Source: Phoronis australis
Taxonomy: Eukaryota > Animalia > Phoronida
Length of the DNA: 64,000 nucleotides
Direction: 5' to 3'
Assembly (NCBI GenBank): GCA_002633005.1
Contig: NMRA01000029.1
Coordinates: 1,274,086 to 1,338,085, forward strand
The translations under genes were made by a program, and so were the position numbers. The notes under the pieces were generated by a model that was not told the origin of the DNA, made no database searches, and saw nothing but the letters and a program-made list of their open reading frames with translations. This document shows, piece after piece, positions 1 through 64,000 of the stretch. Positions within the stretch are counted from its first letter, which is position 1; each line of letters opens with the position of its first letter.

Positions 1-3000
1 AACCTAATTCAGAACTTCAGTGCTTAACATGCCTGATTATGGACTCCGTTGCATTGGGAAATTGTTTTTAACAATGTTGTTTCTTTGTACATGTATGTAT
101 GTATGTGGTTGTTCAGTTTGCCATTTTGTTTTTAAATACACTGATAATTTTTTATTCTCTTTTCTTGTGCATGACAGATTCTTATCCAGCTAGCTACAAT
201 TGAAAACATACTTTTCTTGCATGTGGAACTTTTGTTTATAGACAAGTTAACACAAAACTTAAAATTGTTCAAAGGCCTTCTTAAGAAAGCTCATGCAAAC
301 AAAGGGAATACTTCATTTTGATCGCTGCACATTTCTATAGTTTAACAGGAAAATGAAAATTCGCAAGTGTATTTGTTAATCATTTCAGCTTTATAAAGAA
401 TAAGCACAACTGCATTGTATAGGACTTTAAAACTGAAGAAATATTGTGTTTTTAATAATTAGTGACAAACTTGCCTGTTGATGAAAAATTTATTATATCA
501 TCAAAGTGTAACATTAACGGGCTTTCTACTAACAATAAGACAATCAATGCAGTCACTGAATGTCATTTCCCCATAATTTGTGCCAAGTTGAAAAGTTTTT
601 ACCATTAGTATAAAGATTTTCTTCTGAAAGGAAAAGTTAATGTCACTCAGTGAGAAAGGACAGGTATTTATATCAAATGCTTGCGGTCTTCATTTCACTG
701 GGATCTAGTTTCAATAGCCTATAGAAGCACTTGTAAAAAAGGTCCAGTTTCGGCACGTGGCTTGCCTTCATGTAACCTCATTCAGCCTCAATAACATCCA
801 AAATTAGATCCTTGAAGGTGTACACAATAGGATATCACTTGACTCGTTTTGTGCCCAAAATCTGACCCTGAACTAGACCAGAGTGTCACTTGGTCTTCTT
901 TAGCTTCACTTCCTCATGTTTCTTCCAGGGAAGGAAATAAGCTATTGTCCACACATGACTCATTGCCTGTGAAAGGGCATCCTCACCAACGAGGCTGACT
1001 TGTGTAGCAGTCAGATATAGTTCCTCTTCATACACAAACAATCCACTGGCACATTGTCTTAGGTAACTTAGTATTGCGATTCACATTTCTCCAGGGCCAC
1101 TGACTTTTACATTGTGCCATGCTGCGCTGCTGGTGTGAGGAAATGCGGTGGGAAGAGAAAGAAGTAACAAAGCTTGTCTATGTTGCGGCTTGAAGTGGCC
1201 TTAAAACATCACTGAACCTGGAACAAATATTGAAATATGAATAATTAATTACTCCAGGTTGGGTCGAAAATGCTACCCCTGTTTTTCAAAAATATGATAC
1301 CGTGACTGCTCTACAATTTCACACAAAATTAAATAATTACTATTTTCAGAAAGAAAGGGTGTATATAATAAATATTGTATAAATCTGCGTCTTTATTTTT
1401 CATTCGTAGCCATAATAATTCTTTAAATGCATCACTTGTCTGCAAAATATACATTTTTTGAGACAATTTCAAACCTTGTTAACCATTTTCAAGCCTTTTT
1501 ATTTTTGATACTTTCAATAATTTTAAAATCCGATTACAGAACCATGGGTCTGTCAAGCATACTTCTAGTCTAAAGCTGAGGGAACCGTATCTCGGACTTT
1601 TTATTTTTCTTCTAATAGAAGATATGAAAACTTGGGTCATTTCAAAATGATGGATAATCTTTCCGTTGTTTAAGAGTAATTACAAATCGTAAGGCACCAT
1701 CAGAAATGCAATTTTCACAAAAATGGCAATCATTTGAATTTATAAACGACTTGCAGGGGCGGATCCAAGATTTTGAGTTGGAGGGGGCAGGGCAGAGTAT
1801 TAGCCAGGATCTTGCCAGTCAGACATTCGCAACCACGAACTGCCAAATGAAATATGGGAGAATTTTAGGGGGGCCATGTACTGGATGGGAAGATCTTGCT
1901 GGTTAGCTGCAGTCAAATGCTTAAAACCAATTTTGGTCCATTCAGGGTCGGCGCAGAAGCGATTCTCTGCACGGTACAAGCCCTCAAACCTAAAAACCAA
2001 AGGACACGTGAAAACAAACATGATATATTCCATTTCAACGTGTAATACATTTCCGGAAACATAGGATAGGGAGTAAACAAATAGTCTAATGGATATTCGT
2101 CACGTAACCTTTGCCATTGGGCTTGGATTGTAATCTTAACTCACTAACCAATATCGAGTTGACAGCATAAAAATGCAACATTGATTGATGTAACTGTCAT
2201 TGATAAACCTATCAGAAAGCATTCCAAACAATAATACTGCTTTGATGTAGGAAAAGATCCCGAGTGCTACGTCAAGTATCGTAAAACAAATCACAACAAA
2301 GATTAACCCGGCTGGCGACTGCCGCGAAGTCGACATCGGCGAGTACCTCAGTTAACAGGCATCAGTAGAACAAACATGGAATAATCGTTGAAATAATCAC
2401 AAAACTTACCTTTGTATAAGGGCATGCTTATTTCTTTTCATAAAAGCACCCTTTCACGCAATCGCAGATTCAGTTGGCACGGCTGCAAGCCATTTCACCT
2501 TGTATTTAAAGGGCTCGCGAAATCGAGGCTGCTTATCTATCACCACTAGTACACGCGCGCCCTCTAATTAATGTAAATTTTCCGAATATCCCCATTGCTC
2601 GTCATTTCGTTGCCACAAGGCCAATCGCGTCTCATTTTCTATGGCAAGACATAGACGTAGCACATTTCCCTTATACGAAAATGTGACCTCAAACGACTTC
2701 AAGCAACTGAGCAATAATAGATCACTCATCGGGTTTGATTTGCAAAATTGACACTATTACAACTATGCAGTGTATGCCAATCCAATATGGCAGGCTCCAT
2801 TTTGCGTTCATGTATTTAACCCCTTTTGCCCGAGATTTTACTGCTAAGTTACCAACTTTTCTAATCTTTGTGTTCATCAAAACGACTTCAAACATATTTG
2901 CTTTACATCAAGTTAAGAAAAGCTACTATTTTATTATTAGAGATTCAATGGTGTACGCAAGCCACGCGTTTCTTAGTGACCTAACGTTATGCTCATCGTC

Positions 3001-4682
3001 AGTTTTATTTTTCCGCTAGGTGACGCTTAGCACCGTAACGCAAGCGCACCCCACCAAATCACAAGAAACCAATGGGGAGTTATAGTTTGTCACACCGCCA
3101 GTGAGTCGAATCACTTCTTTGAGCCCTTTCTAAACCACCTGTCTCCAAGAGAGCATTACAATGAATGATCGAAAGACCTGTTCAGCAGAAGTTCAGTCAA
3201 ACACGTAATAAATAGCCCGATAATACACAACTTCATTTCCCTGACTTGTTTCGAGGTACACTCCTCATTTTCAAAGGAACACGAGCCAGAATGATGCAAC
3301 AAGTAAAAGGTCATGCAGGTGTGAGACATATAGATCAATAGCACAAGATTAAACAAGTTTTTTTCTAGATAATAACATCAAAACAATGATAGAACAAGGC
3401 ATTAAGTGCATGCACTGTACACCCATGGCTGGTTTTACCCAATGACTTTAGTAGCCCTCTTTAATTTTAAGTCTATTGTTTGTCCTCGCACTGACCAATA
3501 TACTGAAACTGGACAGAAAGTGTTCTGACATGTATTCTGGGTGATCATGGAAATGTTTGTAGAAATTAGAACCTGTGCTAGACACACGCATGCTCAGAAT
3601 ACGTGTATAACATGAACCACAGCCCGTTTATTAGAATTCACACTCGTGTATGGCACGCTAGAAAGGCATTTTCGAGCTTGAAAAGTGGGGAATCCATATC
3701 AATATAGGGACAGTCTCCACCTTAATGTCGACAAACATGGGGCTCTCAGAGGTCTTCGGGCGGAATTCCGTATATTGTTATACGGTTCCCGCTTTTGAGG
3801 CTCCAAAATCAACTTTTGCTTTGCAATTTTGATAAGAATAAGAATATTGATGACAATATGACTAGCGCCGTAGTGTTGGTGATGAGTTCAACAAAAGTGT
3901 GAAGGTTGACACAATGTCAAAGTAGACGGCTGTAACTTGATTGCAAACAGTGACATAAACGGTACATTGACACTAAACATTGCCGTGGGTTTATCTATGC
4001 TTCGAAGATCCATACTAACTGTCGCTGTTCACGGGTAACGACAATTTGCATAAATCCGTCGACCACAAAATGGAAAATTACAACAGTTTGTGCCTCCACG
4101 ACTTGCACAACCTCTAGTTTATTGTGAACTTGCAGCCCACGCAGCCTTTTATATTGCATTTTGCTCTGTTTAGCTGGCTAGCAAAAAAAGACGCATTAGT
4201 TATTTTAGTTTAAAAATCGGTATCGTAGCATTCATGTTTGCGAAATGGTTCTATTTCCATTGTCGATTCAAGTTTCTAGTGATGCATACAAGTATCATTT
4301 TCGAATTCGCAGTTTTAGGGTTGGCCAACTCGGAAACATTTTCCTAAGTCACTAGTGGTTTCTACGGTCTTTTTGGTATTGTGGACAAAACCCTATCACA
4401 TCAAAAATGTAGCGCGAGACCGATTTTGTGAGAGTTAAACGCTTAATTCGATTTCAATTACTCAGCCAGCTAAACAGAACAAACTGCGGCTCTAAATATT
4501 TCATTTTGACACTTACATGTACATGTAGACCTCAACCCCACATACACATATGTCAATTGCTAGACTAGGTAACGTACATGTATATAAGAATCGAGCGTCA
4601 AGGCACTGGAAGTGTCTGGAACCCGGCAAACATTGTTTTGCATCTTGTTGAAAATTAGAGCTTTATTCTATGATTACTGTAG

Positions 4683-4955
4683 GTCTCGATAAAGTCACAC
4701 AGCTTGAAATTGTAAGGAAAACTGAGACGACTATTGAAGTGAAATGGCAGTTCGCTCGGGGAAATCTCGATAAATACATTCTCACGTGTACTGCTACGAA
4801 AGACAATTCACAAAAACACTCGAAAGAAACTACCAAAACCACGGCTTTATGCACGGAACTTGAGCCCGACACCTCATTCAAGATCGAAGTCCTAACAGTT
4901 AAAGCCGGGTTCGACAGTGTAGTGAGCGATTTCGTCATTGAAAACACACTATTTG
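4683..4955 (+). CDS. Gene A exon: fibronectin type III domain #1 (first recognisable coding exon; true 5' end not found)
   Basis: Acceptor ctgtAG|GT at 4681-82 and donor TTTG|GTATGT at 4956; phase 1-1, 273 nt. Translation GLDKVTQLEIV..TTIEVKW..GNLDKYILTC..LCTELEPDTSFKIEVLT has the FN3 pattern (W, Y, L-x-P-x-T-x-F/Y). Confidence 0.85.
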
Positions 4956-5059
4956 GTATGTATGTTTATGAACAGTTTTCTCCGTCAATTGCATATTAAA
5001 CTAAGATTCGCAATCAAACGTTTGGGTTAATTGATGAAGATTAGGAATCAGTGATGACT

Positions 5060-5470
5060 CTTTCAACAGGCGTATCTAGTTTAAAGTTAAAGTCGCGGGG
5101 TTCACAACTGTCCACTGTTACGGAAGATGATAAATTGGCTGTAGCTGGTATTCCCAAATTCTCCTAAGAAACTGTACTAGCGCGACCTCTGTTGGGTAGT
5201 GTGTGAAATGCTCTCTACCAAGTTTTAGACAAGATGATTCTCACTCCACAATTAGCTAATTTTTTGCCAAGATCCAAGTGGCATTTTGGATATCGGAAAA
5301 ATTTCATCCCTGACCAATGAGCATTTCACTCACTACCCAACACTGGCCGCGCCAGAATGGTTTCACAGGAAGAGAGGTAGGACTTGAGACTGCCAGTTGA
5401 TCACCTTCCGTAGAAGGTGTCATTTGTGATAACGGCAACCTAAAGTTTTAACAAGGTGCTTCCCTTTGAA
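5060..5470. mobile_element. Foldback/MITE-like palindromic element in gene A intron
   Basis: Nested inverted arms: acggaagatgataaattggctgt pairs with actgccagttgatcaccttccgt, and ttgggtagtgtgtgaaatgctc pairs with gagcatttcactcactacccaa. Ends are approximate. Confidence 0.65.
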
Positions 5471-6229
5471 ATTTTTATACTTAGTCATGAATGGGTACTA
5501 TTTCCAAATCATTTTAGTTCACAAAGTGGAAACTTTAACTCTCTGTTCCAAGACTGTGTATTTGCTCTGTTTTTATGTAAGCTGCGCGCATTTTCTGCTT
5601 AGAATCGCTGTGTGCCTTACGAAGTTTTAAACGAAACACGAGCGCGGCTGGTTGCTCAAAGAATCTTTGGGTTTAGGGCCACGCATACTTCCAATGATTT
5701 GCTACCGAGTCTTCCTCAAAATTTACGTGTAACCTTGGTGCACCAGGGAACATGCTTGCTTGTTGCACCCGACGCCTTTAAATGGCCCATGTCAAGGCGG
5801 ACTACGCGCACTACTTTTAGGGAACAGAGCCTTGCTGTGGAAGTCATCATTGAATGCCAATAATGTGGGGAGAAACCTGTTTCCTTACATTGTTATTGTG
5901 TGTTGTAAAGACACTTTGCCAGTGAAGCATGCAGTAAACCCTCTTGTTCCAATTTCTGGTAGTTATTTTTCGATCACATTAGCAGTCAAGACTAACGCTC
6001 GAGCCCGACAAAAATGCTCAATACCATTCAGTGTTACTGAAGTTGCATCAAAAATGTTCCTTGCAAAACCACACGATTCAACAAACACAATCAACAGACA
6101 AACAGATGGGGTAACATGTTTAGTAAACAAGATATGCGAAAACAACACACGAATCCACAACTAGTCCACTACTTGGCGAACTGAAGCACCTACGGCAACA
6201 ATTTGAAATAATCCATTCACACTACAAAG

Positions 6230-8430
6230 AAACTTTATGAACACAATAAGTGTAAACAAGATACCAGCAAGACATGGAATGTGGTCAAGAATGCTTTCAA
6301 AACAACAGCTCTTACTACTAAATTACCAGACTATATAACAAAACATACATAAATATATTATATAAAACGTCAATAGCTCATGAATTTAAAAAGTTCTTAA
6401 TAATTATTGGCCCATCATTAGCTAAGCAAGTACCAGTCCAGGGGCTCTGTAAGGTTGATCATTTCTAATCCAATCTTAAGTGCCATTTACACCACAAAAG
6501 TTAACACGGATCAGCTGACACGGAACGAGATGTTCCTGTGTGTAAACGGAGCAATTTGACTCCGCAGTGACAACTTTAGCCACCCGCTTGTGAGGTAGAG
6601 CAATTTGCTCTCGAACATCTTGTTCCGTGTTAATTATATGCCTAAGTGTAAACGTCCACTTGACACCGATCCAGTTGCTCCGGGTCAGTTGCGCTGGATC
6701 AGAAGTTGATGTCTAAGCCGGACTTTACGCAAACAGAATATGAAATTCAAGCAGTGAATGAAACACTGGTTTAAAAACTGTGATATGTAGCACTGGAGAA
6801 GACAGTTTTTCGGGTCATCATAAAGCCACTCACTCATTGCCATCACCAATCAATTTATTTAATTACCTTATGACAAACAATCTCTTATATGAACGTCAAT
6901 GTGGTTTTCATCGATCGCGATCAACTGAATTTACAACACTCGAACAAAATGACAATGGACACTGCGATAAACTTGTCAGCAGTCTTCTTAGACTTTCAAA
7001 AGTTTTGACTCAATAGATCCCAATATCTTACTAGGTGAACTTTCATTTTATGGTATAACTGCATCCGGGCATTTATCCTACAAAGATATTTACTCATTCG
7101 ACAGCAGTATGTTTCATTTGAAATTTACTGTTCTGGCGCAGTGTCAGCTAACAATCAAGAGACACGCAGGCGATTCTATAGCTTCTTCTTTTATTCGAGT
7201 GCCGTTCGTACATAGACCAACCCGTAAACTGAAACAAACATAACTCCAAGCCGCTACCACGAAATATACTACAAAACCGTTCTTTACGCAAACCAAGAAA
7301 ATTTTCAGGTTTCGAAATGACATCGTCAGTTAAAATTTGCTCTTTAATATGAAAATACTAGATACAAAAGGAACATGATTTATACACAATTCTACCGTGA
7401 GCTCGCGACGCAAACTAGATTTCAAGTCACGCTAAACAGTTATGATTATATGAGCAAAAACAGACTGATTTCTAAATCCCGATCCCAAGGTCACAGCAAA
7501 CAACGCCAAAACCCCCGGCATGAATCACGAAGAAATGCAGCAAAGTAAATGAGGCGAAAATATTGAAACTACGGACACAAGAGAATGCAATACATAAACC
7601 AGAAATATAACAATAAGCAAAAAAGAACACTGCTCACATCATGAACACTGTGCAGTCTCAACGACAGTGAAGATCAATGACAAATGCCTGCGCTGTACAC
7701 AGATAGAAAATACGAATGACTAGAACTGGCGGGTAAAACACTTTTAAATGCCAGTACCACGTGGCGAGACCACGATCTGGGAGTATTTCGAAATATGTAC
7801 AACTAACAAAGTAATACTGCATATCATACATATTGGCAATATGGATAATTGCGTCTGCAGTAGCATTAACCCTCAGCAATCATCACAGGTGTACCCCAAA
7901 GACTTATTCTTGGTCCCCTCCTTTTTCTAATTACTTAAATTACCTCCACAAATCCACTTCTCTTGAGGCATTTATTTATGCTGATTATACATGTCTCACA
8001 CACACACACACTTTCGTCTAGAAAAGCAACATCAACGAAACTGAAATGAACAATAAACTACGAAACACAGTTATGAATGAACACTAATAATCACCAACTC
8101 GCACTATTTTGCACATACAAATCCAATACACAAATTATGAAAGGGTACCTTTGCTTGAAGAAACTCTTAATATATCTCGCTTGAAAACACATGGAACGCT
8201 TTCACACGAACAACTTTCACATTATTTTCAAAACAATTTTGTTTGCTATTACAACTGAAACAACAAACCAATTAAAAATTATCCTTCGCCAGATCTCCTA
8301 AAAAGCTTCATTGTTACTTATCGTAGGTACAGTCCTATACTCAAGAATCAATTTTACAAACCAAAAACAGCAACTCAATGTTTACGTTTTTACGTTCTTA
8401 GAATTATCAATGTAAATAAATAAAATATCC
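6230..8430 (+). mobile_element. Decayed non-LTR retrotransposon (CR1/L2-type) RT region, interrupted by insertions
   Basis: Frameshifted RT motifs: AHEFKKFLIIIGPSLAK (~6377), NNLLYERQCGFHRSRSTE (~6876), GVPQRLILGPLLFLI and FIYADYT (~7890-7990, degenerate YADD). A-rich end near 8415-8426. Confidence 0.75.
6478..6727. mobile_element. Short palindromic MITE nested in the LINE relic
   Basis: Inverted arms acacggaacgagatgttc (~6519) and gaacatcttgttccgtgt (~6613). Degenerate termini aagtgccatttacac and gtctaagccggactt. Confidence 0.55.
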
Positions 8431-8559
8431 CTTTCAGTTTAAGATACACACACTCACTTTCAAGATATTATATGAACCAAATTTTAGATACATATTCATT
8501 ATGCAATGACTAGCTGCTACTCCAGCTGTTATGCTAATGTTTGCCAACATAGACGCAAA

Positions 8560-8611
8560 CACTCGCAAGCACACACACATGCACACGCACACGCGCACGC
8601 GCAGGCGCACA
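8560..8611. repeat. (CA)n/(CACG)n microsatellite
   Basis: cacacacacatgcacacgcacacgcgcacgcgca seen directly. Confidence 0.8.
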
Positions 8612-9291
8612 TATGGAAGCCACTCCCTTGAGTTAGCAATAGAAAATAGCAATTTTTATTTCCTATTCAAACATTTTACAAACGATTGGAAAAAATATTT
8701 GCAGGCGGTCTGGTACGCATTTCGGCCCATTGCACTGATCACTTGGAACTATTTATGTGCTTTTCTAATATACAGTTAAGACCGTGCTGAGGAGCTAGAA
8801 ACCTGATTCAAGGGTGTTGCGGTGTGGAAGAGTGACATACAGAATCAATGACATAACTAACTAAATAAATAAACCCGGCAGCTTATTTTGCTTGTATAGT
8901 ACAATGTACATGAACATATATCAACTAACTCAGTAGGCGCTACCAATTGACTTTCTGGAAATTCTCAACAGCCAGTTGCGAATTGCATTTGCTGCTTGGA
9001 TTCTTTTTTATATAGCAATACGAAGACGTGTATTAAATTCTAAAACGCTTGACTGTGTATTTTTCATCTGCTGGGTGCTTTGACATTATGGTATAAGAGT
9101 TGACTTTGGAACAGGGTATGAGTTCAGAAAGTTTCGCAAATGCGCAAATTGTTGCGGTCGTCAAAATGTGATTGTTTGGGAAGAGGATCGGAAAACAAAA
9201 CGATTTTTTTTCAATTACTGTCAGTGGGCGTTTTTGTGTAATTTTCGGTTGTTGTTAAGACCAGTGAGTGTTCAAAACAGTGTAATTTTAG

Positions 9292-9567
9292 ACTTGGGTA
9301 CCGTTTCCCATGTGGTCGTGAGTCAGCAAACGAACTCGTCTTTGGTTGTGTCTTGGACGCCTCCGCGAGGTACCGGATTGTCTTACACAGTTAGCTGCAA
9401 ACCCAATGGCAGTGATTCAGGGCCTTTGCAAGACATTGCACCACCTCTGACCACAGCAACTTGCAAAGGATTAACACCTGGAACATGGTACACAGTGAAC
9501 GTGATCGTTGCGAAAGCAGGATATAGCAATCAAGTTGCCAGCCATCGCGATGCCACCACAAAGACAA
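9292..9567 (+). CDS. Gene A exon: FN3 domain #2
   Basis: Acceptor ttttAG|AC and donor ACAA|GTAATT; phase 1-1, 276 nt. Peptide SSLVVSWTPPRGTGLSYTVSC..ATCKGLTPGTWYTVNV. Confidence 0.9.
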
Positions 9568-11047
9568 GTAATTTCTGTTTACTTTAGTTAAAACGTTCTA
9601 TACTAGGAACTAATAGATCATATGATATATTGGTTCCTAGTTCTATACAGGAAGACCTATCCAAAATATTGACCCAATTCTACTCAAAAGGAAGTAATGG
9701 TTGTTGATGCTTCCTAAATTAATACCGCAGGTCTCTGTGTTATCTTGGAGGTAAAATGTTCCGAATTAGTACTAAACCACTGGCCTGAATTTGGTACCCA
9801 GGTACATGTAACAAAGCGAATCGAACGCTGTATTTGGGTAACGGAAGAGAATGCAAAACGAGCACTTAGCCTTTTTGTTGAAACATTTGAATCTTTTTAT
9901 TGCTACATTTGGCTTGTGCTTGGAAACATGTTGATTTGCAGCAGAGTGACATGTAAACACCGAGCATGGTCTTTTCCAAACAAATTGTGTCGACTTTTAG
10001 GGAGACAACTGGTCTAAATCAAAAGTTGGTTTCGTAGATAGAACGCTGCTTGATAGCGCTATAATAATATTATTGAGGATTTCATTTACTAGCAAATAAG
10101 AAGTTGGCAGTAGCCCAAATTGTAGGTCACCTTCTACAAGAGCCAATGACTGAGAGTCAAAATGTGGAAGCCTGACTATGTACGGATTCTCAGCATATGG
10201 ATGGTTAATTGTCATCATAGGTAGAATGATCAACCAATAAACTAGTTTCATTAAACACTTTAAAGCCATCAAATTTTAGCATTGTTGCATTATTAACATA
10301 CAGCAAATAGGAAATCAGACAAAACTAAGATAAAAAACAACAGTGACTACACTTAAGTTAAAACGAAATGATCATCTTAAAAAAGAATAGAAAACTATTT
10401 TTCACTTTTGTTTAAACATCGGACGGTGGATAACGAATAGTATGTCTTGTACGTTTTGAATAATAACACCCACTATATCGGCCGTCTTTTTCATGTGCTT
10501 GTCGTACCTTCTTTTACAAACCACGTCGAAGCCCTTCCAATTTATTTGTGACAAAACCGATGTAAGAACAATTAAGAAGTTCCGCTCGCTCTCACAATCT
10601 GCATTTTAGTAAAACCCGAGTCCCGGGTGCTCCAAACCAGTACACATTCGTGCAAGTTGTTTTCTAGCAGAGACTAGCGTTAAACAGTCTGACGTTTGTG
10701 AACGGTCAAATACTAATTGCAAATTTCACCTTTTGAAGACCAGCGGAGACCATCGCAGAGTAGAAAATATTAACAATCGGACATGTACTGTACGGCTTCC
10801 GGGTAAACACATCAATTGACAAACGGGGAAAGTTGTAAACATGAATCTAATGGTGAACGTCGAAGATGTTTGTTAGTGTTGTAAAAAGCATTAAATTGTT
10901 CTTAGAAATATCAAAAATCAATAGGTCTGATTTACTTTTGTCACGATCATCATGCGTACAGCTTCAGTGCATGAGTCAACCAAACGTGGAATTTCTATGC
11001 CACTCTTCAAAGTGGGTCTATTGCCACTGACACATGAGGTCATTTAA

Positions 11048-14000
11048 GAGTGACTCCATATAAAAACCAACAGGTAGAGTCTATACCCAAAATCACTGAT
11101 TTTTTTGAAACTTAGCACATGATTTTGGTTTGTTGAGATGTAGAAAAACCTCACTTTTTAAGAATTTTCATTCATTATTTTTCTTTTTATGACCTGTACC
11201 TCCATTTTGCAACAAAATTAGGCGTCGAAGTAGGCATGTTTGAATGCATTTTACTAGCATGTTTGGTGAGGTAAAAACAAATGAATAATACGAACTGAAA
11301 GGGCAATGGCTGAATAATTTAACTGCATGACTTTCAAAATCCATTTTTAAATTTGTACGTTTTGAATTTGTGAGGCAAAAATGGCTATTTTTCAGGTTTT
11401 CACTGAAGCCATTTTTGACCAAATTTGGCACTCTATAGCAGCCATAACGCACCTTTCCTGAAATTGACTTTATAATAATTTGTTCAGTCATTCCTAACCT
11501 GATCATAATCTAAAATAAAAAATATTGCCTCTAATGTAGTTTTTGCGTACGAAGCATTACACGAACTGCACTTCGTCCTTTTGCATGTTCTCAATTGCCT
11601 CTGCTGCCAATAGGGGGCTCCTGGAACATATAATTAGCTTGCGAAACACGACATAAAAACCTTGTATTTAGGAGAAAAGGCAGACAGCATTATTAATTAC
11701 CATTCTCCGAAAACGGCATTGATGATTATTGCTTATTACAAAAAAATATGTACGTAAATCAACGGGCATGCATGCTTCTAAAAGATAGATGGCGCTGCTT
11801 TTGTTTACGTGGAGACTGAAGACGCATCTAGAATAAGAGCAGTAACACGAGGACCTTGCTATAATTCAAAACTTCGCGAGATATTGCTCTGCATTCTAAA
11901 TGAGAACCCGTGGTTTTGGATAAATTTTAGAGAGGTTCTAGTGTTACTGAGCTCACCCCTGCCTTGTTTTCTATCTGCCTTGTTCGTGCCACAGGCAAAG
12001 GAAGGCACCCAAGGTGGATATGCCCCCCTAGTGTTCAGTGCAAATAGTCATTGTAACTTTGGGTTCATATTGTAATGTCCCTGCTGGTTGCTAGAAATTT
12101 TAGTCGCCACCAGTCGCCAAAAACCTGATGTTCCACCCCCCCACACACTGGGCACCCTAACGCTGAGATAGTTGTGCCAGTGTGATCATCATTGGTATAA
12201 AAAGGTACTGACACATTCAGTCAATAGAAAATAATTCACGAGAGACAATTTTATTAATGACTCATTCATGACAGACATCAAGTAAACAGAAGTAACGTTC
12301 TCGACTTCATATATCACACATCTTTGACTGGTATGCTACAAAACTAGGCTGAACGTTGAGCTCATTTACCACTTCATTCAGTAAATCTGACGACATAACA
12401 GCATCTTCAGCAGAAATAGCATCGTCATAAACATTGCTGCAGACAACTTGGAAAAAATCCACCAATCTGCGGTTCACTTAACAGCACAGGTAAACACTTT
12501 CCCAGTGGGTTCTCGTAATGTTATCTCCATTTTGGCACTTCCGAGGGTGAACGTTTTTACCTGACTTATCTCCTTCATAGAATATGTTCGTCAGAATGTT
12601 CTTAACCTTTGCTGAAAATCTTGTTGACCTTTTACCTTTTTTCAATGCCTAACCTATTGCTTCAGGATTCGTCTCATCCAAATAGTACTCTGAGGCTTCC
12701 TCAAGTGACGCTCCGGTTCTTGCATCTGAAAGCATTTCTGACCACTGTCGTGCGATGTGGTCATACGTGTCTTCCCTCTGTAAATGTTCAGTGTGGTTAC
12801 CCACATCCAAATGCTGACCTGGTTCTGCGTCTGTAGCAAAAATTTCGAGTAACCTTGCTGGGTACAAGGGAACTTTTCATGTTGAGGCTCTTCACTAGAT
12901 ACAATGCCAACCTTAACTCTTGGTGTTGAAAATTCGCCATTCTAGAGATCTTAGTGTATTTTAGAGAAGTAGGTTTCCCATTTCCTCAGTATTTGTAAGA
13001 ACTTACTGTCACCTACATGGAATGATTTCCACACGCGAATTCCTTGGGTGGAATTGTGGAAATTTGGGAATGTGCTTATACCAGGAACTAAGTATTTTGG
13101 AAAAGACTTTGTTACATTGACTGAACATGCATACACATAGCATCCCTTCACACGACCAATGGAAAGTAATGCTTCTTTCAAATCCAGAAAGTTTATGATA
13201 TTGTTACCTTCGGCTACAAAGTACTTTGCATGTTGTTTGAGTGGAGCGATCTTGCGATCACAGAGATCCTTTCCATTCTGACTTTCACTAAATCATATCT
13301 CGAAACAGAAATGACGGTAGAATTTGACAAGGCTGTTACGTTCAGGAGGAGAGGAGCAGAGTGGTAACATCCAGCGTTACCTCACTCTTCCATGACTGGT
13401 CCTGTTCAGTCAGAAATTCACCGACTCTGGGAAGTACGAGTCCGTACTCTGGCACAGGCCTTGCTTTGTGAGGTAGTTTCTTGTATCTCAAATGTTCAGC
13501 GGTGTCTTTGACATAACTCACTAAAGCACAAAGCTTTTGTGATCGAATTTTTTGCAGAATAAACTCTAAAGGAACATGAAGGCCCATCGACATTGTCCGC
13601 CATTTTGTCTTTTTAAAATGCACTTGCTTCTCTCAAAACCAGTCATTACAGATATCAATTCTCACTCGTTTAATCTTAAAGGCATTTATTTCCATTTAAG
13701 AGTTCTACAGAGTGTTTAAATTAACCTGATAATGTAAAACAAATGAAAGAATACAAGAGGGTTACACGTACATTTTTTACAAGCTTAACCTCAACTGACT
13801 CCCTCAGTGGGCAAAGGTCATCGGGATCAGTTTTGATACTAGCCGCGTAATAAACCCGGAAAACATTTCCTTTTCATTTGAAAGAGTTAAGACTTGGTTT
13901 CTATAAATATTTAAAGCAGACTTCTTGCCTAAAAGTTTGTTCAAATGGTCTGTAAACTCTGCTCGTCATTTCCAAGCTATGAAAATAGACAGTTTTACAA

Positions 14001-14523
14001 GACAATTTTCACTAAAGTGCAAAGTTGAGGCAAGATTTTTTATTGCTTAGTCATCAAGACTAACTCTTTAACTGTATGCTCAAAACGTCACATAAGGCTA
14101 CAAGGTGTTTTATGGCAGTAAGAAGGTCACAAAAATGGCCACTAAAATTAGCCCCAAAAGTGGTCTGTGGATTATCTCCCCTGTCTAGCACAAAACTGTC
14201 AGATTTTAACAAATGGCACAGAATTATGCACAGTATACGGTGGTTATTTCAACCACCAAAATATAGCTTTTGATCTATTTTGTAACACACTAATTTTTGT
14301 TGCTGAAAACGTGCGATTTTTGAGACGGCTAATATGCCCAATTGTGCCAATTTGTGTTATCATGCCCCAGCGGCGAAATTAGGAGTCATTGGGTGCACAC
14401 AATTTGGCATTTGGGTTTTTGTTAGGGTACCTACCCATGTACAAAAAATAAAATGAAGTTGTTTTAAATTTTGACGTATAGACTGATTTTTGAAAATCTA
14501 CTGGTTTTTATATGGACTGCCTC
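11048..14523 (-). mobile_element. Sola3-like DNA transposon (decayed) with TTAA target-site duplication
   Basis: TTAA at 11044-47 and 14524-27. TIRs GAGTGACTCCATATAAAAACCA and (reverse complement) GAGGCAGTCCATATAAAAACCA give GAG...CTC termini. Minus-strand transposase relic RYD/SESQNGKDLCDRKIAPLKQHAKYFVAEGNNI..GISTFPNF..GIRVWK at ~13300-13000. Family name rests on termini, TSD and the GK-x-x-CD motif. Confidence 0.75.
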
Positions 14524-15096
14524 TTAAAGTGTAATCGACATAGGAGTACCCGCCAATCTCATCCTTATCCGTTACTTAGTATATATAAGAGTACAAAGTA
14601 ACAAAATGCAACATTAGTTTTATATTTTTTGGAGCTGTGTAGGCCTACCCAAAGTCGGTGACATTAATGAAACATCAAATAAAAAGTGGCATGTTGTGTA
14701 TGCCGAACATTAGATTTACCTGCTTTTCTCGTGTTCTGACTATTGATACCACGAGTGCAGTCTTCTGTGAAACAGACGATGATGTCGAACATTGAAACGA
14801 ATGCTCCCTAGACCATGCTTTGATTTCGGTACTCGCCGGAGTGATTCAACGTTTGGCATTTCTGCTTGTCAATACTTGAATATTAGCGTATCTGTATAGT
14901 AACAGAATCTTTTGCAAAAGACAAAAGGCTTTGCTACGACCACGTAATGTTCTTAAAGAATCAGCATGTAGATGTCTAACTTTCGGAACTTGAATGATAC
15001 TAAATCTTTTCAGAAGTGACTCTTACGAGACCTTTACTAACACTTTTTAAAATGCTTCGCAATGACCGGCTAGTTTTGAAAACATTGTAATTCCAG

Positions 15097-15369
15097 AATT
15101 GAATGCTGTCTCCGGCATTACCGTGAGTAATCAAACGAACACGTCGTTAGTTGTGTCTTGGAAACCTCTGCGAGGCAATGGCTTGTCTTACACACTTAAC
15201 TGCAAACCCGATGGCAAGGCATCAGATACGCCAGACGCTGCTATTTCAACGACGACAGCGACTTGTCGACGATTGACGCCTGGAACCTGGTATACAGTGA
15301 TAATAGGCACTGCGAAGCCAGGTTGGGACAAGGAATATGCCAGCCTTCATGATAGCAGCACGAAGACAA
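15097..15369 (+). CDS. Gene A exon: FN3 domain #3
   Basis: Acceptor ttccAG|AA and donor ACAA|GTACTA; phase 1-1, 273 nt. Peptide TSLVVSWKPLRGNGLSYTLNC..ATCRRLTPGTWYTV. Confidence 0.88.
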
Positions 15370-15928
15370 GTACTATCTGTTCACTATTAATGTTCCCTGT
15401 GATGGTTTGGTTAGAGTTCTTTTAACGAATTCACCAACTTCAATTTAATAGAGAGTAAGCGTTATTTGACGCATTCCTTACGAAGAATATCCGCGTAAAG
15501 GTTAATATGTGTATGGACATCTCTAGGAATTAACAGTACACCGTGTTTAACTTTGCTGACTGCACTATGCTTTAATGTGAAAAAGTGTCAGATTTTATTG
15601 TTACAGGTTTTTGTTATAAAAGTTAGTTTAAAACCAAGCGTCGTATTCTTCTTACAAAAGTGCTAAACACTGAACGTACATGTATTTCTGAGGCTAAAAC
15701 CATTTGCATTTGTTATGAAAAATTCTAGGCTCTGATTTTTAAATACGTTTTGCCAAAGATTGATCTGTAATGAATGCTAGTAAAATTTTTTTACCCTATT
15801 TATAGGCATTTTAAAAAACATTTTTTTTGAAAAACTTATGTTTTATGAGGATCTGAACATTTTGAAAAACTGAAACCAATTTTAGAAATCTCATAATTCG
15901 CCAAAACCCCAATTTTCAACGAAAAATG

Positions 15929-16030
15929 GAAGACCATTTTTGTACAAACACCCGAGACCCCGCCTTGATATCAGCATATGAAAAATTGAAGACCAATTTT
16001 TAAAAACATCCCATACCCCGCCTTGAGCAT
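15929..16030. repeat. Two imperfect tandem copies of a ~59-bp unit
   Basis: gaagaccatttt..aaaca..ccccgccttga occurs twice in succession. Confidence 0.6.
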
Positions 16031-16143
16031 GGCCTAGTCAACGTGTTACTTCGGTACTTGAAAAATACCAAACCTTCGCGAGCCTTTTACTAACATCAAG
16101 TGCTTTGCTACGACTAGCTACTTCTAAAACATTGTGATTCTAG

Positions 16144-16419
16144 AGTTGAATGCTGTCTCCGACATCACCGTGAGTCAGCGAACAGGCACGTCCTTGGTAG
16201 TGTCGTGGAAGCCTCCGCGAGGTAACGGATTGTCTTACACAATTAAATGTAAACCCGATGGCAGTGACCGAGGGATTTTACAAAACATTGCTCCTTCAAT
16301 GACGACAGCCACTTGCCGACAATTAATTCCTGGAACCTGGTACACTGTGGCGATAAGCATAACAAAGGCAGGATGGGACGAAGAATCTGTCAGCCTTCGT
16401 GATGGGAGCACAAAGACAA
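16144..16419 (+). CDS. Gene A exon: FN3 domain #4
   Basis: Acceptor ttctAG|AG and donor ACAA|GTACTA; phase 1-1, 276 nt. Peptide TSLVVSWKPPRGNGLSYTIKC..ATCRQLIPGTWYTV. Confidence 0.88.
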
Positions 16420-18086
16420 GTACTATATCTTTACCTTAAATGTTGCATAAAATAATTTCGGTAGGCTTTTGAATACATTGACCAGCTTCTTAAAAGTGAA
16501 GTACCGAATCATAGCCAAGAGTAATTTCCACATACATTTATAACCCTCTTTCACGAAAAAGCTGATAAAAAGAAGGCTTGGGTACGCTACAAAATATTAG
16601 GATTTCAAACCAAGTCAATACAAATTCTTGTTGAATTCCATAGAAAATAATAGTCTTTTGGAAAAGCTGTCTTTTTAGAAACACTTAGCAAAAAGAAGGA
16701 GCATTCACAGCAGAACAAATTTTGTATGATCCAGATGCTCAAAATAAAATGCCAAAACTGCACTCCGGTTTTCTGGCTTAGCGTTTCGTTTTCATTTTAT
16801 GTAACTTCAAGAATTTTTCATTAGAATCGTATAAGTCCTATTACCTCAGAGCTTCTCAAGCGAATTTAGAACATTTAAATACAATTCCTTACAGACTGTT
16901 GGATAACAGCGTATAAAGCATAACGGCAGTTAACTATTACTCTGTGAACAAGTACATTTTGGATTACTCAATTTTGAGTATAAACTCGAGATTTCGAGTT
17001 CAGACTCGGAACGAAAGACGTTAGTGACCATATCTTCTTTTGGAACCTCCAAGACACTGTTATCAGCCCCCGTCGTTTCTGACTGTAGTCGCTGTGTGCT
17101 GTTAGACAGCAATTCCGAGGTTCACAGCGTCATACACATCGCAAACACATCTCCTCGTAGTACGGTGTCAATGTTGATCTCGGTGACATGTAGCAGTCTG
17201 ACATCTTCTTTCCTCTATCATGTCTGTCGTCTTTTGCTGAACCTCTGGGTGTCTGGCATGACTGGTCGTTCTTGTGACATTTTTCCTGACCACTGAGTAC
17301 GCGTTGTGTACACCTCGTGTACTTCAAATCTTTGCAGAGTTACACTCAGCTGCAAACATTTCGGGTTTAAGGGCTGCTGGCGCCGTCTCATGTTCCATTC
17401 TTTCATCCCCCATCTGGAGTTCAGCCTTTCTAACCTCTGCAGCCCGGGCCTCAGTCTCCCAGACTAGTCGTCGTTCCGTTGCCGCAGCAGGATCAGTCAC
17501 GTGGGCTACTATCCTCTCCTCAGCCTCGCAAGCTTGTTTTCTCTGTTCAGCTGCAGCACCAGTATAACAGCGTAGAAACAAATGCGTTGTCAGCAAACTC
17601 CTAAAAATTTTGAACGCTGAATCGGAAAACATCGCAACCATATCCAAAATTACGTGAGATGTTACAGCTGACACTGAACAGATGTTGTGTCTTGGAAACT
17701 GCATTCTTAGGATGGTATTCAGGGTAGAGTTCAGAAATGAGAACACGTTATTTTGACTAGTCTCGCCACTAGACAGCTACTAAACTTTTTTCGACCGAAT
17801 ACAATATATTTTATGGATTTTAACTTCTTTGTTAATGGAGCTTTTGAAAAGCAAACAAGGGGTTTACGTCAACTCATGATCGCTTTGTTATTGCTGTAGT
17901 CAGACGCTCGCCAGTCGAATTGTAAGAAACAAAATTGCAGGCGTTCGGGTACCCATTGCACCAGACGTGCGCATGCCGCTAAGGTGGACCCATTGCATTG
18001 ATCAACATGGTCATTTTTATGCTTTTTTAAAATATACATGCAGTTAAAACGGAGCTGGGGAGATAGAGGCACGAGTCCAGAGTCTA

Positions 18087-18914
18087 TTAATGTGCCCAGT
18101 GGTTTTGGAACCCACGACCTTGATTGAAAAGGAAGCGGACACTTATTTCAAATATCCACCTTAGACTACGTATTGATTTCATCAGGTGTTGGTGTGAGTC
18201 AGCACTTGGAAGACTAACCTTATTTTTCATTGTTCGGATCTCTTTTAGATGGCCGATCCAATGTTTGTTTACAAACATCTTTTCGATAAAACTACCATAC
18301 AAAAAGCTGCTGGTTATTAATAACACGTATCCAAATCCTTCACTTTCATGAGAAGTATGTAATGTTTTGGAAAGTTCACAAGCCCCTAGCTTATGTTTTG
18401 GGAACTACAAGTATTTCTTTATCGGACATCTTTTNAATATGTTGTAGAGTGACTGTGTGAATATTGGGACTGCGTCATTTATGTTACTTTTGTTAAGTAT
18501 ATCAGTCCAGTTGAATGTGGTTATGTCAGAGCGCAATTTGTCCATGTTAATGAGGTTGTAATTCCAGATCTTCTTCATAATGTCTGGTTCTTTAGGTGGG
18601 CAGTTGAGTGTGAATGTTGTTTCTATAACGTGGTGGTCTGAGTCACCAATGGGAGGCCTTACAGAAGTGGATTCAATTAATCCGAGATTGTTTGTTATAC
18701 ATAAATCAAGGCAAGAATGTGAATACTCTGTTAAACGTGTCTGCTCGTTTATTAGTTGTATACAGTCATTTGTGAGGAGAATATCGAATAATTCGAGACT
18801 GGCTTGGTTGTCATTGTCTTCAGAGTACCAAGTACTATTTCTTGCGTTAAAATCCCCGTTGATAACAATCGTTTTATTACTTTGAGAGAGTTCTTCGGAC
18901 ATCTCTAAGTACAA
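18087..18914 (-). mobile_element. LINE ORF2 fragment: apurinic-like endonuclease C-terminal half (CR1-type)
   Basis: INGDFNA, NEQTR, SCLDLCIT and IGDSDHHVI motifs, then KIWNY..DKLRSDI..FNW. The frame breaks near the N at 18436. Confidence 0.85.
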
Positions 18915-20992
18915 AACAAACTCTTCACTGCTACCAGTCAGTACACAAATACATCTCTGGTACAGTGAATCTTCTGAGTTTGTGCGAATATTGAATTACT
19001 AGCTACGCTCAGCTAATGATGTAAAGTTTATGTTGTTTCTAAAATGTTCGTGAGTCAGAAAACGAGCACGCTGTTGGTTGTGTTTTGAGAGCCCGAGCAA
19101 GGCAAACGAGCGTCCTACACAATTAGCTGCAGCCTTAGGGCAGTGATTCATGGACTTTCAAAACGTTGATGCTTTCTTGGCCAGACATGCCAAACATTGA
19201 CACCTACATCCTGGTGCGCAGTAACCACTCCGACAACAGACGGGGTCAAGGAATGCACTGTCTCCCCGATGACAACAAGGCAAGAGATAATTTGCATATG
19301 CTCATCAGTTGTTATTGCTAATCGTCCTTTATTGTGTACAAGGCTTCAACGGTTATTTCTAGGAAGAGGATTTTCAGTATATATCATTTTCAAGTGCCAA
19401 CTCGTAAAACATAGACTCCCCTTGAAAAGAATTCAAATAACCCCACTTTTGACAGTTTTTGTCATCGGCTGATATTTTTGCGGTCTTCGTTTTATCCAAT
19501 AGCTCATCAACTTTATCTGCTCAATCATGTTTTCAACTCTCTATGCATTCATCCAAAAAACCGTAATTACGACAGTAGCACTGTCAAATTGTTAAAGCTG
19601 AAGTTTAGCTCATTTTCGTAACCATTACTCACACTATTAAGTGACAACGATGTTCCATTTTGTCTGAAGATTTCCAGACTTGGTGCCAGAAACGAGGCAA
19701 TGTCCGTCAACGGAATCTGTCTAGGTCTTGTAGAGATCTTCAAACAAATTCGGCATTACAAGAATTCCGTTTGTACTACAATAGTTACCCTCCAATGAAG
19801 TATGGCAAGTCAACCCGAATTAATGAAAGTTGTAATTCTTTATGCCTTCACCTACACATATTGGTCAGGTAAAACTTACTTGTTTGGCCCTTTATCGTAA
19901 CCTCAAAGGTATTACGGAGCCAAGTTGGGTATCACCCTTAGACCCGTATTCATGACCGTGTTGGTGTTGGAGAGAAGACTTGGGGCAGCTACAAACACGG
20001 TGGGGGATAATCGAAGATATAAAGTCCTGTAAAAATCCAGGTCTACAAAACTCTGCACTGCCTAGTACAGAAGAAAAAACTCAGGGTTGTGGCATGGGCG
20101 GCGCACCATAGGGGAATGGGGGGATTTGCTAAAACGTCCCACTTTTTAGTGCGGCGCCACCCATGGTCTAAGGGCGGTGTACCACAGGGGCGCTATAACC
20201 CCACTTTTTAGTGCTGTGCCGCCCATGTGTGCAGCCTGTCAGAATTGGGAAGGGAAGAATTACCAATTACTAACAGGTAATAAATATGGCTTGAATGATG
20301 GAAGAACATCGGAAAGGATAGCAAAACAGGAAAAATGTCATGTGACACGTCATATTTGTCACATAGATGGCTCATATAAATCGCATCGTGCAGCGCTATT
20401 CCCCAACACCACGTCACGGTACTTACTGTACAAGGTTGAGTGATTTAGGGCGGAACGTTTTCGACACAAAATTAATTTTTAAAAACATTTGGTACGAAGT
20501 AGGTTGTGTTACTCAGTAATTTGACTAAGCAATCACAGAGATAAAGAATTAGCGTGCAAATTACACTTTATGCACCTCCAACCATAACAAAATATTGTGT
20601 TGACATCCGCCAATATTGAGCGTTCAGGTCAAAAGCACAGTTGGTTCTTGTCTAAGGTTTTTGCTTGAAAACAGATCCAGTGGTGCGTTACTTAGCTTCA
20701 GTTGCATGATTTTTCAAGAACTTTTCATCTGAAACGGGCAAACGATTCGAGGGAGCTTTCCATACATCGGTTGGTGTTTCAAGACATTTAAGATAATGCT
20801 TACCTTGGTGCAGCTTTTTAAAAATAAGAGAGCATGGCTCTAATTGATACGGATGGACTTTGTTTTCCCTCAGTCGATGAGCACAGGTTTGAGAACGAAA
20901 TCAACAATGCCTTTTTGTTTTATAATTCTTTGCAGTCGTGACTGTTGCAAACCCTTTGTGAACATTTTATACTTTATTACATTTTCTTCTAG

Positions 20993-21268
20993 GGTTGATT
21001 GCTGTGTCTAACATTGTCGTGAGTCAACGAACAAGCACATCGCTAACTGTGGCTTGGACGCCTGCGAGAGGCTTCGGATTGTCTTACACAGTTAGCTGCA
21101 GACCCGATGGCAATGATTCAGAAACGGTGGTAGACGTTGCTCCTTCGCTCACCTTGGCGACTTGCCAAAAACTGACGCCTGGAACTTTGTTCACCGTAAC
21201 GATAACCACTATGAAGGCTCACTGGGAGAAGGTGTCTGCCAGCATTTACGATAACACCACGAAGACAG
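20993..21268 (+). CDS. Gene A exon: FN3 domain #5
   Basis: Pyrimidine tract ttttcttctAG|GG and donor ACAG|GTAGTT; phase 1-1, 276 nt. Peptide TSLTVAWTPARGFGLSYTVSC..ATCQKLTPGTLFTVTI. Confidence 0.9.
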
Positions 21269-23402
21269 GTAGTTTATAACAAAATGTAGATCTTGACTAA
21301 TAAACGAATTTCATAATGTGTTGTGAATAGGACTCATCTGGTGGTCTGAATATTTACTTGCATTTCTAGTACCTGGGAGACCTGTCGTCTCCTAGTGGCG
21401 GGAACACTGGTCACATGGGAACTCGTTTGATTTATTACCAGTCACCATTTTGACTTGCTGCGCAATATAGCCTCATTTCCTATTCGACTAAAAAGTGCTG
21501 CTGGGTGTGTTTCCAAATGTTTCACCCTTGTGTTTTAGAACGCACCCACGTTCCTCTTTTTATATCCGATTAATCCACTTTTTCAATCCAGGTGTCCCAA
21601 TTTTATTCGTACATTTGACAAGTACGCGACACAAATATGGTGTTAACATCTGTCCTCGATTCCTTGAAAATCGGTAAATAAAGTGTAAGGCTTACTACTG
21701 CTGATATTCATCGAAGGCATTGTGAAAAACGTAGCCAAAAATTGGAAGAGAAAGTCTTGAATCAAGTTTGAAAGCTCACATTTTCCCATTCCATTATTTA
21801 TAAAGTGACAACTACGTGGCAAACAATAAACTCTTGACAGACGAGATCGCATAATCAACTATGAATAAAAACGAAGTCGCATGACGCATCACGCATAAAA
21901 TGCTGGTGAGGTGTTGAACACTGAACGGGGACAAGTAAAAATATGGTCACAGGGGCGCTCTGGGATGAAGCACAAGGTAAACATTTGAAAAACGTTCGAC
22001 TTCAAGGAAGTGAAAGAAGTTTCAAAGTTTATAAACAAAAATATGAGAATTACATTAGAAATTGCTCTGTTTCACTCGGTAAAAACAAAAGTTCGAATTA
22101 CGTCTCAAAAATCGGCTCATATATCCGCTCTACTCTATCCTGTTACAGACAAGAGAGTGTGTATAATTATGTGACATTTTCTTATTGGTAACAATATAAA
22201 ATCCTTTCACAGCAAGTAACAGTAAGAAATACTATGTCATCTGCTTACGACTGCTAATATTTGTTTATAGGCAACTAAACATGGCACAATGGAGTTAAAA
22301 ATTCAAGTTATAAGATGGTTATGACCGTTTTGTGAAATTTGGGCTGAGAGATAGGAGCCTAGTCAAGCTTATGACGATGGCATAATACACTGTGTAATTG
22401 CAATAATCACGCCAGCCAAATTAAGCAAAGAGGGATGTGTGCACATATAGGTTTTTGTGACTTTCGAGGGTAACGTTGTTAATTTAATGAAAAAAGAATG
22501 ATGTTCAAAATATTAAAATTTGCCAGATTGTATCAAGTGTTGGAAATTTTCCAAAAAAAGTTTGCTTGATGCTGTACATGTAGATTTGAATGTAAAGCTA
22601 TGTATGAATATCTCGACGTATGATCTTAGTGACGTCATTGAGAGGGAGATAATTACCCAAACTAAAACATACTTCTGAAAATGATTTGAGAACTTCTGAT
22701 TTCATATGGCACAGTCACGCAAACGTCTGTCAGTCGTGGTGATTTAGACTGTGCTCGAATACATTATAATTTATGCTTACGAGTTTCTAGTTCAAGTTCG
22801 CACTTGAAGAACCTTATATTCGTGCTACAAACTCGAGTAAAAACTAGAAATTTCGAGTTCAAACTGGAACTTTTAGCCTTAATCTTAGGTTCACCAACTG
22901 CAAACTAGGACTAATAAATTATCCACGTAAGTCATTATGTACTCGAGCAATTATCTTGAGTTCGCACAAAAGCAGAGTAGAAAATGCCAAACATAAATTC
23001 GAGATCCATTTCGAGTAAAAAGGTTAAAGAACGGGTCCTGGGCAAAATTGGAACTTAAAACCCATCACTTATACTGGCCATTCTTTACACGACCTGGCTG
23101 GATGCGAGGTATAGTCTGGCCTCTGATACCTTTTTAGCTCTACTCTTTGGAACACTTTTGACAGCATATAAACTGTATTTTTAAATGTTGGGGTTTTTTC
23201 AGGAATCATAAGAATGCTACAGTGCTCTAAAAGAAAAATGACAATTGCTTTCGCAGTCTTCATTTATACAGGCGGATTTACTTAACTCTTGTAATCATTT
23301 TTGCAGCTTCTTTGGGTGAGAGTGCTTGCACAATGTTTTTATCTATCAATTTATTTCCGTAATAAAGGTCATAGGCAAACAAAAGAACAACATGTAACAT
23401 AC

Positions 23403-23609
23403 TTAAGAGTGCAGCAAGCTACTACGGAAAGCGCAAAATACATGCACATATTTACATAGATTGACTCGTATAGTACCATCACTTGTTGACATCAATATAT
23501 TGAACTCGGGATATCTATCACAGCTTAGAATTAAATGATACTTGTCTTCGGTAACATTGAGGCATAATGGACACACTCTGTTTGCCCTGGGTATACTCAA
23601 ACTTGCCAA
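23403..23609 (-). mobile_element. LINE ORF2 C-terminal cysteine-rich relic
   Basis: IPRANRVCPLCLNVTEDKYHLILSCDRY matches the R-x-C-x2-C..ED-x-x-H..C-x2-Y knuckle at the 3' end of many LINE ORF2s. Confidence 0.65.
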
Positions 23610-23851
23610 CCGACAAAATATTTGGCTTTTTCACACACGTTGAAAGTATCATATTATCAAATTCTATTGTGATTTTTCACGCGACATAGCCACTAAAAAG
23701 AAATGAAAAGGCTTGACTAACACATCAAAAACGATAACAAGACTTCGAAAGAGTTCTATCTAAGTCTTTCTAATTTCTTTTGAAAACTTCTCCACTCTGT
23801 GCACATTCGCACAGCCTGCTTCCTACAAATAACTCAAACGTTCTTAAAAAC

Positions 23852-24068
23852 CATGTGTGCAGCCAGCCTAAAAATGGGGGGGCTCGAATTTTTGAGATTG
23901 TCGACCTTACGGGGTACGCGCAGAGATGTGAATTGTGCATTCGTTTGTAGTGGACTTTTATTCTCTACGTTTTCGGACTTTTTGTTTCTCCGAGGCGTAC
24001 CTTTTTGCTAAATAGGGGGGAAGGGGCTCCTTCGAGTCCCCAGAGCCCCTCCACTGGGTTCCCTCATG
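23852..24068 (+). mobile_element. MITE family X, copy 1
   Basis: Begins catgtgtgcagccagcctaaaaatggggggg ctcgaattttt and ends gggttccctcatg. Homologous to 24170-24388 (opposite strand) and 56338-56598. Confidence 0.65.
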
Positions 24069-24169
24069 AAAATACTAGTAGTGGAATTCCGTGAAAAAAT
24101 GATCGACATTGTTATAGTTATGGAAGTATCAGATACATTGCCTTTGCATAATTCATAAATGGTGGTCTG

Positions 24170-24388
24170 CATGTGCGCATCCAAGCGGGGCTCGAGGGGC
24201 GAACGAAGTGGGCAAAAAGATCCGCCTCAGAGAAACAAAAAGTCCGAAAAACTGGAAAACGAGAAAAAAGTTCACTAATAAGGCTGGAGTTACCAAAATT
24301 TGACGAATTCACAATTCATAGCTCTGAACGTACCCTGCTCCACGTTCTCAAAAATTCGAGCACCCATTTTAGGCTGGGTGCATGCATG
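24170..24388 (-). mobile_element. MITE family X, copy 2 (inverted relative to copy 1)
   Basis: Reverse complement begins catgcatgcacccagcctaaaatgggtgctcgaatttttgaga. Own short TIRs catgtgcgcatcc and gggtgcatgcatg. Confidence 0.65.
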
Positions 24389-25026
24389 GTCTGCAAGGTC
24401 TTCAAACTTCCATCCTTCCGATGGCAGTCTGTTGTGCTGGCTTCATGCACATCGTTAAAAATCTAATCAGGAAGAATGACATCTACTTCCACCTTCGGGA
24501 GCCCCTCCAAGATGTGACCTTCCTTACCATACATTAGAGACTACGATTTCACAAAAACAGGAACAGAAACAATCGATTTCCACAACTGGGGTCCCTTGTC
24601 CTTGATCGACACCTTGAGAATAATGCATCGAAATGTAAAACAGCTAAAGGTGGATGCCATCAACTGGTACGTTAAATATGAAACGATCTGTAATTTGAAA
24701 CATAAAGCAGAAAATCCCTGAAAGAGCGATCCTAAATTGTCTTCTATTTAAAGATATCGTGGTCCATTTTAGGACAACAGTGAGTCCTTTTAGATACAAA
24801 TCCCAGAATCACCTAAGATACCCTGTCACGTTTTTCCCCATGTGTGATTGGATGCAGGTTGTTACAGACCGGTGCTAATAGCTTTCGGTGCGACGATAGA
24901 CTGAAGATTGGCTCCAGTTAATCCCGTATTAATTTCCACCGTACGTTCACAAGCTTACTCAAACAAAACGTCCACCTAATGTCTGTTCTACGCTCCAGCC
25001 AGGGTTGCAAAACCACACGCTCTGTC

Positions 25027-25766
25027 TCAATCTTCGGTAGTGCCACTGCTTGCAGGTATCTGGTGACAAAATCTACCACCCTGAGAATGTATTAGTTTCC
25101 ATTGTCGGAAACTGGAGCTATAGGGCCAATCGGATCGATTGCAGTCCTCTTGAGAGGCTCCTCCATAAAAGGCCTTTCTCCCAAGGGTACCTTGGTCACT
25201 CGACCTTTCGGGATTGTCTTCTTGCAGATGCCGCATGATCTGCAGAACGGGTCACTTCTGATGCCACTCCTGGCCAGTAGAAATTGCTGGTGATACGGCC
25301 AGTTGTGTTTCTAACACCGAGGTATCCACCGAGTATGGACTCATGGGCAACTCTTATCAAGGACTTCCGTAAACTGTTCGGCACGACAATATGTTTCACC
25401 TCGTCACCGTCTTTTTTCTTGAACAACCTCCATCACGTATGACCCCTTGTTTTTGGTCTGTCGCTGAACTTTGGCTTCAGCTGCCTCCCACAACTTTTTC
25501 ATTGACGAATCTTCATGCTGGGCGTCTTTGAACTGTGTTAGTTCCACCTCTTTTATGGTCGGAGATACAGCTAACGGCTTGATATCCGCTTTTTGTCGCT
25601 CTGCCTGAGCTCTGGTAGTCACTGCTACAGCTTCCCCGCTGGATTCATCAGGATCCGTTCCTACCGACACGTCGGCCACCTCCTCTCCCTCTAGAGTTGA
25701 GGTCACTGGGTTCTTTCTCTTGGGAAGTAGTACCCTTGTGAGAGTTATCCTTCTAGAATATTCCAC
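25027..25766 (-). mobile_element. Ty3/Gypsy LTR-retrotransposon pol fragment (integrase zinc-binding region), copy 1
   Basis: AVTTRAQA, QFKDAQHED, IVVPNSLRKSLIRVAHESILGGYLGVRNTTGRITSNFYWPG, then a frameshift to CRSCGICKK..RTAIDPIGPI. This is the integrase H2C2 region and the start of the catalytic core. Confidence 0.85.
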
Positions 25767-26184
25767 ACTATTCTGTAGTAAACAAACTACGTCATCACTG
25801 TGCTGACCTCAGCAGTTATGCCAATCAATAACACGAACACAACAATAGAACAAAATAATAAAACTACGAACAGTGCCAATCCACTCCTGACATGCCCCTG
25901 ACATCCCAGTCAAGCATAAATCGTGAATAATGCACATTTTTGTACATGGAAATTCAGTTTCTCGCCATTGGCTATCATGTTGCCGCATTAGGTTGATATC
26001 GATTTGTTTAGTGAAGGTATGAATATAATATGTTGGCAATGTGTTATTACATACCTCAAGTTTTAGATTGCATACTCCTTTCCAAACAGGTGATCGCTGA
26101 AAGCATAGATTGACGTCTTTTGAGGTTGACAAATGACATACATGTATCACTGAATGCCTAAGGTATACTATACGTTGAACATTT

Positions 26185-26392
26185 NNNNNNNNNNNNNNNN
26201 NNNNNNNNNNNNNNNNNNNNNNNNNNNNNNNNNNNNNNNNNNNNNNNNNNNNNNNNNNNNNNNNNNNNNNNNNNNNNNNNNNNNNNNNNNNNNNNNNNNN
26301 NNNNNNNNNNNNNNNNNNNNNNNNNNNNNNNNNNNNNNNNNNNNNNNNNNNNNNNNNNNNNNNNNNNNNNNNNNNNNNNNNNNNNNNNNNNN
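26185..26392. other. Assembly gap (208 N)
   Basis: Run of n. Confidence 0.99.
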
Positions 26393-26715
26393 GGTGGTAA
26401 ATCGGAATCGTGTTTCAAGACATCTGTGTAACAATCTACAGGCACCACTAAACAATGCCCAGTGAATAATAAATCAATAGCTTTCATTCAAGGAAAAATA
26501 TGAACAGTTAAAACTGGACAGTTTTTATACCGTGAAAACATGGCTGCGAAGCCGTAAAATCTGTTTGAGCCTATAACTTTAGAAAAACGCAATATTTTGA
26601 GAAAATATTTTACCGCTGTTTATAGATCCCATAGGACTACCTATGTGCCAAATTCGGTGAAAATCGGCTGACCCCCACCTTGCCGCTCATGGCTGGTGCT
26701 CTCGTGGACTAGTAC

Positions 26716-27807
26716 TTAGTTTCCATTGTCGGAAACTGGAGCTATAGGGCCAATCGGATCGATCGCAATCCTCTTGAGAGGCTCCTCCATAAAAGGCCTT
26801 TCTCCCAAGGGTACCTTGGTCACTCGACCTTTCGGGATTGTCTTCTTGCAGATGCCGCATGATCTGCAGAACGGGTCACTTCTGATGCCACTCCTGGCCA
26901 GTAGAAATTGCTGGTGATACGGCCAGTTGTGTTTCTAACACCGAGGTATCCACCGAGTATGGACTCATGGGCAACTCTTATCAAGCACTTCCGTAAACTG
27001 TTCGGCACGACAATATGTTTCACCTCGTCACCGTCTTTTTTCTTGAACAACCTCCATCACGTATGACCCCTTGTTTTTGGTCTGTCGCTGAACTTTGGCT
27101 TCAGCTTCCTCCCACAACTTTTTCATTGACGAATCTTCATGCTGGGCGTCTTTGAACTGTGTTAGTTCCACCTCTTGTATGGTCGGAGATACAGCTAACG
27201 GCTTGATGTCCGCTTTTTGTCGCTCTACCTGAGCTCTGGTAGTCACTGCTACAGCTTCCCTGCTGCATTCATCGGGATCCGTTCCTACCGACACGTCGGC
27301 CACCTCCTCTCCCTCTAGAGTTGAGGTCACTGGGTTCTTCTCTTGGGAAGTAGTACCCTTGTGAGAGTTATCCTTCTAGAATATTCCACACTATTCTGTA
27401 GTAAATAAACTACATCATCACTGTGCTGACCTCAGCAGTCATGCCAATCAATAACACGAACACAACAATAGAACAAAATAATAAAACTACGAACAGTGCC
27501 AATCCACTCCTGACATGCCCCTGACATCCCAGTCAAGCATAAATCGTGAAAAATGCACATTTTTGTACATGGAAATTCAGTTTCTCGCCATTGGCTATCA
27601 TGTTGCCGCATTAGGTTGATATCGATTTGTTTAGTGAAGGTATGAATATAATATGTTGGCAATGTGTTATTACATACCTCAAGTTTTAGATTGCATACTC
27701 CTTTCCAAACAGGTGATCGCTGAAAGCATAGATTGACGTCTTTTGAGGTTGACAAATGACATACATGTATCACTGAATGCCTAAGGTATACTATACGTTG
27801 AACATTT
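26716..27807. repeat. Near-identical second copy of 25092..26184, including the Gypsy fragment
   Basis: Colinear match from ttagtttccattgtcgg to acgttgaacattt, with scattered substitutions and small indels. Confidence 0.92.
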
Positions 27808-27951
27808 GAAATTTTGATATACACAACTTTCCATTTGCACTGTGTCTGTTTCACATTGTATGATTGTGAGACGTGTGGCTTCAATGGCGACGTTGTTCTT
27901 CTCCGAAGATGCAGCTGTTCATAGCCTTGCTTGAACCTTTTGGCATTATAG

Positions 27952-28218
27952 ATCTCGATACTATCAAGGAACTCAAATTCACAAGTCGGACATCATCGTC
28001 ACTCTCTGTATCATGGGGTCACGCTGACGGAATGAAAGAGGGATACAATGTCACTTGTGATTCAATACAAGGCGATACGACGTCCACTCAATTTTTATTG
28101 ACTACTGCACTGAGTGCGGAGTTTACCAATCTGCCTCCAGCTACAGAGCACGTAGTTACTGTGGCAACTATGCTTAAAGGCTGGACTGAAGTGTTCAAAT
28201 CTGTGACTGCAAAAACCC
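27952..28218 (+). CDS. Gene A exon: FN3 domain #6
   Basis: Acceptor attatAG|AT and donor ACCC|GTATGT; phase 1-1, 267 nt. Peptide SSLSVSWGHADGMKEGYNVTC..EFTNLPPATEHVVTV. Confidence 0.88.
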
Positions 28219-28496
28219 GTATGTGTACGTGATGCTCTATATTCTATCTTTCACGTCCTACACAGAATGTGCAAACGGTAGGGTCTTTATTCAATAGAAG
28301 TTGTTCTACACAAATACATTGTTGTTGTTACTGAATGTTAATTAATCTTCAAAACCTTGAACCTTTGCTTGTAAGAATGTTCCATAAGTGCAAATGCGGA
28401 ACGAGCAGTGATGTTCGAAGATAGCATCAAATGTATAGGCCATGAACACCATTCCCTCCAGAAATTTTTAACGTCATCACGCCTGGTCTCTTACAG

Positions 28497-31400
28497 TGGT
28501 CACACTCCCGATGGCAAGGACAACTTCATCAATGTCTACCGTCGCTGAGGAGCCTACTTCGAAAAGAGCTGTCCAAAACTCGTCTATGTGCCAAAAACAT
28601 AAGGGCATTCGACTGTGCCCCAGCGTCGAAGTGATTTGCGTGAGAAACTGTATGAACACGCGTAGGGAATTCATACGGGAAGACCGCACAACGCAACTAG
28701 TGGCATCTTGTAACAATTGCGTTCATTATAAGATTATATCATATGACTGGCAGGTTAGTTTTGGTCGTGCTAAAGCCAGCCCATTCAACACCCTGAATCT
28801 AAACGATGGGGAAAGAAGTAACCCTGTCCTTGAACTAATGCCCGGAATCCTGAAGTCTGACTACGTGTATACATTTTCGGTAAATGTTCTGGTTGGAGAC
28901 ATAAAAGTTTCAAATTACTACTCTGCAGTAGCCAGGAACGCGAAACTCATGGCAGGAGAATGTATCATAAAGCCAGGAAAAGGCAATGAGATCTTCATAG
29001 ACTTTGTTATAACTTGTACACGTTTCAAATCTAACTCTGATGGAGAATCGGAGCTTCAGTACATTTTTTATTCCGCCAATGACCTAACTAATGACGACCA
29101 AGTGATGTTTATAGGAGAATCGAGAAAACCGAGTTTTAGTGGGAAGTTCCCATTCACAGCAGGGACTCGGAACTACGTCAGAGTTGTTGCGAAGGACTCT
29201 CATGGTAGCCGAGTCGTTAAAGACACTGACTTCCCCCTCCCTAAAATCAAGAATGAATTTGATTTCGCAAAATTTTTGGTAGACCTGATTAAACCTAATG
29301 GAAACTCTTTGAAAAAACTGGAAAAACTTCTCTCAGCCGGTAATGTAACAGAAGTTGCGCAAGTAATCGACTACAGTAGCTGGTTTTTGAACTTAGATTC
29401 ACATCTGATTAGTGAATTTGAGCGAAACAGAATTCGCGATTACCTCATTGAGACGCTGGACAAACTACCAGTTTCCACCCTTCCGAGAGAACATGCTACA
29501 TCGGCTCTTTGGAAATTAACATCTGCCTCGCAAATTTCCAAGGATTCAGGTGCGACAGCGGCCAAAGTGTTAAATAAACTAGTTAGTTCTTTCAAGAAAA
29601 CGAAAGCCGTTGATGTTGAGAGAGAAGAATCAGAATACAAATCCAGGGATTTCCTTCAGATTGCAGGTAACATAGTAGAAGGGGCTCAGAGAGCGTTACG
29701 TGTCGTCGGAAATAAACATATCGACGCTCAAGATAGCAGGAAATTTGCTAAAGCAATGTTAAAAGCAGTAGACAACATTGCGACCACTTTTCTCAAGGAA
29801 AAAATGCCCGGGGAGACACCAACCCGGGTGGTTACACAGTGTGTTGGAATACACATGGATTTGAAAAAAGCTGCTTATATTGGAAATAATGTGAGCTTCG
29901 ATAGCGGAACACTGCAAATAGCCGGCGGCAATGCAATGATCATCGAGCAGTATGGTGGGGAGTTCGAAGTGGCGACAAAGTCAGTGTGGTTCCGGGAAAA
30001 CCCGTTCACGTTGCCTTCGACGTCTAGCAATTTGACTACTGGCATCTTATCCGTGCAATACATTAGCGCCTCAAGCATGACTGAATTACACTTGAAATCA
30101 AGAAACAAAAACGACTCTCTCATCGAATATGAACACGATTTACACGTGGAAGAGAACAGTGCAATGTCACGTATTAATTATTCCATTCGGGCGGCCTGCA
30201 AGAAACTCAGCGAGAGAAATCCATGGGAAATAATCAAAACAAGACTGAAGATTGAAAGAGGGGGTATTATTCGATTACGTTTTCTTAATGTAAAAGAGAT
30301 AAGCTTTAACGTCCACATTGTTGCAAAACAAGATGATGAATTTGAAATTGTGAACAAGACTCTAAAGAAAAGCGACAACTTTACCGTTTCAATATTCAGC
30401 AAGAACATCAGTCATGCTAAACATGATGATAACGACGAATACGAATCATTCTCATTGCAAATACTCCCAATTTATGACAACTCCGATTCTCGATGCCAAG
30501 AAATAAAAGATGTAACGACTGTTGGTGCCAGCGATCAAATGGTTTCGATTGACGTTGAAGTATGGTCGCTCACTTGCCTATACTGGGACGACAGAATCGA
30601 CGATTGGAGCAGTGATGGGTGCAAGCCTTCCCAAAAAACTACAACCAAAACGTTAATCTGTGTCTGCAATCACCTAACTGTATTTTCAGGGCGTCTCTTA
30701 AGAATGCCCAACGTGCTGTATTTTGAAAAGACATTGGCGCTCTTTACCACAATAGATAAAAATCCAGTGACGCTTATAGTAGTGTGCTTTGTTTGGGCTA
30801 TGTACCTCTTGACTGTACCTTTTGCAAGGTATTTAGACAAAAAATGCGAGAAAATAGTTTTCGTTTCTTTCCTTGAAGATAATGAACCATCTGACACTTA
30901 TGCTTATTTGGTAATTCTGCTCACAGGTTGGCAAAAGGAATCTCAAACCACTGCTAATGTTTACATTACGCTAGTTGGGCATAGAGGTGTCGGTATGGCG
31001 CATCATTTGACAAGAAACGGAAGCCAATTTATCCCCCGTGGAACGGAAAGCGCCTATATACTCATGAACAGCAAACCACTCGGATCTTTGATAAAAGTTC
31101 GCATCTGGCATGACAACAGTGGCAACTCGCCGATGTGGTATTTGCACCAGATCTTTGTAAAGGATCTCCAGACGAGGGAGGTGTGGTACTTCCTCTGCAA
31201 CAACTGGCTGGCATCCGACAGAGGTGATGCTGCAACGATGCGTGAACTTTCTGTGGCAACAGACGAGGAGATGACGCGATTCAAGAATATTTATCCTGTG
31301 CACATGAGACGCGGAATTCACGATGATCATCTGTGGTACAGCGTTTTCAGTAGACCGCCAGAAAGTCACTTCACTAGCGTGCAACGGTTGTCTTGCGCAT

Positions 31401-32215
31401 TTATGCTTATGTTTACTACCATGGCGGCAGACATAATTTTCTTTCAGTTGCCCAGCGAGTTAGTTGAAGACGCCAACGACATCTCATGGCAGGAGCTTTT
31501 GACCAAATGGTGGCTCGTGTTGCTTGGTTTCAACACAAATGTTGTAGTACTGCCCGTGGACATTGCCATGATCTCAATGTTTCGGTGCATCAAACCAAGG
31601 CATAGTAGCATTCGTTTCCTCGAAATACCTTACAATAATGACACTACAGAGTTTGTGGACGACCTGACGACAAGTGAAAACGTGAGTGAAAACCGAACGC
31701 TGGCTGAGACATCCGTGATATCAGACTTCAGTTCTTCGAGCGCGAGAACGACTGACGTCAATGTAAATTTAAATAATAATCCAGATACCACCACAGGATG
31801 TGACGATGGAATTGACCACACCAGTCACGAATCTTCTAATAGAGTAGACACACCGACAAACTCCACGGATGTAACAAGTGGGAACAGAAATGTTCAGTGG
31901 AAAATGACAGAGCCCCAAATACATCAAGGACCTGGGACAATAGCGCGAGAGAAATGCTTAAACTGTGGTTTACCATGGTGGACGATCTTTATTGCATGGG
32001 GCTTGCTTTGCACAATATGTGTTGCGTCTACTTTCTTTACAATTCTATACGGGCTTCAGTACGGCTATAGAATAAGCTTAGAGTGGCTAACAGCGTTTAT
32101 TTTAGGTCTCTTCTTCAGTGTATTTTGCATAGAACCGATGAAAACATTTTTGGTTATTCTGGGGATGACACTGTTGTTTAGGAAGCCAGTGGCTTTCTCC
32201 AATCGATCACTCTAA
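28497..32215 (+). CDS. Gene A terminal exon: polycystin-1/PKDREJ-like core (S/T linker, partial REJ, GAIN/GPS, TM1, PLAT, TM2-5); no channel domain
   Basis: Phase-1 acceptor tctcttacAG at 28495-96, open 3.7 kb. REJ-type GECIIKPGKG..FVITC; GPS CLYW..WSSDGC..CVCNHLTVF; TM1 VTLIVVCFVWAMYLLTVPFA; PLAT YLVILLTGW..TTANVYITLVG..VRIWHDNSGNSPMWYL..FLCNNWLA; polycystin motif HLWYSVFSRPPESHFTSVQRLSC; TM4 LPWW.. and TM5 ..EPMK. Confidence 0.93.
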
Positions 32216-32219
32216 TAAA
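32214..32219 (+). promoter_or_regulatory. Candidate polyadenylation signal overlapping the gene A stop codon
   Basis: tAATAAA spans the TAA stop. Further AATAAA copies occur at 32375 and 32385, inside the adjacent transposon. Confidence 0.4.
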
Positions 32220-32338
32220 TCATGCTACAGTGCTTGCAAAAAATTTATTTTATGTTAAAAGGAAACGTATATGCAATAATTATTAAAGCTGCCATCGTTT
32301 CGCCCTGAGTACATGGCTTAAAACGACAGTCAAATTAA

Positions 32339-34669
32339 GGTGGGACACTACACTGATTTTTCAAATTTTCGTTAAATAAAAACCAATAAAGATAATTCTT
32401 TGAAATTTGGACTGTGTTTACATTCTACCAAGATGAGCTTGAAAACACATTTTGGTGTTGTTGTGATAAATGGGGTCAAGACTAGGAGTGAAAAGCTGAA
32501 AATTAAACTTCGCAATTTGCCCCTACCAGATTTATTTTTTCTTTTTCGTTTTTTAACATGTTCAGAGGTTTATTATGTTGTTAAAAGGCTTTTCAACACA
32601 ATAGTGACATTTTCATCAATGAAAACAATTTTCAACAAGTTTCTGAGAGTTGCAAAATTCATCAAATTTTTTTCAGAACCCGGTTATCTCCACAAATCAT
32701 GACAAAACTCAAAAACTATAGATATTACAAACTTCTAACGTGCACCATTGTATTCAGTAGCCTGTTTTACATACACATGCCAAGTTTCAAGAGCATAGGG
32801 GGTGTATAACCTATTTTTCTCGTGGGGGCAAGTTGAAGACTTACGATAAAAACGGCGTTCTGCGAACTCGCAAGTTACAAAAAAATAACAACATTGTAAC
32901 GTCATGGTTAACTTTCACTTTATTTACAGGTGTGTTTATGCTTAGTAATTCTTGAAACAATTATCCAACAGTCTGACACTACATTCAGAATCCTCCAGGG
33001 ACATATGAAATACATTCCCTGGCCTGCTGATTAGTCCTCGAAGCCCGCTTGGCTTTATCGATTTCTTCTCGCCATGTCATTGACTTGTCCGTCACTTTCT
33101 ATTTGAGTTTAGTAACTCTAAGTACATTGCTACTGTCAACATAGTCCTCCTCCAGCAACCACATCACTTTATTTCAAAAAACTTTCCAAGCTTCAGAGAC
33201 GACATCCCATAGGCTACAGTGCCTCACGACAAACAGGACAGTGTGAGATGTGACGCACTTCCCACCCGCTGGGTGTCCTCATCCATAACTGACAACTGTA
33301 AAAATTTGGAAAATTGAAATGTAAAATTGTTGAATATTATGTTAAACAGTTATCAATGCTAACTGGAGAAATAATTGGTATCATGGTTTTCGCAACACCC
33401 AGAAGCATTGACAACTGTCATTAACGTACTAATGGAACGTAAAGCTTTGAAGAATACAAACCGGATAAAACACTATCTAAGGAACATGAATCAGTTTGAA
33501 ATTGTATTGCTATTATATCACAGGCCTTCAGTTGACTTTTTTACATCCAATAAGAAGCAGTAAAATGGGTTATTAATATACTGAATCGAACACGTGTCAA
33601 AGCTGGAGGAACGTGTAGTAGACTTGGATTTCTCCACCAAGACTAGTTACTGACTGCAACGATAATGTACAACATCTAAAACAAAACAACACAACCAACA
33701 GAAGCAGCTGCTTACGTGTGTTGTGTCATTGGGGAGCAGTATTTGAAACCGGCAACTTACCTTAGGCATATTTCTATGCTTGCATCTTGAACAATCAGCC
33801 TCATGCACTCAATTCGCCTAACTTCACCAGGAGATTTTCAACAGCTGCATGGTCTGTAGTTTTATCGGCACTGATTTCCTGTTTTTACCGAGTCGTCCTC
33901 AAAAACACTCAGTTTTCGTTTGGACGCAGAGTCTTTCGTCGGTAAGCTACATCGACGAGTGTTTCAAATGGTCTGACCTGAAGTTGTCGCCGATATGATT
34001 TGGCCACCAAAAGTTTATTTGCTCCAAAACTTCCTTTTTTACGGCATGGTTTACATTTCCCATAACCATGGGATGCTTTCAACTTCGTTTCAGTCTCTTT
34101 TGAAGTCATAATCCAACAGTATTTCAAAAAACATCCGATAAAAAATACCGATTGAGATCGAAAAACAGCTGCAAAATGGCGCTTGTTACTATGCTGTTTC
34201 CATGATCAGAAATAGCCGAAGTTACCCACGTGACTCGCTCGTCCAATTAAAATGCTAGAAAGCGACGTCATTGCCTATGAATATCCGTTAGCCAATCAAA
34301 ATGATGAAAAAAGTTTATTTTTAGCAGCAGTTCCTGGAAAGTACACAAGTATTATGAATGAACCTAAGGGGAATTCTGAAAATAGAGGACATGACCTTTC
34401 TAACAGCGTACAACATGGCGGTGTCGGAGGTCTGGAACTGCCGTGGACAAGCTGTTGTTTTGTACAAAATTAGGAGACTAAATGCGTTCAAACCAAAATT
34501 TTTTGGAAGGGTACGTTTGAAAAACCGAGGAATTCAATAAAAAAGGTTAGTTTTACCACTTGTTGGACTACAGAATATTGATTTAGGATGATTATAAGGA
34601 TCGAAAATGAGAAAATCTCAACTGTCAAAATAACATCAAAAATGGTAAAATCGTTTGTAGCGTCCCACC
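32339..34669 (-). mobile_element. Kolobok-like DNA transposon relic
   Basis: ttaa-GGTGGGACACTACACTGATTTT at the left end pairs with the reverse complement GGTGGGACGCTACAAACGATTTT at the right end, followed by taa. Purine-purine termini at a TTAA site. Weak minus-strand peptide MDEDTQRVGSASHLTLSC near 33240-33290. Confidence 0.65.
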
Positions 34670-36021
34670 TAATTTCAATTTAATTACAACGGTCTCATAA
34701 TAAGACCACAAAGCTGCGTATTTGAGTATGCATTGCTGTGACTTGATTTGTTCACTCATTTGTTGATATCTGTAGGGATAGTTTATATGAAACTTCAAAA
34801 TTATCCGCTGTATAATTTGACTGTTCAATGACGTCACGGTAAATTGTTCAACAGTAACAATGTGGGGCGTGATAATGCAACGTCGTAGTTGCTGTGATGC
34901 CTATAACTTTCATGCTTCTGGGCCTGATGACCGTGGCACTGTTTTAACATTCCAAAAACGCTTCAGTTAAGAGTTCGGCAGTGAAAGCTAAACAACGACG
35001 AAATGCAGCTTTAACAAAATTTACAAGTTGTTACAAGTTGGCTGTACCATCGTGTTTGTATATGCCCATTTAGTACTTTGGTTTTCTCTTAGATGCAAAA
35101 TGCACGCATCGATATATTTTTCTTTCTAAAGCTGCATTTTCACGAGCATCTTGAACATGTTTAAGCTTGGGCGTTTTAAAATCATCGTATCAGAAAAAGC
35201 TTAAAAGGTGGTAGTCAGTAAACCAACCCTTAAACAAGGTTGGAGTCTTTACAATAAAAGTGTAGAATATCACACTCGAATTGCGTATTAAATATTAAAC
35301 TTTATACCACATTATCAGCCAAACATGGCCAATGCAAACGTTGAATAACCCATTTAACGCGTATTGAATTTTGGCGGGAAACGGAGGTCGGTTCCAAATC
35401 CGTTTCGTTTTTTAGAGTTTCCAGCAGTGCACTTGACTAATGCTCTATACAGCAACTGGCGTCATCGTACTTGAAAATAGACTACCTAAACGAGGACGCA
35501 CAATAATCGCATATTCAACAAATGATAATTTACTGACATTTTTACGTTGTAAAAATAACATACACATTTTCAATAAAAACGACATTTTTAATTCAGGAAA
35601 ATTTAGCAGACTTGTAAATCGTCGATCTCCAGTTAAAATGCAGGTAAAATGTCGCCGAGATCCTTTGACTTGTGCATTATGCTCAGAAACCAGTGGTAAC
35701 CTATTTTAACAACCGATATTTTCACGGTGGAAGCTTAGCACGACAAGATGCATAGTAAGCGAGACTAGTTGCTTAAATCTTATTTTATGGATTCACTTTA
35801 TTTCTATTTTATTTATTAAATTTCCAATTGGTTCTTAGTAAAAGCATTATTTGAACAAAAAGAACTCGGCGTTTCTTAAAAGGTCACGACCTCCGATTCT
35901 GGGGCTCTGGCATAGAGAGCAGTTACAAGGCTGAGTTGAGTCGAGAAAGGTTCATGTACATGTAGATCGATTCATTGCAATGTTTATCGTTCAGTAACCA
36001 GTGTGTGTTATGAATTGATTA

Positions 36022-36260
36022 TTAGACGTTTCAGTCCTTATCCCTAACGTCCCCGGGCGATAATTCTCCAAAATTCACTTGATCTCTAGATTACGGATGA
36101 TAACGACTTCCCTCATAAAATAGATATAGATTATTACATGGCGATGTCGTTATCTCCAGTAATCTACTGTAGAGCCCAAGGGACGTTGGCCCCCGAGTTC
36201 GATAATGCTACTAAATCCCCTCAGGCTTTAGATAAGGGGGTAATGACTGAGAACACGTCA
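36022..36260. mobile_element. Palindromic MITE-like element
   Basis: gacgtttcagtccttatccc pairs with ggggtaatgactgagaacacgtc. Inner arms tagattacggatgataacgac and gtcgttatctccagtaatcta. Confidence 0.55.
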
Positions 36261-39200
36261 TTATCTATATCATATACTGCCTAAATTTTGACATAAAGAT
36301 AAAGTTTTGCTTGTTTAATTTTGAGAATCATACACACGACATATTTTCACAACTTGCTTTTATGAAACATAAGTTATACATACAAAATTTTCAAATATGA
36401 ATATTCAGCAGCATTGGATTGAATATCTGCAATCGGGATGGAGTTTGAACCCGTATGGTAGGTGCTAACCTTTCCGTTTTGAGATGTGAATCGCATTTTA
36501 CTTGGAGTTTTAACTAATTATAAAAATCCGCATTCCGATGATTTTCTGAAAACTCCGTACTTTCAAGCTAACAAAATCCCCATTTTATTGTCTTCAAAAT
36601 CATGGAAAATTGGGTGACATTGATTTTTTATTCCGACACATTCAGCACTTCTTATTGGATGCTGCGCGTGTTTGTTTTGGAAACTGTCATTCAAATTATC
36701 ATGTTCTAAGTAACCAATCAGAGAAATCCAAGAGAAGCCCACGTGCGGCGACCATGGTATTTGTAAAAAAATGTTGGATGGAATGAAAGTGAGGTTTACA
36801 AACGATGTAATTGAACACAGTTATTCCATATTTTAGACCATCTTTAATGGTTCTTTCTGTGAATTGATAAAACGTTATTTGCCTACGATTTTTGCCGTCA
36901 GTTGGCGTCACCAGTTCCCTGCATCTATCATTTGTTGCAGCAATGGCTGACTAAACAAAGACAAGGAAATGTCGTTTTAGGCAACTTCATTACCCTGAAT
37001 TACGAGGCGAATTTTCTAAAGAAAGCCAAAGGCGCTACATATTTGGAACTAAAATGACCATGTGATGCCGATTGAGTTTTGGAAGTTTCTTTGAAAGGAG
37101 TTGACAGCGTGTAAAGGACTTGACTGTCTAATCCCATGTAGTGTTTTAACATTAAAAACTTAAAAGTTGTGCTACGATTGAAGGGACATGCACATTCCTC
37201 TTACAGGGAGTAAGTGGAATTATTTACGTTTGCTTTTTAATTCGTTCAACGTTGCAACATAAGGTATGCAACTCACTGTATTTGATTCATTGTTCCTGTC
37301 AATACACTATGATCCGCATTTTTACATAAAAATCTACCAAACAACATGTACTTAAATCAATTAGGGCTTGGCACCTCTGGGCCATTAGACATAGGGCTCC
37401 TGTTTATCATATTTTATTATAGATGCAGATAAGTTACCCCACCATAACATGTATGCAAACTTGCTTTTCGGAATAGAAAATTGGTGAAGATAAAGAATGC
37501 TTATTTTTATTTTTTTGTCACCATCTTGAGTTTATGTTTTAACATTTAAAAATACTCGTCAGATTTGAATGTTAGTGATAGCAGTGGGTTGCTCTCTCTT
37601 CAGAATCACGGACTTAACAACATCATGTTTATCGTACTCATTGAAGTAGTTCAAGAATTTAATGAATTCAAAATGACTAATGGGGCCATTTTCAATATGA
37701 TCTTGTGTTATCCCATTTCCAATCGGTCAGATTTCGAATGACTTTTTTAATAATCAATGTGTCCAGTGTGTGACTACAAACCGTTTGTTGCAATACCCGT
37801 GGCCAGGTAGATCCTAAATTGACAACGTTAAAACTCCATCCAGGTTCACAAAACCACGAGAAAACGACCTTTATTTTGGAATGGAAACCGTTTCAATTCT
37901 AGATAAATCCCGAAAAATAAATATAGGAAATGCCCCTTCCGCATTGTCAAAATCGTATTGCGCAAGTCCATTACATAAATAATAATTTTTATTATTCGAT
38001 TTCTGTTGTATACCCGTTTACAATATTCTCCATGAAACATTGAGATACCATTTTAGTTTACAATTTGATTTTTCAAACTGTATTCACTGAAGAAATTACA
38101 TATTTGTAGGTTACTGGCACTCTCCCAAATACACTGTAGAGTTGGACCAGCCATTCACTGAGGAGCAGACGAGACCATTATAATTTGCCAGGAACGACAT
38201 GTGGAACGTTGATAGGTCTTTCATTTGATCTGACAGTGTTGGTTTTTACAGTTTTTGGTTTTCAAAGTTACCGAATCGACTCTCTTAAATGGAAAAAATC
38301 AGGGAAAAGCCAGCCGAGCTCACGGCCCGACTTGTTGGCCCTGCGAGTCAGCGCTTGTTCTGTGTTCAGATCGAGTCGAACTTTTGTAGACTGGGTCGAG
38401 GGGGTCGTGGGTCAAGGAGGTCGTGGAGTGTGAGGGTCGAGCGAGTTTGAGGACAATCCGTTTTTAGCAAATCAGCATTACTACAGAGGTATGTTAACAA
38501 ACAGTGTTTAGAAATAGAAGATCACTTGCAAAAGCATAATAATGTAAATAACATTGATAAAACTAAGTTCATGTTCCTTAACGTTACTAAACTGTAGCAT
38601 GCTGAGAAGTCCGCAGTGATAGCCTTTTTCGATACAGTAATTCAGACATACACGCCGTCATGTCGCACAGATAAATCGTGTCAAGGATTTATGAATTTTC
38701 GATGCAGTCCTACGATCAAGTAAGACTCCGGTATGCATGTATATTGCAGCATAAACTGGGAAAATGTCAACTTGTATTTTCATTTTTACTGTTACAACCC
38801 TGCGAACTAGTTTAAACGACGGCGTACAGTGTATGTATCGTAATTGTCTGTTTTAATTCATCATGATACCAGTTGTCATCAACGTATATTTGCTTTGCCA
38901 GTTTGGATATGGCTTTGATGCTTTAAGGAAGATTTCAGTTTAAGTGTCATTACTTCAACCTTTGAAATGTTATCCTTGTGAGGGTGTGATAATAAATGTA
39001 AATTTGGTTTTCAAAAATTGAGTTTTTACAGCAACTTCATCAAAAGGACCGACCGGAGGCACCGAAATATTAATACCCTGGATTCCGAGTGGCTAAACGT
39101 GGTCTTGCCATACTTTGTATGCATCTTAATCATCTCGTTTCCATGGCTCTTATAGGGTAAGTGTTAATGAATTGATTTGACCACATCGAAAAAAAACTTT

Positions 39201-40208
39201 GATTTGTCTCCCCCTGTTTAAAGTAGACTCAGCGGTGTGCAGAAGTATACAAAAACATAAGAGACGCAAAGAAAAGACGCATTCAGTGAGATATGGCCAG
39301 GTAAGTGAAGGTACGTTTTCTCACAGATAAAGCTAAATAACAGGTTAACTATACATGTAAATGTGCCCAAAAGGACTCGATGTCGTTTACAAATACATAT
39401 TTGAATGTAAGATACGATAACCTCACAAAAATTCTGTTTACAGTCCACAACCGCAGATCCTCAGCTATGTAGGCATTTTCTATTGCAGCATAAGAGCACA
39501 TCAAATCACATGCTTTTGTGTGTCTTTTAGAATGCATTTTCAGTAATATAAACCAATACATTCTGCGATTAACACACCATTTTATGAACAAAGACAGTGG
39601 TCACGTCCACTTACCCCGACTGAATTGGATCTGGTACATACCTCACCCATGATAATTTTGCGAAATGTATTCTGGACACTTTCAATCCATTCATTTATTG
39701 AATTCCCGAGCCACTGCCCAATATCGTAGATTCGTATATAAGATCTTGTCAAGTAAATCACATTACAAATAGAAGTACAGGGCCGTAGGAATCGGGGGGC
39801 CGGGGGCACGTCCCCCAAAATTTGTAGGCGTCATGGTTAAACCGTGGCAACCGACATAGGCGTGGGGACGCGGACAGTCGAGAAAAGACTGAGAATACGG
39901 ATTAAGAGAGAAAATTCAAGAGAACATTTAACAACTCAGTATCAGTGCATGGCTACACTTCGAGGGCCCTGGCCAGAATATTGTTGTTAGGGTCTCTGTT
40001 TTTGCAGCACTTGAAAACGTGCACTTAATGATCCGTATTATGTATTTCGAAAAATCGAGAACATTTGAAATTCAATAACACAATCTTGCGAAAGCATAAC
40101 TATATTTTTCCAAAGGCTCCTACGGACAACGGAGACGACTGCCGTTCTATTTTTTTCTCGAAATTGTATATCACTTGAGAAAAATTGAAGACCTGACAGA
40201 AAACATCA

Positions 40209-41781
40209 ATTGCTGCGCATTTCCTGATCTTTTAAAATATATATATTTTCATCTTTAGGGACCCAACCCTTGAAGAGGGTTATTGATGACATTCAAGTGG
40301 CCACCATTTTCGTGTTTTTATTGACAGATTCTTAAGGGACCGCTCACGGAGAGAGAACCCAACGTTGGCATCGATTACCTCTATTTTTCTGTTTTGTATA
40401 TCGAACAACCGGCTATCATGTCGACGAAGGTCTTTTCTTGCATACGAAAATAGAATTGAGTGGCACCCTTTTCCAAGGATAATGATGTTTAGCCTTTCAT
40501 CTTTGTCTCCCATTTCAGATGAGACCCTCTCTCGGTGGGGCGGCTCGGGGGAATTGTACCTTTGTTCCTCTATGCACGTAAATCCGACACTGCCAAGTAT
40601 TCACGAAGGGAAGTTAAGACTCCAAATTCATTAAACACAAAACATTCGTGTACAACACAGCAGTATCAAGACATTCGAACCAAAAAACCAAAAAACGTGA
40701 AAAATACAATAAGATTTACCACTATCGAATAGGTGGAATTTTGAAGAACTTGAAGATCACTATTTGTGAATTAAACAAATTACACAAAATGACAATTTCC
40801 GGCGGTTATATATAACATAATGTTACTTTTCACATAGTATCACAAGAATAGTATTTCTTTTGAAGATCGTTACTAGGAGTTTTTTGTAAGGAATTCGCAC
40901 ATGTTGAACAAGCTGTCAGGGCCACGATTTGTGATGACCGTGCAATTGTCGAATGGGGGTACTCAAACTACTAGAAATCATAAATAAAGATTGGAGTTCA
41001 AGTTTAACTCGTGAACGGTTATACTTACTTTTGAACAGAGCAAAGATACACTTTAATTTGAATGCCCTATCTCCTATGTTCCCCCAGATACCCCTAAAAT
41101 CTGCAAGCATGCTTATAACATTTCGTTTTCATAAACAAACTCTTTGGTTTCAGATTTGCATGTTTATGTATCTAGGAAAATCGACAGATTCATGGATTAT
41201 TTTTGCAATTAAAAGATAATCTTGTAAGAATTCGTGATGTTTCAGTGAATTTAGTTGCAGCCTGAAGTTGGAAAAACTCAATAATCCTATACCCAAATAG
41301 TAAAGTACATTTAGACGATTTCTAAAATAACTGTCAAAGACATTGATGAAATTCGGACAGTTCCCAAAAATATACTCACATTTCAAAGGACAATAAAAGC
41401 ATTGTTTTTTGAATTGGGCACATGACTGGTTATTTAAACTTACAAACAACAGATTCTAAAGGAATTAAGTCATGAAATCAAAGTAAAGGCATCGCTAATG
41501 GAATGATTGTTGGCTCCTGATTTGCATATTTATTATCCACAAAAACTCGACTAATAGATTATTTTTGACAATTAGAAGCTAATCGTGTAAGAAACGGCGA
41601 TGCTTCGCTGAACTTAGTTGCAAGCTGACATTGTGAAATTTCGACCTATCATCAGTTTCTCAAATAGCAAAGTATACTAAACGATATTTGTCGAACTTGA
41701 AAGCCATCTCAAGGGTACTGATGAATGTTGGACAGCTCTGCAAAGTGTACAAAAATGTTTTCACAATTGCGTGGCAATAAA
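40209..41781. repeat. 1.57-kb direct duplication, copy 1
   Basis: Runs from attgctgcgcatttcctgatc to gcgtggcaataaa and is repeated right after the single n at 41782. Confidence 0.95.
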
Positions 41782-41782
41782 N

Positions 41783-43354
41783 ATTGCTGCGCATTTCCTG
41801 ATCTTTTAAAATATATATATTTTCATCTTTAGGGACCCAACCCTTGAAGAGGGTTATTGATGACATTCAAGTGGCCACCATTTTCGTGTTTTTATTGACA
41901 GATTCTTAAGGGACCGCTCACGGAGAGAGAACCCAACGTTGGCATCGATTACCTCTATTTTTCTGTTTTGTATATCGAACAACCGGCTATCATGTCGACG
42001 AAGGTCTTTTCTTGCATACGAAAATAGAATTGAGTGGCACCCTTTTCCAAGGATAATGATGTTTAGCCTTTCATCTTTGTCTCCCATTTCAGATGAGACC
42101 CTCTCTCGGTGGGGTGGCTCGGGGGAATTGTACCTTTGTTCCTCTATGCACGTAAATCCGACACTGCCAAGTATTCACGAAGGGAAGTTAAGACTCCAAA
42201 TTCATCAAACACAAAACATTCGTGTACAACACAGCAGTATCAAGACATTCGAACCAAAAAACCAAAAAACGTGAAAAATACAATAAGATTTACCACCATC
42301 GAATAGGTGGAATTTTGAAGAACTTGAAGATCACTACTTGTGAATTACAAACAAACAAATTCCACAAAATGACAATTTCCGGCGGTTATTTATAACATAA
42401 TGTTACTTTTCACATAGTATCACAAGAATAGTATTTCTTTTGAAGATCTCTACTAGGAGTTTTTTGTAAGGAATCCGCACATGTTGAACAAGCTGTCAGG
42501 GCCACGTTTTGTGATGACTGTGTACTTGTCGAATGGGGGTACTCAAACTACTCGAAATCATAAATAAAGATTGCAGCGTTTTTGGAGTTCAAGTTTAACT
42601 CGTGAACAGTTATACTTACTTTTGAACAGAGCGAAGATACACTTTAATTTGAATGCCCTATCTCCTATGTTCCCCCAGATACCCCTAAAATCTGCAAGCA
42701 TGCTTATAACATTTCGTTTTCATAAACAAACTCTTTGGTTTCAGATTTGCATGTTTATATATCTAGGAAAATCGACAGATTCATGGTTTATTTTTGCAAT
42801 TAAAAGATAATCTTTCAGTGAATTTAGTTGCAGCCTGAAGTTGGAAAAACTCAATAATCCTATACCCAAACAGTAAAGTACATTTAGACGATTTCTAAAA
42901 TAACTGTCAAAGACATTGATGAAATTCGGACAGTTCCTCAAAATATACTCACATTTCAAAGGACAATAAAAGCATTGTTTTTTGAATTGGGCACATGACT
43001 GGTTATTTAAACTTACAAACAACAGATTCTAAAGAAATTAAGTCATAAAATCAAAGTAAAGGCATCGCTAATGGAATGATTGTTGGCTCCTGATTTGCAT
43101 ATTTATTATCTACAAAAACTCGACTAATAGATTATTTTTGACAATTAGAAGCTAATCGTGTAAGAAACGGCGATGCTTCGCTAAACTTAGTTGCAAGCTG
43201 ACATTGTGAAATTTCGACCTATCATCAGTTTCTCAAATAGCAAAGTACACTAAACGATATTTGTCTAACTTGAAAGCTATCTCAAGGGTACTGATGAATG
43301 TAAGACAGCTCTGCAAAGTGTACAAAAAAGTTTTCACAATTGCGTGGCAATAAA
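41783..43354. repeat. 1.57-kb direct duplication, copy 2
   Basis: Same start and end strings as copy 1. Differs by SNPs and short indels, for example it lacks most of gtaagaattcgtgatgt and gains gcagcgtttt. Confidence 0.95.
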
Positions 43355-46300
43355 TTGTTTATTGACTTAGAAAGTACATCAGTGGTTTAAATTAGTTGAT
43401 GGGTTGACTATTAATTACATTTCTTCGTTTTTTTCATGATTTCTAAGTGAGATTTAGCCCAACGAACATAGCATGAATGCGTTTGATTTTTTTCAGTTGA
43501 ACTGTAGCCACACGAGGAGTCCTTCAAGGTGTTAACGTCACTGCTGCATGTCACAAAGTAGTGTGTGTGTATGTTTTGGAGCCTCTTTCAGAAACTAAGA
43601 AATCGACTTGGCATGACCACATGGCAATAAAAAACAGTGACACTACAACAAGCAAGACCTTTACCAGCCCTATGATTGACGCGTTGCATGCGTAAAGAGT
43701 TTTTTTACCAATGTAGTAAACCATAACATGAAGCATCGTGCTCAGGAACCAAGTCGATTCAGTGTCCTATCTGGATCAACGTTTCACCGAAAGAGTAAGC
43801 CTGATGCAACACTACGTCACAGCACGAGGACACTCCTTTTTGTGGTGAATGTGGCATGTCATGCAAACAGTATGCCTCCTTCTACAGGCATAGCAAGCAG
43901 AAATGTCATGAATGAAATCATTACGTCCAGTGGTGAAGGTTGTTAAGTCACTATAGTTTATTCAGATTTACGGAGTTTATGGTTGGCAGTTGTCTGATGT
44001 GATGGTAATTTGACATTTTGTTTTGAACCTTTTTTCCGCAAGTTTCTTTCTATATTTGTGTTATTTCAGAAGGATCTTTAACAGAATCAGTACAATTTTG
44101 TAGTGTTTAAGTAGATTTAAATGGCATACAAAGTGTCATTGGGTAATAATTACATACAATTGTTCTGACCAGTTAGTAATTTAAAAGAAAACATATGTCT
44201 ATGATTATTGTAGAAATTTCTTTCATGTTGTTGTTGAAATCCTGCGAGAGACTATTATACTATCAATCACTCCTAAGTACCTTGCCTATGATTCAGTGAT
44301 GATTTAGTCTAATACATTCCAAAAGTAATTCGTTGGAAATGTTTAATGGATTTGTAATATTGATATCTCTAAAGCAATCTTTTATATATTTTTGTAAGAC
44401 CAATTTTGAGGTATGTTTAATAAAGGATTAATATTATAATAAAAATGCTATAATATTGTTGTTCATTTCCTGTGTAAATCACTACAGTGTGTAGTTGAAG
44501 TGACGTTAATGACAACATTTTGACTACGTTTTAAGAAAATCACAATTTAGTAGGTGTATTATAACTGTCTCAATCTTTTCAATGTCACATTAAACTGGAG
44601 ATCGTGAACTGGAGATGCAGGTGAACTTAGGACCAAAACTACAAAACAGAAGAGTGAAAAACAACGTACATTCAAGCCACACGCCGGGTGCCACAAGTCA
44701 ATCTGTTCTTCTCTGTGTCGATGTTATCAGTAAAACATCAAGTAAAATCCAACCCGTTTTATCAGCACACCAGTTTACACAACTTCTGACCAATTTTTAG
44801 ATCCCAGGCCTTGGGCAAGCTCATCGTCATTCTTTGACTTCACTGGCTACTTGTTTCTTTCCTTTTGCTGTCACAATTTTACAAGAAGATTGTACGCTCA
44901 TCTGCTGCAATAATTTGTTTACCCCTGGCTGACACGCAACATGGAACAACTCCTGGGTGAGTCTTCAGTTTAAAACCCATTGTTCTCAGTGGTTTTGTCT
45001 AAATGTAGATGTTTGTATTTCAATTCCTGGTTGGATGTACCTTCACGTCGTGGGTAACATGTTCGTTGAAGCTCGCCTCACAATAACAGTGAACTTATTT
45101 CCTGAAATGAAAATAAATTCGTTTGTGAAACTTAAATTATGCTTGACGTTTATGTAGTTTCCATGGCAAATAGAAATATGCTATGCTGTTGTTCAATTTT
45201 GATACGAAAATAACACAGTAATGACGCGAAATGTGATTAATTCATAGCACCACACTTATTTTGTAACCCTTTTCACGTTTTGTCAGTAAAAAGTTCATTA
45301 ATATTCGACACAACACGATGCGTTCCAGATCGCATAAACAACACCAATTTGCGTTCCCGATCGCTCACCGTTGCGTTTTCGATCGCATCTTTCTTTCAAC
45401 AGAAAAGCGTCGACAAATTAGAGATCCTGCAAAAAACAAGCCTTGCGTTATATTTTCACACGTCATTTCTTCATAACTCCTTGCTCAATTTATTGATTTA
45501 GTGCCAAAAATAAATGCAATTTGCCAGCATGACATACAAATCACCTTCGTCTCATGCGATGCCTTGCTCAACGTAATTTTTCTCCTGTAATTGGAAGAGA
45601 CACTAGCCTAAACCTCTACCTACCCTTCTTCAATGTGTTACGCCTTGAACTCATGTCTCTGTTTTCACATTGTAAGTAAAAACAACGAGAATTTATCAAT
45701 TTTACTCACCTTGCCTGGCTTCGTTTCTCCCCCCCCCCGACAAATTTCGTTCTAGATCGCCTTCCGGGGTGAGATTGGTATGAAAAGTAGTCGAGCATAA
45801 GTCTGCATTAATTACAAAAGTTCTTTAGCTGTTAGCTGTTCAAATTACTGAAAATGATCTTAAGCACTCATCAACATTTCCTATTCATGCAATAACTAAA
45901 CTGAGACAATTTACAAAAAACACCATGCCGTTTAAAACCTCCAAATTCCACCACTTTTGATGGGATGCTAAAAAGTTTCAAAATCGGCCATTTTAAGTCA
46001 ATTTCAAGTGAACTTACATTTCTATCGTGACTAGGGAAACTTCGAGAAAAACCTGAGAGAGTGATTTTTGTTTTAGGGATAAAATGCACTTTTAGTATTC
46101 AAGGTATAAGCCATGTTTCTGGAGCATTGAAAATCTACTTTAACCATCCATTTTTGTTTTTGGTGTGCGACGATAACAATTTCTATAACGTATACCTACA
46201 TGTACGTGTCACGAGCTTCTTCCCAAGTTATCTCCACTGTCATTATTTTAATAAGTAGGAACGAAAAGAAGGATACACTTGGACCCTGAGTAATTAACAT

Positions 46301-47776
46301 ACAGCGAGATTGCATCTCAATCGAACAGTTTCCAAAATGATTTTTCATAAGATCTTAGCGAAACACCATAATAGCTCCTTTCTTTTGCTTACGCATTCTC
46401 AAAGCCTCACAGCAGTTAAAAGACTATTTAATATGTTTTTATAGTTTAATGAGCGTTTCAGCAAAGACTATCACGCCATCATGTAGTGGTAATTTTAATC
46501 AGTTTCACTGATGAAGATGACACTTGTTTTGTAACATCTCAATAATTTTAATTTATCATGTGGAGAATGAAAAATACTGAACGTACAACCTTGCCAACCA
46601 GGCCCATAGGAAGCCAAAATTATTGGGGGGACAAGCCATTGCGACTTCGCCAAACTACCCCTATCGCCATCACCTCCCCCCACCCCGTGTTCCGGACGCC
46701 ACCATATTTGTACCGCACCTCCCACGTCCGGCCTAGCTGGGGGGCAATCCCGGGGATGCAACCGCCAAGAATTGAGTAACAGTGAACTCACACGGAGAGT
46801 AAGAACGAGCCTAGGACCAGTGCACATACGTGTAGAGAGATGTCTCAAGTAGCTGTAGCTTAGATCTATCAGCGTCAAAATACGAAATTCCCGACGAACT
46901 AAAGCTAATTGCTGGTAAGCTCAGTTATAATTCACTTGAGAGAGGCAGCTTAGCTCGTATACATTCGTCTGCGCTGATTCTAAGGTCAAGATTCGTATTA
47001 TTATGATCCATTGTCGGGAAAACTCCATTTTTATGGTCATTCTTTGAAGGTTTTTTTTGAAAAGGTGAGGTCCCGAGGTCCCTGGTATATAGTGCCTTTG
47101 AGGCTGTTTCAAAATCCCTCGTTGAAACAAGACCAGCAGCCCAGTTTCTGATTTGGGGGCAAATTGATACAGAGTGTTTCCCAAAAACGTACACACTGCG
47201 ACGCCTTCGACGCGTAAATAACTGAGATTAAGAGCGGACTCACTGCACGGCTACATGTTACTTTTAACTTCTGTCATCGATAATTTATACATACAAAATT
47301 TATAAGTTTATTGTTTGAGGGATTACATATTTTGAAACCGTCCATATGGTACCGTTATGTACAAGACACGTTTACTGTAATGAATCGCTCAGAAGTTGAG
47401 TACAGAATCACGAAGAATCATGCACTAATTTATGCAGAATCTATGCCGGACAATTAAGCTGATTAACAGAACAGCACAGGAGGCTAATTACATTCAAGCC
47501 TCAAGGCATTTCTTCCACAAGTTATGTGGCGCCAGATGCAAACTGTCGCTAGCAATAAATGAGAGTACCTACAGACAACATCGCGAGACAAGCAAGTTCC
47601 CACGTGACTAGACTTCATGCTACTAAGATTTTACGTCAACTGAGGTACTGGGGATGGGTTAGTATTCAGTCCAACAAACAAGCAATATTCTCTGTATGAT
47701 ATAATGGTAATTTAGTTTTCAAAATGGTCCTTACTACTACGACATTTGTAATCAATGTACAAAAGCTATTTCATAA

Positions 47777-50700
47777 TTACATGTGCGTGTCCTGATGTGC
47801 CAACAAGACTTGCTTTTGACGTCGGAACCTGAGAGGTCTCTTAAGAAATGCCGTTACAAATAACATCACGATTATTGTCTTTGCTGGTTGCAGACAACAT
47901 ACATTAAAAACTAATCCAACCAGAAATGCTACAAGCCAATTCAAACTCCGTTGGTAACCATATTGTAAACCGTACAAAATAATAATAAATGATGAGCCTA
48001 AACACACAACGGCGAGGAGAAACCACGCGATTATAACAATCCACCAAGGCAGAACACAACAATCTTTATCCTGCTTCTTTAAATCGTAGGTAATATCTGG
48101 AGAGATGTCTTTTTGGGATGCGATAGATTTGTGTGTACTATCATCACTTTGTCCTCTGTCAGAATTTTCCGTTGCGTGGATTCTATTTTTGCTTTTTGCC
48201 TCGACACAGTGAGTACTGTCGGTTACGTTATCATTACAAAAAACGACACCCGTCGTCCCTGTAGTTCGTTGTATCAGGGATTCTTGTCTTTCAATGCTGA
48301 AAGTATGTGACCCCAAATCTTCTGTCAAAACCTCAGAACTTTCAACCTCAATCCCATCTCTAATTGTGCAAACAGACGCGACTTTGTTTTCCTCACACAC
48401 GGGTTCGTCCAGAATGTGCGTACAGCTCAGTTCTTCCAACTGTCTCGTTATGTTTGCCTTTAACCTGGGTTTCGCAAATCGAAACAAAGACACAATCGCC
48501 ACCTCGAAAGGTAACACCATTATACACGAGTTAATCCCAAACAATATCATAGCCCAGTTGCTTACTTGCTTATCCACCGATTCGATGTGTGTTGACTCGG
48601 CCTCTATTTCAAAGCATGCAATGTCAACGAGCATCGTCGTCAACAAAACCATGCAAGCGCAAGATAACCGCTGAACGCAAGTGAACTGGCTTTCCACTGG
48701 CCTCCCAAGAATGCTATACCACAAGTGCTCGTCGTGGATTTCACGTTTCATTTCGATGATGTAATTATTTTTAAATGATGTCATTTCTTTATGCGTCGCT
48801 GCCGTAAGCTCGCGAATGTTCTTTCGGTTGCCTCTATCAGTTGACAGCCAGTCGTTGCAAATGAAATACCACGAATCTTTGTTGTGTACGTCTAGCACGC
48901 AGATGCCATGCAAATACCAAGCTGATTTTCCTTCAGGATTGTCCTGCCAAATGCGTACCTTTTTCAGCGTCCCTAGACATGTCTGTGTAGCTAAAACGAA
49001 CGCATGCTCCGTGCCTCGGACCAGTTTGGTATTGCTGGTTAAAAGGTGGGACAAGCTCACACCCTTGCTCCCTATCAAAGAGATGTAGATGTTTGGTGTA
49101 GTCGTGGAATTTCGTTGCCATCCGGGGAGGACGATAGTCACGTAGAAATGACTGTAGTCGGTTTCATTGTCTTCAAGATAAACGGTTGTGTTTATTCGTT
49201 CGCAGTTCCTGTCATTACGCCAAGCGAAAGGCAGAACGAGAAGGTACAGGAACCACACAACAGACACGACGACAACAACGACAGTGTTGTCTTTAACAGT
49301 ACTGAACAGTAGTTGAATTCTTTTAAAATACAACGGGTTAGGCAAATTAAAACAACCGGCTGCTACTGCAGTCAGATGATTACACTTGCAGACTAGAGTG
49401 CTCGAAGAAGTTTCCCGCGACGGCCAGCAACCGTAGTTTGACCACATGTCTTCTTTAATGTCAAAGTACTGACATTTAATTGTTTGTGCTGTATATTTAA
49501 TTTCTACAGAGGTTGCATTGGAATGTTTGCCATATAAGCAACGACTATTATTTTTGCCTAGTGACAGTATTAGTTCTACAGAAAAAGAATAAAGCAGGTG
49601 TTCAGAAAATGCTGTATCTTTGTCAGCATTCAGTTGCAGCCAAACCGTCCAATTGTTCGATGACGAAATATTTTCATTGAAGAGTGGTGCGTATTCCGTG
49701 CCGTCTTTAATCACTTGTCTCGCAATGCAACTAATTTTCAGGTCAAGATCTTGTGCATTTAGAAACTGGATCCTGACAGCATCAAATCTGCTGACAGTGA
49801 ATGTATTGGTCAGTGTTGGATAAGCTGGCGATCCGCATAAAGAGTGAATATAATGGTCAACAGAGGACACCTCGTCAGACTCTAACACACGTATATTATA
49901 AAGGAAGAGAGCAACGGGTTTATGCCGGTTAGAATTCACTTCTAAGACTCGATCGGTTTCCAATGTTCGGTATTCGACTGACATCACAGGCGTAGTAACA
50001 TTTTCAGAACCTTTCGACCAATGATAAGGGTTTTTGCGAATCCAAACTGATTTTGTGAGGATATCAAGCTCGCCTGCCTCGGGTCCAGCACGAATTGCAT
50101 TTCCATCGACTAACTGAAGAGATCCGTGTTGAAAAGTAACCAAACTTCCTAGAGAACCAGTCTTTTTCAAAACTATATTTATTTCCACATTATCTGCCGT
50201 TATCTGCGTGGCTTCCTCTCCGGAAATCTTGGTCCTTGCAATACCAGATGCAATAACGTCTATTATATCTGTAGCAATTCTCACGATGGATTTGTCATAC
50301 ATTTTTCGATTTTGACCGACGACTTCAAAAGAAGATAGCATTATGTCACTAGTCACGTTTAGAGCCTGTTTGTATGTTTCATATTCAATGTCAGCTGTCT
50401 TGACGTCGTTGCTTTTCAGGGTTTTGTTCAGCAAATTAAGCGCAGTTCTCGCTGCATTCTCGGTCTTTGTGTACTCCTTGTTTAAGGATGCCAGAGCAAA
50501 TAAGGCTCGACCGCCCTTCACGACAGACGACGGAAGTTTGTCTAACCCAACTAGAAGTTCGTAACGAGCTTGTTCAAATTCACTATCTTCGTCATTTGTT
50601 TCGTCTATAAAACTAACAAGATGATTAATTAAATGTAGCGCTTCCTTAAACCTTCCGTACTTAAAATGTGTCTTCAACGGGCCGTCCACTGTGAGATGTT

Positions 50701-51327
50701 TAACATACTCTCGAACACTGACGCCATACTGAATTTCCGGAAAGTTAAATTGCTTAGACAACACAGATCCAAACATGTCTACAGCGCCTACACGAATATA
50801 GTTGCCATTGCACTTTATCTTTGAAAATTGTCCTTGGAAAATAGCATTATGGGACTGTCCTAGAAACAAGGTATACGCATTCTTGCAAACAACGGAATAA
50901 AACTTGTAGTAGGCAACACTTCCGTTGAAATTCCAACCAAAACCGGAGCAATTGATCGAAAATTGAATAAAGTATTCTAGGTGCTCTTCTTTGTGAATGT
51001 CGCAATTTCCTTTAACCGGTCCATAGTTCTTGACGGCAATTGTAACGTTACCGCCAGCATTGGCCGAGACAATGGCAGCCGTTATAACATAATCAGTTTC
51101 TGGTTTCAACGAACTACCATCGACTTCGAAGATATTCATTTCCTTTCCTGAAGTACTGAACACCACTCCTGTCGTGCCCAAACGTTTGTTAGATATTTTC
51201 CATTCGAAAACTAGTGGCGTAATATGACTACAGTGGACACAGGTAGCTTCAAGCTTGAACTTGCCATCAGCACGAGAGTATCGTCTTCCTTCGCCAACAC
51301 AGTTCCTCCGACAAACAATCTTAACAC
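47777..51327 (-). CDS. Gene B terminal exon: polycystin-1/PKDREJ-like core (partial REJ, GAIN/GPS, TM1, PLAT, TM2-5); no channel domain
   Basis: Phase-1 acceptor ttctcAG at 51329-28. The frame extends the listed ORF upstream with GVKIVCRRNC..LEATCVHC..FEW, homologous to gene A SVEVICVRNC..LVASCNNC..YDW. GPS CQYF..WSNYGC..CKCNHLTAV; PLAT FYVTIVLPGW..NIYISLIG..VRIWQDN..WYL..FICNDWLS; HLWYSILGRPVESQFTCVQRLSC; LPWW..; ..QPAK. Confidence 0.93.
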
Positions 51328-52057
51328 CTGAGAACCAGAAACGTGACAGCAGTTACGAGAAGAGAAATCATATGTCTCCAAAGGTCAATGAAAATATATT
51401 TCAAGTTTTTAACAGCCACTGCAGCCAGTAAACACTTTGCATAATAATTAAAGGTACCAGTCCGTGTCAGTAAAATAAAATGCACGACATGTTATTCACA
51501 GGTGGTTAATTTGTATACATGGGCTCCACCTTCAAAAGTTGGCGTGAGTTCATGTTGGTAAATTTCCACTCTTCACACGACACGAAGTATGTCCTTTCAT
51601 CATAAATCCCAACTTTTCTTGAAACTAACGTTATGAAAACTATATGCTACAAGGGCGTTTTACGACGCTTATTGTCGCACTCGGCACATGCAGCATTGTC
51701 CCCCGAGCGACAATAGTTGCCTGGTGCGGCAATCTATGCCGCCATCAACCACATTCATTGTCTCACGAGAGACATTTTCTTCGAGTGCGTCAGCTAGCAA
51801 CCATTCAACAATCAGCTGACGGCGTGCAATCACCTCTGTTGTTCGACAAAATCTATGCAACATGCACTTCCGACTGAGTGGGCGAAGTACTACTTACAGC
51901 TAGGCTATATCTAGACTTGCGTTGTCCAAGTATGAAGCGGTTTTATTCAAACTGCTAATTTATTTCCAATCACGCAGGACTTTAATCAGGAAGTCAATAA
52001 GTGAGATGTTAATGTTAAGCACAATAGGCGAAAGCAGTAATGTACACTAATGCTAAC

Positions 52058-52336
52058 TTGTTTTGATCCCACGTTGGAGAGTAGTTACAAGGATTCCCTC
52101 GCTAGTAACTTCATCAAATCCTTTCTTCATTGTTGTGACCGATATTGTGTACTCGCTATTGGGTAGAAGGTCTTTACAGCGTGCCCACAAACTGGCAGTG
52201 AAGTAATCTTTCTTGTTTCTCGTATTTACACAGGTTAACCTGTATCTGTCAACGTTTCCGTCGGCACGAGACCATGAAACCTTAATGGAATCGGACCTGA
52301 TTTCCTTCACGGTGATGTCTTTCACTTTGGCAAGAC
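52058..52336 (-). CDS. Gene B exon: FN3 domain (membrane-proximal)
   Basis: Acceptor ctttcAG|GT and donor ACAA|GTTAGC; an alternative phase-1 donor would end the exon at 52073. Peptide DSIKVSWSRADGNVDRYRLTC..RCKDLLPNSEYTISVTTMKKGF. Confidence 0.85.
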
Positions 52337-52662
52337 CTGAAAGTGAGTTAGCGTGGCCATTGGAAATACTGGGAGACTGGTTACTTACTCAGGCCCTGGT
52401 ATGTAGATAAATACCCTACATGTACATCATGAAATGCATACTCTCGCCACTTATATCTCTGCCAACACTTGAACATGAAAAAGCGAGACATCTGGACCTA
52501 GCACGCATCGGAAGAAATAAACAAACATCCGCCGTAATTCCCCCAAAACACACCGAAGGCGTTCTTGTATGGCACCTGTGAAATGAAACGATGAAAGGGA
52601 GAAATGTGTAGAAAAGCTTAAAAAACATGTGATAATACGTCGATCATGCCGCGAAAGTTTAA

Positions 52663-54116
52663 AAGAGTAGGCAACGTTTTTCATATCATTTTTAGTTAAA
52701 ATAAGGTTCAATGATTATCCCAGACATATTTTTCATTTAATTACAGATTTTCGTACTTCAATTAGTTACTCGTCCTCTACTCTGGAAGTGATGTTTTGGG
52801 ATGCAAGAATTTTGTTCTGCGTTGAGTTTACTGTGAGCATACGTACTACTTTTCTTTTCGTGCTGTTTCTGTAAGATTGTCGACACCACTTCCCATCGAC
52901 GAGTATTCTATGAAAACCTAAATTGTTAGAGAACTCAATTACGTTAGATTTACCGATTGTGTAGTTTGTAGTAACCTGAAAATGGCTGGAGTCGTTGACC
53001 GTAAAGAGGTGACTGATGGAGACATTGTTCATAGCAGTGGTGACAAGGATTTTTTCACAGACAGTCAGTGGGTAGGTATATGCTTGAGCCCTAGTATAAT
53101 GAGGCAGAATACGCACAGGCACAGAAAGCTGTTGAGAGGAATGAGGCAGGTACTGAGGACAGGCGTGGTGGGACGTCATCGTGCAAACACACGGTGTGCA
53201 CTGTTATATTGACCTCAAAACTGCTTAAATCCCGCCGTGTGACTCCTTCGCCACACACCTGACACCTTCTAAATAGCTCCTTTACTTTAGACTAGTCCAC
53301 AATAAACTTATCAAAGTTTGGCGCCTCGATCTGTCCTCTTCACTGGGTGTCGAACTGGGCCTGTATTCACTCATACTACTCAACATCGCTACAGGACTAC
53401 CTACAGGCACTGGGCTAGAGACAACAGCACGGAGCGAATCACTGCTAGTTCCCAGAATTGCAGGCTCTATACCTTCGGAGTCACGGGTGACAGTAGAAGA
53501 AGTGCCTCTAGTCGCTTTAGTGGCCACAGCTCGCGAGGCATCTCCCTACACAAACGCACTTCTCGAGGGTGGCGTCAGGGCACTGCCGCAAATGAAGAGC
53601 GACGGTATGGCACCCGTTGTTTCGCAAGGATCTTCATCAATTCAGCGTACATATCTCTCTCGTAATCTGGCGGCACACACTCGGTAACCTTCAACTGCTT
53701 AGCACGTTACGTGGACGGGTAACGCTGCGTTCTTCACATGAACAAGCCAAGTACGGCGAAGTATGTCATCCTTCGGAAAGCGATGTAAAGGTACTCCTAA
53801 AGCGCGTGAGACGATAATGAGTACATCCCGGAACGCAACAACAGTAACACATGTTGACTGACTCGTAAACAAAAGCATACGACTACCGAACTTATCACAA
53901 CCGAGGTAGAACAATGACTGACTTTACAGCTCTCACAGTCAGACTATATGAAAAGAAATTGTCGCGAAATTCTTGCCTCCCAAAACGTCACTTCCGGAGT
54001 AGAGGACGAGTAATTAATTTAATTACTAAAAGCTGTAATTAAGTGAAAATGACGCCTGGAAAATTCAACGAGCCTAATTTTTCGCTAAAAATGATATGAA
54101 AAAGGTTGCGTTCGCT
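52663..54116 (-). mobile_element. Kolobok-like DNA transposon with decayed THAP domain, in gene B intron
   Basis: TTAA at 52659-62 and 54117-20. TIR core gcaac(g/c)tttttcatatcatttttag at both ends. Minus-strand THAP relic ~53852-53590 across frameshifts: MCYCCCVPGC / LHRFPKDDILRRTWL..YRVCA / DYERDMYAELM / GAIPSLF. Confidence 0.8.
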
Positions 54117-54910
54117 TTAAAATGATTGGGCCATCGCATGCAGTGGCGAGACGCCGACCAGAGCTTCTTCAAGCGGTGAGAACGGGCCTGCCAATAGCAA
54201 TTAGACAGTTTTCAAGTACAAGACACACTTGGTAGCATTGGGAGTAACAATTTTGTTGACTGTTTTTGACAGCTGTGAGCAGATTATTACGATCAATTAG
54301 ACGTACAGCAGAGAAGCCCAGACCAAAAGGACGAAATGACTTAATCAGAGTGACCAATACTTACACTTTTCTTCGAAAAGAAACAAAATAAAATGAGCTG
54401 AATGATGTTGTTGAAAAATTTACCCGTGAATAATTGATAATACATACACCGCTATAAAATGCAATTATCTCTCTGTCACGTACCGAGTCAAAACGTGTGT
54501 AGTCTTAACCGCCAACGGACGATTTTTAACATGTGTTTAAGTAAATTGTACAGTTAATAAGATTTATTTTATCTTGAGCCTCCCGATTTTTCATTCAAAA
54601 TTATTATTCGAGCTCGTTGAGGACTATTCTACGAGCGTAGACTAGAAACTCGTATGTATAAACCATAAAGTAGTCGAGTACAGAATAACAGACATGATAC
54701 TCGGTTCGCAGCCTAGCTATGGTATTTGAATTAAGCCGCATTATGCACAAGGCTTAATTAGTATTCTTTGTAGCAGCTTCCACATAATGTCTCACACCTC
54801 AGATTTGTGGATTGTCATTGTACATAAAAATTACGACTGTTTTACCCACAAAGTGAATGCCATTTTTATCTACCTCTCTACATGTACATTTAAGTTTTCT
54901 ATTCCTTTAC

Positions 54911-55159
54911 CTGTTTTGACATCAATCTCCATTTTTATCGGCTGGAAATGCTCATGGATTGTATAAACTGCGATCGTGTAGACACTGCCCGAATCAAGTT
55001 GCTCACAGTTTGCACGGGTGGCTAATGGGCCTAAAACCACATTTCCTTTGGGGCACAAAACCTCCAAACCCTCTCCAATTGCGTTTTCGGGTAAGCTCCA
55101 ACTCAGTACAACCGAATCTTTCAAGATGTCGGAATCCAGGTTAAAAACAGCTTTCAGAC
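54911..55159 (-). CDS. Gene B exon: FN3 domain
   Basis: Acceptor cttgtAG|GT and donor ACAG|GTAAAG; phase 1-1, 249 nt. Peptide DSVVLSWSLP..LEVLC..ANCEQLDSGSVYTIAVYT. Confidence 0.85.
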
Positions 55160-55477
55160 CTACAAGTTCATACGATCTTTTCTTTAGGTGGACGTCCTTT
55201 TATTAATGGGTTTCCTACTAGTTTTTAGTCTATTGTTCTATATCTACATGTACCATTGCAGGAAGGGACTTAGATTGCCGCAAGACTGGCCTGTGTTGTG
55301 TATATTGCGTATTGTTCAGTGATGCATCCACGCCACTCCAATAAAAATAAATTTATTATTATACAAATGTTCTCACGTAGTGTGCTTTCACGAAACAATG
55401 AGTTAGATTTCGAAGTCATAAGGATTCTCCAGCTATAAGGAGCGTGACTCAGCAAACTATTTAACTAATAGTCTCAC

Positions 55478-55735
55478 CCTGACATTTTGGAACACTGCAC
55501 AATACTCTTTCGTCACTGCCTTCTGGGAAGCACCAAACCCCATTGACCACGGTATCATTGCGGAGTACCTGAGGATTGCGGCAGGAATTTTCACTGACTT
55601 TCGTTGCAATTACCTTCATGTACAAGTTGGCACTGTGCAATGTTTTCCACGGACGACACATGCGGCCGTCTTTTACGCGGTTCACGTGGCCGGTGTAGTA
55701 GCCGTCCAACGGTCCCCAGCATTTGGTAAAATCCG
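55478..55735 (-). CDS. Gene B exon: kringle domain
   Basis: Acceptor gttttAG|CG and donor CAGG|GTGAGA; phase 1-1, 258 nt. KCWGPLDGYYTGHVN..DGRMCRPW..ENSCRNP..GVWCF..VLCSVPKC has all six kringle cysteines and the Y-x-G, C-x-x-W, CRNP and WC motifs. Confidence 0.9.
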
Positions 55736-56337
55736 CTAAAACGAAAAGGTTGCGAACAAATAAATTAAGTGATTATAATTTCAGAAACTGGCAATGATAT
55801 ACGCTCCTTTGAATTTACTTAGGCACCTGAACAAAGAAATAAATAACCCACAGTGCAAAAGTTCCATCGGACACATTTTGACAAAATGTAATAGGTTACT
55901 GTTTGCAAAACTTAGAAGTTTATATTTTCAAGACGGTCATGTCAAAACCAATAACTACTTCTGTGGTACTATGGGATCCATTACATAGTTGGACAGGAAA
56001 TTGGTGAAATATTCCAAAAAAGAATTGTTTGGCATTTCTTTCGCACAGTAAAGCCCCCCCCCCAGTCGTTGACAATGGCGCTGCTGTTTTTTGACAAGTA
56101 AGAAGATTCACAAAGTGTGTTCCTAGTAAATATGCAGATGCATCATCTTCAGGAGGTTGGCAAGGATCCCAGCTAGGAAAACAGCGCTCATATTGTGGGC
56201 TTTCGCGTTTAACTCGCAATTCAACGTCAAATCAAGCACCGAAAACAACTAAAGGTTGACCTTTCATTTACAACGTAAGTCAGGGGTTACATTTGGAAGT
56301 CTGATTGGGAACCTGGATAAAGGATTGCCGTACTAAC

Positions 56338-56598
56338 CATGCACGCACTTCCCCTTTAATATGGGGAGGGGGGGCTCGAATTTCCGACTATGTGGACATT
56401 TTACCGACAAAAAAGCCGGACCAAGGAAAAAACGGGGTACCACGTCCAGAGCTGTGAAATGTGAGTTTGTGCCTTTTTAGTGGACTTTTTGTCTCATTTT
56501 CATGGTACATTTGTTTCTCTGAGGCGGACCTTTCTGTCCCCCATATGGGGGGGGGCTCGTTCGAGCACCCGAGCCCCCCCCCCCTGGGTGCGAGCATG
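56338..56598 (+). mobile_element. MITE family X, copy 3
   Basis: TIRs catgcacgcac and gtgcgagcatg. Internal gggggctcgaattt, ggggtac, tagtggactttt and tttgtttctc are shared with copies 1 and 2. Confidence 0.65.
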
Positions 56599-56916
56599 CT
56601 AACTACGAGTCCGTTTTTGTTTAACGTTTGACAGGCCTACAAAGGCCGTGTAGGCAAAACGTTTAAATTTGTCAAAATCAAAAGTTTGGTTAGATCACAA
56701 TGTCCACACCGAATACTCCAGATCCTGTTGTAGCTAAGTGGAGATGTTGTTCCTTTAAAAAAATCTTAAACCACGGGATTGCCCATGCAGTGACTCAATT
56801 TGTTTGTCTCGGAATCGACAGTCATGTAATCCATGTTAATCAATGGCTCAAAGTGGTTACTAAATCCAAGGATTACTGATGACCTTATGAACATTGTATT
56901 ACAAGAGTACGTTTTG

Positions 56917-57075
56917 CTACGATTGCAACGGACCGGGCAGTCGTGATACATCTAGACAATCACTGGGCGCGGTGGTTCCTGTTACAATTTTGTACTCGAC
57001 CTCACATCGATCGAGGTTTACAGAAAGCCGATTTGTTAGACATCCAATATATTTGCGTGAGTATAAAGGTCTTTC
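56917..57075 (-). pseudogene. Possible WSC-like exon or pseudo-exon in gene B
   Basis: After gtctttAG the frame reads ERPLYSRKYIGCLTNRL..TTAPSDCLD, resembling the Y-x-GC start of WSC domains. The acceptor is phase 0 and there is no convincing donor before the stop. Confidence 0.25.
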
Positions 57076-59169
57076 CTAAAGACAACTGAATTCTCCAAAA
57101 ACTAGAGTGAAGGGTGGTCAGCAAAATAGTACATGATGCCCACTTTCGGTTTTCTCCGTGAGGTTTTATTAGAGAGGAGACAAAGAGGTTTCTTGGAAGA
57201 AAACGTATATTCTTAACAACGAAATAATACTCATGTTGTGACATTCGGTTAAAACTCTGGGCATATAGCAATATCTATACTTAGCCAAGGAAACACAGAA
57301 GAGACATACAGCTTACGCCATTTACAAGCTGTAATAAACACAAAACAGCAACTGCAGAAGTCAAAAGTCTCTAGAGCATAACAAGCGCTTAATACTACAA
57401 ACAACTTAACTAATAATTGGCATGCGCCAATCTACGAGAGGAGTCAATGATACTCAGTCAGCATAAGTATTTGTTTCTTGATACTCTACCAAATCTTGTC
57501 TGCTTCGACATCACGGGATCGCCAGCTTTTATCACACTCTCTCCTGCAGTTGCATTACAAGAATCCTTATCTGGAATTTATTTCTTTTGCAATCTGTTAC
57601 GTCGCACAGTTAGAGCAGGAGTAGACACTAACTACAAGCGATTATGCACTTGGCGCTGAACTGTACCGTATTTCTGGCAATCAGGAATAAAAGCAGACTG
57701 TCCTGGAGTCAGTTCCGATAGTTTGCGAACACGGTGACGTTTGTTAAAATCTTATTTCATTTTCAAACGCTGGCTCTCCGTACAACGAATTGATTGCGAG
57801 TCCGGTAATTCCCAGTAAATATTATACATTGTAACACTAGGCCAGCACCAGGCAGGTACCAACACATGATTCCAAACCGGTATCGGCACAAATTATTTGC
57901 ACTGGTACGGTGCTGTAACCGGCACCAACCCAGCACCAGACCAGCACCTGCTAAAAAGTAACGGCCCCTTGCCGGTGCAAGTCAGGTGCCAGCTCCAGCA
58001 ATGATAAGTCTCGATGATGTGTTAAACATAAATGTCAAAACTGAAAATTAAAATAAAAGCAAGCATTCATGGTCAATCTTTTATTGAAATGGGAAGTACT
58101 TATATGTTCCTCACGTGGTCATGCAACTTCTTTAAGGTAACTGCTTTGAAATACCTCCAACACACTAGTAGAGAAACAAGTAAGTAAACCTGCACTCTGA
58201 ACTTGCTTTGTTTTCGTTGGAAATCCCGCAGAAATTTCATGGTTCACAAATTGTTGCTCAAACAATGCATAGTATTTTTCACTTCGACTATCACTGAATC
58301 CGGGATGCTGTATACCATAGTTTTATGGTAAAACAGCACACAATTCTTAACACCATATTATGTACGTGGGTTTCAACTAGAGAAGAGACAAAGACGTATC
58401 ATTGCAGGAAACATATATTCTAATAAGGAACTAGTATAGTTCGGTAGCAGTCATTCGTTAACACCAATTTTGTTGAAAAAACGACTAATTTAACTTTTTG
58501 TTTGAAAGCTTGATTCGCAGTCGCTTGTAGTGTTGAAGCAATCTCCTGTCTTCAGGTGTGCAGCTATGCAACAAAACACCGAACTAAAAGAGCACTTGTG
58601 GCAATCGGTTGCAGCACTGGACTTACAGCGCCATCTATGCTTAGCTATGAAATACGGAATAGACATACAACACACTGGTAAAAACAGACCGCTACACCAA
58701 TACCATAATCCGTACCTTTATGCGTCAGTTATACCGGTGTTCTACTTAATATTTTACTCAAAAATAATTCAACAACCTTGACCTCGTTTGTCCTGGCAAA
58801 TGTTACTGAAAATGGCGGTACGCTCATAAGACAACAGCGTTCGAAGAAAACGGAACAAAATTAAGTTCGTATAGACGTATTAGGATTTTGACGGTAACAC
58901 TACATGTAACTATGCCGCTATTGTCACTGGCTGGCGTGCCATACGACGAACTTGAACACAAAAAACGTATATCCAAGCTGGATCTGGGTCTACCGTCGAG
59001 TCGGATGCGGAAGCAGTCCTCCAATAAAGCTGAGTAGGGTATCTGTCTGTGGAAGTACTGTCTTGTTATTTCCGAGATGGTTGTGTGAGTGTCCCTTTCG
59101 AGGTAGATACGAGTGGCTGTGGTACTGCCCCAACATAGCTCACTGGTATGGATGGTGTCAGCTCCAAAT

Positions 59170-60600
59170 TATTGAAACTAGCTCATGACGAGCTGACAAC
59201 ACCTATCTCTTAAACCAGAGCATTAAAACTTCCAAGTTCCCTAGTTTGTGGAAACTTGCAAATGTATCTCCTTTACACAAAGGCTGTGCTACTGAAAATG
59301 TAAACAATTACAGGCCAATTTCAATTTTGCCGGTCTTACATGTATCTAAATTGTTAGAGAAGCATGTTCACAATACCCTGTCTTCCCTTTCGACTGAGCA
59401 TGAGTCAGTAGTTGCCTCTCAGTCTGGTTTCAGAAGTGACCACTACTGTGAAACTGCCCTCATTAATGTTAACGGCTGGGGTCAGGCTGTGGATAGCAGT
59501 CACAATGTTGGTGTAGTATTTTTGGAATTTAAAAAAGCTTTTGATCTTGTTGGTCACAATATACTTTTAAGCAAAATGTTAATTCACAAGATAGGCAAGG
59601 TTTCGCTAGACGGATTTCAATGATATCTGTCAGAGAGGTGCCAGGTTGTAGGCCTATCCCTTGGTGGACATCTGTCTGAAACCCAAGGTATCACACATGG
59701 TGTCTCTCTTGGACCTCTGTTATTTCTATAAATGATCTCTCTTTAGTCTGCGAAAACAGGGTTGACATGTATGCAGATGATACTAATTTGTCCGTTGTGG
59801 CAAACTCGCTGATCGCTGTAAGGAACAGACTCCAGTCTGATTTGGATAAAGTTGCTACCTGGTGTGATGATAACAAAATGGTAATTAATGCTGAAAAAAC
59901 AAAATGCACGAGTATTGCCTCAGAGCTACGTCATGATAGAAGTTACCTTGAACTTAATCTTACTATTTCGGATGTACAGCTCAAACAGGATGACAGTGAA
60001 AAGTTATTGAGTGTTACTGTAGACAAGACCATCAGTTGATCTAGCCCTGTTACTGGGACTCTGTCCGAAATTAGACAGCGTCTTTGTCTTCTCAACATTT
60101 CTTCCCACAGAAGGGCGTCTCCAATATTTCAGCGCTTGTATATTGCCTCTGTTCCTTTATTGTAGTACAGTGAGATCAGGATGTAATGCAAAACTGGTTT
60201 CCTCTCTATTGAAGGCTCAGAAGGAGGCGGCCAGACTTGTTCTTTGTGTACCTTTTGGCACTCCATCAATTCAAAAGTTTAACAGACTGGGGTGGCTTCC
60301 ATTCACAAATATTTTATATATAGGTGTTTGTGTATGATGTACAAGGGTTTTCAGAATAATGTACCAGTTTATTTATCCTGTAACCTTGTACTTGTTCGAA
60401 ATACATGTAGCTACCAAATCAGGACACGATTTTCTACTTCAAACAATTTGGTTTTGCCTAAACACAGAACTTCGTTTTACTTTTGTCCATCTTTATTCAA
60501 GCCATTCAACAACAGATCAACTTGCCAAATAATCTAAAGGAAGCTGACCGTTATGATGATTTCACACTCAAACTCATTAGTTGCCTGTGATCGTCATACT
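59170..60600 (+). mobile_element. Decayed LINE (CR1/L2-type) reverse transcriptase, antisense in a gene B intron
   Basis: FPSLWKLANVSPLHKG, NYRPISILP, SKLLEK, QSGFR, VFLEFKKAFDLVGH, MYADDT, NKMVINAEKTK, LFLYCSTV..QKEAARLV; several stops and frameshifts. Confidence 0.92.
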
Positions 60601-61024
60601 GTCCCTCCTTTTTGTCACTCTAATGTATATATCATTATTTAATTTAATTTTTGCTGTAGAGGACCATGCTGTATATTAGCCTTTGGGTAAAGCATGTTTA
60701 TATCTATTGTATTTTATGCTCTATAAATAATTTCTTAATACTATTATTGTTATTATCCTTATTATTTCAACCGCAATGGATTTTAGAGGACTCACGAGTT
60801 GGTTGTACCTCCCTACCTCGATGGACATTCTAAAGTGAAAATTCGGGACATCTGAAAAGGGGCAATGTTCATCGGCAAGTGGGTATACATACGTGTTGGC
60901 TTCGAGAGTTGAAATTGAGCTGAGGGTTGGACTACCCTTGTGAGGCAGATCTACCATTAAGTGTATCTCCGACCCGATTTGGGCCGGCGAATACTCCCAG
61001 AGGTTGCTGCCTATGTACACCGTG

Positions 61025-61135
61025 GAAGTACCCTCGCGCTAGTTCAAGGATTAGATTTCAGCACGGCCCGATTTGTTGTGGCAGTACCCTCGCGCTGGTT
61101 AAGGGATTAGAGTTCACCAGGGCCCGATTTGTTAC
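61025..61135. repeat. Two tandem copies of a ~56-bp unit
   Basis: agtaccctcgcgct(a/g)gtt..ggattaga.ttca.ca.ggcccgatttgtt occurs twice. Confidence 0.8.
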
Positions 61136-61260
61136 AGTGACTACAAATTTTTCTAGGTTTGCACTTGAATTAAACGGTCCGTTGTAAGGAGCCAGGTCTC
61201 ATCAAATTGCCACCAGTATACATGTACTCTTTCGGCAAAACTACGAGTGTGGATACGTAC

Positions 61261-61464
61261 CCGAAACACGCTTTGCCTGGATCATTACATCACAAACTTC
61301 CAAGGTACCTGCTGGAAAAAGAATCATAGTCAAGTAACGACCGATTTCTTGTTTTCGGCATTCGGCGCTTATTGACTTTCTTTCACCGGGAACTTCTGGC
61401 AAGATGAAGTCGGCACACAGTGCATCGTTGGTGATGGTTGACACTTGTATTTGTACATTGATAC
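61261..61464 (-). CDS. Gene B exon: C-terminal part of an F-type lectin/F5-8 type C-like domain
   Basis: Acceptor tttcttccAG|GT and donor TCGG|GTACGT; phase 1-1, 204 nt. INVQIQV..ALCA..AEC..IGRYLTMIL..TLEVCDVMI matches the C..C..GRYV-x-I..L-x-LCEV-x-V end of the fucolectin fold. Confidence 0.75.
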
Positions 61465-61709
61465 CTGGAAGAAATAACGACTAGCTGTGCTTCCTACTGC
61501 TACGATATTGAGCGCTACGTCGGCCGCTGAAAATGACTCACTTCGACATAGGGCGAAATCAGAATGAGAAGCCTTATTAAGCCACGTAACGAGAGTCATT
61601 CCGACGACGGTTTAACTTTATAAATAAAAAAACGGTTACATTGTATTATTTCATGTCATATTTGGTAAGAGTCGAAATTAAATTGAAAACGTGCTGTACC
61701 AGTCATTAC

Positions 61710-61769
61710 CTAAGCGGCTCCCATTATGCATGTATTTAACTGTAACGGTGATTTCGTCGAAAAGCATAA
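61710..61769 (-). CDS. Gene B short exon (60 nt)
   Basis: Strong acceptor tcctttttttctttgtcacAG and donor TTAG|GTAATG; phase 1-1. MLFDEITVTVKYMHNGSRLG joins in frame to the 61464 exon. Confidence 0.55.
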   Translation of the reverse strand, partial: LCFSTKSPLQLNTCIMGAA

Positions 61770-61823
61770 CTGTGACAAAGAAAAAAAGGACGTAATCTTC
61801 ATAGCATGACAAGTTCGAGCGAC

Positions 61824-61878
61824 CAGTAGATGCATTGGTGAATATAATGCCAAATGCGATAACGGAGTATATTCTCAT
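61824..61878 (-). CDS. Gene B putative first coding exon: signal peptide
   Basis: gccATG context; MRIYSVIAFGIIFTNAST has an n-h-c signal-like layout. The donor G|GTCGCT is weak, and the 54-nt intron is in frame and stop-free, so it may be retained. Confidence 0.45.
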
Positions 61879-62211
61879 GGCTAGGCTTAACAATGCGTTT
61901 TACAGAACTGACTGTCAGTATACGTATCACTGTGCTGATATGCACTCCTATACTACATATGACTAACACATTTAGCTTAAAAGAGGTGCCATTATGCTAC
62001 AAACAGAATTTTATTAATACATCTTATTAAGAGATTTAGTAGCCTCTAGTATACCTGTTGCTAAGAAACAAGCAAAAATATTAAAAAATATGTTTTTATG
62101 TTATCCAGGTTGTACGTTGTGAGTGGAAGACCATCTCCGACGTTGTTGTCTTTACCAGTGCGATAGTGAGGAGTTGTGAGGAAAGTCCATGGAGAGCCGC
62201 CGCTTTCCGAC

Positions 62212-62560
62212 ATGAAAATGTGCGTTTGTGGAGGCTGTAGCAACAGCAGCTTGACTGAGAACGTCTCTGTGTTGAAAATCCCTAAATACGGGAAAGTTGC
62301 ACAGAAATGCCGTCGGTTTGGGCGCCGCACGAGAGTGCATGTAGAATGTCAGTGTGGAACATGCGATTCAGTTGAAAGCGACAGTTTGTTCGGTACATTT
62401 TAAGGAATCGAATTTCAACCAAGCACAAAAAATGCGTTACGATGAGGGACTCGCCACCTTTTAATTGTACTTCAAATTTTATAAATGACAAACAAATTGC
62501 TTTCATTCTAGGGCGAGTGATGCCAGGCCCTCGACTCCGGCTCAGATCGAGTGCTACGAC
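62212..62560 (+). pseudogene. Decayed THAP zinc-finger domain (transposon-derived)
   Basis: MKMCVCGGCSNSSLTENVSVLKIPK.., then a frameshift to KATVCSVHFKESNF, and later PRLRLRS. C2CH signature present. Confidence 0.7.
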
Positions 62561-63507
62561 AGGTAGGCTTAGGCATTGTGCTGATCCCATCATGACACTC
62601 ACGAATACGAGTGACCCAGGTTTACTGTGGGCTTTGTCAGTGATTATTAAATGTAAGTGTCTATTTTGTGAATATTGACTACCTTATTGTTCATTTGATT
62701 GTAGCTCGCAAATGTCTGCAGCGTTTTTGGTGCAAGTGGGTCGAATTCATTACAACATCAAAGGTGACAAAAGTTCGCTCAGGGAAAATTCAAATCGGAT
62801 TGTCAGATTCTTCAAGTACTTGGGTGTGATGCCCATATCCTCTCTCTCCTCTCTGTCTGCATAATAATTGTCTAGTTCTTGCTCAAAATCATCGTCTTCT
62901 GATCTGCTGTGTTCCGTCGTTGCAATTGATTGTCAAGTGACCAACCGTTTTCTACCCATTACCTCATTTGGCGGGAAACTTGGAAATAACACATTTTTCT
63001 TCAAGATTAAAAAAATTGCTACTATTTGGCATAAAATGTGCTGATTTAGTTCGATTACATGGTATTTATTTCATATAAGTTAATTGAAACCTCAGATACT
63101 AAGAAAATCCATGGTGGGAACATTTTAAATTCGTCTCATCTGCAGTAAAAATCCTGTTTTCCAACAACCCCTCTTTCTCGAAAGGGACTGTAATGAATTT
63201 GCCATAGGAAGAGGTTGATCAAAACAAGAGTGGCTGCGCGAACAGTTCACTAAACTGTACATGTTTTACGCTCCTGGGTAGGAATTAGTGAATATATGGC
63301 TTTCAGAATCAACAAAAAACTGATGCTTTTGCACACTGAAGGAGCAGTCAAAACCTCTGGGTTGGAAAAAAGGACGTCAATCGCCGCTGGCTACTGGTCA
63401 GCTGCAGATAAGATCGACACATCCTCCGCTATTCTAGCGGGGAGGGCATGCAGGTTTGTAAAAATTGAGCGTTTTGTGACATGTTTTGCAATTTGGTACA
63501 ATGTTAA

Positions 63508-64000
63508 AGGAGAATGCCACCCTATTTAATTAGTCTTTTTTGCCGTCTTAATCGGTTTATATCCACATGGCCTCGCGTACGGTCGACCATACCATGCCGA
63601 GAGGTGTCGCGTTAACCTGTGAGGAAGGTGAGAAACGACGCAGCGACGTCAGTGGTTCATTTGCAGAGTGAATGCCACTATGTTGCGGTGCATCGTTCCC
63701 ACTTGTCCGAACTATGCAGCTGCGAGGAAAGGAGGTATATCGTTTTTTTCGACTTCCTCGAGAGTTCGAAATGCTTAGGAAGTGGCTTGCAGCAGTGAAG
63801 AATGAAAGGTATGCTATAAAAAGCAAGTATGAGGCTGTGTAACATCTTCGTGTCTGTGGCCTGCAGTCGTCTTAAGTGCCTGACGAATGCCGGCTTACCA
63901 AATAACTATCCATACGTTCCGTTGTCTGAGCTTGTTCACGGCGCCTCTCTAGTATTTCACTGTATTCCGGTTCGAACTGATAGCCTGTGAAACTTAACAA
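63508..64000 (+). mobile_element. Left part of a probable Kolobok-like element with decayed THAP domain
   Basis: ttaa|AGGAGAATGCCACCC at 63504-63522. From ATG 63680: MLRCIVPTCPN..GISFF / RLPREFEMLRKWLAAVK..*HLRVCG, with one frameshift and one stop. The right end is not seen. Confidence 0.65.

Follow-up and report, generated by a model that had tools for sequence, protein, structure and literature searches.

Two expressed paralogous genes of Phoronis australis carry the five-helix first half of a polycystin-1-like protein under different heads

Described relatives and architecture of the locus

The channel of polycystin-1 (PC1) is built from transmembrane helices TM6-11 (PMC7728438, PMC8357825). 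In PKD1L2-like proteins, i.e., vertebrate PKD1L2 and PKD1L3 and the mollusc, amphioxus, and hemichordate entries named PKD1L2, the part up to TM5 consists of REJ, GAIN/GPS, TM1, PLAT, and TM2-5. Ray-finned-fish "partial pkd1l3" genes encode GPS and PLAT without a channel domain and were read by England et al. as genes being lost (PMC5318412). The sea urchin paralogs SpREJ1-10 have 0 to 11 helices (six predicted for SpREJ7) and variable heads made of C-type lectin, EGF, SUEL, PKD, and WSC domains, encoded by genes of 20 to 52 exons; the available text of PMC1934368 describes no FN3 or kringle head for them. Shuffled modules also sit on the REJ-GPS-PLAT core of the amphioxus and hemichordate PKD1-like proteins P0070, P0064, P0047, P0061, and P0059, where they include F5/8-type C domains and a single FN3 (P0070). 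Adhesion GPCRs likewise place variable shuffled heads on a GAIN domain.

The window, i.e., the whole 64-kb stretch of DNA analyzed here, contains two convergent paralogs, gene A on the (+) strand and gene B on the (-) strand, whose cores are 32% identical. Each core is a single exon with a common layout: half a REJ domain, GAIN/GPS, TM1, PLAT, TM2-5, and then a stop. The two expressed paralogous genes carry the first five-helix half of a PC1-like protein. Pfam matches, exon phases, and RNA joins in gene B support the main claim of an earlier, sequence-only reading, that a shared GAIN-PLAT-5TM core lies under a different phase 1-1 head in each gene. Two members of this proposed family are seen, both in the window. 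Compared with PKD1L2-like proteins, to which they are 25 to 37% identical in the best-aligned segments, with the predicted fold of the gene B core matching the PC1 N-terminal membrane unit, the cores lack TOP, TM6-11, and the long C-tail, retain only the second half of REJ, and occupy one exon, and their heads contain a kringle (gene B) and multiple FN3 domains. Half-REJ starts are shared with the amphioxus and hemichordate set, which in contrast keeps the channel half and includes no kringle or FN3 array. Adhesion GPCRs have a seven-helix domain where genes A and B have five helices and an intracellular PLAT. Mammalian PKDREJ also has an intronless coding region (PMC1934368), but with 11 helices, and the trees put it in no firm relation to the cores.

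Variable heads in PKD1-like proteins and channel-less forms (fish pkd1l3 and SpREJ7) are thus already known. New here are the kringle head and an intronless, probably retroposed five-helix core kept in two old paralogs; a literature search covering titles and abstract openings, with few subscription journals, returned no description of a kringle- or FN3-headed, intronless five-helix PC1-like architecture.

Exon structure and expression of the two genes

RNA evidence came from raw-read runs X1, X2, X3, and X4, which are under the same species label and without a tissue label. Spliced-read counts are given as X1/X2, and a join was listed from three reads up. Both genes were expressed in two of three raw-read runs, and the third was silent for both.

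In gene B, a 258-nt kringle exon (55478..55735), FN3 exons of 249 nt (54911..55159) and 279 nt (52058..52336), and a 3551-nt core exon (47777..51327), all on the (-) strand, were joined by reads 55478>55159 (13/13), 54911>52336 (10/4), and 52058>51327 (2/4), and a 204-nt lectin-like exon (61261..61464) was joined to the kringle by reads 61261>55735 (7/5); no spliced reads were found in X3 or X4. Head and core of gene B are therefore linked by RNA rather than placed on separate transcripts. Sense depth was continuous across the core at 3 to 13x (X1/X2) and about 2x in the 3′ UTR bin. This coverage extends past the stop after TM5 in the direction of an AATAAA at 47312.

The kringle scored 29 bits in Pfam, under the 34.3 cut-off, and matched the HGF and prothrombin kringles in the PDB (prothrombin E 1.8e-7). 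The FN3 pair scored 43.3 and 19.3 bits, the second under the cut-off of 25, with E values of 4.3e-11 for the 279-nt exon and 1.3e-3 for the divergent 249-nt exon. While these three modules of the proposed head held, its "lectin-like part" amounts at most to the C-terminal part of a domain: the 204-nt exon had no Pfam match, its weak likeness to a dedicated F5/8-type-C/fucolectin profile (E 0.033 in the window's six frames) covered positions 115-158 of 168 only, and its single-sequence fold was uninformative (pLDDT 42). Two candidate exons lie further upstream on the (-) strand, a 55-nt, signal-peptide-like first exon with a weak donor (61824..61878) and a 60-nt, phase 1-1 exon with good splice sites (61710..61769). 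Neither has a join among those listed, the RNA depth of their bin requires no contribution from either, and the first failed a combined signal-plus-donor screen. The gene B model proposed earlier, which joins them to the rest (55+60+204+258+249+279+3551 = 4656 nt), is indeed in frame and encodes 1551 aa with 0 internal stops. An ORF at 55923-56231 was rejected as a protease exon, with an E value of only 0.84 and spliced reads skipping it. A Pfam scan of 141 selected further short ORFs around both heads produced three chance-level matches and no extra module.

Gene A had been credited with at least six FN3 exons, and six intact ones of 273, 276, 273, 276, 276, and 267 nt were found (Pfam fn3 E 2e-8 to 6.5e-14), all flanked by AG..GT and of phase 1-1. 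On the (+) strand, they lie at 4683..4955 (E 3.6e-9; its link to gene A is presumed), 9292..9567, 15097..15369, 16144..16419, 20993..21268, and 27952..28218 (E 1.9e-8), followed by a 3719-nt core exon (28497..32215) with AATAAA sites at 32214, 32375, and 32385. A candidate signal-peptide first exon at 29-92 was not seen in RNA. The RNA comparison for gene A covered FN3 exons 2 to 6 and the beginning of the core. Exons 2 to 5 were joined by reads 9567>15097 (3/2), 15369>16144 (5/3), and 16419>20993 (7/4), with none in X3. The last join bypasses a decayed FN3 copy (19023..19265, +; tblastn E 2.5e-7) that carries a stop and frameshifts and shares 74% nucleotide identity with exon 2 over 126 nt.

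The joins 21268>27952 and 28218>28497 were not seen at the threshold of at least three reads. Exon 6 had sense reads in X1/X2, and the first 650 nt of the core were covered by sense reads along with antisense RNA, at a sense depth around exon 6 and the core start of about half that of FN3 exons 2 to 5. A 208-N assembly gap, flanked by 98.6% identical copies of 1.09 kb, lies between exons 5 and 6 and thus inside the 21268>27952 join. This gap, together with the listing of the three upstream joins but not of the two nearest the core, would fit a mis-modelled gene A, in which FN3 exons 1 to 5 come from another transcript or a mis-joined scaffold piece and the core carries another head or only a short one. 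We regard this as rather unlikely, given that strand, frame, and phase are uniform throughout, that exons 2 to 6 and the core share the same two expressing runs and are absent from the third, that with a depth of 2 to 3x on exon 6 and the core, a junction count below three reads is plausible, and that no alternative join from exon 5 is among those listed. Altogether, RNA reads bear out four of the six expected joins in gene B and three of the five testable ones in gene A, but not the connection of the gene A head to its core.

Head exons are all of phase 1-1 in genes A and B. Both cores start at a phase-1 acceptor, as had been noted from the sequence, and symmetric phase 1-1 modules, claimed for every part of the heads, were found for all eight intact FN3 exons as well as for the kringle, but not for the lectin-like piece, which spans two exons. 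Four of the six gene A FN3 exons, plus the dead copy, are tandem duplicates of one another (56 to 68% identical among the intact ones). Since FN3 adjoins the core in both genes and gene A FN3 exons are tandem copies, the heads reflect partly exon duplication rather than swapping. "Swapped," mix-and-match ectodomains thus overstates the case, although the heads do differ.

Among the duplicated gene A FN3 exons, dN/dS was 0.39 to 0.65, values compatible with relaxed constraint and ligand-driven change alike. By analogy with sea urchin REJ1, these fairly high values might point to gamete-recognition receptors, as might the REJ/GPS architecture, the silence of both genes in one run, and the testis-specific expression of the intronless mammalian PKDREJ (PMC1934368). 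Such a role seems unlikely to us: the expressing runs carry no tissue label, and the head contains no C-type lectin, its lectin-like piece being partial.

Five-helix core, channel half, and introns

REJ is partial in both cores, covering profile positions 204-407 of 452 in gene A (41.5 bits; cut-off 25) and 208-340 of 452 in gene B (17.9 bits, under that cut-off). A GPS precedes TM1 in each (about 30572-30688 in gene A and 49477-49361 in gene B; Pfam 6e-9 and 6e-6) and keeps the His-Leu/Thr (HL/T) motif, and PLAT follows TM1 directly (about 30908-31219 and 49141-48833), ahead of TM2-5; in gene A, five hydrophobic segments were counted. These are features of the polycystin-1/REJ family in the broad sense (Gunaratne 2007), which admits SpREJ8/9 and PKD1L2 although their REJ is partial (PMC1934368). 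The open frames are 1182 and 1238 codons long and continue for only 11 and 21 residues past TM5, which leaves tails with neither a coiled coil nor a G-protein motif. Pfam, which found REJ, GPS, and PLAT, identified no channel family in either core. Full-length PKD1L2 proteins matched the window only up to TM5 (tblastn), and the best match of a channel profile in its six frames had an E value of 1.5. The TM6-11 cation-channel and TOP domains that characterize 11-helix PKD1-like channels (England 2017) are thus lacking.

Identity between genes A and B was 44 to 48% in GPS-TM1, PLAT, TM2-3, and TM4-5 (47% in TM4-5, on par with PLAT) compared to 24 to 29% in the ectodomain and loop; this roughly twofold difference indicates that the membrane unit is under constraint. 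Family-invariant residues are retained. An AlphaFold model of the gene B core (pLDDT 75) had polycystin-1 as its best structural match, superposing on PC1 3064-3624 (Z 21.2, rmsd 3.7, 273 residues), and also matched adhesion-GPCR GAIN domains (Z 16-18), which predicts a GAIN fold and a PC1-like 5TM+PLAT fold.

These data bear on two other explanations. The genes could be decaying, transcribed remnants of a polycystin gene, the status that England et al. gave to "partial pkd1l3" in fish, a reading in keeping with the missing channel half, a long stem branch (0.69 to 0.79 in trees), low expression, the dead FN3 exon, the partial lectin-like domain, and antisense RNA at the gene A core start. Decay appears very improbable for two long open frames that, at 32% identity, both end at TM5, retain the family-invariant residues, and show about twofold higher conservation in the membrane unit than elsewhere. 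Alternatively, in a split polycystin, the five-helix half would dock as an exchangeable sensor onto a separately encoded six-helix PKD1- or PKD2-type subunit. The genes do break off where the peripheral unit (TM1-5) borders structurally on the channel unit (TM6-11), TM4-5 is as conserved as PLAT, and the channel half is functional alone (PMC8357825). However, no channel-half gene was found in the window, and the tails are too short for the PKD2-binding coiled coil (PMC9672506), so we consider this arrangement of low probability.

Among 71 PKD1-like relatives, Pfam detected CUB, LDLa, Frizzled, Sushi, F5/8, and EGF heads and FN3 once, at a threshold of 1e-6 in 49 of the 71, under which a weak kringle could escape. 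The premise that PKD1 ectodomains draw on a narrow set of modules therefore fails for invertebrate database relatives, in which variable heads are ordinary. No kringle head was present in 166 relatives, and phmmer with the gene B kringle gave nothing better than E 0.39. A custom FN3 profile, negative for the 166 relatives and 80 loci, was discarded as insensitive after missing the FN3 that Pfam detects in P0070; that none of 77 candidates was a longer protein with A-type FN3 is weak evidence.

Of 141 relatives in which TM4-5 is present, 15 have no channel match and extend at most 150 residues past TM5. Entries from fish, frog, scallop, octopus, shrimp, hemichordate, and amphioxus are among them; two reach into TM6, and part of the set may consist of incomplete gene models. 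As they fall elsewhere than the cores in trees, channel loss looks independent. A first metagenome scan yielded no relatives among 591 pattern matches. A second yielded 238, of which 80 were kept, and none of the 33 placed in a tree fell near the cores; channel sequence lay downstream in 62 of 73 metagenome loci with TM4-5, and the other 11 end at most 677 bases from the contig end. A protein-atlas query with the homologue P0008 returned REJ+PLAT clusters for which no channel family is listed. Only the grouping of A with B was firm (SH-aLRT 100); one with mollusc PKD1L2 was set aside as unstable (SH-aLRT 87 in one tree, 4 in another).

Among 47 related loci that include both GPS and PLAT, a redundant and distant set, the two domains were split in 30 and lay in a single ORF in 17. 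Several of these 17 pair with split loci in the tree and are therefore probably assembled transcripts. Compared with the split loci and with the 20 to 52 exons of SpREJ genes, the single 3.55- and 3.72-kb exons indicate intron loss, and the intron-free core is probably of retroposed origin. Its mid-REJ start is no evidence for a truncated retrocopy because P0059, P0039, and P0061 start likewise (profile position 194-205), and at 32% identity a poly(A) tract or target-site duplication would be expected to have eroded.

Proposed function and meaning for the family

Overall, we lean towards the view that genes A and B encode an expressed pair of channel-less, five-helix PC1-like proteins, likely self-cleaving surface receptors for adhesion or ligand sensing and not channels. 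Autoproteolysis would occur at the retained His-Leu/Thr site, and the FN3 (gene A) or kringle-FN3 (gene B) heads would be displayed, and perhaps shed, for adhesion or ligand sensing, with PLAT binding lipids and contributing to trafficking, as its PC1 counterpart does. A soluble N-terminal fragment of PC1 activates channels (PMC7728438), and the PC1 stalk-agonist route, as proposed, depends on TOP together with the pore loop (PMC9672506). Since genes A and B have neither, a direct copy of PC1 signalling is ruled out; output might instead pass through the released or tethered head and not through an intrinsic pore, e.g., to a neighbouring cell or to a PKD2-type channel that is a separate protein. 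As to history, the core may already have been truncated and, probably through retroposition, without introns when it was placed downstream of an FN3 exon. It would then have duplicated, and the gene A head would have been enlarged by tandem exon duplication; gene B additionally has the kringle and lectin-like fragment.

More tentatively, TM1-5 plus PLAT may be a self-sufficient receptor unit that was freed from the channel several times in animals, a retroposed copy of which here captured and duplicated phase 1-1 exons (FN3 and kringle) to form lineage-specific five-helix GAIN receptors with their own signalling route.

Head variation is ordinary for the PKD1-like family and is not the novel part; the absence of a channel half and of introns is more unusual. 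The channel half works without TM1-5 (PMC8357825), which raises the question of the role of the peripheral five-helix unit. Genes A and B argue against channel-less pkd1-like genes being mere decay, and as natural, expressed, and conserved genes with the five-helix unit alone, they isolate that unit for testing.

A five-helix core without a channel half

The window is animal-like in composition (GC ~39%, CpG observed/expected 0.86) and contains two convergent genes, A and B, with one very large exon each. This exon encodes a core in which Pfam detects the second half of REJ, GPS, and PLAT, together with five hydrophobic segments (gene A, 28497-32215, plus strand; gene B, 51327-47777, minus strand). 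The cores share 32% identity across 1226 columns and were sisters on a long stem in every tree built (SH-aLRT 100); their grouping with mollusc proteins received an SH-aLRT of 87 in one tree and 4 in another that included 33 metagenome loci. The TM1-5 and PLAT unit is 44-48% identical between A and B, compared to 24-29% for the ectodomain and loop, which argues for maintained function of the membrane unit, and we regard it as very improbable that the two genes are decaying. An AlphaFold model of the gene B core (60-row alignment, pLDDT 75) superposes on residues 3064-3624 of human polycystin-1 (Z 21.2, rmsd 3.7, 273 residues) and also matches adhesion-GPCR GAIN domains (Z 16-18). As modelled, the core is the peripheral TM1-5 unit of polycystin-1, described from cryo-EM as distinct from the TM6-11 channel unit (PMC7728438, PMC8357825).

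Full-length PKD1L2 proteins match the window as far as TM5 and no further, a channel-half profile had no match in the window (best E 1.5), and the stop codons lie 11 and 21 residues past TM5 in the two cores. RNA depth at gene B runs past the stop toward an AATAAA at 47312, and no onward join beyond this stop is among the RNA joins listed. Neither protein is able to supply a pore.

Whereas each core lies on one exon, SpREJ genes are reported to have 20-52 exons; PKDREJ, according to the same source, is intronless (PMC1934368). Among related metagenome-contig loci, a redundant set from which 33 loci without coverage of both GPS and PLAT were left out, these domains are split in 30 of 47, and the other 17 are single ORFs, several of which pair with split loci in the tree and are thus probably transcript assemblies. 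In the 80 loci kept (L001-L080), PKD1-like genes with 11 helices are numerous and paralogous, and their introns are few and conserved; the contigs are apparently animal host DNA or RNA. We infer, as the simplest reading, that the core is of retroposed origin; its mid-REJ start occurs in other relatives too and so does not speak for it.

Head exons and RNA support

The head of gene A consists of six intact FN3 exons (4683-4955, 9292-9567, 15097-15369, 16144-16419, 20993-21268, and 27952-28218) and that of gene B combines a kringle and a pair of FN3 exons with an exon of 204 nt; all are phase 1-1 with AG..GT ends. The joined gene B sequence bears out the sequence-only reading, which had given 4656 nt and 1551 aa, and is free of internal stops. 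For the joins we used raw RNA reads carrying the same species label, about one-fifth of each of three runs. Four of the six gene B joins were confirmed, with the correct strand, by both X1 and X2, and the portion of X3 covered showed none; the two X1 reads across the join to the core have opposite mate orientation. The first two small exons of gene B are candidates, the RNA depth in their bin being accounted for without them. For gene A, three of the five joins within the RNA-examined stretch were found. The two core-adjoining joins are absent among those listed, despite 2-3x sense depth on exon 6 and the core start, and a 208-N gap lies in the intron between FN3 exons 5 and 6; the full architecture of gene A, head on core, is therefore no more than likely. 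That gene A is mis-modelled, a question separate from its function, retains a small but appreciable chance.

Antisense RNA (~3x) covers FN3 exon 6 and the core start of gene A (27826-29149) in X1 and X2 but not X3, with five molecules ending at 28018 in X2. At 29-92 (plus strand), a putative exon for a signal peptide, ending in a phase-1 donor, holds the sole start codon passing the screen upstream of FN3 exon 1. Two 1.09-kb retroelement-like fragment copies, 98.6% identical, lie either side of the gap at 26185-26392 (25092-27807) and are probably an assembly artefact; two 1.57-kb copies, 95.8% identical, flank a single N at 41782 (40209-43354) and probably reflect a duplicated haplotype where two contigs were joined. 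Broken LINE fragments occupy introns of A and B (endonuclease, 18408-18995, minus strand; reverse transcriptase, 59189-60334, plus strand).

FN3 exons 2-5 of gene A are 56-68% identical to one another and 22-33% to the remaining FN3 exons; a decayed fifth copy (~19023-19265) is skipped by RNA. FN3 exon 1 is closest to the second FN3 of gene B (37% identity), and FN3 stands immediately upstream of both cores. On these grounds, the common ancestor was probably FN3 plus core, and A later multiplied one exon. Besides FN3, gene B carries a kringle and a lectin-like fragment. The latter's resemblance to an F5/8-type-C/fucolectin-like profile built from relatives is confined to the profile's last quarter (E 0.033, the window's best match), and it matches no Pfam family. 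An ORF of 103 codons lies immediately upstream of the kringle exon (55923-56231, minus strand) and faintly resembles a trypsin-type protease end (E 0.84); it was rejected as a protease exon, and spliced reads skip it.

Place in the polycystin-1/REJ family and predicted function

The shuffled heads had seemed surprising from sequence alone and are less so now, variable heads being the rule among the 71 of 166 database relatives scanned with Pfam, which were picked for long N-termini or tree position. Their heads carry PKD, LRR, WSC, C-type lectin, SUEL, CUB, LDLa, Frizzled, Sushi, EGF, TSP1, laminin G, pentraxin, fibrinogen, and F5/8 domains. FN3 occurs in one of the 71, an amphioxus protein (P0070) with a channel, and kringle in none; phmmer found no match to the window's kringle in all 166. 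REJ has been modelled as FN3-like domains (PMC3677617), and therefore the FN3 exons would lengthen a stalk of similar folds.

Among 141 relatives with TM4-5, 124 have the channel, 2 are ambiguous, and 15 end soon after TM5, some perhaps as incomplete models. Published accounts include a fish "partial pkd1l3" without the channel domain (PMC5318412), six helices in SpREJ7 (PMC1934368), and 11 helices in all eight abalone PKD1-like genes of a survey aimed at channels (PMC12980990). Sequence comparison suggests that the "partial pkd1l3" is an ancient five-helix gene that has been retained. Five fish/frog entries named PKD1L2 (P0007, P0030, P0053, P0055, and P0107) end just past TM5 and group beside PKD1L3; two 11-helix entries sit within this group in one tree.

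PC1 is proposed to signal through its TOP domain and C-tail, and its PLAT has been linked to lipid binding and trafficking (PMC9672506). Unlike PKD1-like channel proteins, A and B are without pore, TOP domain, and C-tail. Because these are absent but GAIN with its His-Leu/Thr site, PLAT, and the five-helix bundle are retained in both proteins, we favor, by a modest degree of belief, self-cleaving display receptors: GAIN would cleave itself at the His-Leu/Thr site, and the head would attach to cells, matrix, or a partner, with shedding as a possibility. For PC1, a soluble form of the head is reported to activate polycystin channels (PMC7728438). We consider it unlikely that A and B dock as a sensor module onto a split channel, and a role as gamete receptors is similarly doubtful. 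A and B are members of the polycystin-1/REJ family in the broad sense, not channel-forming PKD1-like proteins. This variant of the family is real and mostly RNA-supported, and its new parts are a conserved, intronless, channel-less core and a kringle head.

Follow-up and report, generated by a model that had tools for sequence, protein, structure and literature searches.

Two polycystin-1-like genes stop after the fifth membrane helix

We found that two paralogous genes of Phoronis australis, lying in a 64-kb window (the whole stretch of DNA analysed), encode expressed, selected, channel-less receptors with five transmembrane helices (TMs) and a PLAT domain, as judged from RNA reads, pS/pN, Pfam and a profile search. 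The two genes, A (+) and B (-), are convergent and ~34% identical. Their stop-to-stop open reading frames span 28472-32215 (+; 1247 aa) and 51352-47777 (-; 1191 aa), and the C-termini quoted in an earlier, sequence-only reading are the ends of these two frames. In the gene model, the last exon of gene A starts at 28497 with an AG acceptor and continues the reading frame of the FN3 exons upstream of it; the last exon of gene B starts at 51327, a splice joint seen in spliced reads.

Gene A
28497..32215, +, last exon, 3719 nt, intronless, with RNA reads in runs X1 and X2
28619-29224, +, partial REJ
between partial REJ and GPS, +, GAIN
30572-30688, +, GPS, with HL|T at 30671-30679
30767-30829, +, TM1
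30908-31219, +, PLAT
31388-31450, +, TM2
31511-31591, +, TM3
31607-31951, +, variable loop between TM3 and TM4
31976-32056, +, TM4
32078-32179, +, TM5
32213-32215, +, stop
27952..28218, +, predicted FN3 exon, phase 1-1 (Pfam fn3; AG/GT ends and frame; no read-spanned junction)
20993..21268, +, predicted FN3 exon (Pfam fn3; AG/GT ends and frame)
16144..16419, +, predicted FN3 exon (same evidence)
15097..15369, +, predicted FN3 exon (same evidence)
9292..9567, +, predicted FN3 exon (same evidence)
4683..4955, +, predicted FN3 exon (same evidence)
19013..19300, ends approximate, +, degenerate FN3 exon copy with broken frame, adjoining a LINE endonuclease fragment
27850..31674, -, antisense RNA over the gene A exon, strand assigned from gene B spliced reads

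Gene B
47777..51327, -, last coding exon, 3551 nt up to the stop, intronless, read depth 5-12
51319-50939, -, partial REJ
between partial REJ and GPS, -, GAIN
49477-49361, -, GPS, with HL|T at 49378-49370
49282-49217, -, TM1
49141-48833, -, PLAT
48670-48608, -, TM2
48556-48479, -, TM3
48043-47960, -, TM4
47944-47843, -, TM5
47779-47777, -, stop
47300..47776, -, likely 3' UTR, inferred from binned depth and an AATAAA hexamer at 47312
52058..52336, -, FN3 exon (spliced reads; Pfam fn3)
54911..55159, -, FN3-like exon (spliced reads; Pfam fn3 E 0.0013, below cut-off)
55478..55735, -, kringle exon (spliced reads; Pfam Kringle E 1.3e-06, below cut-off)
61261..61480, 5' boundary approximate, -, exon that probably encodes part of a discoidin/F5-8-type domain (spliced reads at 61261)

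The last of these exons had no Pfam match; its Atlas leads were DDR1-2_DS-like and F5_F8_type_C, both 0.91. No start codon or signal peptide for gene A was found within the 64-kb window.

According to Pfam, both proteins contain GPS, PLAT and a C-terminal part of REJ. REJ scored above cut-off in A (E 8.9e-11) and below the curated cut-off in B (E 0.0013). GPS lies before TM1, above cut-off and with its HL|T cleavage motif intact in both, and PLAT directly follows TM1; Polycystin_dom and PKD_channel were absent from both frames. Hydropathy, together with an AlphaFold model of the C-terminal 607 aa of B (mean pLDDT 77), gave five membrane helices, the first of them followed by PLAT. Human polycystin-1 (PC1; PDB 6a70, 8z6f) matches in sequence over PLAT-TM3 (E 1e-37 for A) and, weakly, TM4-5, with no match beyond, and a Foldseek comparison with PC1 chains covered ~510 columns (E 6e-08, TM-score ~0.3). 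The sequence-only reading had proposed a REJ part, GAIN/GPS, TM1, PLAT and TM2-5 followed by an early stop, and Pfam and hydropathy agree on this order in both frames; it had expected a domain check to return GPS, PLAT, five TMs and no PKD_channel, which is what Pfam, hydropathy and the AlphaFold model gave. It had also placed the stops some 10-20 residues past TM5. With our own TM5 boundary, the tails are 11 residues in A and 21 in B; they are unlike each other, and neither protein has linker-like residues after TM5.

No channel half was detected in the window

A tblastn search of the window with the C-terminal halves of homologues gave a best E of 0.28, and a 60-sequence channel profile run against 2841 six-frame window fragments gave a best E of 0.54. 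As a control, 195 pieces of 40 aa were held out, of which the profile recovered 132 at E<0.01, with at least two pieces recovered in 13 of 15 held-out proteins. None of the 121 frames of at least 45 aa between the two genes belonged to a polycystin family. The 32.2-47.8 kb interval, in which only repeats had been noticed from the letters, was thus empty of channel exons by tblastn, profile and frame scans alike. We rejected A and B as canonical 11-TM polycystin-1-type channel subunits, since TOP and the 6-TM PKD_channel are absent from both the frames and the window.

The pair extends a known theme

In our tree, A and B were placed among PKD1-like proteins, on long branches, as sisters (100/100) within a clade of 12 rows (100/99), the remaining 10 of which carry channels. 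The nearest clade (100/99) consists of PKD1L2-like invertebrate 11-TM polycystins (among them Dreissena P0005 and P0041, P0047, P0075). These share the REJ-GAIN-TM1-PLAT-TM2-5 front half but run on into TOP and the channel, whereas A and B stop after TM5 and keep just the C-terminal part of REJ. Because A and B are sisters, their shared cut is a single event inherited via duplication, and so it does not supply the two independent signs of selection that the sequence-only reading had seen in it. The same reading had called the subfamily old: the long stem and saturated synonymous sites speak for age, but we found no orthologue in other species, and neither word-indexed homologue searches nor a full profile search returned a close full-length relative. 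A single origin of A and B with the teleost channel-less clade was rejected (AU p 0.0006, with the teleost group named after the tree was seen).

An 11-TM ancestor may have lost its TRP-like half once, after which the gene would have duplicated and each copy would have acquired its own kind of head through the shuffling of phase-1 exons (six or more FN3 domains in A; discoidin-like, kringle and two FN3 domains in B). Retroposition of a short mRNA would account for both the cut and the lack of introns in the core. PKDREJ has been described as having no introns, and the core of A and B is likewise one large exon.

The view that this design departs from everything known did not survive comparison with published work, in which channel-less Ciona s-Themis-A, teleost and gar pkd1l3 and short-TM SpREJs are all described; as the literature already holds the architecture along with a functional case, the pair extends a known theme. 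Ciona s-Themis-A has been described as a REJ-GPS-LH2 protein of five passes that lacks a PKD channel (PMC7018956, PMC9265791), so that by its described architecture it resembles A and B in REJ, GPS, LH2/PLAT, five TMs and lack of a channel. It coexists with 11-TM paralogues and is functional by TALEN targeting, being needed for full self-sterility; targeting allows delayed self-fertilisation (PMC7018956). It has a hypervariable N-terminal region, whereas the heads of A and B are FN3, kringle and discoidin-like. In s-Themis-A, the first intron holds an antisense fibrinogen-like v-Themis gene; no v-Themis-like fibrinogen frame was found among 124 intron frames within the window, though first introns could sit beyond its edges. 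Among our homologue matches we recognised no s-Themis sequence.

The available sections of PMC5318412 describe teleost and gar pkd1l3 as lacking the channel domain. Five fish-clade partial pkd1l3 proteins (P0002, P0003, P0011, P0029, P0060) resemble A and B in running GPS-TM1-PLAT-TM2-5 and stopping soon after TM5, but they have a C-type lectin head and no REJ part, and belong to a different clade. They are 46-65% identical, keep 93-96 of 105 core positions and, without exception, stop 25 residues beyond where the profile ends; this conservation and common stop argue against the fish form being a gene on its way out. The sea-urchin SpREJs have 1, 2, 6 or 11 TMs; SpREJ1, 2 and 7-9 are receptors of the PKD1 family that, like A and B, fall short of 11 TMs and lack a channel, but have 1, 2 or 6 predicted TMs and lectin and PKD-repeat heads (PMC1934368). 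Our literature search, mostly of main texts outside subscription journals, found no polycystin combining kringle, fibronectin and REJ. Two REJ+PLAT clusters of 79 and 67 proteins (~1370 aa; 0.94 and 0.89), obtained from the Atlas with channel families skipped, are a lead to further channel-less groups.

A and B may act as co-receptors

Since their frames end after TM5, A and B are likely pore-less surface receptors. With moderate confidence, we propose that they are self-cleaving surface recognition co-receptors that signal via a separate polycystin channel complex, without a pore of their own. GAIN would cut at HL|T, and the head would remain attached and bind a surface or matrix ligand. The cytosolic PLAT would bind lipids and trafficking adaptors, like that of PC1, which binds phosphatidylserine, PI4P and arrestin (PMC9672506). 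Human polycystin-1 and PKDREJ have 11 TMs, TOP, a pore, a G-protein motif and a coiled coil, none of which is present in A or B, whose tails are so short. The PC1 stalk acts through TOP, according to the available text of PMC9171645, and the G-protein motif and coiled coil are located in the C-tail (PMC9672506). Output from A and B would consequently need a partner in the same membrane, which could be an 11-TM PKD1-like/PKD2 complex, analogous to the arrangement suggested for s-Themis-A beside s-Themis-B. A sperm role for A and B would be only an analogy.

It is possible, but unlikely, that A and B are instead adhesion tethers, decoys or sources of shed ligand, in which the work falls to the head, with the 5-TM/PLAT part serving just to anchor and traffic it and no inward signal. 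The loss of every known PC1 output element (TOP, pore, G-protein motif, coiled coil) would fit this, as would the short, dissimilar tails and the one or two TMs of sea-urchin SpREJ1/2. One helix is enough for an anchor, however, yet PLAT and TM2-5 are the best conserved parts (47-50% identical between A and B, as against 23-29% elsewhere); TM4-5 is 50% identical and the TM3-4 loop 23%.

That strong conservation of TM4-5 is also consistent with a split polycystin, in which a 6-TM TRP-like half from a separate gene would reassemble with A or B into the equivalent of PC1. The stop lies within the TM5-S1 loop, the site of a natural cut in PC1 that yields P100, and a channel with PC2 can still be formed by the TRP-like domain in isolation (PMC6832002; PMC9672506), the last six TMs of PC1 being sufficient for channel function (PMC6832002). 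We nevertheless consider this arrangement improbable: the 64-kb window holds no such 6-TM gene, and tblastn of four teleost genomes, as given in the available sections of PMC5318412, found no extra pkd genes despite the channel-less pkd1l3.

Transcripts of gene B probably pass its stop

Both genes are transcribed in two of three RNA runs, X1 and X2. Gene B has a sense depth of 5-12 in X1 and X2 and 0 in X3, and spliced reads gave four GT-AG joints upstream of its last exon. The sequence-only reading had seen no strong donor near either stop. This stands for gene A, in which no donor scores above -1.9 between residue 1160 and the stop, but not for gene B, which has a plausible donor at 47780, overlapping the last codons; it scores 1.8 in a rough matrix that gives -0.2 to 4.3 for the four read-verified gene B donors. 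The bin holding the gene B stop has mean depths of 4.6 and 5.4. Were reads to end at 47780, that bin's coding portion would have to reach 13.8 and 16.2, which exceeds every gene B bin, so the binned depth implies that reads pass the stop. For gene A, with a sense depth of 0-6 and ~1.6 in the bin holding the stop, the coverage is compatible both with an mRNA that ends after the stop and with a spliced continuation. In the 18-19% of each RNA run that was read, none of the joints listed leaves the last exon of gene B; 18 of 142 loose ends were listed for gene B and 24 of 98 for gene A. A splice joint to an exon outside the window could be hidden among the loose ends. The RNA contig set for the species covers just repeats of the window.

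Inside 32.2-47.8 kb, at 41782, a single N marks an assembly joint; it separates two copies of 1.57 kb each, with 95.8% identity, and this flanking overlap suggests that little DNA is missing. We regard as very unlikely an artefact in which transcripts splice on to channel exons outside the window or lost at the joint. The 47780 donor, the joint itself, the thin coverage of the gene A 3' end and database "5-TM" entries that look incomplete (for example P0036, beside the near-identical 11-TM P0041) would favour it; the depth arithmetic and the AATAAA 464 nt downstream of the gene B stop, the weak donors of gene A, the lack of linker-like residues and the facing orientation of the genes speak against it. 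A and B are very probably true channel-less proteins.

The antisense RNA over gene A is strongest at 31146-31674 and equals or exceeds the sense RNA in abundance. Many antisense molecules end at 31674 and 28018, with no AG exactly at either edge, and we take the antisense frame 30971-31459 as a shadow of the PLAT/TM2 frame.

Both genes are under selection

Between A and B, pS is 0.77 (saturated) and pN 0.44 overall, with pN falling to 0.32-0.35 in PLAT and the TM regions. Because synonymous sites are saturated and yet PLAT and TM4-5 are ~50% identical, both genes are under purifying selection. Among the RNA variants listed (at least eight in B and six in A), 5/8 in B and 2/6 in A are non-synonymous. 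At 105 positions conserved in 117 channel-bearing homologues, A keeps 80 residues and B 76, compared with a 10th percentile of 80 and a minimum of 55 for those homologues; relaxed selection also fits these low-end counts and the long branches. A and B share the loss of 18 of these positions; just one of the 18 is missing from every one of the five fish-clade proteins as well, which is about the chance expectation, and we rejected a residue signature common to channel-less forms.

Decaying relics, truncated, still transcribed and heading for loss, would fit the long branches, the antisense RNA and the one broken FN3 copy of gene A, and the available sections of PMC5318412 read teleost pkd1l3 as such a loss, but this is highly improbable for A and B, given two frames of >3.5 kb open despite synonymous saturation, identities of 68-77% at second codon positions against 26-42% at third (TM1-TM5 without the loop) and 7 of the 14 listed variants being synonymous (P 0.025 versus an assumed 23%).

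Implications for the polycystin family

The role of the first five helices and PLAT of PC1 is far less clear than that of the channel half. A and B are natural deletion constructs that keep the TM1-5/PLAT half under selection, and, with their shuffled FN3/kringle heads, they represent an origin separate from that of the teleost form. Surveys baited with PKD_channel, such as the planarian study, would miss genes of this kind. We suggest, as a speculation more likely wrong than right, that the PC1 front half (GAIN, five TMs and PLAT) is a self-sufficient signalling receptor re-isolated several times, in the Phoronis lineage, teleosts and Ciona, or else that A and B each supply the receptor half of a split polycystin and dock with a TRP-like half encoded by another gene. 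If either were true, the pair would be a natural reagent for the function of TM1-5 and PLAT in PC1.

Two convergent frames without a channel half

Genes A and B, two polycystin-1-like paralogues, face each other with long reading frames in the standard code:

28472-32215, + strand: gene A long frame, 1247 aa
51352-47777, - strand: gene B long frame, 1191 aa
3551 nt, - strand: gene B last exon, splice-supported by RNA reads

The two frames align end to end, with 32% identity by tblastn and 34% across aligned codons. A Pfam domain scan found the C-terminal part of REJ, the GPS motif and the PLAT domain in both frames, and no TOP or channel family in either. A matched human polycystin-1 (PC1) from PLAT to TM3, with a further weak match at TM4-5. 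An AlphaFold model of the last 607 residues of B (mean pLDDT 77; input of 57 sequences) contained the GPS strands, TM1, an all-beta PLAT, TM2-3, a disordered loop and TM4-5, and its fold matched lipoxygenase PLAT domains and PC1 chains. The stops lie 11 (A) and 21 (B) residues after TM5. Frames, Pfam, model and stop positions thus bear out the earlier description of two 5-TM REJ/GPS/PLAT frames.

We observed no channel sequence in the window by tblastn or profile, and none by Pfam between the genes, an interval singled out for such a search. Homologue C-terminal halves gave a best tblastn E of 0.28, and 0.54 was the best E when a profile built from 60 channel halves was run against the whole window, split into 2841 six-frame fragments. 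The same profile recovered 132 of 195 pieces, each of 40 residues, taken from 15 held-out proteins; for 13 of these proteins it recovered two pieces or more. None of 121 frames between A and B matched a polycystin family in Pfam. Tandem Repeats Finder reported one short array in this interval, and self-alignment revealed two 1.57 kb copies at 40209-43354 (95.8% identical, separated by a single N at 41782) that are likely an assembly overlap of allelic contig ends. Elsewhere, at 25092-27807, a 208-N gap lies between two 1.09 kb copies (98.6%) that contain a remnant of a retroelement integrase zinc finger; this duplication is also likely an assembly overlap.

Transcription, transcript ends and exon structure

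Three raw RNA runs (X1, X2 and X3) were each sampled to about 18-19%. The last exon of B had a read depth of 5-12 in both X1 and X2 but 0 in X3, and nearly all B reads had one mate orientation, which fixed the strand convention. Reads supported four GT-AG introns, which connect exons at 61261, 55735-55478, 55159-54911 and 52336-52058 with the last exon, and the frame stays open throughout. The 5.5 kb intron of B contains reverse-transcriptase remnants, in two frames, at 59189-60036 (+).

The claim that neither stop has a strong donor nearby held for A, whose last 90 codons contain no fair donor, but not for B, which has a usable-looking donor at 47780. Mean depth in the bin 47335-48001 was 4.6 and 5.4; reads ending at this donor would demand coding depths of 13.8 and 16.2, exceeding every bin of B. 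Depth fell below 1 in the following bin, an AATAAA hexamer lies at 47312, downstream of the stop, and no joint leaving the last exon was present among the loose ends listed, making a 3' UTR of ~0.5 kb the most likely end of the B transcript. A variant 14 nt upstream of the B stop was covered by 9 and 8 reads.

Sense reads covered A to a depth of 0-6 in X1 and X2, with none in X3; the depth of ~1.6 around the stop is compatible with spliced continuation, and the loose ends listed included no joint leaving the exon. Stranded reads from X1 and X2 only revealed antisense RNA over the large exon of A (27850-31674, -), reaching a depth of 24 at 31146-31674, where sense depth was 0-2. Eight antisense molecules end at 31674, the likely start of this RNA, which may regulate A.

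The N-terminal head of B contains a kringle and two FN3 domains (Pfam), and its 61261 exon likely encodes a discoidin-type segment, an Atlas lead only. For A, splice signals rather than reads predict six phase-1 FN3 exons in 4683-28218 (+), in frame with the large exon and with a single stop. We found neither gene's start codon within the window. Four FN3 exons of A within 9292-21268 (+) are recent duplicates whose protein sequences are 57-62% identical to that of the 9292 copy; a fifth copy near 19013 is broken and adjoins a LINE endonuclease fragment (18405-18995). Unlike these heads of one-domain phase-1 exons, the REJ-to-TM5 region is a single exon of >3.5 kb in both genes (28497-32215 and 47777-51327), which suggests that the core is retro-derived and that exons were recruited later.

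Selection and relatives

The A/B comparison gives saturated synonymous divergence (pS 0.77) and a pN of 0.44, which drops to 0.32-0.35 within the PLAT and TM regions. Identity is 50% in TM4-5, the last element ahead of the stop, and 23% in the TM3-4 loop. Relative to 117 channel-bearing homologues, A keeps 80 and B 76 of 105 conserved positions, which places both low in a set whose median is 91. Among the RNA variants listed, 7 of 14 are synonymous (A 4/6, B 3/8).

Of 164 fetched proteins, 137 had the GPS-to-TM3 core; the 27 dropped were mostly multi-PLAT matches. A channel half follows TM5 in 117 of the 137, ten stop within 60 residues of TM5, four end 66-81 residues past it and six have no TM4-5 match. 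Part of the short relatives look like incomplete gene models (e.g. database protein P0036 beside P0041). In two other fetched proteins, P0018 and P0025, the 5-TM unit continues into a second PKD1-like gene, P0018 having two GPS and two PLAT domains; both are likely fused models of tandem genes. Two Atlas clusters (79 and 67 proteins of ~1370 aa) carry REJ and PLAT without a channel family; the few members classified are arthropod, and these are possibly another channel-less group.

A and B were sisters in both a 133-row FastTree and a 34-row IQ-TREE subset (LG+G4), with support of 100/100 and a long stem, inside a clade supported at 100/99 whose other ten rows, including a Dreissena protein, are channel-bearing. 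The simplest history is a single loss of the TRP-like half, followed by duplication and head shuffling.

Five fish-clade proteins (P0002, P0003, P0011, P0029 and P0060), 46-65% identical, all stop exactly 25 residues beyond the TM5 profile. With 92-96 of the 105 core positions retained, they exceed the median 11-TM homologue. Three of the five come from named teleost records, and the domain coordinates of P0029 are nearly those given for zebrafish partial pkd1l3 in excerpts of PMC5318412; from these we infer that the five are probably pkd1l3. The same excerpts describe the channel domain as absent from teleost and gar pkd1l3 and read this as a gene being lost. The common stop position and core conservation fit selection instead, against the ongoing loss proposed there. 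Grouping A and B with three of the fish-clade proteins was rejected (AU p 0.0006, for a group named after the first tree and with long branches present). The A/B pair is not teleost pkd1l3.

A possible mode of action

In excerpts of the PC1 literature, the last six TMs suffice for channel formation with PC2, its channel partner (PMC6832002), the stalk freed by GPS cleavage works via TOP (PMC9171645), the C-tail houses a G-protein motif and coiled coil, and PLAT controls trafficking via phosphatidylserine, PI4P and arrestin binding (both PMC9672506). The HL|T site is intact in A and B, which also retain PLAT and five helices; none of the known PC1 output elements is present. This combination points to self-cleaving recognition receptors whose output would require a partner channel complex, a reading we hold at about even chances. 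Ranked below it, a plain tether or decoy is unlikely, and a split polycystin somewhat more so; PC1 itself is naturally cut, yielding the fragment P100, in the loop at which A and B stop (PMC6832002). An annotation or assembly artefact is improbable, and decay of the two genes more improbable still.

Ciona s-Themis-A, described with REJ, GPS, LH2 and five TMs beside the eleven-TM s-Themis-B and B2 (excerpts of PMC9265791 and PMC7018956), resembles A and B in architecture; its targeting permitted delayed self-fertilisation (PMC7018956). No v-Themis-like frame was found in introns inside the window. Sea-urchin SpREJs are reported with 0, 1, 2, 6 or 11 TMs (PMC1934368), and PKD1-likes in the available parts of abalone and planarian surveys are 11-TM or channel-bearing (PMC12980990; bioRxiv 10.1101/2024.07.17.603829). 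The channel-less 5-TM REJ-GPS-PLAT design is already known, and we conclude that A and B add to this kind a real, expressed and selected channel-less polycystin-1-like pair, with its own origin and unusual heads.
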